In this document: positions 1 to 64,000 of the stretch, piece after piece
How positions within the stretch are numbered: position 1 is the first letter of the stretch
Layout: the number at the start of each line of letters is the position of its first letter
From: an uncultured bacterium
GTDB taxonomy: Bacteria; Babelota; Babeliae; Babelales; Babelaceae
Assembly: GCA_963713855.1 (NCBI GenBank)
Contig: OY970209.1
Coordinates: 1,152,001 to 1,216,000 of the forward strand
Direction of reading: 5' to 3'
DNA length: 64,000 nt
Program-made: the position numbers and the translations under genes
Notes under the pieces: model-generated
Seen by the model: the letters and a program-made list of their open reading frames with translations, nothing else
Told to the model about the DNA's origin: nothing
Databases searched by the model: none

Positions 1-346
1 TTTGATGGAAAGGAATCTTCAGATACTCTTTGAATTAATAAGCATGGATTTTTTCTCAGCTGTTACTGACCCTTATAGAATGGCTTACCTGCAGGTGCAA
101 TACTGCCGACTTCAGTTGAAAAAGCTTTACGTTCCGAATAAATCAGTGAAGATAAGCTGGTCTCTTTTTTCAACCCTATTTCAACTATGAGCGCTCAAAC
201 TTCGACAAGCGACCACATTATATGATTGCTCTGGGATCACCCCTTGGACCGCAGCTTTTTAACAATCAGTGAGTTAAAACTTACCCCGCATTCAGAGGCT
301 GCTCGCTGCAAATGTGCATGCAAGTCGAATGGAATTTTAATGTTTG

Positions 347-532
347 TTAGAGATACATGAACTTTGTTTTTGTTTGTCTTGTGTGATTTTTCTTTTGGGC
401 CGCACGCTTGCTCTTAGGCCTAGGAGCTGCTTCTGGAACTTCAATAATAGTTGTGCGCAAATCAAGATTACCCTTTTTGTAAGCAATAGCTTCTTCTAAG
501 CCCTTCTTTAATTGCTCGAAAAGTTTGGTCAT
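347..532 (-). pseudogene. Truncated HigA-like antitoxin (N-terminal part only, HTH missing)
   Basis: MTKLFEQLKKGLEEAIAYKKG..LRTTIIEVPE resembles HigA-2 N-termini; starts 1 nt after the toxin stop; no Xre HTH follows. Confidence 0.65.
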
Positions 533-533
533 G

Positions 534-875
534 TTAAGTTCCTTTAAGATTTCGTGCTATTTGTGTCAATAATTTTTTTTCTGTTGGCGTAATGTTTTCT
601 TGTTCATTTTTTGAATGCGCTAACAATTGAATGATGATTTTATCACCAGCATCATCGTAATAATATATTCTGAATCCGACACTTTTTCACTTAAAGGGAG
701 CTTTTAATCTTGTTTTCCTAATGCCGCCGGTACCTATAATAAGGTCACCTCCTGCTGGATTTTTAGCAAGATAATCTTTGAAGTTTTCAAAATCTTTACT
801 TAATAGTTTTCTCTTTTCAATAAGACCGTCTATTATTTTCATGAATTCCCTGGTTTCAACCACCGATCTTTTCAT
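534..875 (-). pseudogene. RelE/HigB-2 family toxin interrupted by in-frame TGA at 687-689
   Basis: GDLIIGTGGIRKTRL...K*KSVGFRIYYYD...LLAHSKNEQENIT continues in frame past the TGA to TAA at 534-536 (113 codons). Confidence 0.8.
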
Positions 876-1088
876 CTAGCAAGTCTTTCTTATAAGGTGT
901 CGAGACATCACCGATTAAGACCCTCCTGTAACATTAAATTGGTGTATGTAAGTACTAACACGTAAAAGCAAAAAGAATGAAGAACAATGGTAGTCAGCGG
1001 CGGCTTGCTAGTAGTATATAAATGTGTCAAACTGCTCAAGAATAAGAATTCCATTTTAATTAAACTAATGATTAGTAGGCGAGGAAGC

Positions 1089-1973
1089 ATGAAAATTCCA
1101 TTTAATTTCCTTTTTCTAGGCTTTCTAGTTATAACAAGTGACTTTGTTTTGGCAAGAAAGCTCTTAAGCATGGAAGAGCGGCCAATACTACCTCCCGTTT
1201 TGATTAGGTTAGCAAAATGTGTCGAAAATGCAGACGTTAACGCGCTTATTGATAAAAAGAAGATACAGGATTGCTCGCTGATGCATCGTGCTGTACAACA
1301 TGCTGCATGCCTTATCGAAGCTCACGAGAGAGTTCAGGCAAATGCCAGCATTAAAAAAGCTTTAGAGCTATTAATCCAAAACGGCATTAACCCGAATACT
1401 GTTAGAACAGTTGGCAATAATGGACTACTTCATGCAGCGGTAATGTATAACATCAGAAATACGGAGCTTATACAAATGCTTATTGATGCCGGAGTTGACC
1501 CTCATCAGCAAAATAACCATGGCTCAAGCCCCATCGATAAAGTTAGTAATGATCTAGTCAAAATGCTTCTTGAGGCGGGCGTAGATCCAAATCATCAAAA
1601 CAGGCAAGAAGTTACTCCCCTTGATGGAATCACTCACAGTAATGATCGCCATTTTATTTCCGTTCCTAGGGAATACGAACCACTGGATCGGGAACAAAGA
1701 AGAAAGGCTTGCTTGTCTTCTACTCAGCGCCCATTCCAACGCTCGAAGGACAGGCCAGAGAGTGAAAAAGAACCTGAGAATAAAAAACGCAAGCAGAAGA
1801 GCAAGAAAGCCAGCGCTGAAAGAAGAGTTCGTATTCGTGCTCAAGTTCAGCCATTACCGGCACCGGAAGGGCAGTCGGCTACGCCTGTTACATCGGAGTT
1901 AAGCAAAATGGCAATCGGCTTTATCTTGCAAAATAAAATGGACGTCGGTTACATCAGTCCAGCGTTCAAATGA
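1089..1973 (+). CDS. Exported ankyrin-repeat protein with basic C-terminal region
   Basis: GAGGA SD before ATG 1089 (ORF open from 987); signal peptide then SMEER; GNNGLLHAAV and GSSPID ankyrin-type repeats; KKRKQKSKK. Confidence 0.85.
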   Translation: MKIPFNFLFLGFLVITSDFVLARKLLSMEERPILPPVLIRLAKCVENADVNALIDKKKIQDCSLMHRAVQHAACLIEAHERVQANASIKKALELLIQNGINPNTVRTVGNNGLLHAAVMYNIRNTELIQMLIDAGVDPHQQNNHGSSPIDKVSNDLVKMLLEAGVDPNHQNRQEVTPLDGITHSNDRHFISVPREYEPLDREQRRKACLSSTQRPFQRSKDRPESEKEPENKKRKQKSKKASAERRVRIRAQVQPLPAPEGQSATPVTSELSKMAIGFILQNKMDVGYISPAFK

Positions 1974-2060
1974 ATAGAGGAAAGAAGATTTGAGCTTATT
2001 TCACATTTTGAAAATGGCATCAATGAGATGCGCCGCAGATTGCCAGTGCCAATACACCCC

Positions 2061-2372
2061 TCACTTCTTTTTTGATCTTCTGCGCCTACAGAAGATCCCT
2101 TCCTGCACCTGAAATATGGTTATATCGCTGAAATTACTGTTCGCGGTTGCTACAAATATCACCGGTAGAGATCGGTAAAAAACTATCGAGTTGGGCACAC
2201 TAGACTCGGGAGGTAATTGCCGAGTTGATATGCTCTTTAATACTCCATTAGTAGCATTAAAGAGAGTTACATCATTTGAAAGAGCATTCGCATTTACAAG
2301 ATAAGAGCCATTAAGCAACAAGTGAGATCTCGCCTCACCTGGAAAATAAAAAATGCCATTCGATCCATCCAA
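2061..2372 (-). pseudogene. Remnant of beta-propeller blades
   Basis: NGSYLVNANALSNDVTLF...LPPESSVPNSIVF...ATANSNFSDITIF matches the blades of the adjacent gene; no signal peptide, only about 2 blades. Confidence 0.7.
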
Positions 2373-2460
2373 GATAGCTCAAAATTTAGATAAGATGGTT
2401 CTTTGTCTGGAGGGAACATTTGCCTGCAAAGTGAAGAGCGATACTGCTTACTCGTTATTT

Positions 2461-5400
2461 TTAAAGGCTGACAGAGTCAAGCGATGTGCGGTGTTTATGA
2501 AGCCAATATTTATAGATTGCAAATGCCCCCACTGCGCTTACCACGCCCAGGACGCCAAGAGTCAGCGGAATCCCCACGGTCGTACCAATAATAACTCCCA
2601 AAGGTGCGCTACTACCTCCATCTCCCATTGATGACCCGTCGCCCGCGGTGCTGCTTGAACCATCTCCAGCGCCAAAGAGGTTGCCAATTGACACGTCATT
2701 TGAAAGAAAATTTGCTGTTGCTAGGTAGGTATTGTTTGTTATATTAGAAACTGGCGCAAAATTAATCGAGACGCAATGCAACGAATTGTTAGGCAGATGA
2801 TAAGAGGCGCCATTTGCCAGAACAACTTGATTGAGTGCAAAGAGAGTAAAAGTACTTGAATCACTATTAGCGGTGGCTAAAAATGCTTCGTTGGGCGAAA
2901 CGGCGATCGATTGGGGATTGCTATCCGCTGCAGGTAGAGGATAAGATTGCACAGCACTGAGAGATCCAGCTTGTAGCTTGAATACCGAAACATCGTTCGT
3001 GTTACCATTGGCAGTATAAATGACGTAGTTATTGCTAATCGGCGTCAAGAATACAATTGCTTGAGGACCTGTCGATCCTGTTGGAAGCGGCTGAGAAATA
3101 CCGTTGGTAAGGGCACCAGCTTGTACCCGAAAGAGAGTGATGTCATTTGAGCCATAATTAGCCGTGGCAAGATATGCACCGTCCGGAGCAAATGCAAGCG
3201 CTGCGGGAAGCGTAGATCCTCCGGGTAAAGCATAATTGGTTGATCCGCCCAGAGCCCCACCACTGAAGCCAAAAATGCTTACATCATTTGAGCCGCTATT
3301 GGCAACTGCAAGATAGAGATCATTTGGAGAAAATTGTAATGACGTAGGTCGAGTCGATCCTGAAGGAAGCGCATATGAAGTAGGATTCGTCAATAGCCCA
3401 CCGGTAAGCGCAAAAACGGTTACATCATTCGAATTCTGATTGCACGTGGCAACGTACAAGTTATTTGTAGAAAAAGCTATTGAGGTCGGATAAGAAAGCG
3501 GTCCTGAACTATAAGGAAGTGGGTACGATCTTCCTGCTGCTAAGGTGAGCGTGTTGTTGGCGTTAATATTGACATCGAAAAGAGATACGTCGTTGGAAGC
3601 ATAATTTGCTGTTCCCAAATAAAGGGAATTGGGGGAAAAAGCAATAGCATTAGGCTGACGCGAGCTGACAGACAATGGTGGTAAAAGATATGATTTTGCC
3701 TGACTCAGAACGCCCGCTGCTAGAGAGAAAACAATAATATCTAATGAAGCATCGCTGACTACAGCACAATACAAACCATTAGGAGAAACCGCGACCGAGT
3801 TAGAGCCTGAAGGTAAAGAATATGAAGTAGGATTGCTCAAAACCCCAGCCCCTACGCTAAACACGGTCACGTTAAATGAAGAATAGTTTGCGGTAATAAG
3901 ATAAGCACTATCAGTGGTAAATGTGAGAGAAATAGCGCCCACAGCCCCAGATGGAAGAGCGTACGACGTTCCGCTGCTTAAAGTTCCACCAGATCCAACA
4001 GTAAACAGAGTTACATTGCTTGATCCGTAATTGGCGGTAGCAAGATACGACCCATTGGGTGAAAATGCGACGGCATAAGGCGTGTCTGTGCCGGTTGGCA
4101 TCGGATAAGAGACACCATTGCTCAGGACGCCGCCAGATCCCACAGTAAACATGGTTACAGCACCGGAAGTATCAGCCACTGCAAGGTATGAACCATTAGG
4201 TGAAAATGCGACCGACCAGCCTCCACCAGAGTCTGGAAGTACATAAGAAGTTTCTCCGCTCAAGACGCCACCGGCACCTACCTGAAACATAGTAACTGCT
4301 GCCTGTGGTGCTATGCTGCCAGCTGCAAGATACAAGCCATTAGGTGAAAATGCAACTGATAATGTCTCTGTAGCATTTGTAGGAAGCGGGTAGGATGTAG
4401 CCCCACTTAAAAGACCTCCCGCCCCAACTTGAAATACCACAACTTCATTTGCAATATCTGCAGCAACCGCAAGATATGAGTTGTTGGGTGAAAATGCCAC
4501 AGAGGAAGCTGAGGTAGCCCCGGATAAGTCTTGAGTAGAAGCGCCACCACTCAATACTCCAGCCGCCACATTGAAGAGGGTAACGTTTTTTGTATGATAA
4601 TTAGCTGTTGCAAGATACGAACCGTTAGAGCTAAAAGAAACTGAGTACGGACCAAGTGATCCTGAAGGAAGATTGTACGACGCGCTCGAACTTAATGCTC
4701 CTCCTGAACCGACGTTAAAAATCGTTATGCTGCTTGAGTTTCCCGAATTACTACTGGCATTAGCAGAAGCAAAGTATGAACCATCTGGTGAAAATGTTCC
4801 AGCCAGAGGTACCGTATTGCCTGCGGGCAATGCATAAGACGTCCCTCCCGTAAGAGTGCCACCGGGCTGCACAGTAAACACTGTTACATCGCTTGAAGTA
4901 AAATTAGTGGTTACAAGGTAGTTATTATTAGGAGAAAATGAGACTGAACTCGGCGCCTGGGAACCCGTGGGTAGCGAATATGACGTACCTGCACTAAGGG
5001 TTTCTCCGGCACCAACTTTAAAAATACTTACATTATTAGAACCCGAATTGGAAGTAGCGAGATATGAGCCATTTGGTGAAAATGCAAGTGATAGAGGGCC
5101 GCCAGTACCTGAAGGTAAGGCATAGTTGGTTCCGCTACTTAAGACTCCTCCTGCTCCGACATTAAAAATAGTAATGTAGCCTGTGGCGACCGCAAGATAC
5201 TTACCGTCGGGCGAAAATGCTATTGCATCGGCAAGATAAGCACCTGAAGGCAGCGGATAGGAAATTCCGGCACCCAAGACACCACCCTGTACAGTAAATA
5301 TAGTAACATCGCTTGAATCACCCGTAGCAAGGTAGGACCCATCAGGCGAAATTGCAATGCAATTAGGAGGGGTTGCAGTTACAGGCAATAAATAGGAAGC

Positions 5401-5772
5401 TAACTCAGTCAAACCAGTCCCCGACACGCTAAATACTGAAACATCTCTGGTAACAGTGTGTACCGTAAAATAATATGCGCCGTCCGGTGAAAAAACCCCC
5501 TGGAGTGGCACCGTTGGGCTGGGAGGTAACGCGTAAGAAAACCCGCTGGTTAACGACCCTTGTGCTGATACGGTAAAAATTGACACACTGTTTCCGTTAG
5601 CAGTTGCAAAATAGGAACCGTTAGGTGAAAAAACTCCATCCTGCGGATTGCGGGCAACTCCTGGCAACGCATAACTGACTTCGGTCAAAGCATGCAAACG
5701 TAAACTAACAAGAGAAACGAGAACTATACCCAATACAGATAAACATTTCAGATCAATTTTTTTTGCTATCAT
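2461..5772 (-). CDS. Triple 7-blade beta-propeller (lactonase/YVTN-like) surface protein with C-terminal TM anchor
   Basis: Signal peptide; 21 repeats of SYxLPxGSxxPxSxAFSPNGxYLATAN; G/S/D linker; TM helix followed by a basic tail. Confidence 0.85.
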   Translation of the reverse strand: MIAKKIDLKCLSVLGIVLVSLVSLRLHALTEVSYALPGVARNPQDGVFSPNGSYFATANGNSVSIFTVSAQGSLTSGFSYALPPSPTVPLQGVFSPDGAYYFTVHTVTRDVSVFSVSGTGLTELASYLLPVTATPPNCIAISPDGSYLATGDSSDVTIFTVQGGVLGAGISYPLPSGAYLADAIAFSPDGKYLAVATGYITIFNVGAGGVLSSGTNYALPSGTGGPLSLAFSPNGSYLATSNSGSNNVSIFKVGAGETLSAGTSYSLPTGSQAPSSVSFSPNNNYLVTTNFTSSDVTVFTVQPGGTLTGGTSYALPAGNTVPLAGTFSPDGSYFASANASSNSGNSSSITIFNVGSGGALSSSASYNLPSGSLGPYSVSFSSNGSYLATANYHTKNVTLFNVAAGVLSGGASTQDLSGATSASSVAFSPNNSYLAVAADIANEVVVFQVGAGGLLSGATSYPLPTNATETLSVAFSPNGLYLAAGSIAPQAAVTMFQVGAGGVLSGETSYVLPDSGGGWSVAFSPNGSYLAVADTSGAVTMFTVGSGGVLSNGVSYPMPTGTDTPYAVAFSPNGSYLATANYGSSNVTLFTVGSGGTLSSGTSYALPSGAVGAISLTFTTDSAYLITANYSSFNVTVFSVGAGVLSNPTSYSLPSGSNSVAVSPNGLYCAVVSDASLDIIVFSLAAGVLSQAKSYLLPPLSVSSRQPNAIAFSPNSLYLGTANYASNDVSLFDVNINANNTLTLAAGRSYPLPYSSGPLSYPTSIAFSTNNLYVATCNQNSNDVTVFALTGGLLTNPTSYALPSGSTRPTSLQFSPNDLYLAVANSGSNDVSIFGFSGGALGGSTNYALPGGSTLPAALAFAPDGAYLATANYGSNDITLFRVQAGALTNGISQPLPTGSTGPQAIVFLTPISNNYVIYTANGNTNDVSVFKLQAGSLSAVQSYPLPAADSNPQSIAVSPNEAFLATANSDSSTFTLFALNQVVLANGASYHLPNNSLHCVSINFAPVSNITNNTYLATANFLSNDVSIGNLFGAGDGSSSTAGDGSSMGDGGSSAPLGVIIGTTVGIPLTLGVLGVVSAVGAFAIYKYWLHKHRTSLDSVSL

Positions 5773-6019
5773 AACGAAACCCCTTTTTGGACCAATCTAT
5801 TACGCACTTAATTGAATAAATTGCTGTACTGTTCGTGATTCCTAATTGCTCTATTACTCATTAAATAATAGAAGGAAGCTCTTTTTACCTGCTTAAGCTT
5901 ATCATGCTTTCTCATTTTTGCAACAAGCGTATCAGGAAATATTCAAAGTGCGCTACAGGGAGTTCTTAACGCTTAAGATACAAACATCCCCCAAGCAGGA
6001 ACAATTGTTAGGATATTTC

Positions 6020-6049
6020 TTGATATATTATAACATGTTATGATATAAT
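6020..6049 (+). promoter_or_regulatory. Sigma70-type promoter with overlapping palindromic operator for vapBC
   Basis: TTGATA-N18-TATAAT with extended TG; near-perfect palindrome TATATTATAACATGTTATGATATA at 6024-6047. Confidence 0.6.
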
Positions 6050-6083
6050 ACTAATCGGAAACACCTGTCAGTAAGGGAAAATT

Positions 6084-6320
6084 ATGAATATCTCAATTTA
6101 TGTAAATAAAGAACTTGCTAAAAAAATTACTGATCTCTCAAGGACACTCAAGCGAACGAGAAATTCTGTCATTAATGAGGCTCTTGAAAATTGGGTCAAA
6201 AAACAAAATAAATCAGAATGGCCAAAACACTTTTTTGAATTTGAAGCTCTATCTGATTTTCCTAGTTCAAAGGAATTAAGAAAAGGTTTAAAAATAACTA
6301 AAAAGGACCCGCTTGCATGA
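6084..6320 (+). CDS. vapB: Ribbon-helix-helix antitoxin (VapB/CopG-like)
   Basis: MNISIYVNKELAKKI...RTRNSVINEALENW RHH pattern; ATGA overlap with the PIN gene. Confidence 0.8.
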   Translation: MNISIYVNKELAKKITDLSRTLKRTRNSVINEALENWVKKQNKSEWPKHFFEFEALSDFPSSKELRKGLKITKKDPLA

Positions 6321-6715
6321 AGTATCTTCTTGATACGTGTACGATATCAGATCTCTTTAAAAAGCATCACGCAACGCTTGAACGTTTTAAGCGAGTTGTA
6401 CCTGCAGACCTGTCTATATCCTCAATTACTATTATGGAAATCGAGTATGGCCTGAAGCTCAATGCTGCACGGGAAGAAAAAATTCGTATACTCTGGCAAG
6501 ACTTTCTCAACGAGATTGATATTTTACCTTTCGATAATGATGAAGCCGTTTGTACAGGGTTTCTAAGAGTTCACCTCAAAAACCAAATGATTGGAGCCTA
6601 CGATTGTATGATTGCTGGAACCGCTTTAGTACATGGGCTTTGTGTCGTCACCTCAAATGTACGTGAGTTCTCGCGACTCAGCGATCTAATCAAGTTAGAA
6701 AATTGGCGTTCATAA
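6317..6715 (+). CDS. vapC: VapC PIN-domain toxin
   Basis: YLLDT, ITIMEIEYG, YDCMIAGTA, VVTSNVREF PIN motifs. Confidence 0.92.
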   Translation: MKYLLDTCTISDLFKKHHATLERFKRVVPADLSISSITIMEIEYGLKLNAAREEKIRILWQDFLNEIDILPFDNDEAVCTGFLRVHLKNQMIGAYDCMIAGTALVHGLCVVTSNVREFSRLSDLIKLENWRS

Positions 6716-6826
6716 CCTCCATCGCGATTCAACTTTACGCAAACCTTGCATCTTCTAAAATAATACTAAAATATAATATTTTATGATATAATAATAGTAA
6801 CTATCATAGTAATAAGGGATTTTATT

Positions 6827-8090
6827 ATGAGATTACTTGGGATACTACTTGGATTACTCTGTCTATGTACCAACCTCAATAGTTCGGTTATCAATGTTAC
6901 CGTACTCGAAAAAAAGGTGCAGCATAGGCCAGCTCAAAAGGTATATTTCATAAGTAACCGGCACTTGCGTTCTTGGTCTTTGCCTGGGGGCTACAGCCAA
7001 GAGTTCGCCAGATAGCTCATACGTCGCTATAAGCGTGGTTAATAATGTTCCGGATGAGTCGAGTATTAATATGGTAGGGATTGTTTCATTGAGTGGTCAA
7101 GTAGTAGGCACATATTCGATACCGGGCTCATATCCCTTATCAATAGCATTTTCGCCAAATGGCGCATACCTCGCTACCGCTAATTCCGAATCAAATGACG
7201 TAACAATATTTAATGTCGGAGCAAACGGAAACTTAAGCGGTGGCACCAGTTATTCAGTAGGCTCTGGACAACCTCAGTCAATAGCATTTTCACCCGATGG
7301 CAAATATCTTGCCACGGCTAATCTAGGTTCAAATGATGTAACAGTATTTAGTATAGAAACCGGAGGGGTCTTAGGCAATCCTACTTCCTACCAGCTACCC
7401 AACTCTTCAACATCCCCTGTTGCGGTAGCCTTTTCTCCCGATGGTAACTATCTTGCTACTGCTAATCTATTTGGCACCGCCGCGACTGACGGTTTTTCAT
7501 CTTTTTTACCCGATGTTACTTTATTTGCTCTAAATAATGGCGTTTTAAGTAATGGTATTTCGTACTCTTTACCAGCTTCTACCACCCTACCGGTCTGGCC
7601 TAATCCTATACTTTCTTTTACTCCTGATAGCAGAAAGCTCATTATCACAACGCAGGCCTATGCGATAAATAATGGAGTACTGTATAATGGAGGAGCCCTG
7701 TCTTTTGCTGGTCCAATATCCTCTTCCGGAAATGGATATTTTGCTACTGCTGGAAGTGAGACCTTAGTGATATACGAGCTTAATGGCAATGATTTTAGCT
7801 TAGTTGATTCATCTAACATCCCTCCCGCTGCGTTTGGCTTCGCATTTGCGCCAAATAACGCATACGTAGCCTCGATATATAATGGAATACTAGGTCGTTA
7901 TGTTGGACCAGGAAGCATAACGATAACGGAACTCACCTCCTGCAATTCTACTATTTCGGGAGGTTGCTCAACTGGAACAACATCGGGTTTAAGCAGCGCA
8001 TCGAATACAATTTCGGGTTCAAGTTCTTCGGGAAGCTCGACTTGTCAAGGGCTTATAACGAGCGTACTATCATATGTGGGCTCAAAATAG
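6827..8090 (+). pseudogene. Chimeric, frameshifted beta-propeller gene (ORFs 6827-7015 and 7035-8090)
   Basis: Signal peptide and N-terminus homologous to 36742-37944, then SLPGGYSQEF in one frame and SPDSSYVA in the next frame at about 7005; six more blades and a Ser-rich tail follow. Confidence 0.7.
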
Positions 8091-8094
8091 AATT

Positions 8095-8330
8095 TTAAAA
8101 AAATCGCAGATGTTGGATTCGTCGATCCATTAGGCAAAGCAAACGATTGGCCATTACCAAGTTGCCCTCCTAACTGCTGGTTGCATTTGTGTTAAAAAGA
8201 GTTACGTCATTCGATTTATAATCGGAGGTTGCAAGATAGGAACCCATAGGACTCTTCACGCAATCGCTTGAGTTTGGAACGTTGACCAAAGAGTAGATTT
8301 TGCGGTGCAGAACCAAAAGGCAAAACAATT
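8095..8330 (-). pseudogene. Remnant of beta-propeller blades
   Basis: Minus strand reads SPMGSYLATSDYKSNDVTLF and GGQLGNGQSFALPNGSTNPTSAIF, broken by a stop/frameshift. Confidence 0.7.
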
Positions 8331-8374
8331 ATTGTAATTAGTTCCACGGAGCTATGGGCATCTATCGCTGCTTA

Positions 8375-9745
8375 TTAATCGAGAGGCAACTGAGTATCAA
8401 CAATAGTAGAGCTTCTGGCTGCTCGTAGTCTGCTCAGATATTTATAGAGGAAAAATCCGCCGACCGCAGTTGCTACTAATGATGCAAGGCCTGCTGGAAT
8501 ACCAACGGTAGTTCCTAAGATAAGACTAAGAGGTAAATCATCGCTACCTATTTTGGTATCAGAAGTGCTTCCCGTCGTCGTCGAATTATCTCCATCGCCT
8601 TGGCTTGGACAGCTTATTTGAAAAAGTATTATATGACTTTGACCGGAGCATAATGCGGGCCAACAACATTGAGAACTAGTAAAAAAATATAAACTATTAG
8701 GCAAAAATGCGACTGCATCGGGCATGAATGAGCCTTCTGGCAACGGATAAGAGGTTGCTCTCGTCAGTTTTCCTTCATTTTGTACTTCAAAGAGCGTTAC
8801 ATTACTCACACCATGGCCATTGCCCCAAAATCCGTAATTGGCAACAACGAGGTATGAACCGTTCGATGAAAATGCTAATGACCGGGGGATGCGAGAATCA
8901 GAAGGTAATTTGTAGGCAGTCGGTCGGCTCAGGCGCCCCCCTTTTTCTAAGTGAAATAAAGTTACATTACTGGAATTTTGATTTGCTGTAACTAGGTAGT
9001 TTCCATCTGGCGAAATCGCTATAGAACGAGGCGCAACACATCCAGCAGGTAAAGGATACGAAGTGCCCTCGTCCAAGGCGCCATCCTCTCCAACTCTGAA
9101 TAGTACGACATCGTCAAGACCATTGAAATTTGAACGAAAATTAGCAGTGGCAAGGTACTTGCCATCGGGTGAAAATGTCAATACAATATCATTCATAAGC
9201 TGACTTGAACCAGAGGGCAGTTCATACGATCTACCATTGCTCAATATCCCGTCTTGACTTACATCAAATACAGTTACATTTTTTGAATCAATGTTAGCGG
9301 TGGCACACAATGAGCCATTAGGCGAAAATGCTATTGAGTTAGCACCTTGAGAACCCTGAGGTAAAGGATAACGCTTACTTTCGCTTAGCTGGCCGCCTAT
9401 TCCTACAGTAAAGACTGTTACATCACCTGTCGCTAAAGCGAGATATAAACTATTAGATGAAAAAGCTAATCCATGCGCCCCGCCCCCGTCACGGTAAGAC
9501 TTCCATGCGCCAAGTACACCTTGTGCCTCAACCGTTACTACGTTAACATGATCAGGACTTATGACAGCGCAATAATCGCCATTAGGCGAGCAAGCAATAG
9601 CGCCAGAGGGAAGACAGGTGGCTTGAGGCAAAGAATAATTAACGCCCGATACTAATAATGAGGGGCAATCAGCATATATTACTTGGCCCACCGTGAATAG
9701 AGTACATGCCAAGATATAAGAAACAGAACTCATTGAATGGTGCAT
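8375..9745 (-). CDS. 7-blade beta-propeller surface protein with C-terminal TM anchor
   Basis: Probable ATG 9745 after AAAGGGG (ORF open to 9811); signal peptide; 7 AFSP-type repeats; TM LILGTTVGIPAG...FFLYKY like that of 2461-5772. Confidence 0.85.
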   Translation of the reverse strand: MHHSMSSVSYILACTLFTVGQVIYADCPSLLVSGVNYSLPQATCLPSGAIACSPNGDYCAVISPDHVNVVTVEAQGVLGAWKSYRDGGGAHGLAFSSNSLYLALATGDVTVFTVGIGGQLSESKRYPLPQGSQGANSIAFSPNGSLCATANIDSKNVTVFDVSQDGILSNGRSYELPSGSSQLMNDIVLTFSPDGKYLATANFRSNFNGLDDVVLFRVGEDGALDEGTSYPLPAGCVAPRSIAISPDGNYLVTANQNSSNVTLFHLEKGGRLSRPTAYKLPSDSRIPRSLAFSSNGSYLVVANYGFWGNGHGVSNVTLFEVQNEGKLTRATSYPLPEGSFMPDAVAFLPNSLYFFTSSQCCWPALCSGQSHIILFQISCPSQGDGDNSTTTGSTSDTKIGSDDLPLSLILGTTVGIPAGLASLVATAVGGFFLYKYLSRLRAARSSTIVDTQLPLD

Positions 9746-10072
9746 GGCTACCCCTTTGAATATAGGTTTGCGTGCTTTGCTACTCTGACCTCCGGTTAAA
9801 CATAACATCACCTATTTTTTAATCAAGCTCATCACCGCACTTTCTATATAATGAAAAGATCTCTTAAGAAAGTCCGGCCGGCCAAATTTGAGTAGAAAAG
9901 AGGGCCTCGCATTGCACTGCTCAAAAAAGAGCCGCATGTTGATTTTTTGAGCATTTCTAGTAAATTCAAAATTACCAAATGAATAAAAAAACATAATTAT
10001 GTCTTATTAATAGGCGATTTATGACGTGGAAATTATTTCTATATAAAAAATAGTTCTATTGAGGAAAAAAGT

Positions 10073-10828
10073 ATGAGCATTTATTTTTTATGCGGCATGC
10101 TCATGTTGAGCATCACCTCATTTTCGAGAGGCATGGAAGAGCGGCATCCGATTGAACCTCATGAGGCCATACTCAGCTCTCTGCTCGAAAAAAATCTCGA
10201 CCTTCGTGATGTGTATCAGATACTTCAAAACCGATCCGAACATGCGAATGAATTACTTAAAAGCATTAAGAGGGGAAAAAAATTTCTCATTAGTAGAGCG
10301 CTTTGGTATATTCGTGAACTGAGTGATCCGGATGAGCAAGGCGCAGGAAATAGCTTAATAGCTCGGGCACTGGACCGCATATCGGACCTCAACGATATTG
10401 TTGAAGAAGGCGGATCTACTTTGCTTCATACGGTCGTCAAGAGTAATAGTTCAAATGGAAATCTCGTACGCCTTGTATTGGCAAGAGGCCTTAAGCCTGA
10501 TATCGTTGACAATCAAGGCATGAGCGCAATGGATTATGCAATTAATACCGGTAACATTGGAAGCGTGAGAGCGTTAATCGATTATGACGCAAAGATTACA
10601 TCAAATCACATCTCGAGAGCTAAAAAGATTTTAAGAAGATATACATATTTAGAAGGATGGGTTGAGCCTCAGGCAATTTTGAATTTATTGGAAGAGACTT
10701 TGCGCGCTCAACAAGCCCCTACCGATATACCCGATCGCAGAGAACATTTGACTCTAGCGGAAATACTAAACCCCGGTCCTATCGAGCCAAGTGTCGAAAG
10801 TTTTAAGGTATGGGGCTTTAACATATAG
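10073..10828 (+). CDS. Exported ankyrin-repeat protein
   Basis: Signal peptide then GMEER; GSTLLHTVV and GMSAMDYAI repeats. Confidence 0.85.
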   Translation: MSIYFLCGMLMLSITSFSRGMEERHPIEPHEAILSSLLEKNLDLRDVYQILQNRSEHANELLKSIKRGKKFLISRALWYIRELSDPDEQGAGNSLIARALDRISDLNDIVEEGGSTLLHTVVKSNSSNGNLVRLVLARGLKPDIVDNQGMSAMDYAINTGNIGSVRALIDYDAKITSNHISRAKKILRRYTYLEGWVEPQAILNLLEETLRAQQAPTDIPDRREHLTLAEILNPGPIEPSVESFKVWGFNI

Positions 10829-11173
10829 TAAAAATATGCCGGTTTTTGTAATTCTCATAAGCATTTCTTGTTTTAAAATAGTTAATGGAAGCTTGTTTTG
10901 GAGAAAATATTAAAAGGCACGGAAGCTTTGTTCTGCTTATTGGCCAATATTTAGCTCAGCCTGCTGCTTTAATTTGCTTGTCAGAGAATCTTTTGGATTT
11001 TACAGCTCTTTGATCTAATGTTGGCTCACAATTAATTAATTCTGCGCATCGAAAATAGCAACAGAATAAGATAGTTGAACGAATTACCATTTTTTCTTAA
11101 AGAATAATATTATTATGTGTTATTATTTATGAAATAAAATTTTATGTTCTATTAAAATAGCCAAGGAGAATAC

Positions 11174-12484
11174 GTGGGTAAAAAAAGGGTAGGAGCACTC
11201 ATTGTTGCACTGTTCGTGCAGAATGAAGTCTTCTTGTACGCGATGGAAGGACAACGACCTGATGAAAATGTAGAATCGGGTATCAATTCTCATCCTGACG
11301 TTTCTATGAGCGATCGATATCGCGAAAGTCGCTACAGCTTGTCCGCATCTAGATCATTCAATACGCAGACTTTTTCAGACGGATTGCTTATGGAAGCTGA
11401 GCTTATTTGCGCTGAAAAATATTTAACTGGAGAGGAACTCGCCGATTATATGCTCGCGCTCAGTAGCTTTAATTTGGAAAGAAGCACAATATTCCTTGAG
11501 CACGGCGCAAACCTTACTTATGCTTTGAAGCGAATTCTTAGTAATGCTCAAATTAAGGGCGCAGACCTCAGAAACTGGGTCTTTTTCTGCCTAATTCATG
11601 GGGCTGTGATTCCTGAAGAATTGGCGCACCGAATACCTTATATAATTGGAGGAGATAGGATAGCTGACGTAACTACAAATATAATAAATGGGTTGCCTAC
11701 TAACGCGACGGATGAAGAAGTTCGCGAACTGTTTCTTTACGCTACAGGAGGCCAAACCCAGCTTGAATTTTTAGAATCCTTGCTACTCCGATACCCACGC
11801 ATTATACAGACTAGAAATTTGCAAGAAGGATTCATTAATGCCGCATATGCGGGTCAAATAGATATACTGAAAATGTTATATGAATTCTTGCTAAAAGGGA
11901 TGGATAAGAATGATGAAACTTGGCTAGAGACTTTTTCATATGCTCTTGCCCGCGCTGCCCAACAGGGGCATTCAGATATTGTCATTACAATCCTAAATTA
12001 TGGAAGTTTACACTCCCATGATTTTAGTCTAGATATAGCTATCGGAGGCGTGGAAGCGGCTCTCAAATTAGAAGGATTGCCTGAAGAGATACGAAAAAAT
12101 TACGAGAAACTGCTTGATAGGTTACGTACAGCAAATACAACTTCTGAAAAAGACAAAGTGCTTGAACGCCTAATCATTCTATCTTCTGAACAAGGTGGGC
12201 TTGGGAACGTAGCTATATCGGTCAAGGTGCCTAAAGTGAAATCCGTTGGCAAGCGCTCCGGAGCACAAACACAGCCTTCCTCGCCTACTACACCGACGAC
12301 GCCCAGAAGGGCCATGACACCAAGAACGCCTAGGATGCGCAGAGCCCAAACTGATGTCGGACAACCAAACCGTGAAGGTAGAATTGAAAGGCCAACAAAT
12401 AGGCACAGTCGTAGAAAGAATGCTTCTATTCTAAGACGTATCTTTGGTGATAAAGAAGAGAAAAACGGAAAAAAAGGTAAGTAG
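11174..12484 (+). CDS. Exported ankyrin-like protein with basic TP-rich tail
   Basis: AAGGAG SD, GTG start; hydrophobic leader then AMEGQ; AAYAGQIDIL and AAQQGHSDIV degenerate ankyrins. Confidence 0.8.
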   Translation: MGKKRVGALIVALFVQNEVFLYAMEGQRPDENVESGINSHPDVSMSDRYRESRYSLSASRSFNTQTFSDGLLMEAELICAEKYLTGEELADYMLALSSFNLERSTIFLEHGANLTYALKRILSNAQIKGADLRNWVFFCLIHGAVIPEELAHRIPYIIGGDRIADVTTNIINGLPTNATDEEVRELFLYATGGQTQLEFLESLLLRYPRIIQTRNLQEGFINAAYAGQIDILKMLYEFLLKGMDKNDETWLETFSYALARAAQQGHSDIVITILNYGSLHSHDFSLDIAIGGVEAALKLEGLPEEIRKNYEKLLDRLRTANTTSEKDKVLERLIILSSEQGGLGNVAISVKVPKVKSVGKRSGAQTQPSSPTTPTTPRRAMTPRTPRMRRAQTDVGQPNREGRIERPTNRHSRRKNASILRRIFGDKEEKNGKKGK

Positions 12485-12661
12485 CAGGCAAGCTGGAGGG
12501 GAAGAACCTCCTTCAGCTTGCAAAAAGAGTTCGTTTTGGAAAGCACTGAGCTTAACTGCTGCTGGAATTTTGTCTGCCCGATAAAATGTTGACATGTATA
12601 AATACTATTTAAAAAAATAAATTATAAATTATATCAATATAAAATTTTATTGGGGATTTGT

Positions 12662-14113
12662 ATGAGTTTGTTCGCTAACGCACGTTGCACGATTATAAGT
12701 CTTTTTCTTTTAACGTATAGCGTGGCGGTCTTTCCTGTTGACGAAGTAGACAAAGCGAAGAGAGCGCAAAAACAAGAAAGAAAAAAAAGAAGACTGGAAA
12801 GGCACCAGCTAAATTCGGATTTAGCAACGGCGGTTGAGAGAGGAGATATCCCGGTGGCACAAGAAGCACTAGAGGAAGGCGCCGACCCAAATATAAGAAG
12901 AGGGAGCGCTTTATTAGAGGCTGGGGGAGAATTTATACCTCATTACGGCGAATCACCTACCATGATTCAAACTGCTCTACTCCTAGGCGATTTGCATATG
13001 GTACAATTCCTTTCAGGTGTTGCCAGATTTAATCCAACTGGATTACCTCGTAGATCAAGAGGTAGCCTTCTCAATTTTGCTATCCCATCTGGAAATCTTG
13101 AATTGGTCGAATGGCTTGTTGCTAAGGGAGCCGATATGCTAGCGCCAAGTGGTACCTTAGATCAAAGGCCGATAGATGTAGCCCTCGTATTTGACCAGAT
13201 GCCCATTTTTCAATACTTATTAGAGCACGGTGCTGTAATAGCTGGTGGGCCATTGAGCTTAATAGGTCAGATAATCTCAGCCTCATGGAATCAGCCAGAC
13301 CAAACAATCATAAGATCAATTGATATTGCACTGGAAAATGGGTACGACATAAATGCTCATTTTGATGATCCAAGCCCTTTGTGGCTGGCTATTAAATACA
13401 AAAAACACGGAGGAATGCTTTTACAGTGGCTTATTGAGCAAGGTGCGGCTGTCACGACATCGGTAAATAAATTACTTGCACTGCGAAAGAAAGATGATAT
13501 CTTTGAAAATCCCCTACTTGATGCCATTGCTTTTGGACGTTTTGATGAGGCTTCAAAAATCCTGACAGAATTAAAAAATAAGACGCGCTTAAGCGGTAGT
13601 AACGAATTCTTAATAGCTGCAGCACTCGGTCTTGCGTCAGCTCAGGGGTTTACCCCTGTCGTTTTAGAGATCTTAGCTCGTTTCAGCACTGATCTTCATA
13701 ATAGACAAATATTTGCCGGTGCTCTTTTGCGAGCTGCTAGAAATGGGCACTCGGACGTTGTTCAAGCAATTTTTGAAAATCAGTCTGGGGCAATTGAACA
13801 TAACATTAAAGATTGGAGACAGGACTTGAGCAGAGCTTTGCGCTTGGCAGCTCTATAGTGAAGAAAAGACGTTGTAATGGTCATTCTTACTCAAAATTCA
13901 ATCCGCAATCTGATGATCCCACTCGATCCGGCTATGAAAGCTCTTCGAGAGGTCCTTGGCCAATCTCTAAGCGAAACAATGAGAAAAGAATACACTGAAC
14001 TTTTAGAAACCCTCGAGTTCGCCGGAACACATGAGCGGTCTCCGGAAGAAAATTTACTTGGACTACCTTCGGGGATAACGCGGCAACCAGCACATGATTC
14101 ATTATCACACTAG
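12662..14113 (+). pseudogene. Exported ankyrin-repeat protein interrupted by tandem in-frame stops (TAG TGA at 13856-13861)
   Basis: ORFs 12650-13858 and 13877-14113 share a frame; the stops fall inside an ankyrin repeat; the downstream part matches paralog C-termini. The 399-aa upstream part may still be expressed. Confidence 0.7.
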
Positions 14114-14146
14114 GTTTACACATCTTTTTACTTTTTTTATTGTGCT

Positions 14147-14539
14147 TTATAGGTGTGACTTTATGCCTGCAAGGTAGACATTACCGTTACCATCCAAGTG
14201 GAGGCTTAAAGTAGAATTATCACAAGTAGTCGGCAGATTGGCAGTGTTTCTTGGCAGACCTAAATTGAACTTCGTTCCATTTTTATCTTGTAACTGGCCT
14301 TCAACGCTGTTAAAGCAGCACGGTATTCCCGTGGCTGTTCCTTTCATCACTACTTTTTGCTTTTGGGAAGCACCCTGTGCAATGGGATCAAAGAAAGCGT
14401 CATAGCACCAGCTGGGGGTACGAACTATCACATTTGTAGCAGTGTAACCAGTCCAATTAGATACCCAAATATCAGTCGCTAAGCAAAAAGTGGAGAGCGT
14501 AAGCATTGGTAGTAAGGCTATAACTCGATAAGAAATCAT
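14147..14539 (-). CDS. Small exported Cys-rich protein (CC motif family)
   Basis: Signal peptide; WC...PCC...PTTCD..LSL pattern shared with 27632-28734. Confidence 0.75.
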   Translation of the reverse strand: MISYRVIALLPMLTLSTFCLATDIWVSNWTGYTATNVIVRTPSWCYDAFFDPIAQGASQKQKVVMKGTATGIPCCFNSVEGQLQDKNGTKFNLGLPRNTANLPTTCDNSTLSLHLDGNGNVYLAGIKSHL

Positions 14540-14812
14540 TTTTGGCCCCTTTATAATGTCTAATTTAATTTAGGGTTATATACTTATAATAAACAAATTA
14601 AATTCCAAAATGCAATAATTACACTGGAATAATGGCGACAATTGATTTTTGCCCAAAAAGCCCCTACCTGTAGAAAATCGAGGAAGGTTTTTGGTTTCAT
14701 GAAAGTCGATAATCGTGAGTCCTTATAATACAAGAAAACTACGGCCAGGATTACAGGTACCTGGCCTATTAGTCGAGTGTTTAGAAATAGTGTAACTCTT
14801 TTCTCGCTTACC

Positions 14813-15193
14813 CTAGCAAGTTGCTAACGGTCCGCACTCGGTTGCCTTTTCCTTGGCATAGACGTGCTCTAAGTCTTCTAACCACGATGTATCGATTTCG
14901 CGTATAGATCGACCCATCTTGAGACCCATAAGCTCTCGTAATAGCATGTAATGGAAAATCACTTCAACCCAATAGCTTTTATCATCGGGATTTTTCTGAA
15001 GTTCTTCTGTAAAAGCACCAATTGCATGAAGGAGGGAGCCAATTTTTTGCGGAAGGCTTACGACGCCGTTATCTTCCCAAAAGACCAAAGCGTATTTTTT
15101 CCATTCCTCATAAGGTATTCCGTACGAGTACAATGAGTTTACATCCTGACGGAGTAACTTTACTGTCTTTGGGTTTCCCCACTTCTTTCTCAA
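14813..15193 (-). pseudogene. 5'-truncated paralog fragment of the 16849-19302 C-terminal repeat
   Basis: PYEEWKK...LLHAIGAF...FHYMLLRELMGLK...IDTSWL aligns with PYTLWKQ...LLESIGRF...YSYNFLRELSGLK...IDFAWL; TTG start, no signal peptide. Confidence 0.65.
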
Positions 15194-15340
15194 TTTTGGC
15201 GATTTCTTTTAATACATTCATACCTTGCATAGAAGGTTGATTCATGGTTAGAGATGGAAGTCCCGGAATCCAGCCCGTAAGAGACTGTGCGGCGATCTTC
15301 TCTATGAATTTCGTTGATTGTGTCTTCTAGTCGATAGTAC

Positions 15341-16705
15341 TTATGTTTTGACATAGCGTGCCGCTTTTCCGCTGCCAATCTTTTTGATTAATTTTTGAAA
15401 GACCAATAAAGATAGCCTTCTGCCCGCTGTAGCTCGACTGAGATGAAGCTGCTCGATCACGTCTACAATCGTTATCTCCGGTGAGGTATCAAGTAGTTGC
15501 ATAATACGATGTAGATCGCTCTCTATACCTGTTGTTTCAGGTGTTTGTTGCTCTCTCATTTGCTTTCTTGGCAATATACACTTAACGTAATTTTCGCCTT
15601 CGGTAACTTGCGGCGTTGGTAAACCTCGTTCCCGATAGCTTTCAAAAAGTGTGAGAAATCCAGTTCCTAAAGTCTCAATAAGCCCAAGATGTCGCAGTAG
15701 TTTGGTTATTGCCAGGTTGCGGATATAGGTAAGTCCGCATAAAAGTGTATCAGGGGTTAGAGGGCCCGGAAATCCGCCAGGACTAAAGATTTCAATTCTG
15801 TTATCAAAAAGAGCTATCTTTATTGGGGCTTGAATATGGTAATTGCGGTGCACTATCGCATTTATGAGTATTTCGCGCAAGGCTATTTCAGGTATTTCAA
15901 GTTGCTCGGCTCTTTTTGGCCCCTCGATGACGAATGAGCGCTGAAGCTTACTAAGAATGAAGTTATACGCTTCGTAAAACTGATTCACCAATGTGCCGGT
16001 ACAGTCGAGTGAAGAAAGAGCTTCACGCCCCGAAATCCCAGCAAATTGGGTACAAATAATAAATGCTTGGTTAAGAAATCGTTGAGGATCTTTTGCGCAT
16101 ACTAGGATTCCTGCGACAGTTGGGTACTGATGCGCGTGCTCATGAGCAACAAGATTGTAAGCATCAAGAGCATTTTCTACCGCTACCTGTGCTCCAATAT
16201 TAATCTTGCGCTGAGTAAGAAATTCCTTAATTTTATGTACGTCAAGATCTTCCACAGTAGCCTGATACACGGGCATCATATCGAAAGATTTGCCGCGGGA
16301 TTGCCACTTGAGCTCCTCTATCATGTCTGCGTTTGCTAGTAGTGTGCTTCTACCAAGACGAATATAGGTGCCTTTATCCAATCCATCTGATTTCTTGAAA
16401 TAAGGTTTATTCATGCCAGCGCATACTTCAATGATGAGAATGGTTTTGCTTCCTATCGTCTGTGCATATATTTGAGGGATGATGGGAGGTTGCGAAGCCT
16501 CATGAATCGACTTGTCAAGATACTCCATTGCTTGCTGAATATCTCCTTCAGCCATCCCAACAATTGTTCCGTTATTGTCGACCCCAATAACAAGCTTGCC
16601 GCCGTTCTGGTTACAAAAACCAATTACTGTTTTAATGATCTGGTCGCTCTTTGGAAGTTCCCTTTTAAGTTCGAGAGTTGACGACTCGCGCTCACCATAC
16701 TTCAT
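15341..16705 (-). CDS. AlbA_2/Schlafen-like + HATPase_c_4 (RecG-C-like) + HTH protein
   Basis: ESSTLELK...FCNQNGGKLVIGV; ALREILINAIVHRNY; IEIFSPGG; RNLAI; LGTG; C-terminal winged HTH. Confidence 0.9.
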   Translation of the reverse strand: MKYGERESSTLELKRELPKSDQIIKTVIGFCNQNGGKLVIGVDNNGTIVGMAEGDIQQAMEYLDKSIHEASQPPIIPQIYAQTIGSKTILIIEVCAGMNKPYFKKSDGLDKGTYIRLGRSTLLANADMIEELKWQSRGKSFDMMPVYQATVEDLDVHKIKEFLTQRKINIGAQVAVENALDAYNLVAHEHAHQYPTVAGILVCAKDPQRFLNQAFIICTQFAGISGREALSSLDCTGTLVNQFYEAYNFILSKLQRSFVIEGPKRAEQLEIPEIALREILINAIVHRNYHIQAPIKIALFDNRIEIFSPGGFPGPLTPDTLLCGLTYIRNLAITKLLRHLGLIETLGTGFLTLFESYRERGLPTPQVTEGENYVKCILPRKQMREQQTPETTGIESDLHRIMQLLDTSPEITIVDVIEQLHLSRATAGRRLSLLVFQKLIKKIGSGKAARYVKT

Positions 16706-16852
16706 GACTCATCCTGATAATAGAGATTAACTCAATTTACTTGATTGAGTTAAATGAGTCAATAGAATGATAAAATATAGCTCATTCAACTCAATATTAA
16801 CTCACTGAGTTAAATCATGAACTACCCTGAGATGATTGGGTTTTTGAGTTAA
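16706..16852. promoter_or_regulatory. Array of (A/G)CTCA/TGAG(T/C) motifs with palindromes; putative operator
   Basis: About 10 copies in 150 bp, including TTAACTCAAT-N7-ATTGAGTTAA (16727-16753) and TTAACTCACTGAGTTAA (16797-16813). Confidence 0.6.
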
Positions 16853-19302
16853 GTTAGAACTGGGGGCTCTTTCGAAAGAGATGCCTTATCGATATCGGTC
16901 CAAGATTGTACAGGTGGCAGATGCTCAAGTTCTCTCAAGAAATTATACCTATAAAGTGCTTCTCGCTGTCGAAAAGAATTGCTAGGAGCATCTTTAAGAG
17001 ACAATAGTACCTGATCTCTTAAAGTAGATTTCTGTTGAGAAGTTGGGGTATTAGTGCTCTGAAAAAGGCTTTCTTGATGCTTTTTCCAATACTTGTATTG
17101 AACTTTTTTAAGCCAAGGAATGCTAATTTGCTTAACAGACTGTGCACGAGGCACATGGAGTAAATCACGTAGATAATTATATTCGTGTAAAGTCTTGATT
17201 TCAAAGTAAATGGGAGAAATTTCATAGAGATCAAGGAAGGTAAATATTAGAGTAACTAGCGAATCGATGCTCATATCTTTTTTTACGGTCTGTGTCGCGT
17301 CTTTCCAGAGCTGATAGTCTTGAGCACCTAACCATGCGAAGTCAATTGCAGAAAAATCAAGAACCGGTTTAAGCCCTGATAATTCCCTCAGAAAATTATA
17401 ACTATATAACACTTTCTGAGTCTTCAAGATATGCTCGGGATCAAACCTTCCAAACCTTCCTATAGACTCCAATAAATCAAGCTTTCGTTGGCTCAAATTA
17501 TCAAAATTTCTGGATAGATTCCATTCTTCTACCTTCTTTTGCTTCCATAAGGTATAAGGGGAGATGTCATTGAGACCAAATTTAAAAGCCAGGGCATTCA
17601 AGAGTTTTTCAACGTCATTTTGGTAAAACAACTCACCAGAGTCTTTCTGTTGAGAATCTACATCAGCACCATAAAGCGGACCGTAGACTTTTTGCATTGT
17701 TGAAAGACGTATAAAAAAATCGTGGGCCTTTTTAACATTTTCAACCGTCGGATCTGCCAAAAGGAGTTCTTGCCCTTTCTTAAGTAGGCTTTCAGTGGCC
17801 TTCTCGTACTCACGGGGTGTAGTTAATGCAAGCTGCTTACTTAATGGCTCATCACGTCGAGGCTCTGAAATGGACGACTTACTTCGCGCTGTTTCCATCA
17901 TGCGAGCAACTATAGCGCGTAGTTCTTTTTTGTAACTTTCTAATTTATTAGGATCTATTGTCATGTATCTATATATTTTTACACCGCTAGAAGGATTTAA
18001 AAGGAAATCATCGGTAAGTAGAATACGCCCCTGAATCATATCCATAACATCAACCGGAATTGCGGCGGGATGATTTTTGTAGATGTCTAAGTAGGTCTTC
18101 GCATCAATTTCTTGAGTGTTATAAGACCGTATAATTTTTCCTTGAGCATCCTTAAGAGTGATTCGTTCAAGTTTTGTCTCTTGCGTATAGAATGAACAAT
18201 TTTTCCAAATATCGTTACCTCCCAAGGCCATACAATTAACCGGCAGACCGTAAGGCAATGATAAATAGACATAATCATTTACCTTATCTTTGGGAATAAA
18301 GATTTGGAGCAGGCTGCCAGTATCACTAATAAGATATTTCTCATAGAGCGCAGTTAATTGGTCTACAAACTGAAGGTCAATTATAAGCCCAAGATCGGCA
18401 ACCACTCCCGCTATAAAGGAACGAGGGTTTTTTCCGTATGGGCTATTGATGCTTGTCCCGTCCAGAAAATACTGCATTGTTGATTCTGATTCATCCTTTG
18501 CATTGCCAAAAAGTGAAAGATTTACAGAAAGTAACAAGTTTCTTATTCGAGGGTCATGATCGATACTAAAGCCTTTCTTGAGCAAATTGGACAGTATTTC
18601 ATTCGAGCTGGAAGCCCCAGGAATCCGCAGGTAATAAAATGGGGAATCTGCTTTAGATTGAGCTGCATACTTTAAAACTTCAGTAACAATATCTTGAAAA
18701 AGGGCATAAATAGTAGCTTCTGCGTGATAAAACACATCATAAGACGCATGTTCTCGCTCTTTACTAATAGCTGAAAGCACAAGATTTTGTGGTATTTCTT
18801 GGTATTCGAGAGAATCGAGCACTTCTGCACGCAAATTGGGTCGCTTTAAAAAAGCTTCTGTTTGGGTAGCTGCTCCCTTGAGGGGTATATTGCGCAAGGT
18901 GTCCACATTTTTTAAATAATTACTATCTTCAACAGCAACTTCATTCACTAAGATAGGCTCAAAATGGCTTTGCAATGAAAATTTTTGGCTAAGGTTGTCG
19001 AGTAAATCATAAGCTTCCGAAAGCGCTAAGCGCCAGTCGGCTGTGGGCGAGTACCTTTGGTATACCTCCAGGAAGGTCAAAAGACGTCTATAAAGATTGT
19101 CAGCGGCAGCTTTATTGGAAGAAGTTACCGGCAAGCTTTCAAGTTTTTTTCCTGCTTCAATGAGCGGAAGTACTTTTTCTTCAAATACCTTATAGCTTGG
19201 GGCAGCGAAATCTGTACTGATAATTTCTTGAACAGTTGTTTGACCAAAGGCGCTACTTAAACTAATCGACAGTAAAGAGAGAATGAGCATTTTAAATTTC
19301 AT
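16849..19302 (-). CDS. Large exported protein: central globular (possibly ART-like) domain and three C-terminal YNxLR repeats
   Basis: Clear signal peptide; 817-aa ORF; three repeats of YN(F/Y)LRxL...I(D/S). Confidence 0.8.
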   Translation of the reverse strand: MKFKMLILSLLSISLSSAFGQTTVQEIISTDFAAPSYKVFEEKVLPLIEAGKKLESLPVTSSNKAAADNLYRRLLTFLEVYQRYSPTADWRLALSEAYDLLDNLSQKFSLQSHFEPILVNEVAVEDSNYLKNVDTLRNIPLKGAATQTEAFLKRPNLRAEVLDSLEYQEIPQNLVLSAISKEREHASYDVFYHAEATIYALFQDIVTEVLKYAAQSKADSPFYYLRIPGASSSNEILSNLLKKGFSIDHDPRIRNLLLSVNLSLFGNAKDESESTMQYFLDGTSINSPYGKNPRSFIAGVVADLGLIIDLQFVDQLTALYEKYLISDTGSLLQIFIPKDKVNDYVYLSLPYGLPVNCMALGGNDIWKNCSFYTQETKLERITLKDAQGKIIRSYNTQEIDAKTYLDIYKNHPAAIPVDVMDMIQGRILLTDDFLLNPSSGVKIYRYMTIDPNKLESYKKELRAIVARMMETARSKSSISEPRRDEPLSKQLALTTPREYEKATESLLKKGQELLLADPTVENVKKAHDFFIRLSTMQKVYGPLYGADVDSQQKDSGELFYQNDVEKLLNALAFKFGLNDISPYTLWKQKKVEEWNLSRNFDNLSQRKLDLLESIGRFGRFDPEHILKTQKVLYSYNFLRELSGLKPVLDFSAIDFAWLGAQDYQLWKDATQTVKKDMSIDSLVTLIFTFLDLYEISPIYFEIKTLHEYNYLRDLLHVPRAQSVKQISIPWLKKVQYKYWKKHQESLFQSTNTPTSQQKSTLRDQVLLSLKDAPSNSFRQREALYRYNFLRELEHLPPVQSWTDIDKASLSKEPPVLT

Positions 19303-19470
19303 CTATTTTCTTTCTTTATATTTTAATAATATATTAATATTATAATAGAAAATATCAACAAAAAGCAATGATCGCTCATCTCAAAGAGCAACATTCATTG
19401 CGTAAATAAGTGCTTTCTTAGGATGTCGAAAGTTGGTTTTAGCACGGTTTTGTAGAAGAGTTTTTCGTAA

Positions 19471-19683
19471 TTAAAACAAGTCGGTATCAGGGCACTTAAG
19501 AGCAACGCAATTCCAGTACTCATGTGGACAATTTTGGCCTATGCCACCTAACGGGGACAAGGCAGCAAGACAAAAGCGCTTTGCACATTTATTTAGACAA
19601 TCTTGTATAGCACCTGGTCTTGTTTGCCCAACAAAAGCAGAACAGATGAATAAAAATAGTACGAACCGAGATGCGATTTTCAT
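19471..19683 (-). CDS. Small exported six-Cys peptide
   Basis: AAGGG SD; signal peptide; mature part CLNKCAKRFC...C...NC...KC. Confidence 0.65.
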   Translation of the reverse strand: MKIASRFVLFLFICSAFVGQTRPGAIQDCLNKCAKRFCLAALSPLGGIGQNCPHEYWNCVALKCPDTDLF

Positions 19684-20464
19684 TATTTTTCCCTTTAATT
19701 ACATCATTCTATACTATATTATCATTATAATTTTCTAATATGCAATAATATTAAAAACCATAAACCCATCTGTCAATTGGCTCTGTGGCTTATTTGATGC
19801 TTTTGTAACCGTATCGATCGTAGCTATTTCTCTATTAATAGCATGGAGCAATGGCCAAGTTTTATAACAAGGGGAGCGCCAAGGAAACCCTTGGTGCTCC
19901 TTACTTGGCAAGAACTTACGTTAACTCAATAAGCATCAGCGCCTTATTCATACTTCCGCACGAATTCTTGAAGGAAAATGGCAGGCACTTGAGGCCAGGA
20001 AGCACGTGAGTTTTCTTCAATAGCTCTGACGGGATTTTCCGTATCAATTATTCATATCAAAAAAGACCACAAGCAGTTAAGGTGGCATGCGTCGCGAGTT
20101 TGCTCACTATGAGCAACATTCACCGCTGTCCGCATACAAAGCAAAGAGCTTCATGTCGCTCTTCTTCGTTCTCTCTCTGTTCATTGCTTGCACTGGCAGA
20201 GCGCAGCCTGATAAAGCGATTGCTATAAAAAAAGTTTCACGATATTTTTCATTTTTCTATCCGTATAAGAAAGAATATTGAGGATTTATAAAATTTCAGT
20301 ATTAACAAATTTCTTTTTGCGTCAAAACTTTAAAAGCTATCGCCATTATCTCTCCTTATTTTAAAGCACAATGTAGCACGTCCACAAAAAAGGTGAAAAA
20401 GTTCGGTAGAGTTTTCTTTTTTGGCTGGTACAATTGAAAAGAAGTTATTTTCAGGATTCTAAAT

Positions 20465-21235
20465 ATGGACTATAGAAAATTTGCTACATTTCTTTTGCTT
20501 ATCGGCCTGCTTTTTAATGTTACACACACAAGTGGCCAAAGTTTTTTAAAAACGGCTTATAAAAGACCTTGGGAAGCTTTTTTTGTTGGATTTCTGGCAC
20601 GGGCTCTTTCCCATTACATTGCGGAACTGACTGCTCATCAAATAATCAACGATCGTTGGTTGACAAAAGACGCAGAAGAAAAATATGAATGGCTTAAAAG
20701 AACTTACCCTTCAATTGAAGCTTCAGTGGCACAAAGCCTTCCTCTTGTAACAAATCTTATTTCACTCGGGCAAGCTGTTTACATGTGGGTACTGGCCAAA
20801 CAATGGTACATCTATTTGCGCTCGATACCAGGTCGACAACATGAGAAGATGAGCCAAGCTTATGACGGAGGCATGGCAGCTTACTTAATATTCGTTGCAT
20901 TTCTTTCGCTCTGGAAAGGCCTTGACAGCTTAAAGATATCAGGAGAAATTGCAAAAGCCTCTACGGCCTTTATAGTCGCACTTTTCGCCCACTATTGCTC
21001 TTTTGTAGGCGTCGGAACTGCTGCTGCACAACAAGTAAGAAGGGATGAATATTTACCAACTATGGCCTTCTTTATTGTTGGAACTATCGCTTCTTTCCTT
21101 GCTGAAAGGGGATTTTTTGCCCTGGGTGCTTTAGAGCCGTGTAAATCGTGCCGTACAGTATATCATAGCGGAAGCGATGCAGCATTTGCAGGTTGGTGGG
21201 CTATACCCGATATCATGAAATTCTCAAGAGCTTAA
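20465..21235 (+). CDS. Exported/multi-pass membrane protein with C-terminal CxxC..H
   Basis: Signal peptide, several hydrophobic helices, CKSCRTVYH; paralog of 23937-24866. Confidence 0.75.
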   Translation: MDYRKFATFLLLIGLLFNVTHTSGQSFLKTAYKRPWEAFFVGFLARALSHYIAELTAHQIINDRWLTKDAEEKYEWLKRTYPSIEASVAQSLPLVTNLISLGQAVYMWVLAKQWYIYLRSIPGRQHEKMSQAYDGGMAAYLIFVAFLSLWKGLDSLKISGEIAKASTAFIVALFAHYCSFVGVGTAAAQQVRRDEYLPTMAFFIVGTIASFLAERGFFALGALEPCKSCRTVYHSGSDAAFAGWWAIPDIMKFSRA

Positions 21236-21335
21236 CTAGCTAGTCTTTTGCTTACGCTGCAGTATTTTCGCATTTTTCGAGCTTGTGCCTTGAAAGGCTC
21301 TTCCGCTATCATTTTTGCAGTAACAGGGTTTACCC

Positions 21336-22562
21336 TTAGGATAAATAGTGCAAAGGGACCGAGCCGGCAGCCAAATCATGAATTGATGGTAATTCGAAAT
21401 TGAGCTGTCTTTCTTGTATCCAAGAAGCAGCATCTTGCATTCCTTGTTCAAGAGCCTCGGTATACGCCTGACTAAGGTACAAGTCTCTCTGTTCAGGTTC
21501 AAGATCGAGTATTTCTTGATAGAAAAACGCTAGCAGCTTTATGTTCCCTTTACGCGCTGCAATTATAAAATACTCAAAGATTGTTTCTACCGATTGTATA
21601 AAGGGAAAAAGTTCTTCGAATAGCTCAATATCGCTACGAGTAATTGCCTCATTAAGGACTTCTTTGATTTTTTCAATGACTTTTTCATGTAAACGTTGAT
21701 TTTCTTCGCGAGAAAAAATCTTTTCTAACGTGGCTTTGTACTCAAAAAGCCAGGCTATTTCGCTCTTTTGCAGGCACACTTTGTTTTCTAAAAGGTACCA
21801 AACAAGTTTTTTAGCTCTTGCACCAATAAGATCAGTTCCAGGAGATATGGCTGTTGCAAGCGCATCGTAAAGAAGCGACTCTCTTGAGTCATCAGCTTCA
21901 ACTGACGCTTTATGGTCTCCGACAGCTTCTTCGAATAAATAACGTACGACCTTATCTGCACCGACGCGAATAGCTAGATTAATAAGCCTTTTTCCTAAGC
22001 TCCTACAAGTGCTTGGGCTTATTCTATTTATGTTGGATTTTATAAATGCTAAATCATCATTTACAAGTGCAGCGTTAACCTCACTATCATCTAAATCTAG
22101 GAGTTTTGGTGGAGAATTTTCATTAGAGATACCTGTTTGTCGAGATTGAGTGGGTTTTGTTTCAATTTTACGTTTCTTTTTTTGCGGTTGGTTGCGGCTC
22201 TCCTGGCGCTCTTGCAAGACTTGTGGGTGACGAGTTTGTGGTTGTGCAGGTCGCTGATTTAGGGCACCGCCCTGGGGCTGCTGTTGGCCGATTTGGTAAT
22301 TCTGGGGATAACTAGATCTGGCCCAGTCTACATAAGAAAGAACGGGGTTCGGAGCCTGGACTGGCGGGGGAGAAAAATAATATCCACGCGGTGGGGCTAA
22401 AAGCAAAAGAGGATACTGCACAGAGCTTGGTTGTGGCGTCGGAGCCGGATTTGGACGATCCTGCCTGAGATTTGGCGCAGTATTTGTCCTATTTTCCATG
22501 CTAAAGGCTGACTCTAGCGAAAAAGCATAAGCAAGGAAGAATAATAGAGTAGAAAGTTTCAT
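21336..22562 (-). CDS. Exported ankyrin-like protein with P/Q-rich N-terminus and NLS
   Basis: Signal peptide then SMENR; P/Q-rich region; PQKKKRKIE; LAIRVGADKVV and AARKGNIKLL repeats. Confidence 0.8.
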   Translation of the reverse strand: MKLSTLLFFLAYAFSLESAFSMENRTNTAPNLRQDRPNPAPTPQPSSVQYPLLLLAPPRGYYFSPPPVQAPNPVLSYVDWARSSYPQNYQIGQQQPQGGALNQRPAQPQTRHPQVLQERQESRNQPQKKKRKIETKPTQSRQTGISNENSPPKLLDLDDSEVNAALVNDDLAFIKSNINRISPSTCRSLGKRLINLAIRVGADKVVRYLFEEAVGDHKASVEADDSRESLLYDALATAISPGTDLIGARAKKLVWYLLENKVCLQKSEIAWLFEYKATLEKIFSREENQRLHEKVIEKIKEVLNEAITRSDIELFEELFPFIQSVETIFEYFIIAARKGNIKLLAFFYQEILDLEPEQRDLYLSQAYTEALEQGMQDAASWIQERQLNFELPSIHDLAAGSVPLHYLS

Positions 22563-22846
22563 ATCGTATCAATTCTAACATTGAAATCACCTTTATTTTA
22601 TCATAAGATTCTAAGCTTACAACTATACTACCTATTTTTATCTCCGTTACATTTTTCTATTTTGGGAATTTTGCGCATCAGGAATCAAAAACGTAAGTCA
22701 CGCTCACCCACATTATAATTCATTGCTAGTATTGAGCGATGGCTCAATGAATTCGTTTGTTCGTAAGAAATACTTATTATTTAACTGTTGCCGGAAGGGC
22801 TATTTTTGAGCTATAATGCTAATTGAAAGATTGAAGGAGAAATTAC

Positions 22847-23782
22847 ATGGTAGCAAAATATATAGCGGCAATAGCGCTTTGGGTATCTTGTCTTTGGTAT
22901 AGTGGTGCCCAAGCAACACAAGAATATCACACACTGCTGGAAAGGCACTTTCCACAACTGAAGTCTGAGCCCGAATCACTCGATAACATGCTTCTGCTTG
23001 CTGAACGGTATTATGATGAAGCAGCTGATGAACAACATTATTATAAAGATCGCGATTATGGCAAAAGAAACGCTTTGCGTTGGTACAATGCCTTAAGAAA
23101 GGTATTTGGCCAACCATTAGCCGCCACCTGGGATGACATTGACTCCAAGTGGTTCCACGAGGCTTATGAAGAGAATCTTCTAAACCTTCTAAATATTCCA
23201 GGATATAAGTGTACATATTATGCTCATGCAAAAGTTGATTTAGATTCTTCGCGCAAACAGGTAAAGGCGCTAGAAAATGTGATGGGACGATTTGATGCAG
23301 ACTGCAAACGAACCCACGAAGAAAAGCTTTTTAAGCAGGCTTACGATGACTACGAAAAACAAACAATGCCTCGCTTGAAATTGAGCTCCTTAAAGTGTGA
23401 TTTGCGAGCTTTGCTTAATGCTATAAGAAAATCAGAAATCAAAAATGAGGAAATAACTGCCAAATATGCTCTTGATCTTGCCGCATATGATGAAAGTCTT
23501 AAAAATAGGGCCTGGTATCAGTTATTAACCCCAGAAGCTCCTACTTTGGAGTTGATTGGCGTCGATCTAAATAAAAGGAGAGCGCTTCATAGATATAATT
23601 ACATCCTCAAGCTTATGGGGCAACCTCCAGTAAATGATTTCGAGCACATCGATGAATCACTTATCGAAAGCGATGACCTCGATTACGACCAATGGATTAA
23701 AGGTTTGAAAGCTACAGAAGATTCAGCTCGTGATCAATTTAAGAAATTCTTGAAGGAAGAAATAACAACCAAAGCTTTCTAA
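22847..23782 (+). CDS. Exported protein with two YNxL repeats
   Basis: AAGGAG SD; signal peptide; ALRWYNALRKVFGQP..IDSKWF and ALHRYNYILKLMGQP..IDESLI. Confidence 0.8.
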   Translation: MVAKYIAAIALWVSCLWYSGAQATQEYHTLLERHFPQLKSEPESLDNMLLLAERYYDEAADEQHYYKDRDYGKRNALRWYNALRKVFGQPLAATWDDIDSKWFHEAYEENLLNLLNIPGYKCTYYAHAKVDLDSSRKQVKALENVMGRFDADCKRTHEEKLFKQAYDDYEKQTMPRLKLSSLKCDLRALLNAIRKSEIKNEEITAKYALDLAAYDESLKNRAWYQLLTPEAPTLELIGVDLNKRRALHRYNYILKLMGQPPVNDFEHIDESLIESDDLDYDQWIKGLKATEDSARDQFKKFLKEEITTKAF

Positions 23783-23936
23783 AATTTGCCTCAACAAGCC
23801 GTTGTTCATTAATGAAAATGCTTGAATCTAATTTTGCGAGGATTATGTTGAGCTTTAAAAAAGATACTCCAGCGAAAATGAGGGTTACGCTTTTAACCCG
23901 CTTTCATCTTGGCTGTTACCAAGCTATTAGGATTTT

Positions 23937-24866
23937 TTAGAACTTTATAAACAGGTAAAACCCTGGGATTGCTGTTGCTAACGCGTGGCCCCAAGCGTCA
24001 CCGGCTTCATGAAACTCTTGGCAAGCATAGCACTCATTGAGATAATCGAAATAATCGACGAGAACGAAATAAAATCCGCGAGAGAGCACCATAAGAGCCA
24101 TACCCATGTTAAAGGTAATAAACGAGAATAAGAAAGGATTGCTTGTTATCTTTCCCGCGGTTATAACGCTTACAGTATAACTGAGATAGCTGAGTATGAG
24201 GCTCAGTGCGAAAGCTTGAGTTACTTCTTTTGTTTGCAGAGCATTCCATTCCTCTTCGCTGGTAATTGTTTGCAATGCCTTATTTGGAAAAGTTTCTTTG
24301 TAACGCCTTAGCGTGGGCAGCATATAAAACTTTGCGATGGCATAGTAAAGAAATAGCACACCTTCAAACAATCGGAAGGCATTTACGCCGTTTGCAAGCG
24401 CGAGATCAAATGTCTTACTTCTGATGATGTCTTTGGAAGCAAGTTGAGGAACCGACTTGCCCTTAATATTCTCAAGCAACTGTTTAAGCTTGCCTCCTTC
24501 GGTAACTTTTTTTATTCCAGCAATTTTTTTATAGAGAATATGCGAAGTTACCCAAAGGGCGATTGCAATGCTCATGGCAGCAACATCTTCTATAAGATCT
24601 TCTCCTATTTTTAGCAAGTCCGGCTTTGTAAAGTCTCTTTGGAGTGGCTGCTCTCGAAATAGCTGGCGACCTTGCCCCACAATAATCTTTGCCAGTTCGG
24701 TAAAAATTGCTCTTGTTGCAAAGCCAAATGCTAATGCAAGAGCAGGTTCATATTTGCCACCGTCTTTAATGAGAGCTCTTTTTTGTTTAAATGGTTGAAG
24801 GACGCTCCTTGCGGTATGGGGAAGGACTAGGGCGCACGTAATTAAGATATAGCTCACCTTTTTCAT
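23937..24866 (-). CDS. Exported/multi-pass membrane protein with C-terminal CxxC..H
   Basis: Probable start MKKVSY (ORF open to 24947); hydrophobic helices; CYACQEFH; paralog of 20465-21235. Confidence 0.75.
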   Translation of the reverse strand: MKKVSYILITCALVLPHTARSVLQPFKQKRALIKDGGKYEPALALAFGFATRAIFTELAKIIVGQGRQLFREQPLQRDFTKPDLLKIGEDLIEDVAAMSIAIALWVTSHILYKKIAGIKKVTEGGKLKQLLENIKGKSVPQLASKDIIRSKTFDLALANGVNAFRLFEGVLFLYYAIAKFYMLPTLRRYKETFPNKALQTITSEEEWNALQTKEVTQAFALSLILSYLSYTVSVITAGKITSNPFLFSFITFNMGMALMVLSRGFYFVLVDYFDYLNECYACQEFHEAGDAWGHALATAIPGFYLFIKF

Positions 24867-25066
24867 ACTAATATTCTTTCTTTGTGTTCTTCTAAAAAAA
24901 GAGTTTAGCATGAAAGTGACAGTCTGGACACAGAATTCAAACCGCAAAAACTTACTTATAAAGCTATTGCTCGAGAGTGAGTGGGCACATCTTCAAAAAT
25001 AGTAGCACCAGAATACTTTTTTGCCGCAATCTACGCGGGATAATACTTTGTTACCATTAGTAGCGT

Positions 25067-25095
25067 TTGACAAAGAAATGACGCAGTGCTACTCT
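25067..25095 (+). promoter_or_regulatory. Sigma70-type promoter for the tandem propeller genes
   Basis: TTGACA-N17-TACTCT with extended TG, 75 nt upstream of ATG 25170. Confidence 0.55.
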
Positions 25096-25169
25096 CCACC
25101 GAAAAATCGGAAGGGAAAAAGGAATAGAGTTTGCGGCGATGAAGGTTACCATCTAAAAAAGGGTATTGT

Positions 25170-26342
25170 ATGAACGTTACTATTCATAGGAAAGTTATTT
25201 TACTTGGCTTTTTAAGCTTAATCTCTCTTATCTCTATAAGAATTAAAGCCAATTGCTGTTTAACGCAGGGCACTTCAACATCGCTGCCGGCAGGTTCGTC
25301 AGCCCCTGAGAGTATAACTTTCTCTCCTAACGGTTCTTATCTAGCTACAGCCAATCCTAATACCTCCAATAACATAACGTTGTTTAGCGTAACAGGCGGC
25401 ACCCTAAGTAGTGGAGTCTCCTACCCATTACCAGGAACCTCCTCAAACCCTCAATCAGTTAGTTTTTCTCCCAATAGTTCTCTATTAGCTACAGCCAATA
25501 GAGATAGTAATGACGTAACACTCTTTCAGTTATCAGGAGGATTGCTTACTGGGGCTTTGTCCACTCCACTACCATCAGGTTCTACGCTTCCCAAAGATGC
25601 AGCTTTTGCTCCCAATGGCTCATATCTTGCAGTGTGTAATGAAAGTTCAAATGATCTAACCATATTTCCTGTTTCAGGCACCGCCTTAGGCACAGGGACT
25701 TCTTCTACATTGCCTACGGGGTCGACCTATCCAATATCGCTTGCAATCGCTCAAAATAGTACGCAGCTTGCCACGGCAAACTTGGTGTCAAACGATGTAA
25801 CGCTCTTTACCGCAACCGCGCAAGGTAGCATTGTTTCAAAAATGTCGTACACTTTGCCATCGGGGGTTCAGTCTCCACGTGCTTTAGCATTTTCACCTAA
25901 CGGCCTTTATCTTGCTGTAGCATGCCAAGCACCAGCAAGTTATGTTGTTTTGTTTGATGTAAATTCTGGTGGAAGCTTAAGTAATGGGGTAGCTTATGCA
26001 CTATCCTCAACCGTTTCTGGACCCACAGGAGTTACTTTCTCAAACGATAACTCGTGTGTCGTTGTGTCGGCCAATAGCGCTCTAACAGTATTTACCATAA
26101 GCAGTGGAACCCTTACTAATGGTACGCTTTATAACTTACCAACGGGCTCTTTAGCGCCTTTTGAGGCCGCATTTTCCCCTTCAGGCGCGTATCTTGCAAC
26201 AGCTAATAATGGTTCAAGCAATATATCCTTATTTACTTACCCCTGCGTGCCTACGACAAATAGCGGCAACAACTCAAGCAGTAGTAGCGCTAGAATAATA
26301 CCTTGGTTCTTAACTAATTTCATGACGACGTACCTTAATTAA
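25170..26342 (+). CDS. 7-blade beta-propeller exported protein with Ser-rich tail
   Basis: Signal peptide; 7 AFSP-type repeats; NSSSSSARIIPWFLTNFMTTYLN tail. Confidence 0.85.
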   Translation: MNVTIHRKVILLGFLSLISLISIRIKANCCLTQGTSTSLPAGSSAPESITFSPNGSYLATANPNTSNNITLFSVTGGTLSSGVSYPLPGTSSNPQSVSFSPNSSLLATANRDSNDVTLFQLSGGLLTGALSTPLPSGSTLPKDAAFAPNGSYLAVCNESSNDLTIFPVSGTALGTGTSSTLPTGSTYPISLAIAQNSTQLATANLVSNDVTLFTATAQGSIVSKMSYTLPSGVQSPRALAFSPNGLYLAVACQAPASYVVLFDVNSGGSLSNGVAYALSSTVSGPTGVTFSNDNSCVVVSANSALTVFTISSGTLTNGTLYNLPTGSLAPFEAAFSPSGAYLATANNGSSNISLFTYPCVPTTNSGNNSSSSSARIIPWFLTNFMTTYLN

Positions 26343-26386
26343 TCGTCAAAAAACGTAACTTGTTCTATATCAAAAGGAGAAAGTGT

Positions 26387-27565
26387 ATGAAATTCAATGC
26401 GCTCTTGAGCATGATACTCTTAACGACAGTTCAATTACATCCAAGCTGTACGCTAAAAACTGGTGCTTATTATTCCTTACCGACTGGCTCGACTGGAACG
26501 CAATATATAGCGTATACCCCCGATAGTGCTTATGCAGCTACGGCCAACTCTACTTCAAATGATGTAACGTTCTTTACGGTCTTTCTAAATGGATCGTTGG
26601 GTGGTACTTCTTATAAGCTTCCCACGGGTTCCACGTCTCCGGAAGGCTTAGCATTTAATGCAAGCCAAACACTTCTTGCTACTGCAAATAATGGTTCAAA
26701 TAACGTATCGATCTTTCCAGTAACAGGTTCAACGCTCGGAACTCCTATCTCATATGCCCTGCCTGCCGGTTCAACAGCTCCAAACGCAATAGTATTCTCG
26801 CCGAACGGGTCCTATGTAGCAACTGCTAATGAATCTAAAGACGTTACCATGTTTTCGGTAGGAGCGGGCGGCGCGTTGACCGGTACCTCTTATCCTTTGC
26901 CTGCTGGATCGGGCTTTCCATTATCGATAGCTTTTTCGCCAGATGGTTCTACGCTTCTTGTTACAGATGGGTTATCTAATGGCGTAATTCTTTTTAAAGT
27001 AACGGCTGGAGCATTGGATGCGGGCACTTTTTATCCCGTTCCAAGTGGATCCATTAACGCTACATCAGTGATTTTTTCACCCGACAGCTCGCTTGTGGCT
27101 ACAGCAAATTTTGCTTCTAATGATGTAACACTCTTTACTTTCTCAAATCAAACGTTAAGTAATGCGCAGTCATTTGCACTCCCTTCGGGAACAACTATGC
27201 CTCGCTCGGTAGCATTTTCGCCAGATAACTCTACATTAGCGGTCTGCAACAATACAGCTAATGTTGTTCTCTTCGATGTTTCAGGAAGTTCTTTAACTGG
27301 TGGTACCTCGTATCCGTTACCTTCAGGGCCATCGCCGCTTCCTTTATGTGTAACGTTTTCAAATACTGGTGCATATTTAGCTACAGCTAACTTTAATACA
27401 AATAATGTGGCGGTATTTCCAGTAACGTGTAGCAATCCTACAACTACAACTCAGACAACCACAACACCAACATCAACGACCGCTTCATCGTCATCAAGTT
27501 CCGCATCGAATACTAAAAGTGAGGCAGCCATAATTGTAAAAGCTTTAAAAGAATTATGCCTTTAA
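26387..27565 (+). CDS. 7-blade beta-propeller exported protein with Thr/Ser-rich stalk
   Basis: AGGAG SD before ATG 26387; signal peptide; 7 repeats; PTTTTQTTTTPTSTTASSSSSS stalk. Confidence 0.85.
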   Translation: MKFNALLSMILLTTVQLHPSCTLKTGAYYSLPTGSTGTQYIAYTPDSAYAATANSTSNDVTFFTVFLNGSLGGTSYKLPTGSTSPEGLAFNASQTLLATANNGSNNVSIFPVTGSTLGTPISYALPAGSTAPNAIVFSPNGSYVATANESKDVTMFSVGAGGALTGTSYPLPAGSGFPLSIAFSPDGSTLLVTDGLSNGVILFKVTAGALDAGTFYPVPSGSINATSVIFSPDSSLVATANFASNDVTLFTFSNQTLSNAQSFALPSGTTMPRSVAFSPDNSTLAVCNNTANVVLFDVSGSSLTGGTSYPLPSGPSPLPLCVTFSNTGAYLATANFNTNNVAVFPVTCSNPTTTTQTTTTPTSTTASSSSSSASNTKSEAAIIVKALKELCL

Positions 27566-27577
27566 TGTATGAAAGTG

Positions 27578-27612
27578 AAAGAAAGGAGGATTAACACCTC
27601 CTTTCTTTATTT
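27578..27612. terminator. Bidirectional intrinsic terminator
   Basis: AAAGAAAGGAGG-loop-CCTCCTTTCTTT between convergent genes. Confidence 0.7.
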
Positions 27613-27631
27613 AAAATTCATGAAATAAGAT

Positions 27632-28324
27632 TTATTCAGCTTGGCTTCCGATGAATGTCCACTTGTTTGGCCCTGTTGAATCAAGACTCATCTGCATGGC
27701 ACCACAGTATGGAAATTTGGCGGGAGAATTCAATTTGATTGTTTGATCCCCAATGTGAAGATTTGCTCCAGTCATACAGCACCGACCCAAATCATCGTGC
27801 ACTTCACTTCCGGGAGAAAGTGTATACCACTTTTGGTCACAGCCACCTGCGCAACTGCCAAGAGGGCAGGTCAAATCAACCGTAACTGTGGCTCCTTCAG
27901 TGAGGTTACTTTTAATAGCTAATTTAGTTGGAGGCCACTTTCGTCCGCCAAAGAACCATCCAGTATCCCAAGCACCAAAAATGCTTAAGTAGATGTCGCC
28001 ACATGCCGGTAACGCGAGAGATGGATCGAGCTTTTGTACTGCTACAGCCGTCTGGTCAATGTCTTTAATCACGTATAACGTTGCATCGGTAACGCAACAT
28101 TCGCCTATATCCACAACACGGCTTCCTTCTGAAATTAGGTTAGTAGCTTTGGAGATACAGGTTTCAGAGCATTTTGCATCTTTTGGACAAGCCAAAGTAA
28201 GCGAGACCATCGGAGACGATTGAAGGTTGCTTTGATAATTGCTTTGAATGGTAACCTGCCCCGGATGAGTCGTCAAAGCAGTCATTAAAAAAGCAGAAGA
28301 AATTTGTATAGCGCTAAGTCTCAT
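27632..28324 (-). CDS. Exported Cys-rich protein with two CC-family domains
   Basis: Signal peptide; two copies of LxCPxxxxCxxxC...D(I/L)GxCC...PxCG. Confidence 0.8.
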   Translation of the reverse strand: MRLSAIQISSAFLMTALTTHPGQVTIQSNYQSNLQSSPMVSLTLACPKDAKCSETCISKATNLISEGSRVVDIGECCVTDATLYVIKDIDQTAVAVQKLDPSLALPACGDIYLSIFGAWDTGWFFGGRKWPPTKLAIKSNLTEGATVTVDLTCPLGSCAGGCDQKWYTLSPGSEVHDDLGRCCMTGANLHIGDQTIKLNSPAKFPYCGAMQMSLDSTGPNKWTFIGSQAE

Positions 28325-28734
28325 ACATTCTCCTTGTTAGCTTTTTTGAGCTGGGTAAAACCGTACTGATTTGGCCCTGTTGAGTCAAGACTCAGCTGTG
28401 TGGTATCACAGATCGGAAAATTGGCCGGGTCGAGCTTATTTATTGATGATACCGTCGGCCACCACCCCATCACGTACAATGTTGCATCACTGATGCAACA
28501 TTGACCTATATCTGCAGTAGCGATTGAAGGATATAGTTCACCTTTTGGATACAAATTAAATGCTTTGAAAGTACATGCTTCAGAACATTTTGCACCCTTT
28601 GGGCAAGCCAAAGTAAGCGACACTAGGTGCCGGTACCCTTGAGTAAGGTTATTTTGAATGGTAACAAATACAGGTAGAGTCGTCATAACCATCGTTAAAA
28701 GTGCAAAAGAAATTGTAATAGCAGTTGGCCTCAT
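28321..28734 (-). CDS. Exported Cys-rich protein with one CC-family domain
   Basis: Close paralog of the downstream gene (LTLACPKGAKCSEAC, DIGQCC, SLDSTGPN); ATGA overlap. Confidence 0.8.
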   Translation of the reverse strand: MRPTAITISFALLTMVMTTLPVFVTIQNNLTQGYRHLVSLTLACPKGAKCSEACTFKAFNLYPKGELYPSIATADIGQCCISDATLYVMGWWPTVSSINKLDPANFPICDTTQLSLDSTGPNQYGFTQLKKANKENV

Positions 28735-29192
28735 GCGTTCACCTTATGCATTAATTTAATAGAGATATATTCCCTGATTTTATCATAAAATTGTTAAATA
28801 ATTCAATATTTGTAATAAAATATAGCAGTTTTGATTATAATACCCAGAGCGCAAGATTTTCGCCTCGCTTTAATAAAGACTAAGTACAGGTTTTCCGCGC
28901 TCGCACGAGGAATCATTTACCCGATCTTTGAAGATGGAGCTTGCGCACGGTTAGCTCAAGATTCATTTCGCGGCTTCCGTTTGTTGTTCTTGTCCGATTA
29001 GCTCGCTGGTATTTAATGTTCCAAAGCGAAGAAACATTTTTAAAGTCGGGATTGTATATCTTAAAAAAACTAAGCGTGACAAGGAACTGTAAGCTTACTA
29101 AAAAAATATTTCACCTTTTTAAAACAAAATCATGAGTATGTGCTAAGCAAAAACTCTCAGTGATGGAACCCATTGGCAACAAGATCTTGGTC

Positions 29193-30959
29193 TTACCTAA
29201 TGAAGCCGGTAATGTGCTCAATGATTTCTGAAGGTATGCCCCGTGCACCCGCTTCTTCACGAACTCTGGACGTACTTTCAAGCTGGATTCTTGCAAGCCG
29301 TGCCTGTTGGTGCCTTTGAAGAAATGTAAAGACCTCATTATAGCGGGCTTCTTGTGGTGGACTTAAAGGCGTATTTTCAAGCTTATTTTTAAGGGCGTTG
29401 CCTGCCTCAACTACATTGAGGTATGGTCGAAGAATGAGGATGCGAATAATAATATCTAAATGACCGCCCAGCGCAGCTTTGAGAAGAGCATTCTTTAAGT
29501 TTTCCTCCGAGATCGTTGCATGTGTATAGAAAAAATCAAGCAGTTCTAGCTGACCTTGCTCTGCGGACTCAACAAATAAATCACCTATCATGTCCGATGA
29601 TAGGGCCCCAAGTTCTAGGAGGGTTGTAAAAATAGGTAAGCTTCCCCAAATAACCGCGTTGCGTATGAGTGATTGGAGGGCCAGTGGTGAAATTTTACCT
29701 GTTTTATAGAGAAATCGTAAGGTATCGAGCGAGTTAGTGCGCGCTGCAAGATGCATCGCCACGCCAAGAATGTTATTTTCAGGATTCCAGCTACTGTAAA
29801 AATACGAAAGAATTTCATCATGCCCTAATTGCGAAGCTCGGATAACTGCAACGTCTCTAGTTTGCTGGCTAATAATGCTTCCAAAGTTATCAACTATAAA
29901 TGCTACAATGTGCATATTTCCACGGCCAAGTGCAAAAAGTAAGTATTCTTGCATTTGTAATTGATCTATTGGCTGACCAAGTTTGCTTAATTCTTTAAAT
30001 ACGGTATCATTATCCCTCACCACGAGAGCTTTTATGATAGGGTTTTCAAACAGCGTACTTGTATTAATGATTCCTACGATGTACTCTCTGTTTTCTTCGC
30101 TGAGCGTATTCAAGTCTGCACCAAATACAAGTAAGCGATATAACGCGGGCGAAGCTGTGGCTCTATCGATTTCGTTTGCTTGCAGCATAGCGAGTAGCCT
30201 TGCGAGTGCCGTTTTAGGAGGCTCGGGAGCTTGCGCATTAACATCGGCGCCTTGTGAAAGCAAGGTGGATAGGTTTGGCTGATCGAGATAAGCAATAGCA
30301 TAATTGAGCGCAGTGATTTTTCTGTTACTTTGGAGATTGACATAGGCACCGCTATCAGTGAGAAGATCAATCATCTGCGAATTATTCGGCACCGTTACAG
30401 CCACATGTAGAGGAGTAAATCGCACGTTTTGCGGATTAAGGTCAGTTCCCTGATCGATAAGTGATTTTAAAATTTTGAGTGCATTGTCACGATCATTCTC
30501 GGCGCGGCCATGAAAAAGCAGAATTCCAACTTCTAATGGAGTAAGCGCCGACATTTTAAGATGCTGCCACCAGGGATTTAAAAAATAACCACCGTTGTCC
30601 AATGAATTTTGAGCATCGTTATCTCTTAAGTTAGGGTCAGCTCCAAAGTTAAGAAGAAGAATCACCATGTCAGGATTATTTCCATAAACGGCTCTATGTA
30701 GGGGGGTTAAGCCATGTTCATCACGCGCGTTAACGTTTGCATCATGATGCTTGATGAGCTCGAAAGCAAGATCTATATTTCCATCAACAATTGCTTTAAA
30801 AAGCTGACCAGTAGATTGGCCACTATATCTTTTTTCTCTTTTTACTGACGAGATCGGAATTGAAGGCTCAGGAGCTTTTCTTTTTTTGTTATCATTACCC
30901 TCAACTTCATAGGTCAAAACCAACAAAGATAGAAACGCCACGAAAATAGTCATTTTCAT
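29193..30959 (-). CDS. Exported ankyrin-repeat protein with N-terminal NLS-like and C-terminal F-box-like motifs
   Basis: Signal peptide; KKRK...KREKR; GLTPLHRAV and other ankyrins; IPSEIIEHITGFI terminus. Confidence 0.85.
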   Translation of the reverse strand: MKMTIFVAFLSLLVLTYEVEGNDNKKRKAPEPSIPISSVKREKRYSGQSTGQLFKAIVDGNIDLAFELIKHHDANVNARDEHGLTPLHRAVYGNNPDMVILLLNFGADPNLRDNDAQNSLDNGGYFLNPWWQHLKMSALTPLEVGILLFHGRAENDRDNALKILKSLIDQGTDLNPQNVRFTPLHVAVTVPNNSQMIDLLTDSGAYVNLQSNRKITALNYAIAYLDQPNLSTLLSQGADVNAQAPEPPKTALARLLAMLQANEIDRATASPALYRLLVFGADLNTLSEENREYIVGIINTSTLFENPIIKALVVRDNDTVFKELSKLGQPIDQLQMQEYLLFALGRGNMHIVAFIVDNFGSIISQQTRDVAVIRASQLGHDEILSYFYSSWNPENNILGVAMHLAARTNSLDTLRFLYKTGKISPLALQSLIRNAVIWGSLPIFTTLLELGALSSDMIGDLFVESAEQGQLELLDFFYTHATISEENLKNALLKAALGGHLDIIIRILILRPYLNVVEAGNALKNKLENTPLSPPQEARYNEVFTFLQRHQQARLARIQLESTSRVREEAGARGIPSEIIEHITGFIR

Positions 30960-31054
30960 AATTACAACCTTAGAATGCTATTTAATTCAATACTAAATTA
31001 AATTATTACAAATAGTCAAGATATAATGATTAACGTTCACCGATAAGAAACTTA

Positions 31055-32443
31055 TTAAATTAAATATCTGCTACGATCGGGTGTAGGTTCAAGCGCTGCC
31101 GACTGCGTTTGATGGGCTTGTTGATCAGAAACGAGGCTGTATAAATAGAGCCAAATGTTTATGTTCCCCCACTCAAAAGCCTGCTCTGCAACCACTTGGA
31201 TAGTTTGAGCTGAAATGCGTCCCGTATTATAAAGATATTCAAGTGTGTCTAACTGACAAGCGCGAGCCGATAATACAAATGCCAACTCCATAATGTCATC
31301 AGCTATAGTAAAACTGCTATGAAAATAAGCGAGCGCTTCTTCGTTTCCTATTTGAGCAACTCGAAGAAACGCCATATTTCTTATACCTTGGCTAATTTTT
31401 CTACCAAACACCCTCAACATAAACTTTATCAATGGGATATTCCCCTGCCCTGTTGCCAAAAGAAAGTACTTTTGCAATGTTTCCTCAGTCAAGCCCGCGT
31501 TGCAAATGAGCTTTTCACAAGCTTCTCTCTGATTACCACGAATAACAGCATTAATAAAAGGGTCATTCAACAATTCCACGTTTGGTAAAGAAAGAAGCTC
31601 ATTAATTTGCGCATCGTCTAGATGAGCTCCAAAAGAAAGCAAGTCAAATAAGATTTTATTAATTTCGGGGAAGCCCAAGCGACTTTTAAGCATAAAAAGC
31701 GCTGTTGCAAGCATTGTGTGTCCGTTAATATTCGGCTCATTAACATTGGTTCCGTAAGCCAAAAGTGATGATACATTGTCAAAGTTAGCGTAAGTAATGG
31801 CTAACTGGCATGGCATTATACCCATACTGTTTTTGAGGTTAACGTAAGCACCGTGCTCTATTAGGAGGTCTATCAAGCATTTTCCAGAATAAAGGGTCGA
31901 GGCAACATGAAGAGGAGTTAACGGAACTCCTTGTGGATTAAGCTCTATTCCACTACTAATGAGGAACTTGACGATCTCAAGACGTTTTGAGCGCTCATCA
32001 GCTTTTACTGTCCTATCAAAAAGAAGTATGGCATATTCTAACGGCGTAAGTGTTCCTAGGTGTAGCCTTGCCCACCAAGGATTTCCACAGTATCCCAAAT
32101 GGGTAAGCACTTGTTGTGCCTGTAGGTCCCTGACATTCACATCTGCACCAAGACCCAGAAGCGTTATTAGCACAGGGCCATCGTTGCGTTCGATAGCAAT
32201 ATGCAATGGCGTAAATCCTTGATTGTTGCGACTATTTATATCAGCGCGCTCATGCAACACAAGCTGTGTTATGGCTTCTGCATTCCCTAGAAGGACGGCT
32301 TTAAAAAGCCTTTCTGTTGCCTGGGATCTTTCCAGTATTCCCTGGTATTCCGGTGATTCTTGTCCTTTTTCCTCCATACCAAAAAGCCCCACAAAGCTCA
32401 AGGCAAAGATAGTAAAAAGGAAATACTTATTAGTTGTTTTCAT
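31055..32443 (-). CDS. Exported ankyrin-repeat protein, tandem paralog of 29193-30959
   Basis: Signal peptide then GMEEK; GFTPLHIAI; shared NPWW insert. Confidence 0.88.
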   Translation of the reverse strand: MKTTNKYFLFTIFALSFVGLFGMEEKGQESPEYQGILERSQATERLFKAVLLGNAEAITQLVLHERADINSRNNQGFTPLHIAIERNDGPVLITLLGLGADVNVRDLQAQQVLTHLGYCGNPWWARLHLGTLTPLEYAILLFDRTVKADERSKRLEIVKFLISSGIELNPQGVPLTPLHVASTLYSGKCLIDLLIEHGAYVNLKNSMGIMPCQLAITYANFDNVSSLLAYGTNVNEPNINGHTMLATALFMLKSRLGFPEINKILFDLLSFGAHLDDAQINELLSLPNVELLNDPFINAVIRGNQREACEKLICNAGLTEETLQKYFLLATGQGNIPLIKFMLRVFGRKISQGIRNMAFLRVAQIGNEEALAYFHSSFTIADDIMELAFVLSARACQLDTLEYLYNTGRISAQTIQVVAEQAFEWGNINIWLYLYSLVSDQQAHQTQSAALEPTPDRSRYLI

Positions 32444-32729
32444 TATTTAACCAAGCTCTTAAAAGACTATATTACTATAATAGAATATTTTATAGATTTT
32501 TTAAAAAATGTGAAGCCTCTCGGCCTAGATGGCGGGCTCTACAAGCTTTCGTTCACGCGAAATGATTGATAGAGGCACATTGATTTATTCCGATTGACAT
32601 CAATACATGGCGACATGCCAAAGATGATTTTTTTTCTTTATTTTATTTTTACAAATGTTATTATGCTAAACATATATTCTTATATCAAATAACATTTTTA
32701 TAAAAGTTTTTATTACGGAGAACATATCT

Positions 32730-34589
32730 ATGAAACTACAAAACATAGGTCTATGCGTGCTTTTCTTGAGTTTAAGCGCAAACCTTAAAGCAATGGATGG
32801 AAGCTCACTTAGCCCCGCATCGCTATTTAGCTCTACACAGCCATCGTTTGCTACATTGATAAATGCAGTGCAGCGCATGTCTTCTGCAAATGTAACTAAT
32901 GACTTTCAAGAAATTGATCGCATTCTCGAGGCTGGAAATTATACCGCTCTTCAAATCAAGCAAGCCGCTGAATTGGCTTTATCGCATAACAACAACGATC
33001 TTGCTGCGCATCTCAGGGCAAAAGCCCTTGCTAAGGAGCAAGGAACTGTCCCGCCGTCCGAACCCATGCAAGTAGACCCTGCAATTCCCGTGCCGGAACA
33101 AGGAAGTCTCGATCAAGCTGAAGAGCGTAGAGACGGAGAGCCTATGACTTTTGAAGGCGAGCAAGAAAATCCTCTAATGCGCGCCGTTCGAGGAATGGGT
33201 AGTTCAATGGACGTGACCCTCATTAATCGCGTTCTTGAAGAAGGTCCATACAGTGAAGCAGCTATTGAACAGGCGGCAAACCTTGCTCTTGCAAATAATA
33301 ACGTAGCACTAGCTCAATATCTGCGCTCAAAAAAAGAGGGTAGGGAAAAGGAAAAAGGTAAAGAAAAAGAAGGTGAAGAAGAACCGAGGGGATCAGAACC
33401 GGCTGGTGTTAATGGATTGCTTCGAGCCGTAATAGCAATGAATGATACAGGTCATCCTGATTTTGCAAAGATTGAGGCTATTTTTGCAGCCGAAACCTTT
33501 AGTGATGCTCAGATTGAAGAGGCGCGAGGCTTGGCAGAGGCTTCAGGCAATTTCCTTCTTTCACAATATCTAAGCGCAAAAATGAATAGTAAAGAACGCG
33601 AAGTTCGACTACCTCTTTCAATAGATGACCGCTTTGACCGTATGATGCTAACGGCGCGTCTCATCAATTTAGCCGATGACTATCCGAAAACCGCCAAAGA
33701 GGTTGAGGCCTTAATCGCAACTCTTCCTGTAGACGATTTAGTCGAGGCTCTTCCTCATATTAATCCTGCTGCCGTTAAAATAGTCGAAGCTGGCATAAAA
33801 TTGGCTTATGAGAGTCATGGCCAAAGACATACGTTAAGCTCGAAAGAAAGAGAACGTATTATGAGAAGAGGAGATAAAAGTTTAATAGCAGCTCGTTATT
33901 TGCGGCAATTAAGTAAAAAACCTGTGTTGGAGCCTGAAGATGAAAAAAAAGTCGATGCTTTGCTTAAGGTTATTACACAAACAGATCTTCGTATAGCTCT
34001 TGTGCTGTGCATTAAAGGCCACCCAATAGTTGTTTCAAAAATGGCCCTAAAACTCCATGGTGATGATCCAAGTTGCTCAAACACTAACGCGATTGCTCAG
34101 CTCGCAAAATTAATGGAAGATCGTCTTGCAGATCTTAGTGAGTCTGGTGACCAAGCGATAAATGAGCTGAGGTCTACTATCGCAGAGATAATAGTACTAC
34201 TTAAGAAACACTCTGACACGCTTAATGATCACGGGAGTTCGATTGCTGGTCATGCAAATAGGCTTAATGATCATAAAGGAAGGCTTGATGGCCACGACAG
34301 AGATATAAGAGACAATAAGCAGAATATCAGCCGTCACGAGAACGTATTAGATTGGATCAATACACAGATTACGAGATTATACGCGGGTCATTTTGATTTG
34401 TCGATAATAGCAGCTGGGCTTGCATTACTGCTTGGTCCTGGCGCTCTAAAGGCTACTTTTACCCTATTATGCGGGGTTGCAAATCCATTGATCGCATCGC
34501 TTGGCATGGGGGCGGCCACCATCTTGACGGTGATAATGGTCATAAAATTTTATTATGAATCCACCGCGCCGAGCACAGAGAGTCCGTAA
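32730..34589 (+). CDS. Exported protein: three helical repeats, His-heptad coiled coil, C-terminal hydrophobic hairpin
   Basis: GGAG SD; signal peptide then AMDGS; three ~55-aa repeats; LNDH/IAGH/LDGH heptads; about 50-aa hydrophobic segment. Confidence 0.8.
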   Translation: MKLQNIGLCVLFLSLSANLKAMDGSSLSPASLFSSTQPSFATLINAVQRMSSANVTNDFQEIDRILEAGNYTALQIKQAAELALSHNNNDLAAHLRAKALAKEQGTVPPSEPMQVDPAIPVPEQGSLDQAEERRDGEPMTFEGEQENPLMRAVRGMGSSMDVTLINRVLEEGPYSEAAIEQAANLALANNNVALAQYLRSKKEGREKEKGKEKEGEEEPRGSEPAGVNGLLRAVIAMNDTGHPDFAKIEAIFAAETFSDAQIEEARGLAEASGNFLLSQYLSAKMNSKEREVRLPLSIDDRFDRMMLTARLINLADDYPKTAKEVEALIATLPVDDLVEALPHINPAAVKIVEAGIKLAYESHGQRHTLSSKERERIMRRGDKSLIAARYLRQLSKKPVLEPEDEKKVDALLKVITQTDLRIALVLCIKGHPIVVSKMALKLHGDDPSCSNTNAIAQLAKLMEDRLADLSESGDQAINELRSTIAEIIVLLKKHSDTLNDHGSSIAGHANRLNDHKGRLDGHDRDIRDNKQNISRHENVLDWINTQITRLYAGHFDLSIIAAGLALLLGPGALKATFTLLCGVANPLIASLGMGAATILTVIMVIKFYYESTAPSTESP

Positions 34590-34661
34590 TATTACACATT
34601 TTGGCGGAGGGGCGCATGTCTCCTCCGCCGCCAGCCAAGCAAACTTGAGTTAGGGCGTTTT

Positions 34662-35306
34662 ATGCAAAAAATAAAGATTCTAGTAAGCATCATTTTTTTA
34701 GCACTCAGCGTTCACGAATATTCGATGGGCATGGAGCGTACGGATGATCATATCGATAATTTTAGTTTAGAGGAATTATTAGAGCATCTTGACACCCTAT
34801 CAGAGCCACCGCAAGAGCCCGCGACTGTTGAAGGAAGTGCTTTTGCCCTTGCTGAGGATTTTATACAAAGCCATCTTGGCGAAAGCAATCATTTGGATGT
34901 AGGCTTTCAAAATATGCCGGAGCTTCAACTAGGCGATGCCAACGCAATAGCAGCACTCTCAGCTTGGCAGTTAAACTTCATAGTACATGCTGTGAAGCTT
35001 CTGGGTATTCTTCGCGCTCAAGGTGGCGTTGCCGTTGCAGGTGAGATAGGGGACATGATGAAAGAAACGGTTAAAAGTCTTTGTTTGAATCTCATCAATA
35101 TTCTTAAAAGTGCTATCGTGGCGATCAAAGCCGAAACGGGAAATTTTGACCCTCAAATCATCGGTCACAAGATTTTACTGAGCCTTAGCAGAGCAGGAAG
35201 TATGCTTCAAACTAGGACAGAAGACATGGTTCAAGTGATGAAGTTTGCTACCTTTATGCTCTACTCGATGGTAGAAAAAGCAAAAAGTTCTTGTACAATT
35301 TCATAG
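34662..35306 (+). CDS. Exported helical protein ending in CaaX (CTIS)
   Basis: Signal peptide then GMERT; terminus KAKSSCTIS-stop. Confidence 0.75.
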   Translation: MQKIKILVSIIFLALSVHEYSMGMERTDDHIDNFSLEELLEHLDTLSEPPQEPATVEGSAFALAEDFIQSHLGESNHLDVGFQNMPELQLGDANAIAALSAWQLNFIVHAVKLLGILRAQGGVAVAGEIGDMMKETVKSLCLNLINILKSAIVAIKAETGNFDPQIIGHKILLSLSRAGSMLQTRTEDMVQVMKFATFMLYSMVEKAKSSCTIS

Positions 35307-35383
35307 CATTATCATAAGCCATCAGCTAACAAAATTCACATCTGTTTAATTATTTAAGGCAAATCCGCTTCAGGAATACATCA

Positions 35384-36253
35384 ATGATATTTTTATTTGC
35401 TTTGCTTACACTACCTTTTACTCTCTGCTGTATGGAGGAAAGAAAGCCTATAGAGCACTTTCCAACGAGTGCTAGCAATCTTCAACTCCCAACCTTAAAT
35501 CGTGATTACAGAGATGAGGTTCGCGCAGCTATCATGCATCTTGACATAGAAACACTATGGCGCTTAAGGCGTGAACACGCAATACCGGGCCATGAATCGT
35601 CTTTTTTTAATTTTAATTACGATGATGGACAATCCCCTTTGGAAGTTGCTCTTCTGACAGGTGATATTGGTATTACGCAAGAGCTTGTAAATCTGGGTGC
35701 GGCACATATACCAAATAGCTCAACAGGGCTTTTTCCAATTCATGTCGCGATACTTTGCCACCTTAAGGAATTCGTTGTTCTTTTCGTGCATGCATTTCCG
35801 GATTCTATCGTTAGTCGAGATCGTTTTGGAAACACTCCTCTTCACGTTAATGCTCATTTTCCGGATACCATGATAGCAGAGTTTTTATTTAAGACTCGTC
35901 CCCTTCCTTCAGATGTTAATAATAATGGACAAACTCCACTCGCGCTTGCGCGGTTATGCGGCAATCCGGTACTTTCTTGGCTACTCGACGATGCGCAAGA
36001 AGAAAAATTTGGCCCCTTTATTAGTGAAGTTGACGCACTGTTCTATACGAACTTTTTGCCCGCAGGCTATTGGCGCTTGGCGCGACATACGCATAAACGA
36101 AGCAAAGAAAAAACGATCACGACAACCGAAGGTTTCCAATCTGAACGTCATTTGACACTTAGTTTAGATAGAACCACAAAGATTCAGCGAACTACGTCAG
36201 GATGCTGGTATCTTAAAGGCTGGAGGTTGGATAGATCGCGAAGGACGCAATAA
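35384..36253 (+). CDS. Exported ankyrin-repeat protein
   Basis: Short signal then MEERK; GQSPLEVA, GLFPIHVA, GNTPLHV, GQTPLALA. Confidence 0.88.
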   Translation: MIFLFALLTLPFTLCCMEERKPIEHFPTSASNLQLPTLNRDYRDEVRAAIMHLDIETLWRLRREHAIPGHESSFFNFNYDDGQSPLEVALLTGDIGITQELVNLGAAHIPNSSTGLFPIHVAILCHLKEFVVLFVHAFPDSIVSRDRFGNTPLHVNAHFPDTMIAEFLFKTRPLPSDVNNNGQTPLALARLCGNPVLSWLLDDAQEEKFGPFISEVDALFYTNFLPAGYWRLARHTHKRSKEKTITTTEGFQSERHLTLSLDRTTKIQRTTSGCWYLKGWRLDRSRRTQ

Positions 36254-36319
36254 AGTATTGCTTTTACGGTTGCAAATTATTTATGATTGAAAATAAAATG
36301 ACAATAAAAAGGAGCAGTT

Positions 36320-36646
36320 ATGATCATCAATCTGTCTAGAATAGCAGTAGTTGCCTTACTTATTAGTGGGCTAATGAGTGAGGGGGCTTCAAGGGAATAT
36401 TGTTATCGTAATAACCTTTACTACAACAGTCACACGAAACTATGTTGCCCACAGGGACAAGTTTACGCTTCAGAGTCTAAAAAATGTTGTCCTAACGAAT
36501 TATATGAAAGAGACTCGAAAACATGTAAAACACCTGTTCTGACCGCACCAGTCCAAACCAGGAGAGTTAGAAGAGGTCCCGCCCTTCTACCAAAAAGGCA
36601 TGAAAATATAGATTACGCTCTTAATAAGAAGACTGTTGAGCTTTAA
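36320..36646 (+). CDS. Small exported Cys-rich protein (CCP repeats)
   Basis: AAGGAG SD; signal peptide; Y-x5-CCP-type repeats. Confidence 0.7.
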   Translation: MIINLSRIAVVALLISGLMSEGASREYCYRNNLYYNSHTKLCCPQGQVYASESKKCCPNELYERDSKTCKTPVLTAPVQTRRVRRGPALLPKRHENIDYALNKKTVEL

Positions 36647-36741
36647 CTAAGTGCTTAATTGTAGCTCATAGAAACACTTTTTAATGCTTCATTGAGCCAC
36701 AAACTAATGGCTGCTACGTCTATAATCTGTGTGTACCTGAC

Positions 36742-37944
36742 TCAGAGCTCATCTTTTGATTTAGCAGTCTTCTTTTGTTTGTAGGTGCTTGTTTTCCAGA
36801 CCTCATTAAGATAAGCGTCAAGATCGCTAAACTTAAGAGCGCTTTCACGAAGGCAGTCATTGTAATTTTCTTTAGTAAAAAGCTTTTGTTGCTCGCCTAA
36901 GAAAGTAGCTTCAGCCTCGCCGCAAAGAAGTCCTGAGTTATACGAAACCGTAAAACCTTCTTCCTTCAGATAGTGCATGAGTCGCATATGATTCTCAGCT
37001 TCTGCATTAACAATGACCGGTGTGGATGTATCCTCAGTAAGCACTTTTTTAAGCGTCATAAATATTGGAATGAGCTTTAATGAGCTGTGCAAACTGGCAA
37101 TGAGCGCATAAACGCTCTTTCGAACCATTTCCTTTGATGAAATACGTTGCAAAAGAGTCTGAGTAAATGGGCGATTGCTGTGCACCTTAACCAGTTTTTG
37201 GAGCTCTTTCCAAAGATTTTTATGCTTTAATAATTGCTCTCTTAAAGATTCTATTTCAGACTTAGTTTTAGCACCAACTATAAGCTTATCAAGAACTTGA
37301 AGATTACGTAATATGTCCATGCACTCATTAATTGCCTCCAATATGCGATCATTTACAAGCGAGTCCTCTTGCTTTAATTGAGAACAACGACTTATTAACG
37401 ATGGCATACTCTCGAATACAGACTTCAACATAACTAGTGCCACCAATATATTTTCAAGTGTTTTACCTTGAGACTCGATCTGTACGTTATTCTCGTCTTT
37501 TAATTTGTCGGCTAAAACAAGAAAACAATTCTCTATTGCTTCTTCACTGTAGTTATTTTGAAGAACCTCCATGTAGCGTTTATTACAAAAATCTTGGTGA
37601 TTTTGCTCAACTAGACATTTACATTCATACGCTGGGCGTAAAATGGGAATAAGAGCTTCAGAAACGGCCCCTTGGATGATCCAGGTGCCACCTGCCGGCT
37701 TTACCTCTTTTTGAAAAAATTCCTCGAGTACTTTACTGTGCTTCTTGCTAATTTCTCTTAAAGGGGCGGCGTCAAAATCTAGGCTGAATGTCCAAGGACG
37801 CAAATGCCTATAGCCAAACATATAGACGCGCTGAATTTCCTCCGAAGGTAATTTTCGCTCAAGAAGTGAGATGTTTACCACCCCACAATGCGTAACGGCA
37901 AAAGAGATTATAAAAACGAAAAGGATAGTAATAAAGTATCTCAT
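36742..37944 (-). CDS. Exported hypothetical protein
   Basis: Signal peptide; 400-aa ORF; N-terminus homologous to 6827-7015. Confidence 0.75.
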   Translation of the reverse strand: MRYFITILFVFIISFAVTHCGVVNISLLERKLPSEEIQRVYMFGYRHLRPWTFSLDFDAAPLREISKKHSKVLEEFFQKEVKPAGGTWIIQGAVSEALIPILRPAYECKCLVEQNHQDFCNKRYMEVLQNNYSEEAIENCFLVLADKLKDENNVQIESQGKTLENILVALVMLKSVFESMPSLISRCSQLKQEDSLVNDRILEAINECMDILRNLQVLDKLIVGAKTKSEIESLREQLLKHKNLWKELQKLVKVHSNRPFTQTLLQRISSKEMVRKSVYALIASLHSSLKLIPIFMTLKKVLTEDTSTPVIVNAEAENHMRLMHYLKEEGFTVSYNSGLLCGEAEATFLGEQQKLFTKENYNDCLRESALKFSDLDAYLNEVWKTSTYKQKKTAKSKDEL

Positions 37945-38328
37945 GGTTTAATTTTTAACCTGCTAAATAGAAATATTTGATTTGTGAATTTAGTATTGAT
38001 ATTAAAGATAATGATACAAAATATAGATTAATTGTCAAAAAAGAAGCAGATTTTAAGCAAAGGCTAGGAACTGAATTCTTAAAGGTTTTGTTCGACTCAT
38101 CAATAAAAATATACTAAGCTTATCGTATCTTCGATCGTACGCTTAGCTATGTTTGGTTAAAACAATCATAAATGGGTATGTTCTATATAGATCAATTTCT
38201 AAAATTCTATTCAACAAGCACTCCCTTTTGACAATTTTTCTACATTATAAGATACTTGTGTGATCATGTTTTTCAAGATGTTGTTTCTATTATGAAAGTT
38301 AATATTACTATTTACTTTAGGAGTAATT

Positions 38329-39438
38329 ATGCGCAATGAGTTAAAACTGGGGCTTATATTTTTTGTTTGCAGTAGTTTTGCTGCGGCAGAAACAGCTATG
38401 GCTGCCCCTGAGATTATCAAGACACAGCTTAGCATGATCGATGTCTTACTTCATGGGCTTCGTGACACTATTGAGACGGGTAAACAGTATGTTGAGGATA
38501 CTGAGCGCTTTCAAGATAAGTTACAAGCATATTCATGTGCCGAACAATTTCTTGATAGGTTGACCTTTATAAAAAATAGAACTTTGGAGGCGATGAAGGA
38601 GTATCATACGTGCTTAAAATTGGTCAATGAAGGTGAATACTCTGAAAAAAATATACAATTTAGCGGATTTGAGCCATTTGCGATCCAGTTTGATGATGAA
38701 GAGGACTGGAATGCCCGTTATACCTCTTTTTTTAGCAAAAACAAGATAACGCTTCCTCATCCCATGGCGCTTTTAAGTAAAGCCGCAGATGATATAGGAA
38801 AATTTGCTTTTCAAGACAGAGCTGATGATAAAGCAGGCTCTCCTAGAGCGCGCTTTGTCATTTTTGTTAAAGAAGCGCTTCGTCTCATTTTAAATCGCAA
38901 TAATGATGGTGATCTAGCGTTTGAAGGCAAGCTACATAAAAAACTTGATGCCTTAGCTGCGCTTTGCAAAAACGACGCGGTTTATGAGGTTAAAGAGCCA
39001 ACTCAATCACCAGGCGAACAAATTAACAGTGAGCTATCTGATGAGCTGTTACTTGACCTAGGTCAAAAATTTACCGCTATTCTTGCAAGCGCTGGTGGTA
39101 AATTGGTTCTTCCTTTCAATGAAAAGGTAAAGATGGGTGCCGCCACTGCAAAAGTCTTATACCCTACCTATACAGGAATGCTTAAAGAGAGAGAGGAAAA
39201 AACTGGAAATTGGGTATTAACCAAAAATGATCTTGTAAAGCTTGGTGACGAAGTAATTAAAGAGATAGCAAAATTCAAAAAGCCCGGCCAGCTTGAGGAC
39301 GATTACGATGCCAAATCTGCGGCCGTGGAAGAGATGTTACTATCTATAAGAAAAATTCAAGAAAGTAAGTCTATAAAAACCGTCAAAAAAGCCGAATTTA
39401 AAGAAGCAAAACCGCTGGAAAATAGTTTCAGGTTTTAA
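38329..39438 (+). CDS. Exported helical hypothetical protein
   Basis: AGGAG SD; signal peptide; paralog of the next gene. Confidence 0.75.
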   Translation: MRNELKLGLIFFVCSSFAAAETAMAAPEIIKTQLSMIDVLLHGLRDTIETGKQYVEDTERFQDKLQAYSCAEQFLDRLTFIKNRTLEAMKEYHTCLKLVNEGEYSEKNIQFSGFEPFAIQFDDEEDWNARYTSFFSKNKITLPHPMALLSKAADDIGKFAFQDRADDKAGSPRARFVIFVKEALRLILNRNNDGDLAFEGKLHKKLDALAALCKNDAVYEVKEPTQSPGEQINSELSDELLLDLGQKFTAILASAGGKLVLPFNEKVKMGAATAKVLYPTYTGMLKEREEKTGNWVLTKNDLVKLGDEVIKEIAKFKKPGQLEDDYDAKSAAVEEMLLSIRKIQESKSIKTVKKAEFKEAKPLENSFRF

Positions 39439-39466
39439 ACGGTACAAAAACGAGCATGGAAATACT

Positions 39467-40783
39467 ATGAAAACTTTAAAATATCTACTATTGTGCTTTG
39501 GATTAGGTGCCTCCGTTTCAAGCTTTGCTGCATCTGAGATAATTGTGAGTCAACCCTCCGTTGAATCGAGGTATCTTGTTGGGGCTGAAGAAACTGAGTA
39601 CACCAAGGAATATGCAACAGCCGTTGCTCTTGATGCAATACGCCGTATCTTTATTGAGGGGATACAGCACTTGAGCAAAGATAAAAAATCGATACTGCGA
39701 GAAATTGAGCGAAAACAGGCTGCAGTTGAGTGTGGCTTTAAATACGCGCTTGAGCCAAACACTGGTGATAAGTGGAGTTCACATTACGTCGAGTGCGTAA
39801 AAAGCACTGGCCAGATCACCGGAGATCTGAATGCAGATGAAACCAAGGGAATGGGTATTCGTTGGCAGATACTAAGCGACAAGGACAAAGAAATAAAAGA
39901 TACGAAGTATTACAAAAAAAGCGATCAGTCCTGCTACATCAAAGATGTTTGCTACTACCCGGGGCCTCTTGCGGTGTTACATTGGGCAATGAAAAATGTA
40001 GGAAAAGTGGCAGTCGATTCGCCTTCATGTGAAAATTCAACCTTCCTCAAGAATATCGAAGAAATACTTGAAATGATTGAAGCACGTAAAGAGATAGGCC
40101 ACAAAGCTTATATACCGGAAATGGATAAGAGGTTTAAGGCTCTTCAGTCTATTGTTGATACCTGTGCTAAGTCAAAAGTTAACCAAAACGTGGACATTGA
40201 TAACCTCATAAATCAACGTTTGAATGACGATGGTGCTAGTAAGCTAGGTCAGGTTGCTTTTGAAGAAGTAAATCGCGCTTATGGCTCAAAACAGATGTCG
40301 GAGCAAAAGACCAAAGCGTTAGCCCTATTTGTTTTAGAAAACCCTCAAATCATCAAGCTCTTACAAAAAAATGAGGGAGATTTAATTAACTCCATTGATG
40401 AGATGCTTGAAGCTTATGAGCTTATTCTTGCAAAATACGTTGAGCTAAATTCTACAGAAAAAACTACCATACGACTATCTGAAAAGATTAAGTTGGCTAT
40501 GGCAACACTCTTCAATTATTACATGAATGATATGCATAGCTTTTCTCAGAAAAAGGTTGAGGCTGATCCATTAAAAAATGCATTTAAAATGGGCCGCGTT
40601 CTTGGATCAAATGCTCGTACTGCGGAATATAACCCGGAGCAACGTGCTTCCGAGCGTCAGAAAGAGCAAGAAAATCGTACTGCGGAGTTTCACGCATACA
40701 GAAAACAAACAGCACCGCAATTGACTGCGGGAGAGAGCCCAAAACAAACTCTCAAAACTGAAGGCACAAAAATAGTAAACTAG
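39467..40783 (+). CDS. Exported helical hypothetical protein
   Basis: Signal peptide; shares P(L/M)AxL..A...GKxA, EK(I/V)K(L/M)xxAT and PLxNxF motifs with the previous gene. Confidence 0.75.
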   Translation: MKTLKYLLLCFGLGASVSSFAASEIIVSQPSVESRYLVGAEETEYTKEYATAVALDAIRRIFIEGIQHLSKDKKSILREIERKQAAVECGFKYALEPNTGDKWSSHYVECVKSTGQITGDLNADETKGMGIRWQILSDKDKEIKDTKYYKKSDQSCYIKDVCYYPGPLAVLHWAMKNVGKVAVDSPSCENSTFLKNIEEILEMIEARKEIGHKAYIPEMDKRFKALQSIVDTCAKSKVNQNVDIDNLINQRLNDDGASKLGQVAFEEVNRAYGSKQMSEQKTKALALFVLENPQIIKLLQKNEGDLINSIDEMLEAYELILAKYVELNSTEKTTIRLSEKIKLAMATLFNYYMNDMHSFSQKKVEADPLKNAFKMGRVLGSNARTAEYNPEQRASERQKEQENRTAEFHAYRKQTAPQLTAGESPKQTLKTEGTKIVN

Positions 40784-40791
40784 AGACATAC

Positions 40792-40827
40792 AAGAACAGA
40801 GGGACCGTTTTCAGTCCCTCTGTTCTT
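40792..40827. terminator. Hairpin terminator between convergent genes
   Basis: AAGAACAGAGGGAC-N8-GTCCCTCTGTTCTT perfect stem. Confidence 0.7.
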
Positions 40828-40835
40828 AAAAGCCT

Positions 40836-41927
40836 TTACTCTGTTGTTATTTGCACAAGCTTATGCACGAACAAAGAATAATTTTTATCCCCCGTTATTT
40901 TATATTTTTCTAAACCTAGATCGATAAGTCTGCCAGCTTCTCTATAATTCACGCGAATGAATTGCGTTGACGCGTCAAGAATAAGGTATGCTTCAGAAAA
41001 TCTTCCTCCTTCAAGAGCTTCATATAAGGCCGTTACCCCATTATGATCTTGTGCATTAACAAATGATGTTTCCGAGCTATTAATGACTTTTTGGCAAAAC
41101 ATTACGATGATTTTTTCGTTTTTTATCGTCGTTTCTAAAAGTGCTATCACATGTAATAATCGCACTTTTATTTCTTCGATGTTGGCGTATTTTAGAGCAG
41201 ATTCTAGAATCAACTTAATTTCACCAAAGCCGACAGCATATGCAATTCCTCTAAGTGTATGCCCAATATCGTCAAATGTTAGTGTATTTATTTGCCTAAG
41301 AAGTTCCAGAAGTCTTTCTATGCTCTCGCGATTATGTGGCGCAATTTCGAGAATCGAGACAGTAGCCTGAGCCAACTCGTGTTCTATCGTTTGAGGCGTA
41401 ATTTGTCCCTGAAGCATTCTGCTGCATATATCAAGTATGAGGTGTCTGACTTGTGCGTTAACTGCTGGGTTATCGGCTATCATTGATGCGCGCATGACCA
41501 TTTCGCTTAGCCGAAACTCAAAACCTTGAGCAATATGAATGAGCGCATCGCGTATCTCACCGTTACTTGCACCAAGAATAGCCGATAGATGGAGTGGTGT
41601 TCTTCTTATATTGGCATCTTGAATTATGGGCACCCCACTTCTTAAAAAATAATCAACAGTGCTAGGAAGGCCTCTGTATACAGCAAAATCTAAAGGCGGA
41701 AGACCACGAGACACACCTTGCAAATGGGCACGTTCATCTATAAGAAAGCCCGCCTCTACAACATCTTCCCCTGCTATAGCCGCTAAGAGCCTGTCGTAAT
41801 TAGCCCGATGGCTAACTGGAGGGCTATCAGGTAGAGGGTCATGCAGAAAAGCCCACTCCATCGGTCGATTGTGAGAAAAAGCAAGAAGAAAAGTGATTAT
41901 AACAAAATGCATTTTAAATATGTTCAT
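40836..41927 (-). CDS. Exported ankyrin-repeat protein with helical insert
   Basis: Probable start MNIFK (ORF open to 41981); signal then PMEWA; GLPPLDFAV, RTPLHLSA, GVTALYEAL. Confidence 0.8.
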   Translation of the reverse strand: MNIFKMHFVIITFLLAFSHNRPMEWAFLHDPLPDSPPVSHRANYDRLLAAIAGEDVVEAGFLIDERAHLQGVSRGLPPLDFAVYRGLPSTVDYFLRSGVPIIQDANIRRTPLHLSAILGASNGEIRDALIHIAQGFEFRLSEMVMRASMIADNPAVNAQVRHLILDICSRMLQGQITPQTIEHELAQATVSILEIAPHNRESIERLLELLRQINTLTFDDIGHTLRGIAYAVGFGEIKLILESALKYANIEEIKVRLLHVIALLETTIKNEKIIVMFCQKVINSSETSFVNAQDHNGVTALYEALEGGRFSEAYLILDASTQFIRVNYREAGRLIDLGLEKYKITGDKNYSLFVHKLVQITTE

Positions 41928-42033
41928 AATAGAACCCTTATTGTTTATGTGATACGATGGTTGCAAGGGTTTAGTATACATTTTTTAAAGCACGATTATT
42001 AAGCAACTTAATTTTAACGCATGGAGGCGTTTA

Positions 42034-42690
42034 ATGTTCATTAATGCATCAACCACAATACGTGTGCTATCTTTTGCGATGCTTCTAGGGGCATCTTCAT
42101 GCTTTTCTATGGAAGAGGGCGAAGAATCTTCGGAAAGGCTGACTGAAACAAGTAAATTGGTATCTGAAATGCTAGCAAGCACAGCTTTGGGTCGTCTACA
42201 GACTGCTCTAGGATACAGTTCGGCTTCGCGAGATCATGTCTTTTTTAGGCCAAATGTACAAAGAGCTCAAGACATCGTTCTTGAACTATTGCAAAATAAC
42301 CCTTCCGAAGAATTACTTAATACAATACTCCCCTATTTAGCTCAAGTTGTAGAACGTTACGATGATGATATCGGTAGCATACACTGGCGGGAGTTATTCA
42401 TTGCTCTTGCTGCATCGGTTAGTTTGAGTGAAACGTCCATCGGTTTTTTGGTTGTATTGTTTATAATTAGTATATGGGTTAAACATGCAGCATTATCGCC
42501 TAATCATTTAACCAAAGGAAACCTTACATTACTTAGATCTTTAATGGTTGATATAGTGCAGTATATGAAAATTAACCAAATGGAACCAAATCGCTACGCA
42601 CTGAAAGTACTTAACCCAGAAATGGTAATTTCTAATTTGCTCAGCAGTATTAGCAACAATGCCGAAGACAAGGGTGAAAAAAAAGAATAA
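42034..42690 (+). CDS. Exported hypothetical protein with one hydrophobic segment
   Basis: GGAGG SD; signal then SMEEG. Confidence 0.7.
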   Translation: MFINASTTIRVLSFAMLLGASSCFSMEEGEESSERLTETSKLVSEMLASTALGRLQTALGYSSASRDHVFFRPNVQRAQDIVLELLQNNPSEELLNTILPYLAQVVERYDDDIGSIHWRELFIALAASVSLSETSIGFLVVLFIISIWVKHAALSPNHLTKGNLTLLRSLMVDIVQYMKINQMEPNRYALKVLNPEMVISNLLSSISNNAEDKGEKKE

Positions 42691-42703
42691 GGCCCTTTTA
42701 GCC

Positions 42704-43657
42704 ATGGTTTTTAAAAGGACCCATCATAGTGCAATGCTTCTTATCTTAATAGTAGTTTTGGCCTATTTTATAAAAAAGGTGAATGCAACAAAAGGTATGC
42801 TTTTTATCCCTGGTGGCACTTTCCTCATGGGATGCGGTGAGCAATCAATGATTGATGCTCAACCTTTTCATGAAGTAACGGTCGATAGCTTTTGGATAGA
42901 TGCTACAGAGGTAACTAACGAGCAGTTTGAGCGCTTTGTACGTGCAACTCATTATATAACTGAAGCGGAGCGCTCGGCGCCAGTACCTGGCTCTTTGGTT
43001 TTTGTGCCGACCGCTCATCCCGTCTCCTTTAACAATTGCTGCGCCTGGTGGAAGTATGTACCGGGCGCTTCATGGCGACACCCAGAAGGACCAAGTAGCA
43101 GTATTAAGGGGCGTGAAAAGCACCCCGTAGTACACGTTACATGGAATGACGCTGCTGCGTATGCTTCTTGGGCCGGTAAGCGTTTACCTACTGAAGCAGA
43201 ATTTGAATACGCGGCCCGGGGGGGGCTTAACAAAAAACGCTATAGTTGTGGAAATGGCCCTGTTGCTACGAACGGTAAATGGCTTTTTAATATTTGGCAG
43301 GGGATCTTTCCCTGCACAAATACTCTTGAAGACGGCTTTTACGCTACAGCTCCTGTTGGCTCTTTTCCAGCCAATGGCTTCGGCCTTTACGATATGACGG
43401 GAAATGTGTGGGAATGGTGTCAAGATTGGTACCACGCTCGGTATTATAAAATGCATAGCGAAAAGCGTAATCCTAAAGGTCCCGAACAAAGCTTTGATCC
43501 AGAAGAGCCTAACTGCCCTAAAAAAGTGCAGAGGGGTGGTTCGTTTTTATGCAACGAGGTGTATTGCATACGCTATCTTGTTGGTGCTCGTGGCAAGGCA
43601 GACCCCAATACGAGTACCGTTCATTGCGGGTTTCGGTGTGCTAAATCTTTTTCTTAA
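42704..43657 (+). CDS. Formylglycine-generating enzyme (FGE/SUMF1 family)
   Basis: IPGGTFLMG, TEVTN, RLPTEAEFEYAARGG, NGFGLYDMTGNVWEW, RGGSFLCNEVYC; start uncertain (42659-42734). Confidence 0.92.
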   Translation: MVFKRTHHSAMLLILIVVLAYFIKKVNATKGMLFIPGGTFLMGCGEQSMIDAQPFHEVTVDSFWIDATEVTNEQFERFVRATHYITEAERSAPVPGSLVFVPTAHPVSFNNCCAWWKYVPGASWRHPEGPSSSIKGREKHPVVHVTWNDAAAYASWAGKRLPTEAEFEYAARGGLNKKRYSCGNGPVATNGKWLFNIWQGIFPCTNTLEDGFYATAPVGSFPANGFGLYDMTGNVWEWCQDWYHARYYKMHSEKRNPKGPEQSFDPEEPNCPKKVQRGGSFLCNEVYCIRYLVGARGKADPNTSTVHCGFRCAKSFS

Positions 43658-43710
43658 ATTTTCACCGCGCGACTTATTATACTAAACATGTCTTTAGTAA
43701 AGGAGCCGCG

Positions 43711-45336
43711 TTGATGAAGTGCCAGTTAGCCCTTATATTTCTTATTTGTATTGCAGAAAGCACCTTAAAGCCTCAGCATAAGTCGACATTTGAAAGTGAC
43801 TTACAAACGCAACCAATTAACGAAGACCCCATTGTTGCAAAGACGGTCCAATTTTCTGAAAACCGAGAACCAGCCATCGTTCACGATGCCCAAAACGCAA
43901 AAGCTCAAGCAAAGCTTGATTCTTTACGAAAAAAAACTGGTAAAAAGCCTAATATCCTTATTTTTCTTATGGACGATGTTGGCTGGGGAGATCTTGGTGC
44001 TTTTGGTGGAGGCATTGCCGTCGGTTCACCGACACCTACCATGGACCGTCTTGCGCGTGAGGGATTAAAGCTTACATCAACCTACTCACAGCCCACATGT
44101 ACTCCTTCTCGTGCAACAATTATGACTGGAAGACTTCCAATGCGGACAGGGCTTTTACGCCCTCCCATGTACAGCGAAAAAGGGGGGCTTGAAGGTGAAA
44201 TTACAACCGCTCAGCTTTTACAAAAAGCTGGGTATGTTACCCAAGCTGTCGGAAAGTGGCACATGGGGGAAAATGAAGCATCGCAGCCTCAAAATGTTGG
44301 ATTTGACGACTTTTTTGGTTTTCTTGGCGTATCTGACATGTATACAGAATGGAGAGACCCGTACTTTTACCCTGAAATTGTAAACAGTAAAGAACGTACA
44401 GCCATGGTAGAAAAGGCCGACTTTAATAAATATCTTGTTCATGGGCGAAAGAACAGTAAGCTCGAAAATATCAAAGAGATTACCATACCCATCTTATCTG
44501 AGCTTGATGAAATGTGGGCGGACTATTCTGTACGTTTTATTAAAGAAATGGCTAAAAGTGAAAAACCGTTTTTCTTATACCACTGTACACGAGCTGGCCA
44601 CTTTGACAATTACCCAAATGCTCGATGGAAAGGTCGTTCTCCGGCAAAGCACCCCTACAAAGATTGCTTCGTTGAGGTAGATGATATTTTAAGACGAATT
44701 ATTCAGACGTTAAAAGAAACAGGACAGCTTGAAAACACCTTTATATTCGTCACATCTGACAACGGTCCAGAGATGGAGCTTTGGCCGGATAGCGGATATA
44801 CGCCTTTTAGAAGCGCAAAAGGTGCTACGTGGGAAGGGGGGCAGCGCGTGCCGGGCATTGCTTATTGGAAAGACATGATTACTGAAGGCCGAGAATCGGA
44901 TGGTGTTTTTGATCAAGCCGATCTTTTTGCCACAATCCTTACACTGTGCAACGCAAAGGACCTAATACCACGTGATCGCTATATTGATAGCATAGATCAG
45001 ACCTCTTTCCTTCTTGCAGATAACGGATTCTCAAACAGAAAGTTTGTTTACTATTGGCTACAGGACGACTTTTCCGCGGTGCGCTGTGGTGAATTTAAAT
45101 ACTATCGCTCCGCAACCACACCAGATTATCGCGATACTCACAATGTTGGAGGTCTTTCAGGAGCGCATACAAAATATAATTATGGAAAGTTTTTTAACCT
45201 CTACTTAGATCCAAAAGAAGAGCATAGCTATCTTATACGAAAGCTCGTTTATTCAGATATTTTCTTCTCAGCTATGGATAAGCACAAAGAAACATTCGTG
45301 AAATATCCTCCCAAAAAACTCGTAAGCATTCCATAA
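43711..45336 (+). CDS. aslA: Arylsulfatase, AslA-like, Cys-type
   Basis: KPNILIFLMDDVGW, CTPSRATIMTG, GKWHMGE, TSDNG; N-terminal signal; closely resembles E. coli AslA as I recall it. Confidence 0.9.
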   Translation: MMKCQLALIFLICIAESTLKPQHKSTFESDLQTQPINEDPIVAKTVQFSENREPAIVHDAQNAKAQAKLDSLRKKTGKKPNILIFLMDDVGWGDLGAFGGGIAVGSPTPTMDRLAREGLKLTSTYSQPTCTPSRATIMTGRLPMRTGLLRPPMYSEKGGLEGEITTAQLLQKAGYVTQAVGKWHMGENEASQPQNVGFDDFFGFLGVSDMYTEWRDPYFYPEIVNSKERTAMVEKADFNKYLVHGRKNSKLENIKEITIPILSELDEMWADYSVRFIKEMAKSEKPFFLYHCTRAGHFDNYPNARWKGRSPAKHPYKDCFVEVDDILRRIIQTLKETGQLENTFIFVTSDNGPEMELWPDSGYTPFRSAKGATWEGGQRVPGIAYWKDMITEGRESDGVFDQADLFATILTLCNAKDLIPRDRYIDSIDQTSFLLADNGFSNRKFVYYWLQDDFSAVRCGEFKYYRSATTPDYRDTHNVGGLSGAHTKYNYGKFFNLYLDPKEEHSYLIRKLVYSDIFFSAMDKHKETFVKYPPKKLVSIP

Positions 45337-45461
45337 AATGCGCAAGCACTTTGGCAATTGTTCGAAACTAGGTAGATCCAAAGAGCAATCGGCGCCACGC
45401 GGCGAGCGCAAGGGCAGACGCCCTTGACCCACACCCTTATTAAACTTTTTACGTAGATTTA

Positions 45462-45533
45462 ATATACCAGAAAGGGGTTCCCTTTCTGGTATATGTGCTA
45501 ATGAGATAGACCGGAAAATCCGGTCTATCTCAT
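45462..45533. repeat. Two adjacent perfect 15-bp hairpins
   Basis: ATATACCAGAAAGGG-GTT-CCCTTTCTGGTATAT and ATGAGATAGACCGGA-AAA-TCCGGTCTATCTCAT, 6 nt apart. Confidence 0.8.
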
Positions 45534-45758
45534 ACACAATAAATATGTAACATGCAAAACAAGCAACAGGTGCAGGAACCATACCATGCCAAGTAAGGCA
45601 TGATTGGTCCGTAACAGCCCTGGCAGAGGGCGATTAGTGGAGGGTCCTGCCGCGCGCCGCGTAGGCGTATCTCTATCTCACGCTTATTTGGGCAGAACCT
45701 AATCTGAATTACTACCTCTTTGCAAACAAATTCATTAAGGCATTACGTCATTTTTTTC

Positions 45759-46952
45759 TTAAGTCATACCATGCGGATCTATAAGGAATTTATAAGGCGC
45801 CCCCGCATTAAATTTTTCGTAAGCTTCGGGGGCCTCATCTAAAGAGATAACTTGTACATTAAGCTCTTTTGCAATAGCACATTTATTGTGCATGATATCT
45901 TCCATAAGCTTCCTGTTATACCTCATGACAGGAGTCTGTCCCATAGTAAGCGTAATTCCTTTGTGCCAGCATGAACCAAAGTGCAGATCCAAAATGCCTT
46001 GTTTTTCTTTTTCTGTTTTGCCGCCCATATCGTGAGCCGTATAAAGACCGGGAATACCTAAAGACCCTCCAGATTTTGTAACCTGCATAGCCGCATTTAC
46101 TATGACTGAAGGCTCATTCTCATGCAATGCTGCGCCGTACCCGACTGCCTCAAAACCCACACAATCAATAAAACAATCAACTTCGGGACTGCCTATGATC
46201 TTCTTAACGTGGTCAGCAAAATCCGTAAGGTCCTTTACTTTTGACAAATCTATAGTTTCATGCCCATGTTCTCGCGCGTTTTTGAGGCGCTCTCTGTTTA
46301 CATCTCCCACTATGACAACTGCCGCTCCAAGCAGCGTGCATGAAAGTGCGCAAGAAAGCCCCACCGGTCCTGCACCGGCTATATACACTTTCGAACCAAT
46401 TTCAACATTCGCCCTAAAAGCAGCATGATAGCCCGTTGGAAAAACGTCGGTAATAAGCGCTAAATCTTTCAATTTAGACTTTGATTCTTTAAGCGGGGGT
46501 AATTTTAACAGGTTAAAATCGGCGTAAGGAATAACGACGTATTCAGCCTGTCCACCTTGCCAATTTCCCATACGTGTGTACCCATAGGCGGCACCGGGTC
46601 CTGCGGGATTAACATGTAAGCAGATATTCGTTTTTTGCTCTTTACAGTTTTTACAGCGGCCGCAAGCAACATTAAAAGGCACTGATACAATATCATCCTC
46701 TTTTATAAACTCGACATCGCGCCCACATTCAATAACTTGGCCGGTGATTTCATGCCCCAAAGTCATACCTTCAGGAAGACTGAGCCTTCCGCGATACATA
46801 TGAAGATCGCTGCCGCAGATGCCGCTTAGAATGACTTTTAAAACAACAGCATGCTCCATCTTCTTACCATCGCGTATAAGCCCAGGATATTCCTTATCGC
46901 GTACCTCGACGTGACCTGGCTTTACGAACACAAGTGATCTATTGCGCTTCAT
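45759..46952 (-). CDS. fdhA: Glutathione-independent formaldehyde dehydrogenase (Zn-MDR family)
   Basis: ICGSDLHMYRGR, LGHEITG, VPFNVACGRCKNCKE..C, GGQAEY, GAGPVG, GQTPVMRYNR, KFLIDPH. Confidence 0.9.
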   Translation of the reverse strand: MKRNRSLVFVKPGHVEVRDKEYPGLIRDGKKMEHAVVLKVILSGICGSDLHMYRGRLSLPEGMTLGHEITGQVIECGRDVEFIKEDDIVSVPFNVACGRCKNCKEQKTNICLHVNPAGPGAAYGYTRMGNWQGGQAEYVVIPYADFNLLKLPPLKESKSKLKDLALITDVFPTGYHAAFRANVEIGSKVYIAGAGPVGLSCALSCTLLGAAVVIVGDVNRERLKNAREHGHETIDLSKVKDLTDFADHVKKIIGSPEVDCFIDCVGFEAVGYGAALHENEPSVIVNAAMQVTKSGGSLGIPGLYTAHDMGGKTEKEKQGILDLHFGSCWHKGITLTMGQTPVMRYNRKLMEDIMHNKCAIAKELNVQVISLDEAPEAYEKFNAGAPYKFLIDPHGMT

Positions 46953-47002
46953 TACTGTTCCTTTGCCGAATAAAACCAATTTAAAAAAACTAGCATGCTG
47001 GC

Positions 47003-48070
47003 TTATAACATGTAAACTTCCTTGTGCGTGTTCAATCGAACGAGGCTTTGCGTGATGGATCCTTCATCAAAGTTTGGAAGAATAAGCTCCGAGATCATTT
47101 CTTCAAAAAGCTTATCTATATCCTCACTAGACACATCAATTGGTTGATCCTGGTGCAACAAATGCTTCTCGATGAGTTCTTTGATAACGTAGTAATTCAA
47201 TTGAATCTGTACGCTCAACAGGGGGTAATTACCTTCGCGGCCGCTGAGTATGCGATAGAATTCATTAAACATCAGTTCTGACAGTCGTTCACTCAAGGCA
47301 CTTAGCTCCTCGTCATAAGATTGTCTACTAAATGCTATAAGCCTTAACAAATAACTAAAAACGTCAAATCTGCCTTGAAAAGCAGACAGTGTACAAGCTC
47401 TTTTTATATATTCAAAAAGGGAGATGACGAGTTTATGTAAAGCGATGGCTTTACCCATGCTAGCTGACGGCGTTTGATGATTATTTAGGTACCGCATACA
47501 AAGAGCTACAATACTTTTGATTGCTGAAAGATGGCCTGCTGCAGCTGCTCTTACAAGCCCTTCACCTAAAACGTGAAGTAGATGCTCTTCGTTATCATAG
47601 TTACGCAAAAAGATCAATTGCCCAGCGTTTTGAAGAAGGCTAGTTAAACCCTGGCCCGCCGACATACGAAAGACCCGTTCTAATTCCTCATTTGGTAGAT
47701 CTTTGTGACAGTCAAGCAAAGAAAGTATAGCCTTTTCTTCTTTATGCATCGCAATAAGACGTAATAGTCTATTTGGCATGATGTATGTTTTTTTAGCTTT
47801 CCTTAAAAATCTTATCCCATATTCACTGAATAGTGGAGCAAAACGGTGGTTTTCTTCTCGAGAAAAAGAGGTTGTAACACGTTCTATAAAATAACCACTG
47901 TCTACTTCATAGCCATCTTGCAAAAGCGCTTCAAGCCTTTTGGCGTTAAATGAGTCATTAAAAATAGATTCTGTATGAACGTAAATTGACTTAATATCAA
48001 TTCCAGGATATTGCATAGCACGTGCTACTGAAAAAGTAAGAAGCCCAATAAGTATAATAGGTGGTTTCAT
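47003..48070 (-). CDS. Exported ankyrin-like protein
   Basis: Signal then AMQYP; SAGQG, AAAAGHLSAI and SAFQGRFDV degenerate repeats as in 11174 and 12662. Confidence 0.72.
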   Translation of the reverse strand: MKPPIILIGLLTFSVARAMQYPGIDIKSIYVHTESIFNDSFNAKRLEALLQDGYEVDSGYFIERVTTSFSREENHRFAPLFSEYGIRFLRKAKKTYIMPNRLLRLIAMHKEEKAILSLLDCHKDLPNEELERVFRMSAGQGLTSLLQNAGQLIFLRNYDNEEHLLHVLGEGLVRAAAAGHLSAIKSIVALCMRYLNNHQTPSASMGKAIALHKLVISLFEYIKRACTLSAFQGRFDVFSYLLRLIAFSRQSYDEELSALSERLSELMFNEFYRILSGREGNYPLLSVQIQLNYYVIKELIEKHLLHQDQPIDVSSEDIDKLFEEMISELILPNFDEGSITQSLVRLNTHKEVYML

Positions 48071-48293
48071 AGTTGTCTTGCCTTGAAGTAGAATTATACC
48101 AGCTCGTTAAATATTTATTAATGTGAAAAAAATGAATGATAATGCTTATATTGTAGAGTATTTTTCTGATCAATGCTAATTCAAAATGGTCAATCATAGT
48201 GAAAAAAACCACTCACGCTACCCGATGTTCTATTTTTTTGCGCTTGGCCACAAGATCTGCTACTGTATACAAAAGTTTCTCAAGGAGCCTTGT

Positions 48294-49601
48294 ATGCAAA
48301 AAGTCATCTATGTAACTTTTTTAGTCAGTGCTATCGCTGCTTACGCTGTTGACGGCGAGCTTGACCCAAGTTTTGGCGATCAGGGTATAGTAACCGAAAC
48401 GTTTAACGATTTTAATAATAAAGTGCGTGGAATCGTCAGCGCTGCAACAGGAACTTTGTGTGCTCTTGGAGGTACTGTGCAGGACTCTGTTCCCGTCATG
48501 ACCATCGCATGCTATCAACAAAACGGAATGCCCGATACGACCTTTAACTCGCAAGGCTTTCTCATGACCACCTGTAGCGCTGCTGCATGCGACGGATACG
48601 GCATGACTCTTGATAATGAGCAAAAAATAATAGGTGTTGGTTCTGCCCAAACGCACGATGGCGCTAGCTCTTTTGCAGTCGTGCGTGTTTTGAACAACGG
48701 TACTCTTGATGCCACCTTTAACAAAAGCGGAAGCGTCATTACTCATTTTAATGGCGCTCAGGAAGTTGCGCATAAAGTTGCATCCGCGAATAATCGAATC
48801 TATGTAGCGGGAATAAGTGACGGTTCGCTAGCTATTGCCTGTTACACGTTAGACGGTGCATTAGATACCTCATTTTGCGGTCAGGGTACCATTCTCCAGC
48901 ATTTTTCTTACGAAGTCCATTCAGTAAGCGGCATAATTGTCCAAGCAGATGGTAAAATCGTTGTGGGAGGCACGTTCACCAATCCCGAAAAATTCTTTAT
49001 CATTCGATATACTCAAGAAGGGGCGATTGATACTTCTTTTAATAAGTCTAATGTCCCTGGTATTTTAATAAGCTCTTTTGGGGGCTCAAGCGATTCGATG
49101 GGCGCACTCATTATGCAGCAGGACCTAAAATACATCGTTGGTGGAAGCACGAATGCACAAAGTCAGAGCGCGTCTTTAGCCGTAGCGCGCTTTCTTAATA
49201 ATGGTTCTCTCGATACCTCTTTTAACTGCCACGGCCCAAACCCCGGTATTACCGTCACCCCCATTAACCACGCGGCAGGGCAAGTAAAAGCGCTAACGTT
49301 GGAAATTGACGGCAAAATCGTTGCAGCGGGCGTCGTCCTTCAAACTCACGAGATTGTAAGCGCCATCGCGCGCTATGAAAGCACCGGAGAGCTTGATACC
49401 TCTTTTAACGCTGGTAGTCAATTTCCCGGTATCTTTTTGCTTGAAAATTCGCAGCATTCTAAAACGCCTTTTTCCTCCACAGAAGCAGCGGCTCTTACTC
49501 TGCAGGAAGGTCAGAAAATCGTCGTTGCGGGAGATGCCACGCTCAACGAAGCTACAGCTTTCATGCTACTAAGGCTCCAGACTAATGGAACAAACACTTA
49601 A
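48294..49601 (+). CDS. Delta-60 repeat (DUF5122-like) beta-propeller protein
   Basis: AAGGAG SD before ATG 48294; repeats of GxLDTSFN...G and QADGKIVVGG. Confidence 0.88.
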   Translation: MQKVIYVTFLVSAIAAYAVDGELDPSFGDQGIVTETFNDFNNKVRGIVSAATGTLCALGGTVQDSVPVMTIACYQQNGMPDTTFNSQGFLMTTCSAAACDGYGMTLDNEQKIIGVGSAQTHDGASSFAVVRVLNNGTLDATFNKSGSVITHFNGAQEVAHKVASANNRIYVAGISDGSLAIACYTLDGALDTSFCGQGTILQHFSYEVHSVSGIIVQADGKIVVGGTFTNPEKFFIIRYTQEGAIDTSFNKSNVPGILISSFGGSSDSMGALIMQQDLKYIVGGSTNAQSQSASLAVARFLNNGSLDTSFNCHGPNPGITVTPINHAAGQVKALTLEIDGKIVAAGVVLQTHEIVSAIARYESTGELDTSFNAGSQFPGIFLLENSQHSKTPFSSTEAAALTLQEGQKIVVAGDATLNEATAFMLLRLQTNGTNT

Positions 49602-51310
49602 TGTTTTGAGCGACGACTGTTACAAGGCTTTGTCTTTAACTCGGCTACAAAAGTGCACTGGTGAGCGTCTACAACCTTAAGAGCATACTTTTTCCCTTTT
49701 GACGAACAGACCCGCCGCTCAACGCTTCTTGTGGATATCGTCATCGGTTTTGGTGCATCAGACCAAGAAAGCTTAAAAGGCGGCGTTCCGCCCTTTATTG
49801 TTGCGTACAGCGTTGTACATTCTTTCGAATGCGCACACTCTTTCTGACTCAACTGTACTTTGGGCGAAGGATGTACCTTGACCGAAATTGGCGCAGAGGT
49901 TGCACTGCACTTGTTCTGAAAATGCCCAGTTGCTTTATACGACGCAGTCGATTGGGGGCGAAAGGTATACTTGTAGGGTGAAGTAGCCTTATGGCCTACA
50001 TGCCCGTTTGAAAAATGGATAGCAGTAGGATTTTCGGTAAATGTGGCTGTCAATGTTACAGGCTCTCCAGCACAGACTCGATTTTTATTAGCAATTAGAC
50101 GCATTTGGCGATTTTGAACACGTACCGTGACGGGAAGAGACTCGACAGTTTTACCTGAAACATCACTTATACGTGCGGTATAGGTCGTTGTACGCCCTGG
50201 TTGTATAGTTCGGTACACAACTGATTCCGTAATTTTCTGAAAAGCATTACTATCCAACCATCGAATAGTAAATGGTGGTTGTCCTGAGAGTGTAAGGAGT
50301 AATGTTGTTTTTTCACCAGCGCAAAGCAGGGTTTTAGCAGTTTCAAGCTTTACAGAAGGCAATTTTTGAGGTTCTTCGTTATCTTGCACTATGTTCGTGC
50401 TAGTATCTTCTAAGGCTTCACAGCTTGACGCGCGTATAGCATAGCCTTTATTTGCAAGATTGAGCGTGTTCGTGCTATCAGTGCCTATATAATTATGTTG
50501 AATAACGGTGCTCGAGACCTGTCGGCCCAGAAAAATGCCGTCTGCGGCATTTCCTGAAATGATATTGCTGCTCACGTGTGTACCAGCAGTCTCATGGTGA
50601 GATATAGAAAATTTGTTAATTTGTACTCCGGCATGCCCATTCGGCAGCATTTTATTACCCGTAACATTTACGCCCACATAGTTACCTTTAATTATCGTGC
50701 CATTTGAGGCAGTTAAAAGATCATTGGCGATATTAATGCCCGCTCTACCGTTTCCCGAAATCACATTTCGCTCGTTTTGAGAGTCCCCACCTATGACGTT
50801 TTTAGACGATCCGATGATCGTAATACCGTGATGAGCATTAGGTGCCGCATGCATACCCAAAGCATTTGTGCCAATAAAGCAGCCAACGATACTATTGTTG
50901 TCTGAGCCACCTTTTAACTCGATTCCCGAACGTGAAAAATTGTTAATAACAAGTGATTTAATGGTGCACTTGCTTGCGCCATGGAGCATAAGACCGCTTG
51001 TATACCCAGCTTTTGAACCATCAAGAACAATAAGCGGTGAGTTAGAAAAGCCTGTTTGGGTGCTTCCATCAATCGCTAGGTGGGACGTTTTGATTGTTGG
51101 TAAAGCCGAAAGCAAGAATATTGTCTGAGCACCAATGCCAATATCAAAAACGATTGTATCGCTTCCCACGCCCGCATTTACTTGTTCAATAGCCTCTCGA
51201 AGCGATCCAGCACCGCAATCTTCAGTTGTCGTTACCCTAAAAGTTTTGCCATGCAATGACGCCATAGAAAAAAATAACACTACGCTATATCCCAGTTGCT
51301 TCATGGTCAC
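49598..51310 (-). CDS. Exported parallel beta-helix + Ig-like repeat protein
   Basis: VTTTEDCGAGSLREAI; NVISGN and IGTD beta-helix repeats; C-terminal CAGE/PPF.LSWSD Ig-like modules. Confidence 0.82.
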   Translation of the reverse strand: MTMKQLGYSVVLFFSMASLHGKTFRVTTTEDCGAGSLREAIEQVNAGVGSDTIVFDIGIGAQTIFLLSALPTIKTSHLAIDGSTQTGFSNSPLIVLDGSKAGYTSGLMLHGASKCTIKSLVINNFSRSGIELKGGSDNNSIVGCFIGTNALGMHAAPNAHHGITIIGSSKNVIGGDSQNERNVISGNGRAGINIANDLLTASNGTIIKGNYVGVNVTGNKMLPNGHAGVQINKFSISHHETAGTHVSSNIISGNAADGIFLGRQVSSTVIQHNYIGTDSTNTLNLANKGYAIRASSCEALEDTSTNIVQDNEEPQKLPSVKLETAKTLLCAGEKTTLLLTLSGQPPFTIRWLDSNAFQKITESVVYRTIQPGRTTTYTARISDVSGKTVESLPVTVRVQNRQMRLIANKNRVCAGEPVTLTATFTENPTAIHFSNGHVGHKATSPYKYTFRPQSTASYKATGHFQNKCSATSAPISVKVHPSPKVQLSQKECAHSKECTTLYATIKGGTPPFKLSWSDAPKPMTISTRSVERRVCSSKGKKYALKVVDAHQCTFVAELKTKPCNSRRSKH

Positions 51311-51478
51311 TCCTTGCCATACCTTTTACTACAAGCAGGATATGAAAGGATTACATAGAGTTACAAGAGCACGCATGTACGCCGTGAGTAAGTGTCAATT
51401 GATATTAAAGGTTTTTTAGATAAAAGCCTTGATTTACCGGAAAATGAAGGTGAAATATCAAGTGAGCTTATAATTAAA

Positions 51479-51509
51479 GCACCTAGAGCACGAGTTGTGC
51501 TCTAGGTGC
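51479..51509 (-). terminator. Intrinsic terminator of 51521-52252
   Basis: GCACCTAGAGCAC-N5-GTGCTCTAGGTGC followed by TTTAATT on the minus strand. Confidence 0.65.
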
Positions 51510-51520
51510 CAAATATATAT

Positions 51521-52252
51521 TTATCGAAGTTGAGCGATTAAAGCCTCTTCGGCACGCTGAACTTTTTCACTGATGAGCTCAGCAAATTCCTCTGCTTCTT
51601 CAAGTCCTTCTTCATCAACTGCTGGTTGACCAAAGAATGAACCAAGAAGACCGCAGGTAGAGCCGAGGATTCCCCCAACAGAGCCTACCACCAAAGCTGT
51701 AGCAGCGTAAGCAGGCATGAAGGTAAGACCAAAAGAATACGCTAAGGATTGGTAAAGATAGGAAAGAGATCCGCCTATTAAAGCTCCGGCACCAAATCCA
51801 ACGACGCCTCCCGAAACTGCAGGAGCGAAGATGCTTGGCTTAGAACCTTTAACCATAACTAACTCTAAGCCATTAAGCGTGGTAAATGATGGCAGTATAA
51901 GAGTGCCCGATTTAAGCTGATCGGCGACATCTGCCAAAAGCTCGCAATAATTTTGAGCAGATTGCTCAAAGGCTTTTTGACGTCTTCTTAAAGAAGATCC
52001 TTGAACCGATGAAGCTGCTGCTTTAAAATAAGTTGAAAGTGCCTTTCGCACAGTTTTTTGAGATTTAGAAATTTCATTAATTGCACGATTAGAGTCCGTT
52101 ATAAGTGCTCTTCTTTTAGAACGCGGAGCAAATACAACTTCTTCAATTGTTGCTTCGTGTACATCCGAATCCAAGTCTTTATCTATAGCACTAATGTTAG
52201 CAAACGAGAGCGCCGTGACACATAACGCTATACTTTTGTTAAAGATATTCAT
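51521..52252 (-). CDS. Exported protein with glycine-zipper hydrophobic hairpin
   Basis: GAGGA SD before MNIFNK; signal peptide; GGVVGFGAGALIGG and GSVGGILGSTCGLLG. Confidence 0.72.
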   Translation of the reverse strand: MNIFNKSIALCVTALSFANISAIDKDLDSDVHEATIEEVVFAPRSKRRALITDSNRAINEISKSQKTVRKALSTYFKAAASSVQGSSLRRRQKAFEQSAQNYCELLADVADQLKSGTLILPSFTTLNGLELVMVKGSKPSIFAPAVSGGVVGFGAGALIGGSLSYLYQSLAYSFGLTFMPAYAATALVVGSVGGILGSTCGLLGSFFGQPAVDEEGLEEAEEFAELISEKVQRAEEALIAQLR

Positions 52253-52494
52253 GGTTATCCTCACTGTTAAGATGTAATTGAAAGTTTTTAAGCACATTCA
52301 ATTAATTTATTTGCAAATGTGCACTTTCAATTTTTGATTGTATATATATTTTTTCTTTTTTCAAGTTTTTGAAAATTTGACCGAATTTGAAAAATGTTTT
52401 AGCAAAGCCAATTTTGAAAATATGTTTCTTATTGAAAATGATGAGAATAGCTTCTACGCCATATGACGGTGAGCAAAAATCAATTTAAATAGCG

Positions 52495-53436
52495 TCACCG
52501 TGGGCTTAAGAGCGCGAGTATTTTGGGGCTTCTTTTATAAAGTTTTGCGATATCTAAAGGCGTATTTCCGATACAATCGCCTATTTTTAATGAGGAGCCT
52601 GCGCCTATCAGAAGTTGAATAAAATCAGCCTCGGCAAATGCAGCAGCCCAATGTAATGGGGTAAGACCGTCCGAATCTTGTGCATTGCCGGAAGCACCTT
52701 TTTGCATGAGCTTTTTTGCCAAAAAGTGCATATTTCTACGTGCAGCCCAATGCAAAGGTATTCTTTTGTCGTTATCGCTTATTGTCGCTGACGATCCTGC
52801 GTTAAGAAGTATATCGGCAGCTTTTTTTGCACCAAGCTGAATAGCGTGAACAAGTGGCGTTTGGCCATTCACATCTTGCGCATTTAGGTTTGCCTTGTAA
52901 GCAATAAGAAGCGCCATACTTTTTTCATCGCCGCTGCGAGCACTTTTGTGTAGCGGCGTTTCCTGATCGCGGTCTTTTGCTTCGATTGCAGCGTTTTTGC
53001 GTATAAGCACTTCTGCAGACTTAAAGCGCCTATAATAGGTAGCCTCATGCAATGGGGTTTTTTGTAAAGCGTCCAATGCGTTAACATCAGCGCCATTTTC
53101 GATCAAAAGCTCTACAATCGAAGGATTGTCTTGAAAAGAGGCTAAATGTAATGGTGTTTGATTAAAAGAATTAACAGCATTTACAAGAGCACCTTTGCTC
53201 AAAAGAGTTTTGACTATATCTTTATAACCATAAGCACTTGCAAGGTGCAAAGGCGTATTACCTACAGCATCTTTCGCATTGATATTTTTAGCTTGCCCCA
53301 TAAATGGCAAAATTTCATTCACATCACCTAAGGCAACAGCACAATGGAGAGCCTTGCATTTTTCTTCCCCTCTTTGGGCAAAGCTTAGCGCGCATGGGAT
53401 AATGGTGGCCGCAAAAACGTAAACGAAACTTTTCAT
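52495..53436 (-). CDS. Exported canonical ankyrin-repeat protein (about 8-9 repeats)
   Basis: AGGAGG SD; MKSFVY start overlaps the upstream stop; repeated G/QxTPLH. Confidence 0.92.
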   Translation of the reverse strand: MKSFVYVFAATIIPCALSFAQRGEEKCKALHCAVALGDVNEILPFMGQAKNINAKDAVGNTPLHLASAYGYKDIVKTLLSKGALVNAVNSFNQTPLHLASFQDNPSIVELLIENGADVNALDALQKTPLHEATYYRRFKSAEVLIRKNAAIEAKDRDQETPLHKSARSGDEKSMALLIAYKANLNAQDVNGQTPLVHAIQLGAKKAADILLNAGSSATISDNDKRIPLHWAARRNMHFLAKKLMQKGASGNAQDSDGLTPLHWAAAFAEADFIQLLIGAGSSLKIGDCIGNTPLDIAKLYKRSPKILALLSPR

Positions 53437-54491
53437 CAGATGCCTCCTAATATGCTCTTTAAAGAAAACGCTGAGCATGTTTTGTCCGTCTCACACTGTT
53501 CTTTGTAAAGGAGCGCCTTTTTTGCGCGTGTATTGAGCTTATTGATCAGCTTCATCGCATTTCCCTCTTCAACAAAGTCAAGCGCTAAGAAATTAGGATT
53601 TTTACCATACCCTAGCCCCTTTTTCTTGCAGAAATTAACAAGATCTTTAAGTGCATTATAGCTGTTATCTTTAGCACTTGCCGCTAAAGGACCTGTAAAT
53701 TGCCTAAAAAAGTTAATTAAAAGAAGATAGCGCTTCAAGTCTTTAAATGCTGCCGAATCATGTCGCTCAGCAGAGGCTTTTAACTTATCTACCGTACCGT
53801 ATTGAGATTCAATCATATAATGCCAACTATACCAAAACGGAAATGTATACCTATCTGGGTTATCTTTACGTGAAAAATCTGAACCTGTCTTATCTTCATT
53901 AAAAATAACAATTCTTTTGTTGCGAGCCCTCATCCATGAAAGTGTTGGCCATTTGCCATCGTGCTTAGAAGGATCCCAATCTTTTAGCTCTAACACCATA
54001 GGCAAAAAGCTTTCTAATGAGGCAATTTCCCCAGCCACTTTTTCATTATCTACGCGATTTTCTAAAAAAATAGTTACTATCTCAGAAGGGTGCTTATCGA
54101 GCCACTCTTTTATAGTAGTAAGCGTGCTTTTAAGCGTTTCATACTCGTGCTTGTTCCACAAAGCACCGGCTGCCTTACCAATCCCCTTTTGTAAGGTGTG
54201 TAGAGCACTGCACCCACCGTGGCACAGGCGTATTGACCCGTCCGGAAATTCGTGGGCATCAAGCATTATGCCACGCACACCATGGTCAAGCTGCTCTTCG
54301 ATACTCCATGTTTGCATCATATACCGCATCCAACCCTCGTTAAAATTGGCAAATGCATTATGGGCAGTTAAAAAAGATACCTCATCATAGCGAAGCTTTG
54401 AGTAAGGAAAAACCCACGCATCTAAACCGAGAGCTACGTTCGTGTATAAGACTAAGCATACACCTAATTTCTGAATTGTTCTTATATACAT
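53436..54491 (-). CDS. Exported PI-PLC X-domain (PLC-like phosphodiesterase) protein
   Basis: FLTAHNAF, QLDHGVRGIMLDAH, LCHG, WLDKHPSEIVTIFLE, PNFLALDF. Confidence 0.88.
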   Translation of the reverse strand: MYIRTIQKLGVCLVLYTNVALGLDAWVFPYSKLRYDEVSFLTAHNAFANFNEGWMRYMMQTWSIEEQLDHGVRGIMLDAHEFPDGSIRLCHGGCSALHTLQKGIGKAAGALWNKHEYETLKSTLTTIKEWLDKHPSEIVTIFLENRVDNEKVAGEIASLESFLPMVLELKDWDPSKHDGKWPTLSWMRARNKRIVIFNEDKTGSDFSRKDNPDRYTFPFWYSWHYMIESQYGTVDKLKASAERHDSAAFKDLKRYLLLINFFRQFTGPLAASAKDNSYNALKDLVNFCKKKGLGYGKNPNFLALDFVEEGNAMKLINKLNTRAKKALLYKEQCETDKTCSAFSLKSILGGI

Positions 54492-54739
54492 AGTGTCTCA
54501 AAAATAATGTTTTTAATAGTTTAAAATAAAAATGGCAAAAAATACAATACTATAAGAATTTTTTAAGATATTTCGTCGATGTTTCAAAATAAAATAAATC
54601 TGCTATATATGTTAATGCACTTACTCTTTAACAAACATATATTTGCAAATTGACAAATATAACAGCCCAGATATAGTAAAAGTGAAGCCTAATGCATTTT
54701 GAAAAAGCGCTTTTATGCGTAGTCTTGAAAGGAATACCC

Positions 54740-55390
54740 TTGAAGAAATTTTTATTGCTGGGGCTTTTAATATCATCGTTGAGCGAGGCTTCCCAGGTTA
54801 TTATCATACGGCACGGTCAATCTGACCATAACGTCGAACATTTTCGAAGTTCTAATGAAAGTCATCCAAACTACCGTGTGTCACATTTAACAGCTCAAGG
54901 TAAACGCGAGGTTTTGCGATCTGCACGAGATCTTAAAGCTCGCTATCCGGGCATTACTCGCGTTTATGCCTCACCTCTTCCGCGTACGAAAGAAACTGCG
55001 CGTATCGTCATGAAAGAGCTAGGTATTCCTGATGGTAAGCTCTATATTGATATAAGGCTTACTGAAAAACAAGCTGGTGATCTTGAAGGTAGGCATATTT
55101 CTTACCGGTTACCCCACGCTCGAGGAATTGAGACACGTAAGAAAATAGAGGAAAGAGTGCGCTCGTTTCGTAAAATCCTGAATCCAAATGAAACCGTGCT
55201 CATTGTCACACACGCAGCACCTGCTACAGCACTTAATGAAGCACTAGATGGAAAAAGAAGCAGCTTTAAAACGGCCAGTTTTGTTGTTACCAGCTTAAAA
55301 ACTGCCAAGAAAAAGAAGAGCATACGCTCTAGAAGTACAACGGTGGCAGTAGTAAAGCACTTAAAAAACAAACGTTCAAAGCGCAAGTAG
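54740..55390 (+). CDS. Exported histidine phosphatase (phosphoglycerate mutase family)
   Basis: IIRHGQS, SPLPRTKETA, RLTE, IVTH; TTG start after AAAGGA (ORF open from 54692); basic tail. Confidence 0.85.
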   Translation: MKKFLLLGLLISSLSEASQVIIIRHGQSDHNVEHFRSSNESHPNYRVSHLTAQGKREVLRSARDLKARYPGITRVYASPLPRTKETARIVMKELGIPDGKLYIDIRLTEKQAGDLEGRHISYRLPHARGIETRKKIEERVRSFRKILNPNETVLIVTHAAPATALNEALDGKRSSFKTASFVVTSLKTAKKKKSIRSRSTTVAVVKHLKNKRSKRK

Positions 55391-55395
55391 TGCTT

Positions 55396-56514
55396 TTAAG
55401 TGTTTTCATACTCTTTTTCTAGAAGTTCCAGATAAGGTGCAAACGTATAAAGCTTATTGCGCTTTTGTTCGGTGCTTTCCCTCAAGTACCCTAAATCCAC
55501 AAAAAGCCGAACAACGCTGTGAGCAGTGTTATAGGCCTTATTAAGGCGCGCGCTTACCTCTGTGATACTAATAACGGGCAACTGAAAGAATAAAGAAAGT
55601 GCCTTTAGTGCTGTTGGCCTGCCTCTACTAAAAGCTCTATCGCTCTCGATGGTTGCTCTCAGGTGTTTTTCAAGAGCCTCTATATCTTTTGCTCTCCGGT
55701 ACGCGTCCATACTACTATCTCGAATAGTTTTTAAGTAGTACACAAGCCACCCCTCAAAGTCTCCATTCGTTCTTACCGCATCAAGCCGCTGGTAGTACTC
55801 GAGGTGGTTCTTTTTTATGTAATATGAAGGATAGAGGATGGGAGCTGAAAGCAGTCCACCTTCTATAAGCATGAGAACAATTAAAAGCCGCCCTATACGG
55901 CCATTTCCATCAAGAAACGGGTGAATCGTTTCAAATTGCACGTGTACAAGGCCCGTTTTTATAAGAAGGGGAAGCCCATCCTCTCTATGCATATACGCTT
56001 CAAGTTCTGTCATAAGGCGAACGATTTGATTAGGCGGGCTTGGCAGCAAGTTGCCTACGCGTACCATCTGTTGACGATAGCTTCCCGGATGTGCGTGGCC
56101 TTCTAAAAGCTCTGAATGCGCCGCTAAAATAACTCTTGAAGACAGCGGAAGGCCTTCCTCCTGTATAAGTTGCAACCCAGTCTCAAGCGCTTTTGAGTAA
56201 TTAAGAATAAGGTTTGCATCTTTAGACGATTTTGTTTCAAGAAAAGGCTGCGTAAATACGTCGCCAAGCGTCGTATGGATGCCCTCAATAGCCGAAGATA
56301 AAAGAGCCTCTTTAATAACGTACGCTTTTATAAATCTTTTAATGTTAGGTAAATAGCGGGCCATCTCATTCAGTTGCCCCAACCGAAGCATAGCTTCGCC
56401 GTAAAGAACCGCAAGCTGGCCACCTAGCTCAAAAGGCGGATCTTTAGGCGGAAGAGGATCGGGTATAAAAAACTGCTTGTCGGCTAACGTTTCGTAATAG
56501 CCTGTTTTTCTCAT
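55396..56514 (-). CDS. Fic family protein with N-terminal inhibitory motif and C-terminal HTH
   Basis: HPFLDGNGRIGR catalytic motif; SSAIEG motif; C-terminal winged-HTH-like segment. Confidence 0.93.
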   Translation of the reverse strand: MRKTGYYETLADKQFFIPDPLPPKDPPFELGGQLAVLYGEAMLRLGQLNEMARYLPNIKRFIKAYVIKEALLSSAIEGIHTTLGDVFTQPFLETKSSKDANLILNYSKALETGLQLIQEEGLPLSSRVILAAHSELLEGHAHPGSYRQQMVRVGNLLPSPPNQIVRLMTELEAYMHREDGLPLLIKTGLVHVQFETIHPFLDGNGRIGRLLIVLMLIEGGLLSAPILYPSYYIKKNHLEYYQRLDAVRTNGDFEGWLVYYLKTIRDSSMDAYRRAKDIEALEKHLRATIESDRAFSRGRPTALKALSLFFQLPVISITEVSARLNKAYNTAHSVVRLFVDLGYLRESTEQKRNKLYTFAPYLELLEKEYENT

Positions 56515-56522
56515 AAAGTTCC

Positions 56523-56606
56523 TTATTTCACGGCAATGCTTGGTATTTGAAATTATTATACCTCGCTCGGATTTTTATTTCAATATTTATGGCTAAACTG
56601 AAATAA
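56523..56606. promoter_or_regulatory. Two inverted-repeat operator-like sites upstream of fic
   Basis: TTATTTCA-N17-TGAAATTA and TTATTTCA-N16-TGAAATAA. Confidence 0.55.
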
Positions 56607-56610
56607 CGAG

Positions 56611-56646
56611 AAAAAAGCCCGGATGTAAAGGAAATTACATCCGGGC
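56611..56646 (-). terminator. Intrinsic terminator of 56670-58472
   Basis: GCCCGGATGTAA-loop-TTACATCCGGGC followed by T6 on the minus strand. Confidence 0.75.
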
Positions 56647-56669
56647 CGAAAATAGAGAGCAAAAATGTC

Positions 56670-58472
56670 TTAGCTCACTTTTGGAGCTTCCTCACTTTTA
56701 ACTTCAGGAGTTTCAGCTTTAACTTCGGGAGTTTCATCAACTTTCTCAATTACTTCTTCGTGTGTAAGATAGCCGTAAATTCTTTCAGAAAGGACTCCTG
56801 CAAAAGCGACGATAGCGCCAACGCCAACAGCAAGACGGCTTCTTGACCAACCCGTACTTACCGGAGCTGCCGGAGGTTGACTTTCAATAGAGTCACCGAC
56901 GCCTTTATTAGATTTATTCAGCTTATCTTTAAGCTTCTTTGTACCATCCTTAACCTTATTCGTAGCTTTTTCAAACGCTTTCTTAAGCTTTGAAGGTTTG
57001 TCATTGGTTGGTTGATCGTCTTTCTTATTTAGCTTCTTCTCGATCTCTGTGGGCTCACCGTTCGCAGGCGGAGCAAATTTCTCAGGCAATGTAGGATCAA
57101 GCTTACCCGGTACTATATTATTGCTTCCACTTTCCACTTCAGGAACAATCACAGCAACACCTATTGTATCACTTGTCCCCCGAACTCTGTCACCTGGTAC
57201 CGGGTCCTCTATCATTGAGTCAACATCAGTCAATAGGCCAACATCAGTCGCGTCATCATCACCTTCAACAACTGTCACAGGCTCTTGATCAGTTTCCGGC
57301 CTTATTTCTAGACTTGCCTCTAAAACTGAAGCCTCTTCAAGGTTAAAATCTTCCTCCGGGATATCTTTTGAAACTTCTTTTTCTTTTTCTCGTTCACGAG
57401 ATTCGCTTTGCACAGGTGCAGGGCGACGCCTTATTTGAGAAGTTCTGTCATCAAAAGGAACATTAAGAGCAGTTTCTATGCGAGAAAGCATGAGAGGTCG
57501 ACTCGCAGCGAGCATGCGAGGTGTTTGACCCTCCCTATTTGGTAAGTCAACAATACCTAGTAGAACAGTAGGGTCAACGTCTGCTAGAACAGCATACAAA
57601 AACAAAATCTGATCGCTCATGATAGCAAGATGTAAAGGCATATCTCCATTACGGTCGGCTCTCATGAGTACCGTGGGACAGGTTTCAATCATGCGTTTTA
57701 TAAGCTTGGTCAATGATTTAATATATTTCTTGATTCGCGATTTTGAAGAGCCCTCTTTAAAATGAATTTTTCGTAAGAGCATATGGAGCGGGGTCTTTCC
57801 GGCTTTATTTTTTCTATCAACTGGAACTCCCGCATCTAGCAATATATTTGCTATGTTAGGCAATCCTGCATGGATGGCCAGGTGAAGAGCAGAATTATCA
57901 CGAGCATCTACATGGCTCAGTATCTCAGGCATATTACGCACAAAATGCCTAACTATCCCCTCCCTGCCTGTACGTGAGGCAAGAAGAAAGAAAGTTTCTT
58001 GATTCCGATTCCTCAGAGTCGCGCCTTCAGGTCGCTCATGCAATAATACTGTTAACCCCCTTACGTTATTATTTATGACCGTGACGTGAAACGCTGAGTC
58101 TCCTTGATCGTTAACAGCTGCAAAATTTGCGCCAGCGTTAAGAGCGGCTAAGACATCTGTCACGGTAGCCTCAGAGTCTCTTGCTGCAGCTCGAAAAAGG
58201 AGATCATTTACTCCTTCGTGAGAGGCTAAACTTAAAGGTTTCGCCTCACCTCTCTTCTCTTTTTTCTCTTTTCTTGCTCTTTCTGTAGTTGGAGATCTTT
58301 TGACTGCGTCCGCTAACTTTCCACGCAATCCTGAAATAAAGCCACCCCGTTTAGGGGTTTCCGGCTTTTTGGGAGTTTCTTTGGGGTCATCTTCCCCACC
58401 TTCCATGGCCTTGAGAGGTTGAAGGGAGCATCCAATCAAGATCGCACCCAAAAGCATATGTTTTCTATTCAC
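56670..58472 (-). CDS. Exported ankyrin-repeat protein with acidic linker and C-terminal TM
   Basis: GAGGA SD, GTG start; signal then AMEGG; GDSAFHV, SALHLAI, GKTPLH, GDMPLHLA; TM LAVGVGAIVAFAGVL. Confidence 0.88.
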   Translation of the reverse strand: MNRKHMLLGAILIGCSLQPLKAMEGGEDDPKETPKKPETPKRGGFISGLRGKLADAVKRSPTTERARKEKKEKRGEAKPLSLASHEGVNDLLFRAAARDSEATVTDVLAALNAGANFAAVNDQGDSAFHVTVINNNVRGLTVLLHERPEGATLRNRNQETFFLLASRTGREGIVRHFVRNMPEILSHVDARDNSALHLAIHAGLPNIANILLDAGVPVDRKNKAGKTPLHMLLRKIHFKEGSSKSRIKKYIKSLTKLIKRMIETCPTVLMRADRNGDMPLHLAIMSDQILFLYAVLADVDPTVLLGIVDLPNREGQTPRMLAASRPLMLSRIETALNVPFDDRTSQIRRRPAPVQSESREREKEKEVSKDIPEEDFNLEEASVLEASLEIRPETDQEPVTVVEGDDDATDVGLLTDVDSMIEDPVPGDRVRGTSDTIGVAVIVPEVESGSNNIVPGKLDPTLPEKFAPPANGEPTEIEKKLNKKDDQPTNDKPSKLKKAFEKATNKVKDGTKKLKDKLNKSNKGVGDSIESQPPAAPVSTGWSRSRLAVGVGAIVAFAGVLSERIYGYLTHEEVIEKVDETPEVKAETPEVKSEEAPKVS

Positions 58473-58690
58473 GAAATCCTCGCTTTATTGATAGATTCTG
58501 ATTTACCAGGTTAAAACTAAACTAGTCATATTTTATCAGTAAAAAAATATTTTGTCTTCAATGACTTCTGCAGCCAATTCTTTCCATAAAGCCGATCAGG
58601 AAAGGAGATTCTTGAAGCTTACCCGTGGCATTAAGCCCAGAATTATAATTTATGATATAATAGAATTATCGATAAACAGGTGGAAAGATA

Positions 58691-59821
58691 ATGGAACCAT
58701 TAGCATCACGTATAAGGCCTACGAGTCTTTCAGAATTTATTGGCCAAGAGCATCTTGTGGGTAAGGGAAAGCCTTTACAAAGCGCCATAGAAAAAGAGCA
58801 TCTTTTTAGCTTCATTTTATGGGGACCACCAGGTGTTGGAAAAACTACCTTAGCTCGCTTATATGCAAAAGCTCTCGATGCAGCATATTACGAACTCTCG
58901 GCGGTTTCGGCTGGTAAAGACGCCATAAAAAAAGCCATCGAAGCTGATGATCAACAAAAACCAAAAGTTCTCTTTTTAGATGAGCTGCATCGCTTTAACA
59001 AAGCGCAGCAAGATTTTCTCTTGCCGTACGTCGAGTCTGGCATGCTCGTTCTTATTGGTGCTACCACCGAAAACCCGAGCTTTGAGGTTATACCAGCCTT
59101 ACTTTCGCGCTGCCAGGTTTTTGTTCTACGTGAGCTTAGCGAAGAAGAGCTTATCAAGATCCTTGATCGTAGCGGTATTACTATTGAACCTGACGCCAAA
59201 AAATGGCTAGCCCAGATAGCTAACGGAGATGCTCGTCAAGCGCTATCCATTGCTGCAAATGCTGCCGAGCTTTATAAGACAGTTACGCTAGAGACGATTA
59301 AGTGCACCTTACAAAAAAGCTTTCTTAAGTACGACAAAAAAGGTGAGGAGCATTACAATACCATTTCCGCTTTTATTAAATCGATGAGAGCTTCAGATGC
59401 TGACGCAGCTCTCTATTACCTTGCCCGTATGGTTGAGGCTGGCGAAGAGCCGAAATTTATAGCTCGGCGCATGGTCATATTCGCTTCAGAGGATATTGGA
59501 TTAGCCGATCCGCAAGCCTTAACGATCGCTACAAGCGTTTTTAGGGCAGTCGAAGTGCTAGGGTACCCCGAATGTGCTATATCTCTTTCGCATGGTGTTT
59601 GCTATCTTGCTCGCGCGCCAAAAAACAGAGCATCCTATAATGCATACTTTCAAGCCGTTAACGATGTTACTGCTCATGGCAATCTACCCATCCCACTTGT
59701 TATAAGAAACGCACCAACAAAGCTTATGAAGGATCTCGATTATGCAAAAGGGTATACGATGTACTCAAAAGAAAGTCTGTTGCCTGAAAAGCTTAAGGGT
59801 AAAAAGTACCTAAAAATCTAA
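58691..59821 (+). CDS. rarA: Replication-associated recombination protein A (AAA+)
   Basis: PLASRIRP, GPPGVGKT, DELHRFNKAQQD, GATTENP, ISAFIKSMR, SEDIGLAD. Confidence 0.96.
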   Translation: MEPLASRIRPTSLSEFIGQEHLVGKGKPLQSAIEKEHLFSFILWGPPGVGKTTLARLYAKALDAAYYELSAVSAGKDAIKKAIEADDQQKPKVLFLDELHRFNKAQQDFLLPYVESGMLVLIGATTENPSFEVIPALLSRCQVFVLRELSEEELIKILDRSGITIEPDAKKWLAQIANGDARQALSIAANAAELYKTVTLETIKCTLQKSFLKYDKKGEEHYNTISAFIKSMRASDADAALYYLARMVEAGEEPKFIARRMVIFASEDIGLADPQALTIATSVFRAVEVLGYPECAISLSHGVCYLARAPKNRASYNAYFQAVNDVTAHGNLPIPLVIRNAPTKLMKDLDYAKGYTMYSKESLLPEKLKGKKYLKI

Positions 59822-59909
59822 ATTAGTTCTTCAAAGCTTTACAAATTTCTCAAATAGCTTGCCAAATACTTTAGAAAATATTAGCATGCATGCCTAGATA
59901 ACGGTAAAT

Positions 59910-60425
59910 TTGAAAGGAAAAGCCTTGAAAATGTATATAACGTCTCTCCTTTTACTTATGGGCGTTTCAATACCGCTTTTTGCAAATGAAGAACCTTGTG
60001 CGCAAAATAGTGGCGCCAAATGCACTGAAAGTAGGCTCTGTCAAAAGTTTGGTCAAACACTCAAAGCACTGACAACGAATTTTGATGAGAAAAGCGGTCT
60101 ATGCATAGCCAATGTTCAAAGTCCTCTTGGCAAAGTAAAAATGAAGGGAGCGAAAAATCTGTCAGCAAAATTGTCAACATTTACCTTCGAAAATACGCGT
60201 TCAAACGCATCTGGCCTCGTAACCGGCCAAATAGCTGTCCGAAGAAGAGATCTTTCAAAGGCTCTCGCGATTCTAAAAAAAGACCCAAAGATACGCGTTT
60301 CAACTACAAGACACTTTAGGCACGTACGTCCCCACATACGTTACATATACGTACAGGCTCCTAGAGATTACGTTATTCGCTTTGCACGTAAGATGCGAGC
60401 TGTTCTTGAAGCAGTAAAGCAATAA
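59910..60425 (+). CDS. Exported protein, divergent DUF1259-like
   Basis: Signal peptide; VTGQIAV..DLSKALAILK..IRVST..P.IRYIY..FARKMRAVL resembles the DUF1259 pattern but lacks HNH. Confidence 0.55.
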   Translation: MKGKALKMYITSLLLLMGVSIPLFANEEPCAQNSGAKCTESRLCQKFGQTLKALTTNFDEKSGLCIANVQSPLGKVKMKGAKNLSAKLSTFTFENTRSNASGLVTGQIAVRRRDLSKALAILKKDPKIRVSTTRHFRHVRPHIRYIYVQAPRDYVIRFARKMRAVLEAVKQ

Positions 60426-60540
60426 GAGCTTAAAAGAGGGAAAAAGCCTTCCCCCCTTCTCGATACTTTCATTTTCGGAACGGACATGTTAAAGTGACAA
60501 AGTCACTTTGTCGAGAATGCTTTGCTATAAGGTAAAAGGG

Positions 60541-62928
60541 ATGAGAATACGGGCACATTTTTTGGCGCTTTTAGGCTTTTTTTGCTGGCATCAAGTGCAT
60601 GGCGCGATTTTTACGGTAACGTCCGCTGGCGACTCGGGCCCAAATACGCTCAGAGCAGCAATTACAAGTGCAAATGCCATTTCTCCCACAGCTTCAACGA
60701 TTAAATTCAATCTTCCATCGCCCTTTACTATTTTTCCCTTAACGCCTCTTCCAAACATCCATCCGAATATAACGATCGATGGTACAACTCAGCCCAATTT
60801 TATGGGCACGCCAATCGTTGTTGTGGATGGCGCGAGCACGTCAGGCAATGCTTTTAATCTGACGGGTGGCAACGATACAATAAAGAGCCTCGTTGTTAAT
60901 AACTGGACAGGCAACGGCATAAATGTCACTAGTTCTAATAACGTTATTTCGGGCTGTTTTATTGGTACTGATCCTACCGGTTCAGTCGCTGCACCTAATG
61001 GCGCCAATGGTATTTTCATCGACGCATCTCACAACACAGTTACCAACAACGTCATTTCTGGAAATGTTAGCGCGGGCATTTTTATCCACGCTGACAGAAG
61101 AGGTTTTTTCGTTACACAAATCACTATCCAACAAAATCTTATCGGAGTAAATGTGGCAGGAAATAGCCCTGTGCCAAACGCCACCGGTATCCACATGCTC
61201 GGTCAATCGGGGGCAGAAGTGAGGAATGTTCTTGTAGGTGGTCCGGGTCTTGGAAACGTTATTTCAGGTAATACCGGTATCGGCGTTCATGTAGACGTTT
61301 TGGCTGCGGCGGCCGTTATACAAGGAAATCATATAGGTACCGATAAGACCAACACGCTTAATCTGGCAAACGGTGCGAGCGGTATCAATCTCAGCCAGGA
61401 TGTCCTACCAGCTACTGAAGGAACACTCATTGGCGGAACCGCACCAGGACAGGCAAATGCTATTCTTTTTAACGGTAATGCTGGCGTATTGATGAATGGA
61501 AACACGTTCCTCAATACAGTGTTAGAAAACTCAATTTTTGGTAACGTTGGCGGGGCAATTGTGCTTTTAAATGGAGCAAATTGCGAACAACAAGCTCCAA
61601 CATTTAACAGCGCTCTTGAGTGCACGTCCGCAAATAGCCTTATAGTAAGTTTTACAGTACCCCCCGCTCCATCACCATGCCACGTAGCCACAAATCCCAA
61701 CTTTAGAGTTGAGCTTTTTAATACTCCGGTCAACGTACCTGAGGGGCTAACATTCTTAAAAGCTGACACGCCTGTTTCTTCTGGATCTACACAGTCCGTA
61801 ACTGTGCCTGGTTCCTTTACTGGATTTGTATCCGGTACTGCAACAAACCTAAACGCTGGCGGCGTCAATCCAGGAAACACCTCACCATTTGGGGCTCCGG
61901 TACCTATTGAAAGCGAAACAATGAGCGTCACGATCACCCAAATGCCACCAGGCACTATTTGTGCTGGTTCTTCTAAAGACCTTGTGGCAACTGTTTCAGG
62001 GGCTATCGGTACAAATTTTAAGTTTGTATGGTCTGATGGATTTACCCAAAATAACGTTCCATCACCCGCTACCCACGCGGTAAGCCCACAAACCAACACT
62101 CAATTTTTTGTTACCGCTAGCGATCTTACGACATCATGTATTGCTCAATCTGCTCCCATAACGGTCAATGTGGATAACCCCTCAGCAACGCTTACAGCAA
62201 GCCCCAACCTTGTTTGTAGGAACGAACAGGTTCACTTAAGCCTTACTATTCTTGGTGGGACCTCGCAATTTGATGTTGAGTGGTCGGACGGATTTAAGCA
62301 AACGAGTACAAGCTCCAAGATGCAGCGCGTCGTAACTCCTTTAACGACGACAACCTACTTTGCAACAATTACTGATTCTTCCGGCTGTATAGGCACATCC
62401 AATTCTGTTAAGGTAACGGTGTCGCACATTTCACCCGTAACGCTTGTTACCAATAAAACTACCATTATAGCAGGCCAAGCAGCAGTATTGACGGTCCTTT
62501 TTAGCGATACACAAACTCTCTTTTGGTCTGATGGCACTATAGACAAAAATGCCACATCTCCTTTTGAGCGCACCGTAAAACCCCAAAAAACAACAACGTA
62601 TACCGTTACTGCCCAAAATGCTGACGGGTGTCAATCTACATCTAACCCAGTCACCATTAAAGTAAAACCAGCTATTGTTGTTAACCTCGATCCTATTAAA
62701 AAATGCTTTTGCCCAGGCGAATGCGCAATAATCAGTGGTAGCATTAAGCGTGGAAAGCCGCCATTCACCCTGAGCTGGTCAGACAATAAGACTTTCAAAA
62801 TACATTCAAGAACCATAAAGCGCCAATTCTGCAAGACCAAATCAGCTTCTCTTGCTGTTACAGTCACTGATAGCGCGCACCACTCGGCAACCTCTAATAA
62901 AATTAAGGTAAAACGGTGCAAAATATAA
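60541..62928 (+). CDS. Exported parallel beta-helix + Ig-like repeat protein
   Basis: FTVTSAGDSGPNTLRAAI; NVISGN repeats; four WSD(G/N) Ig-like modules; paralog of 49598-51310. Confidence 0.85.
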   Translation: MRIRAHFLALLGFFCWHQVHGAIFTVTSAGDSGPNTLRAAITSANAISPTASTIKFNLPSPFTIFPLTPLPNIHPNITIDGTTQPNFMGTPIVVVDGASTSGNAFNLTGGNDTIKSLVVNNWTGNGINVTSSNNVISGCFIGTDPTGSVAAPNGANGIFIDASHNTVTNNVISGNVSAGIFIHADRRGFFVTQITIQQNLIGVNVAGNSPVPNATGIHMLGQSGAEVRNVLVGGPGLGNVISGNTGIGVHVDVLAAAAVIQGNHIGTDKTNTLNLANGASGINLSQDVLPATEGTLIGGTAPGQANAILFNGNAGVLMNGNTFLNTVLENSIFGNVGGAIVLLNGANCEQQAPTFNSALECTSANSLIVSFTVPPAPSPCHVATNPNFRVELFNTPVNVPEGLTFLKADTPVSSGSTQSVTVPGSFTGFVSGTATNLNAGGVNPGNTSPFGAPVPIESETMSVTITQMPPGTICAGSSKDLVATVSGAIGTNFKFVWSDGFTQNNVPSPATHAVSPQTNTQFFVTASDLTTSCIAQSAPITVNVDNPSATLTASPNLVCRNEQVHLSLTILGGTSQFDVEWSDGFKQTSTSSKMQRVVTPLTTTTYFATITDSSGCIGTSNSVKVTVSHISPVTLVTNKTTIIAGQAAVLTVLFSDTQTLFWSDGTIDKNATSPFERTVKPQKTTTYTVTAQNADGCQSTSNPVTIKVKPAIVVNLDPIKKCFCPGECAIISGSIKRGKPPFTLSWSDNKTFKIHSRTIKRQFCKTKSASLAVTVTDSAHHSATSNKIKVKRCKI

Positions 62929-63039
62929 GCTGACAGTTTTTTATGCACCTCACTCTCACTTTCAATTGACTCATGAGAATGTTCCTTGTTACACTTGCTA
63001 CGTCGATTTTTTGCGTACTCAAAGCGTTTTTAATGCATT

Positions 63040-64000
63040 ATGAAAAAATTAATTTTATATGTCGGGGTTTTTTCACTTATATCTTGCGCAACGATAAGCG
63101 TGTCTGTAACCAAAGCAGAGAAAGAGGCTGATCGTAATGAAAGGCTTTTAGCAAGGGCACGTGAGTTAAAAGAAGAAATTAAAAAGCTCGAAGCGCAACA
63201 TGATAGCTACTTCTATCACCAGTATCATAAAACCATTTCTCTCTTTTCATTTAACGTAGATATCGACACGCTCAACTTCCAGTCATATACAACCATACTC
63301 ACTTGCATCGTCTGTGCCTACCTTTCACGCATGGCAAGGCAGCATCGTACCATTTGGCGTGCAGTAGATGTCGAAATGGGAGACAAGCTTCTTTTTGCAC
63401 ATCAGCTTGAAGTTACAGAAGTTCCACCATTGATCTTCCCCGCCACTTCGTACATTTTCGAGAGCCTGGCTTACGCTACAGGCGCATGGGCCGCTTACGA
63501 TGTTGTACAAGAGCTCATTTTAAATGCACGCAGAGCCATAGATATAGGTCCACTTATTGAGCAAGAAAATATCGCTAAGAACGCTTTGCAGGCCCAAAAA
63601 GAAACTGCGCCTCCCGATACGTTGGTTGACAACAGTGACGCCGGTACTGACATCGAATCTCAACGCACAAGCAATATATGTCAATTGGAAGTGCCCTTAG
63701 TTTGCATAAATACATCAAAACCTCCAATAACGCCTCTAGAAATACCTTTGCCAATAGGAAGAGACGGAATCCTTCGCGAACCACTCATAAAGCCCGTAAG
63801 AGAACCAGCTTTGACAATGCAAAAGACCCATAAAAACCAGACTTCTTTCATTAATCGCCCAATACTTTCTCCATCTTACACGCTTATTCCCAACCTCATA
63901 CCCCAACAACAAATAAAAAATCCGCCTCAACCGTCCACGGCCCTCGTATTAGTACGCACACATGATAGCTCCCTTTTAAATGAACCAAAAGCACACCCCT
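63040..64000 (+). CDS. Exported or lipoprotein hypothetical, runs off the window end
   Basis: ATG 63040, MKKLILYVGVFSLISC..., no stop to 64000; absent from the ORF track because it is incomplete. Confidence 0.7.
   Translation, partial: MKKLILYVGVFSLISCATISVSVTKAEKEADRNERLLARARELKEEIKKLEAQHDSYFYHQYHKTISLFSFNVDIDTLNFQSYTTILTCIVCAYLSRMARQHRTIWRAVDVEMGDKLLFAHQLEVTEVPPLIFPATSYIFESLAYATGAWAAYDVVQELILNARRAIDIGPLIEQENIAKNALQAQKETAPPDTLVDNSDAGTDIESQRTSNICQLEVPLVCINTSKPPITPLEIPLPIGRDGILREPLIKPVREPALTMQKTHKNQTSFINRPILSPSYTLIPNLIPQQQIKNPPQPSTALVLVRTHDSSLLNEPKAHP

Follow-up and report, generated by a model that had tools for sequence, protein, structure and literature searches.

Across the genome of a protist-parasitic Babeliales/Dependentiae bacterium, the hydrophobic leader is followed by a tag of the form [G/A/S/C/T]-Met-[E>>Q,H,N,D] in 94 of the 662 leader-bearing proteins, representing 56 families. 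As read from the sequences, the conserved core of this tag is the Met at +1 and not the NatB dipeptide, and the tag likely marks host-directed cargo (ankyrin, RING, AAA and NUDIX proteins), not envelope housekeeping proteins or propellers. We see about an even chance that the exposed Met(-Glu) lets some 90 exported proteins pass as ordinary stable eukaryotic proteins in the host cytosol. This stabilisation was ranked slightly above an address read by bacterial machinery, and the data here do not separate the two. To our knowledge, Babelota have no injection system, though ordinary signal peptides are found on scores of their eukaryote-like proteins.

The window, meaning the whole 64,000-nucleotide stretch analyzed, had been annotated in a first pass with 12 such motifs. 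Each of them is present once, in frame, 17 to 28 residues past the start codon and directly behind the hydrophobic stretch; the positions assigned to them are gene starts, and the Met itself lies 48 to 81 nt further in. On the plus strand, the tag is carried by ankyrin proteins at 1089..1973 (S-MEER, Met at 1170, with a basic C-terminal stretch), 10073..10828 (G-MEER, Met at 10133) and 35384..36253 (C-MEER, Met at 35432), and on the minus strand by those at 31055..32443 (G-MEEK, Met at 32377) and 56670..58472 (A-MEGG, Met at 58406). A weak ankyrin match was found in the minus-strand gene at 40836..41927 (P-MEWA, Met at 41861), whose Pro at -1 is a minority variant present elsewhere in the phylum; the residue preceding Met is G, A, S or C in the remaining 11 of the 12 genes. 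Four tagged proteins have no Pfam match: 11174..12484 (plus strand, A-MEGQ, Met at 11243), which has a likewise tagged paralogue elsewhere, 32730..34589 (plus strand, A-MDGS, Met at 32793), 34662..35306 (plus strand, G-MERT, Met at 34731) and 47003..48070 (minus strand, A-MQYP, Met at 48016). The last two are a protein with a Pro/Gln-rich region followed by an unassigned domain (21336..22562, minus strand, S-MENR, Met at 22499) and the product of 42034..42690 (plus strand, S-MEEG, Met at 42109). When the 12 window proteins were scanned, no Pfam or NCBIfam model spanned the leader and the Met. An ESM Atlas search with one tagged N-terminus gave no usable match, a plasmid search gave nothing, and a literature search found no description of a leader followed by such a Met tag.

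Genome-wide, shifted-window controls gave 8, 10, 22, 4 and 15 matches compared with 94 of 662 at the true position, which bears out the proposed enrichment, although paralogue expansions raise the counts and 24 of the 94 proteins belong to a single family. Under a rule that admitted E, Q, H, N and D at +2, the residues found there among the 94 included E in 69, Q in 9, H in 7 and D in 3. Of the second residues named in the annotation (Glu, Asp and Gln), Glu dominates and Asp is uncommon; His falls outside the NatB rule. The -1 residue, for which small size was part of the selection rule, was G in 34, A in 24, C in 15, S in 15 and T in 6, and the most frequent -3 residues were L (32), A (16), I (11), S (11) and V (8). 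The tagged leaders have the basic n-region, hydrophobic h-region, small -1 and small or aliphatic -3 residues of Sec/signal peptidase I substrates, and L or I at -3 with A or S at -1 is a signal-peptide variant shown by proteomics (PMC3509430).

Cleavage was predicted with a home-made model blind to the motif. The predicted sites peaked at offset 0 from the Met (40), compared with 9 to 14 at offsets +1 to +4 and 1 to 3 at negative offsets, in agreement with the proposal that the leader is cut directly before the Met. Among the 48 blind-predicted sites with Met at +1, the +2 residue was Glu in 29 and Gln in 5. In the window, the Met was the model's top choice in just 5 of 11 genes (31055..32443, 35384..36253, 42034..42690, 47003..48070 and 56670..58472). 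The genome encodes a single signal peptidase I, which would serve tagged and untagged leaders alike; a second, dedicated signal peptidase was rejected on this ground.

The tag was found on 39 of 58 leader ankyrins versus 55 of 604 other leader proteins in the genome (odds ratio 20, p = 4e-23), and Met is used by 42 of the 58. The annotated link with ankyrins stands genome-wide, but only 6 of the 12 tagged window genes have a Pfam ankyrin match, and three window leader ankyrins lack the Met: 29193..30959 (minus strand), which lies next to and is related to the tagged gene 31055..32443, 12662..13858 (plus strand) and 52495..53436 (minus strand). Between 16 and 19 of the 58 leader ankyrins lack it in the whole genome, with apparent starts at Asn, Asp, Gln, Ile, Val or Tyr. 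As the annotation had it, the propellers, beta-helix, Cys-rich proteins, sulfatase, FGE, PI-PLC and His-phosphatase of the window are untagged; its exclusion of enzymes does not extend to the rest of the genome, where NUDIX, LHH nuclease, AAA ATPase and RING proteins are tagged. The untagged envelope and housekeeping proteins include secretins, GspC, OmpH, FKBP, PBP, a solute-binding protein and M23 and M15 peptidases. Clusters resembling nuclear localization signals (NLS) were found in 10 of 91 tagged versus 12 of 494 untagged proteins (p = 7e-4), and 28 of 49 tagged proteins scanned had no Pfam match. Five exported GNAT enzymes, which would need acetyl-CoA, are untagged, and no exported GNAT was found as a conserved acetylating partner with the query used in 40 other genomes of the phylum.

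The tag recurs in 48 of 151 genomes of the phylum, in which lineage-specific leader styles also occur. An alphaproteobacterium had the tag on 20 of its 101 leaders, F-box and kinase cargo among them; Rickettsiales and free-living samples showed the tag at background level. The Met-Asp/Glu/Asn/Gln dipeptide fits the tags in this genome and in genomes G131, G140 and G160, but not most ankyrins of the related genome G012, whose leaders keep the Met in 38 of 51 cases, with Q (10), I (6), L (6), V (5), R (5), T (2), A (2), E (1) and G (1) at +2. In genome G063, only 24 of 74 leader ankyrins have the Met, and Ala or Met is often the first residue. A DNA-pattern search across the order of G160 gave 141 matches versus 90 with a swapped control, and unselected samples gave 1 of 53 (G170) and 1 of 34 (G182); we do not claim tag richness for the whole order. 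Relaxing +2 in the search yielded little more. Since the in-frame background in Rickettsiales was 76 of 150, the 35% expectation used for in-frame matches was too low. The zeros obtained with the strict pattern, which finds just 1 match in this genome itself, say little about true absence.

Several other explanations of the Met were weighed. The internal start codon offered as an alternative in the first-pass annotation would give a leaderless cytoplasmic isoform, and the Met codon is indeed always ATG. However, a Shine-Dalgarno match of at least 4 nt precedes 66% of first ATGs and 46% of cytoplasmic starts, and even Met codons picked at random inside genes have one in 16% of cases, but the inner ATGs in only 6% (p = 6e-18), so that we rejected this scarcely credible possibility. 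Synonymous codon use was at genome level, and a Kozak-like signal was rejected because +2 is specifically Glu and not any codon starting with G. That the Met is a functionless remnant, either the former start codon of acquired genes fused to a leader or part of a copied leader cassette, is very unlikely and already largely refuted: paralogue expansions and lineage-specific leader styles would fit it, but 56 families are involved, the Met outlasts the divergence of the leader and of +3 onward within families, Glu occupies +2 in 69 of 94 tagged proteins versus 21 of 293 true starts, and the tag is found again in a second phylum. Nor are leaders of different tagged families over-similar (12.6% amino acid identity versus 12.9% in untagged leaders; third positions 28% versus 27%), and copying of a shared cassette from gene to gene was rejected accordingly. 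It is unlikely, too, that the tagged proteins remain in the envelope or vacuole lumen, with the Met merely tuning cleavage or periplasmic stability. An S66 LD-carboxypeptidase among the tagged alphaproteobacterial proteins would suit such a role, as would Rickettsia RARP-1 and Bdellovibrio Bd3460, two known ankyrin proteins with a signal peptide that remain in the periplasm; against it, one signal peptidase I handles both kinds of leader, genuine envelope proteins are untagged, and the RING, F-box, AAA, kinase and DnaJ cargo depends on ubiquitin machinery or ATP, neither of which the periplasm has.

A more serious, though still tentative, alternative is that bacterial machinery recognises the exposed Met-(Glu/Gln/Asp), together with the polar residues following it, and thereby tells effectors apart from other exports, much as happens with the xE/Q/D left by PEXEL cleavage in Plasmodium. 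The reader could be the type II secretion system, a chaperone in the periplasm or a putative vacuole translocon, and such reading would be compatible with mimicry of host N-termini. The Met is constant while +2 varies, E/Q/D at position 2 resembles the PEXEL remnant required for export (PMC2682620), and this genome has complete type II secretion parts (GspE, GspF, GspG, four further pseudopilin-type genes, GspC, a PilM-like protein and two secretins). Three of the four alphaproteobacteria with the tag that were tested yielded GspF homologues; the Rickettsiales control yielded none. Babela massiliensis is reported to live in a vacuole, with type II secretion as its sole system (PMC4378268), and a second step would therefore be needed. 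In that case, the exposed Met-Glu could possibly represent a linear N-terminal sorting signal, the first for cargo of Sec and type II secretion, directing effectors out of the bacterium and through the vacuole to the host. It would be a bacterial equivalent of PEXEL/PTEX, having evolved in, or being shared by, two phyla that live as endosymbionts of protists. On the other hand, a tblastn comparison of leader proteins with about 0.8 Mb of DNA from alphaproteobacteria matched nothing but housekeeping genes and secretins and gave no candidate shared translocon, the same specificity would be required in two phyla, phytoplasma SAP54 has the same N-terminus yet no outer membrane to cross, and most G063 leader ankyrins lack the Met.

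If the exposed Met-Glu instead mimics a stable eukaryotic N-terminus, the proteins would be exported by Sec, cut by signal peptidase directly before the Met, taken out of the bacterium by type II secretion and so evade host N-degron pathways; crossing of the vacuole membrane would be left unexplained. This reading draws on the peak of Met at the blind-predicted cut and the excess over shifted controls, on inner ATGs without Shine-Dalgarno sequences and leaders not copied between families, on the preference for ankyrins and NLS-like clusters with true envelope proteins untagged, on the recurrence with F-box and kinase cargo in a second phylum, and on the leader followed by Met-Asp/Asn in SAP54 homologues. 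The G063 ankyrins add to it, since Ala and Met are classically stabilising N-terminal residues. The Listeria proteins subject to the host N-end rule and the acetyl shield against UBR4, both described below, also count in its favor. Against it, degron avoidance alone could be achieved with Ala, Ser, Thr, Val or Gly, but most ankyrin leaders use Met; G012 has Met-Leu, Met-Ile and Met-Arg, which tend to act as degrons unless acetylated; some leader ankyrins here lack the Met; the exported GNATs are untagged; NatB is mostly co-translational; the phytoplasma support is one protein family; and the cut site comes from a home-made model that often ranks another residue first in the window.

The tag sorts exported proteins and offers an easy way to predict candidate host-directed effectors from sequence, many of them with no known domain, throughout the phylum and in alphaproteobacterial symbionts that have received little study. 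If the tag is imposed by the host, bacterial effectors would have converged on the eukaryotic N-degron code across a whole repertoire; if it is read by a machine, how type II secretion picks its cargo would be testable by a one-residue change.

Among known systems, the ankyrins of Babela massiliensis and Chromulinavorax destructans come from the same phylum, with the same cargo and a proposed Sec and type II route; the parts of these papers available mention signal peptides and no motif behind the cut (PMC4378268, PMC6561590). The phytoplasma SVM effectors (SAP54/PHYL1) are likewise Sec-exported, act on the host and have Met-Asp/Asn behind the leader, which the PMC8026896 supplement, with its 25 SAP54 homologues, shows in 19 places. 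They differ in having one conserved leader family (PF12113), whereas tagged leaders are mutually unrelated; no PF12113 match above cut-off was found in G000, G131 or G160, and a Bacilli order that includes no phytoplasmas gave nothing when searched for SVM. The NatB rule (Met-Asp/Glu/Asn/Gln; PMC7782713), which the annotation had invoked, fits 87 of the 94 tagged proteins, but Asp is rare, His is present, G012 is mostly non-NatB, which leaves the Met and not the dipeptide as conserved core, and NatB works largely on the ribosome. Acetylation does protect NatB and NatC substrates from UBR4 (PMC11371169). Judging from the titles of Schnupf 2007 and Moors 1999, the Sec-secreted Listeria proteins LLO and ActA follow the host N-end rule, so that there, too, the residue exposed by signal-peptide loss decides fate in the eukaryotic cytosol; the Listeria cases concern individual proteins, one of which is destabilised, whereas here a whole repertoire converges in diderm bacteria. 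The Plasmodium export element PEXEL (RxLxE/Q/D; PMC2682620) differs in its RxL, since the 94 tagged proteins conserve neither Arg at -3 nor Leu at -1, in the free first residue where the tag has a fixed Met, in the predicted use of signal peptidase I here and in its translocon, for which the comparison with about 0.8 Mb of alphaproteobacterial DNA gave no candidate counterpart; in G012 ankyrins, only Gln agrees with E/Q/D at mature position 2. In both PEXEL and this genome's tag, however, a cut near the signal sequence exposes, or is predicted to expose, an N-terminus with E/Q/D at position 2 on host-bound proteins, in the case of PEXEL those of a vacuole-dwelling parasite.

All 12 genes of the window in which the first-pass annotation saw a signal peptide followed by Met-Glu/Asp/Gln carried the motif, once each, in frame, right behind the hydrophobic stretch and 17 to 28 residues past the start codon; the coordinates listed there were gene starts, not Met positions. 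We call this motif, with Met at +1 of the predicted mature protein, the tag. Pfam found ankyrin repeats in six of these proteins (one weak), a weak unrelated match in one and no match in five, and no NCBIfam model covered the N-terminus of any of them. The proposed cargo split in the window stood for the propellers, the beta-helix proteins, the Cys-rich proteins and four enzymes, whose leaders lack the Met, but three leader ankyrins likewise lack it. An untagged ankyrin gene may be split (window 12650-14113), as it stops at 13858 and a 78-aa frame runs on directly. By eye, the stretch 347-875 holds two short genes reminiscent of HigB/HigA, and at 6075-6715 a PIN-domain-like gene comes after a small one; both are likely toxin-antitoxin modules.

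We then analyzed the whole genome (G000; one contig, C1, of 1.52 Mb), using our own gene calls and a motif-blind leader rule and seeking [GASCT]-Met-[EQHND] no more than 16 residues from the hydrophobic core. The expected enrichment was found genome-wide: 94 of 662 leader proteins were tagged, versus 8, 10, 22, 4 and 15 in shifted windows. Some ten false positives are therefore to be expected among the 94; an M16 peptidase, a D-Ala ligase and two propellers are plain cases. The 94 proteins form 56 BLAST families, the largest with 24 members. Position 2, directly after the Met, is Glu in 69, Gln in 9, His in 7, Asn in 6 and Asp in 3; position 3 is Glu in 26 and Gly in 13, and the 20 residues downstream of the tag are polar and poor in hydrophobic residues.

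We trained a cleavage model on 378 leaders lacking the Met, using positions -13 to -1 only. Its predicted +1 coincided with the Met in 40 cases, with 9 to 14 at offsets +1 to +4 and 1 to 3 at negative offsets; this crude model ranked the Met top in 5 of 11 window genes. A signal peptidase I variant with Leu/Ile at -3 and Ala/Ser at -1 has been reported from proteomics (PMC3509430). In some leaders Pro stands right before the Met or Ala (window 41864; loci L187-L195 of the phylum relative G063, 36 of 74 ankyrin leaders), so that either signal peptidase tolerates Pro at -1 or the cut is followed by trimming with an X-Pro dipeptidyl peptidase. Three propeller-family proteins (G000:C1:813493, 1010091 and 1430832) have a leader followed by Met-Cys, a Met variant other than the effector tag.

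An alternative internal start codon was rejected, since Shine-Dalgarno matches 4 nt or longer precede 6% of the inner ATGs in G000 and 66% of the first ATGs (cytoplasmic starts, 46%; random internal Met codons, 16%). Glu is second at 21 of 293 true starts, and synonymous codons around the tag Met follow genome usage. A shared leader cassette was also rejected: between families, tagged leaders share no more of their sequence than untagged leaders do (identity, 12.6% against 12.9%; at third positions, 28% against 27%). Within families, the flanks of the Met diverge while the Met itself persists. These results thus indicate that the tag is a protein-level signal under selection.

The tag was strongly associated with ankyrins, as had been proposed (39 of 58 leader ankyrins versus 55 of 604 other leader proteins; odds ratio 20, p 4e-23), and was present in 3 of 58 leader propellers, two of them spurious. 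Scanning 49 further tagged proteins gave ankyrin in nine, RING, NUDIX, LHH nuclease and AAA domains in others, and no match in 28. The 114 untagged leader proteins scanned, namely those within fetched regions out of about 570, included the housekeeping proteins of the envelope: both secretins, GspC, OmpH, FKBP, a PBP, a solute-binding protein and M23 and M15 peptidases. Basic NLS-like clusters within 60 residues of the predicted mature N-terminus were seen in 10 of 91 tagged proteins, against 12 of 494 without the tag (p 7e-4). A seven-member family, all tagged, of 245 to 305 aa and predicted to be exported, has essentially no Pfam match (G000:C1:597337-599298, 1077983-1079753, 1272706-1274525 and 1438564-1439310).

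A strict tag rule is contradicted by 19 untagged leader ankyrins (16 under a looser rule that accepts Pro or any small residue ahead of the Met) and by five untagged, paralogous GNAT-family acetyltransferases with signal peptides (G000:C1:716643-719880, 817782-818858 and 1500871-1501947). Since exported acetyltransferases need acetyl-CoA, these may be host-acting; one query found no exported GNATs in 40 other phylum genomes. In two adjacent ankyrin paralogue pairs (G000:C1:703211-706200 and 767197-770650), Met-Glu survives in one copy and is gone from the other, which provides natural controls for a functional test.

YchF of G000 is 62 to 64% identical to that of Babeliales/Dependentiae genomes and 47% to that of an alphaproteobacterium; G000 belongs to the Babeliales (Dependentiae, Babelota). 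Two tag-rich genomes titled Pseudomonadota, G164 (locus L074) and G162 (L087), lie nearer Babelota by their YchF, 63% and 57% identical to that of G000. Described members of the group parasitise protists (PMC6561590). Leader plus Met-Glu, searched as a DNA pattern across 151 phylum genomes, matched 1187 times, versus 211 for a swapped control in which Met and Glu change places. Of these genomes, 48, from 8 of 18 families, reached 8 matches or more (swapped control, maximum 6), and 80 had no more than 3. Unselected 100-kb samples of two relatives contained 24 of 55 (G131) and 17 of 51 (G140) tagged leaders (controls, 0 to 2), with ankyrin, LRR, Skp1-like, DnaJ, calcineurin-like and AAA domains among the cargo. 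The key control was two ankyrin-rich, Met-Glu-poor relatives. In G012 the Met is kept in 38 of 51 ankyrin leaders (controls 6, 5 and 1), followed by Q10, I6, L6, V5, R5, T2, A2, E1 and G1, some counts being inflated by paralogues; in G063 it is present in 24 of 74 (controls 2, 5 and 2). As judged from these leaders, the conserved core is the Met at predicted +1, and an acidic position 2 is common but lineage-specific.

Scanned with a strict pattern, the full set of GTDB genomes gave 43 loci. Tagged neighbours lay beside most Babeliales/Dependentiae loci and one non-phylum locus, in Alphaproteobacteria bacterium 41-28 (G160). In 400 unselected kb of G160, 20 of 101 soluble leaders were tagged (controls 3, 1, 2 and 1; two tagged proteins look like signal anchors), with position 2 E14, Q4 and D2. 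The cargo included two F-box proteins, a kinase, TPR and Sel1 proteins and one S66 peptidase; 14 of 22 had no match. One tagged gene sits on a 306-kb contig with gspE-gspF on one side and the ATP synthase zeta gene, an alphaproteobacterial marker, on the other, an arrangement that speaks against contamination. A tandem array in this genome (L120:14418-19425) encodes six signal-anchored proteins, with PTP-like phytase matches in the two scanned. The signal was weaker in the wider order (141 matches versus 90 swapped, 26 genomes), and samples of its members G170 and G182 had 1 of 53 and 1 of 34 leaders tagged. Two small-genome alphaproteobacteria, G511 and G380, had tagged neighbours beside selected matches. 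Rickettsiales were at background in 61 genomes (small leader samples, 0 of 24 and 1 of 18), as were small samples of Flavobacteriaceae (0 of 32) and Cloacimonadales (0 of 13). A further strict pattern used in this comparison is insensitive, matching G000 itself just once, so its zeros are weak evidence of absence.

RING, F-box, AAA, kinase and DnaJ domains depend on ubiquitin machinery or ATP, which makes the host the most likely site of action of the tagged cargo. G000 encodes one signal peptidase I, type II secretion system parts, two secretins and ATP/ADP-translocase-family genes, the last two reported for all TM6 genomes (PMC4776705). Babela is described as having type II secretion as its sole secretion system, vacuole growth and signal peptides on 79 of 126 ankyrins (PMC4378268). 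A GspF homologue was present in G160, G174 and G380 and was not found in G511 or the Rickettsiales genome G229. Partial comparison of G000 leader proteins with alphaproteobacterial DNA gave no shared translocon candidate.

Signal cleavage would let a released protein show a new N-terminus to host N-degron pathways, and two Listeria proteins reportedly obey the host N-degron rule. Arg, Phe, Leu, Asp, Glu, Asn and Gln are described as destabilising, and acetylation as shielding NatB and NatC substrates (PMC11371169). NatB, invoked by the first-pass annotation, is doubtful as the driver because it is mainly ribosome-bound, though it acts on peptides in vitro (PMC7782713). It is possible, if somewhat improbable, that the exposed Met-(x) instead serves as a sorting address for export; this would better explain why Met was chosen rather than any safe residue, and why Met-Leu and Met-Arg are tolerated in G012. 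A host-imposed rule and an address can both be true at once.

Effector signatures at cleavage-exposed N-termini are known in eukaryotic parasites. Outside subscription journals and the supplements of the genome papers, the literature found on the motif or lineages, including the Babela, Chromulinavorax and TM6 genome papers, does not describe the tag, the first such signature found for diderm bacteria in this search. Read as an address, the tag would function as xE/Q/D does, the PEXEL remnant reportedly needed for export once cleavage has taken place (PMC2682620), yet the G000 tag is no PEXEL. Phytoplasma SAP54 homologues, which leave by Sec from bacteria without an outer membrane, likewise have leader plus Met-Asp or Met-Asn, at 14 and 5 matching places in supplement file 5 of PMC8026896, a paper whose text lists 25 homologues and never mentions methionine. 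For the convergence a host-imposed rule is the simplest account, and we give it about even chances.
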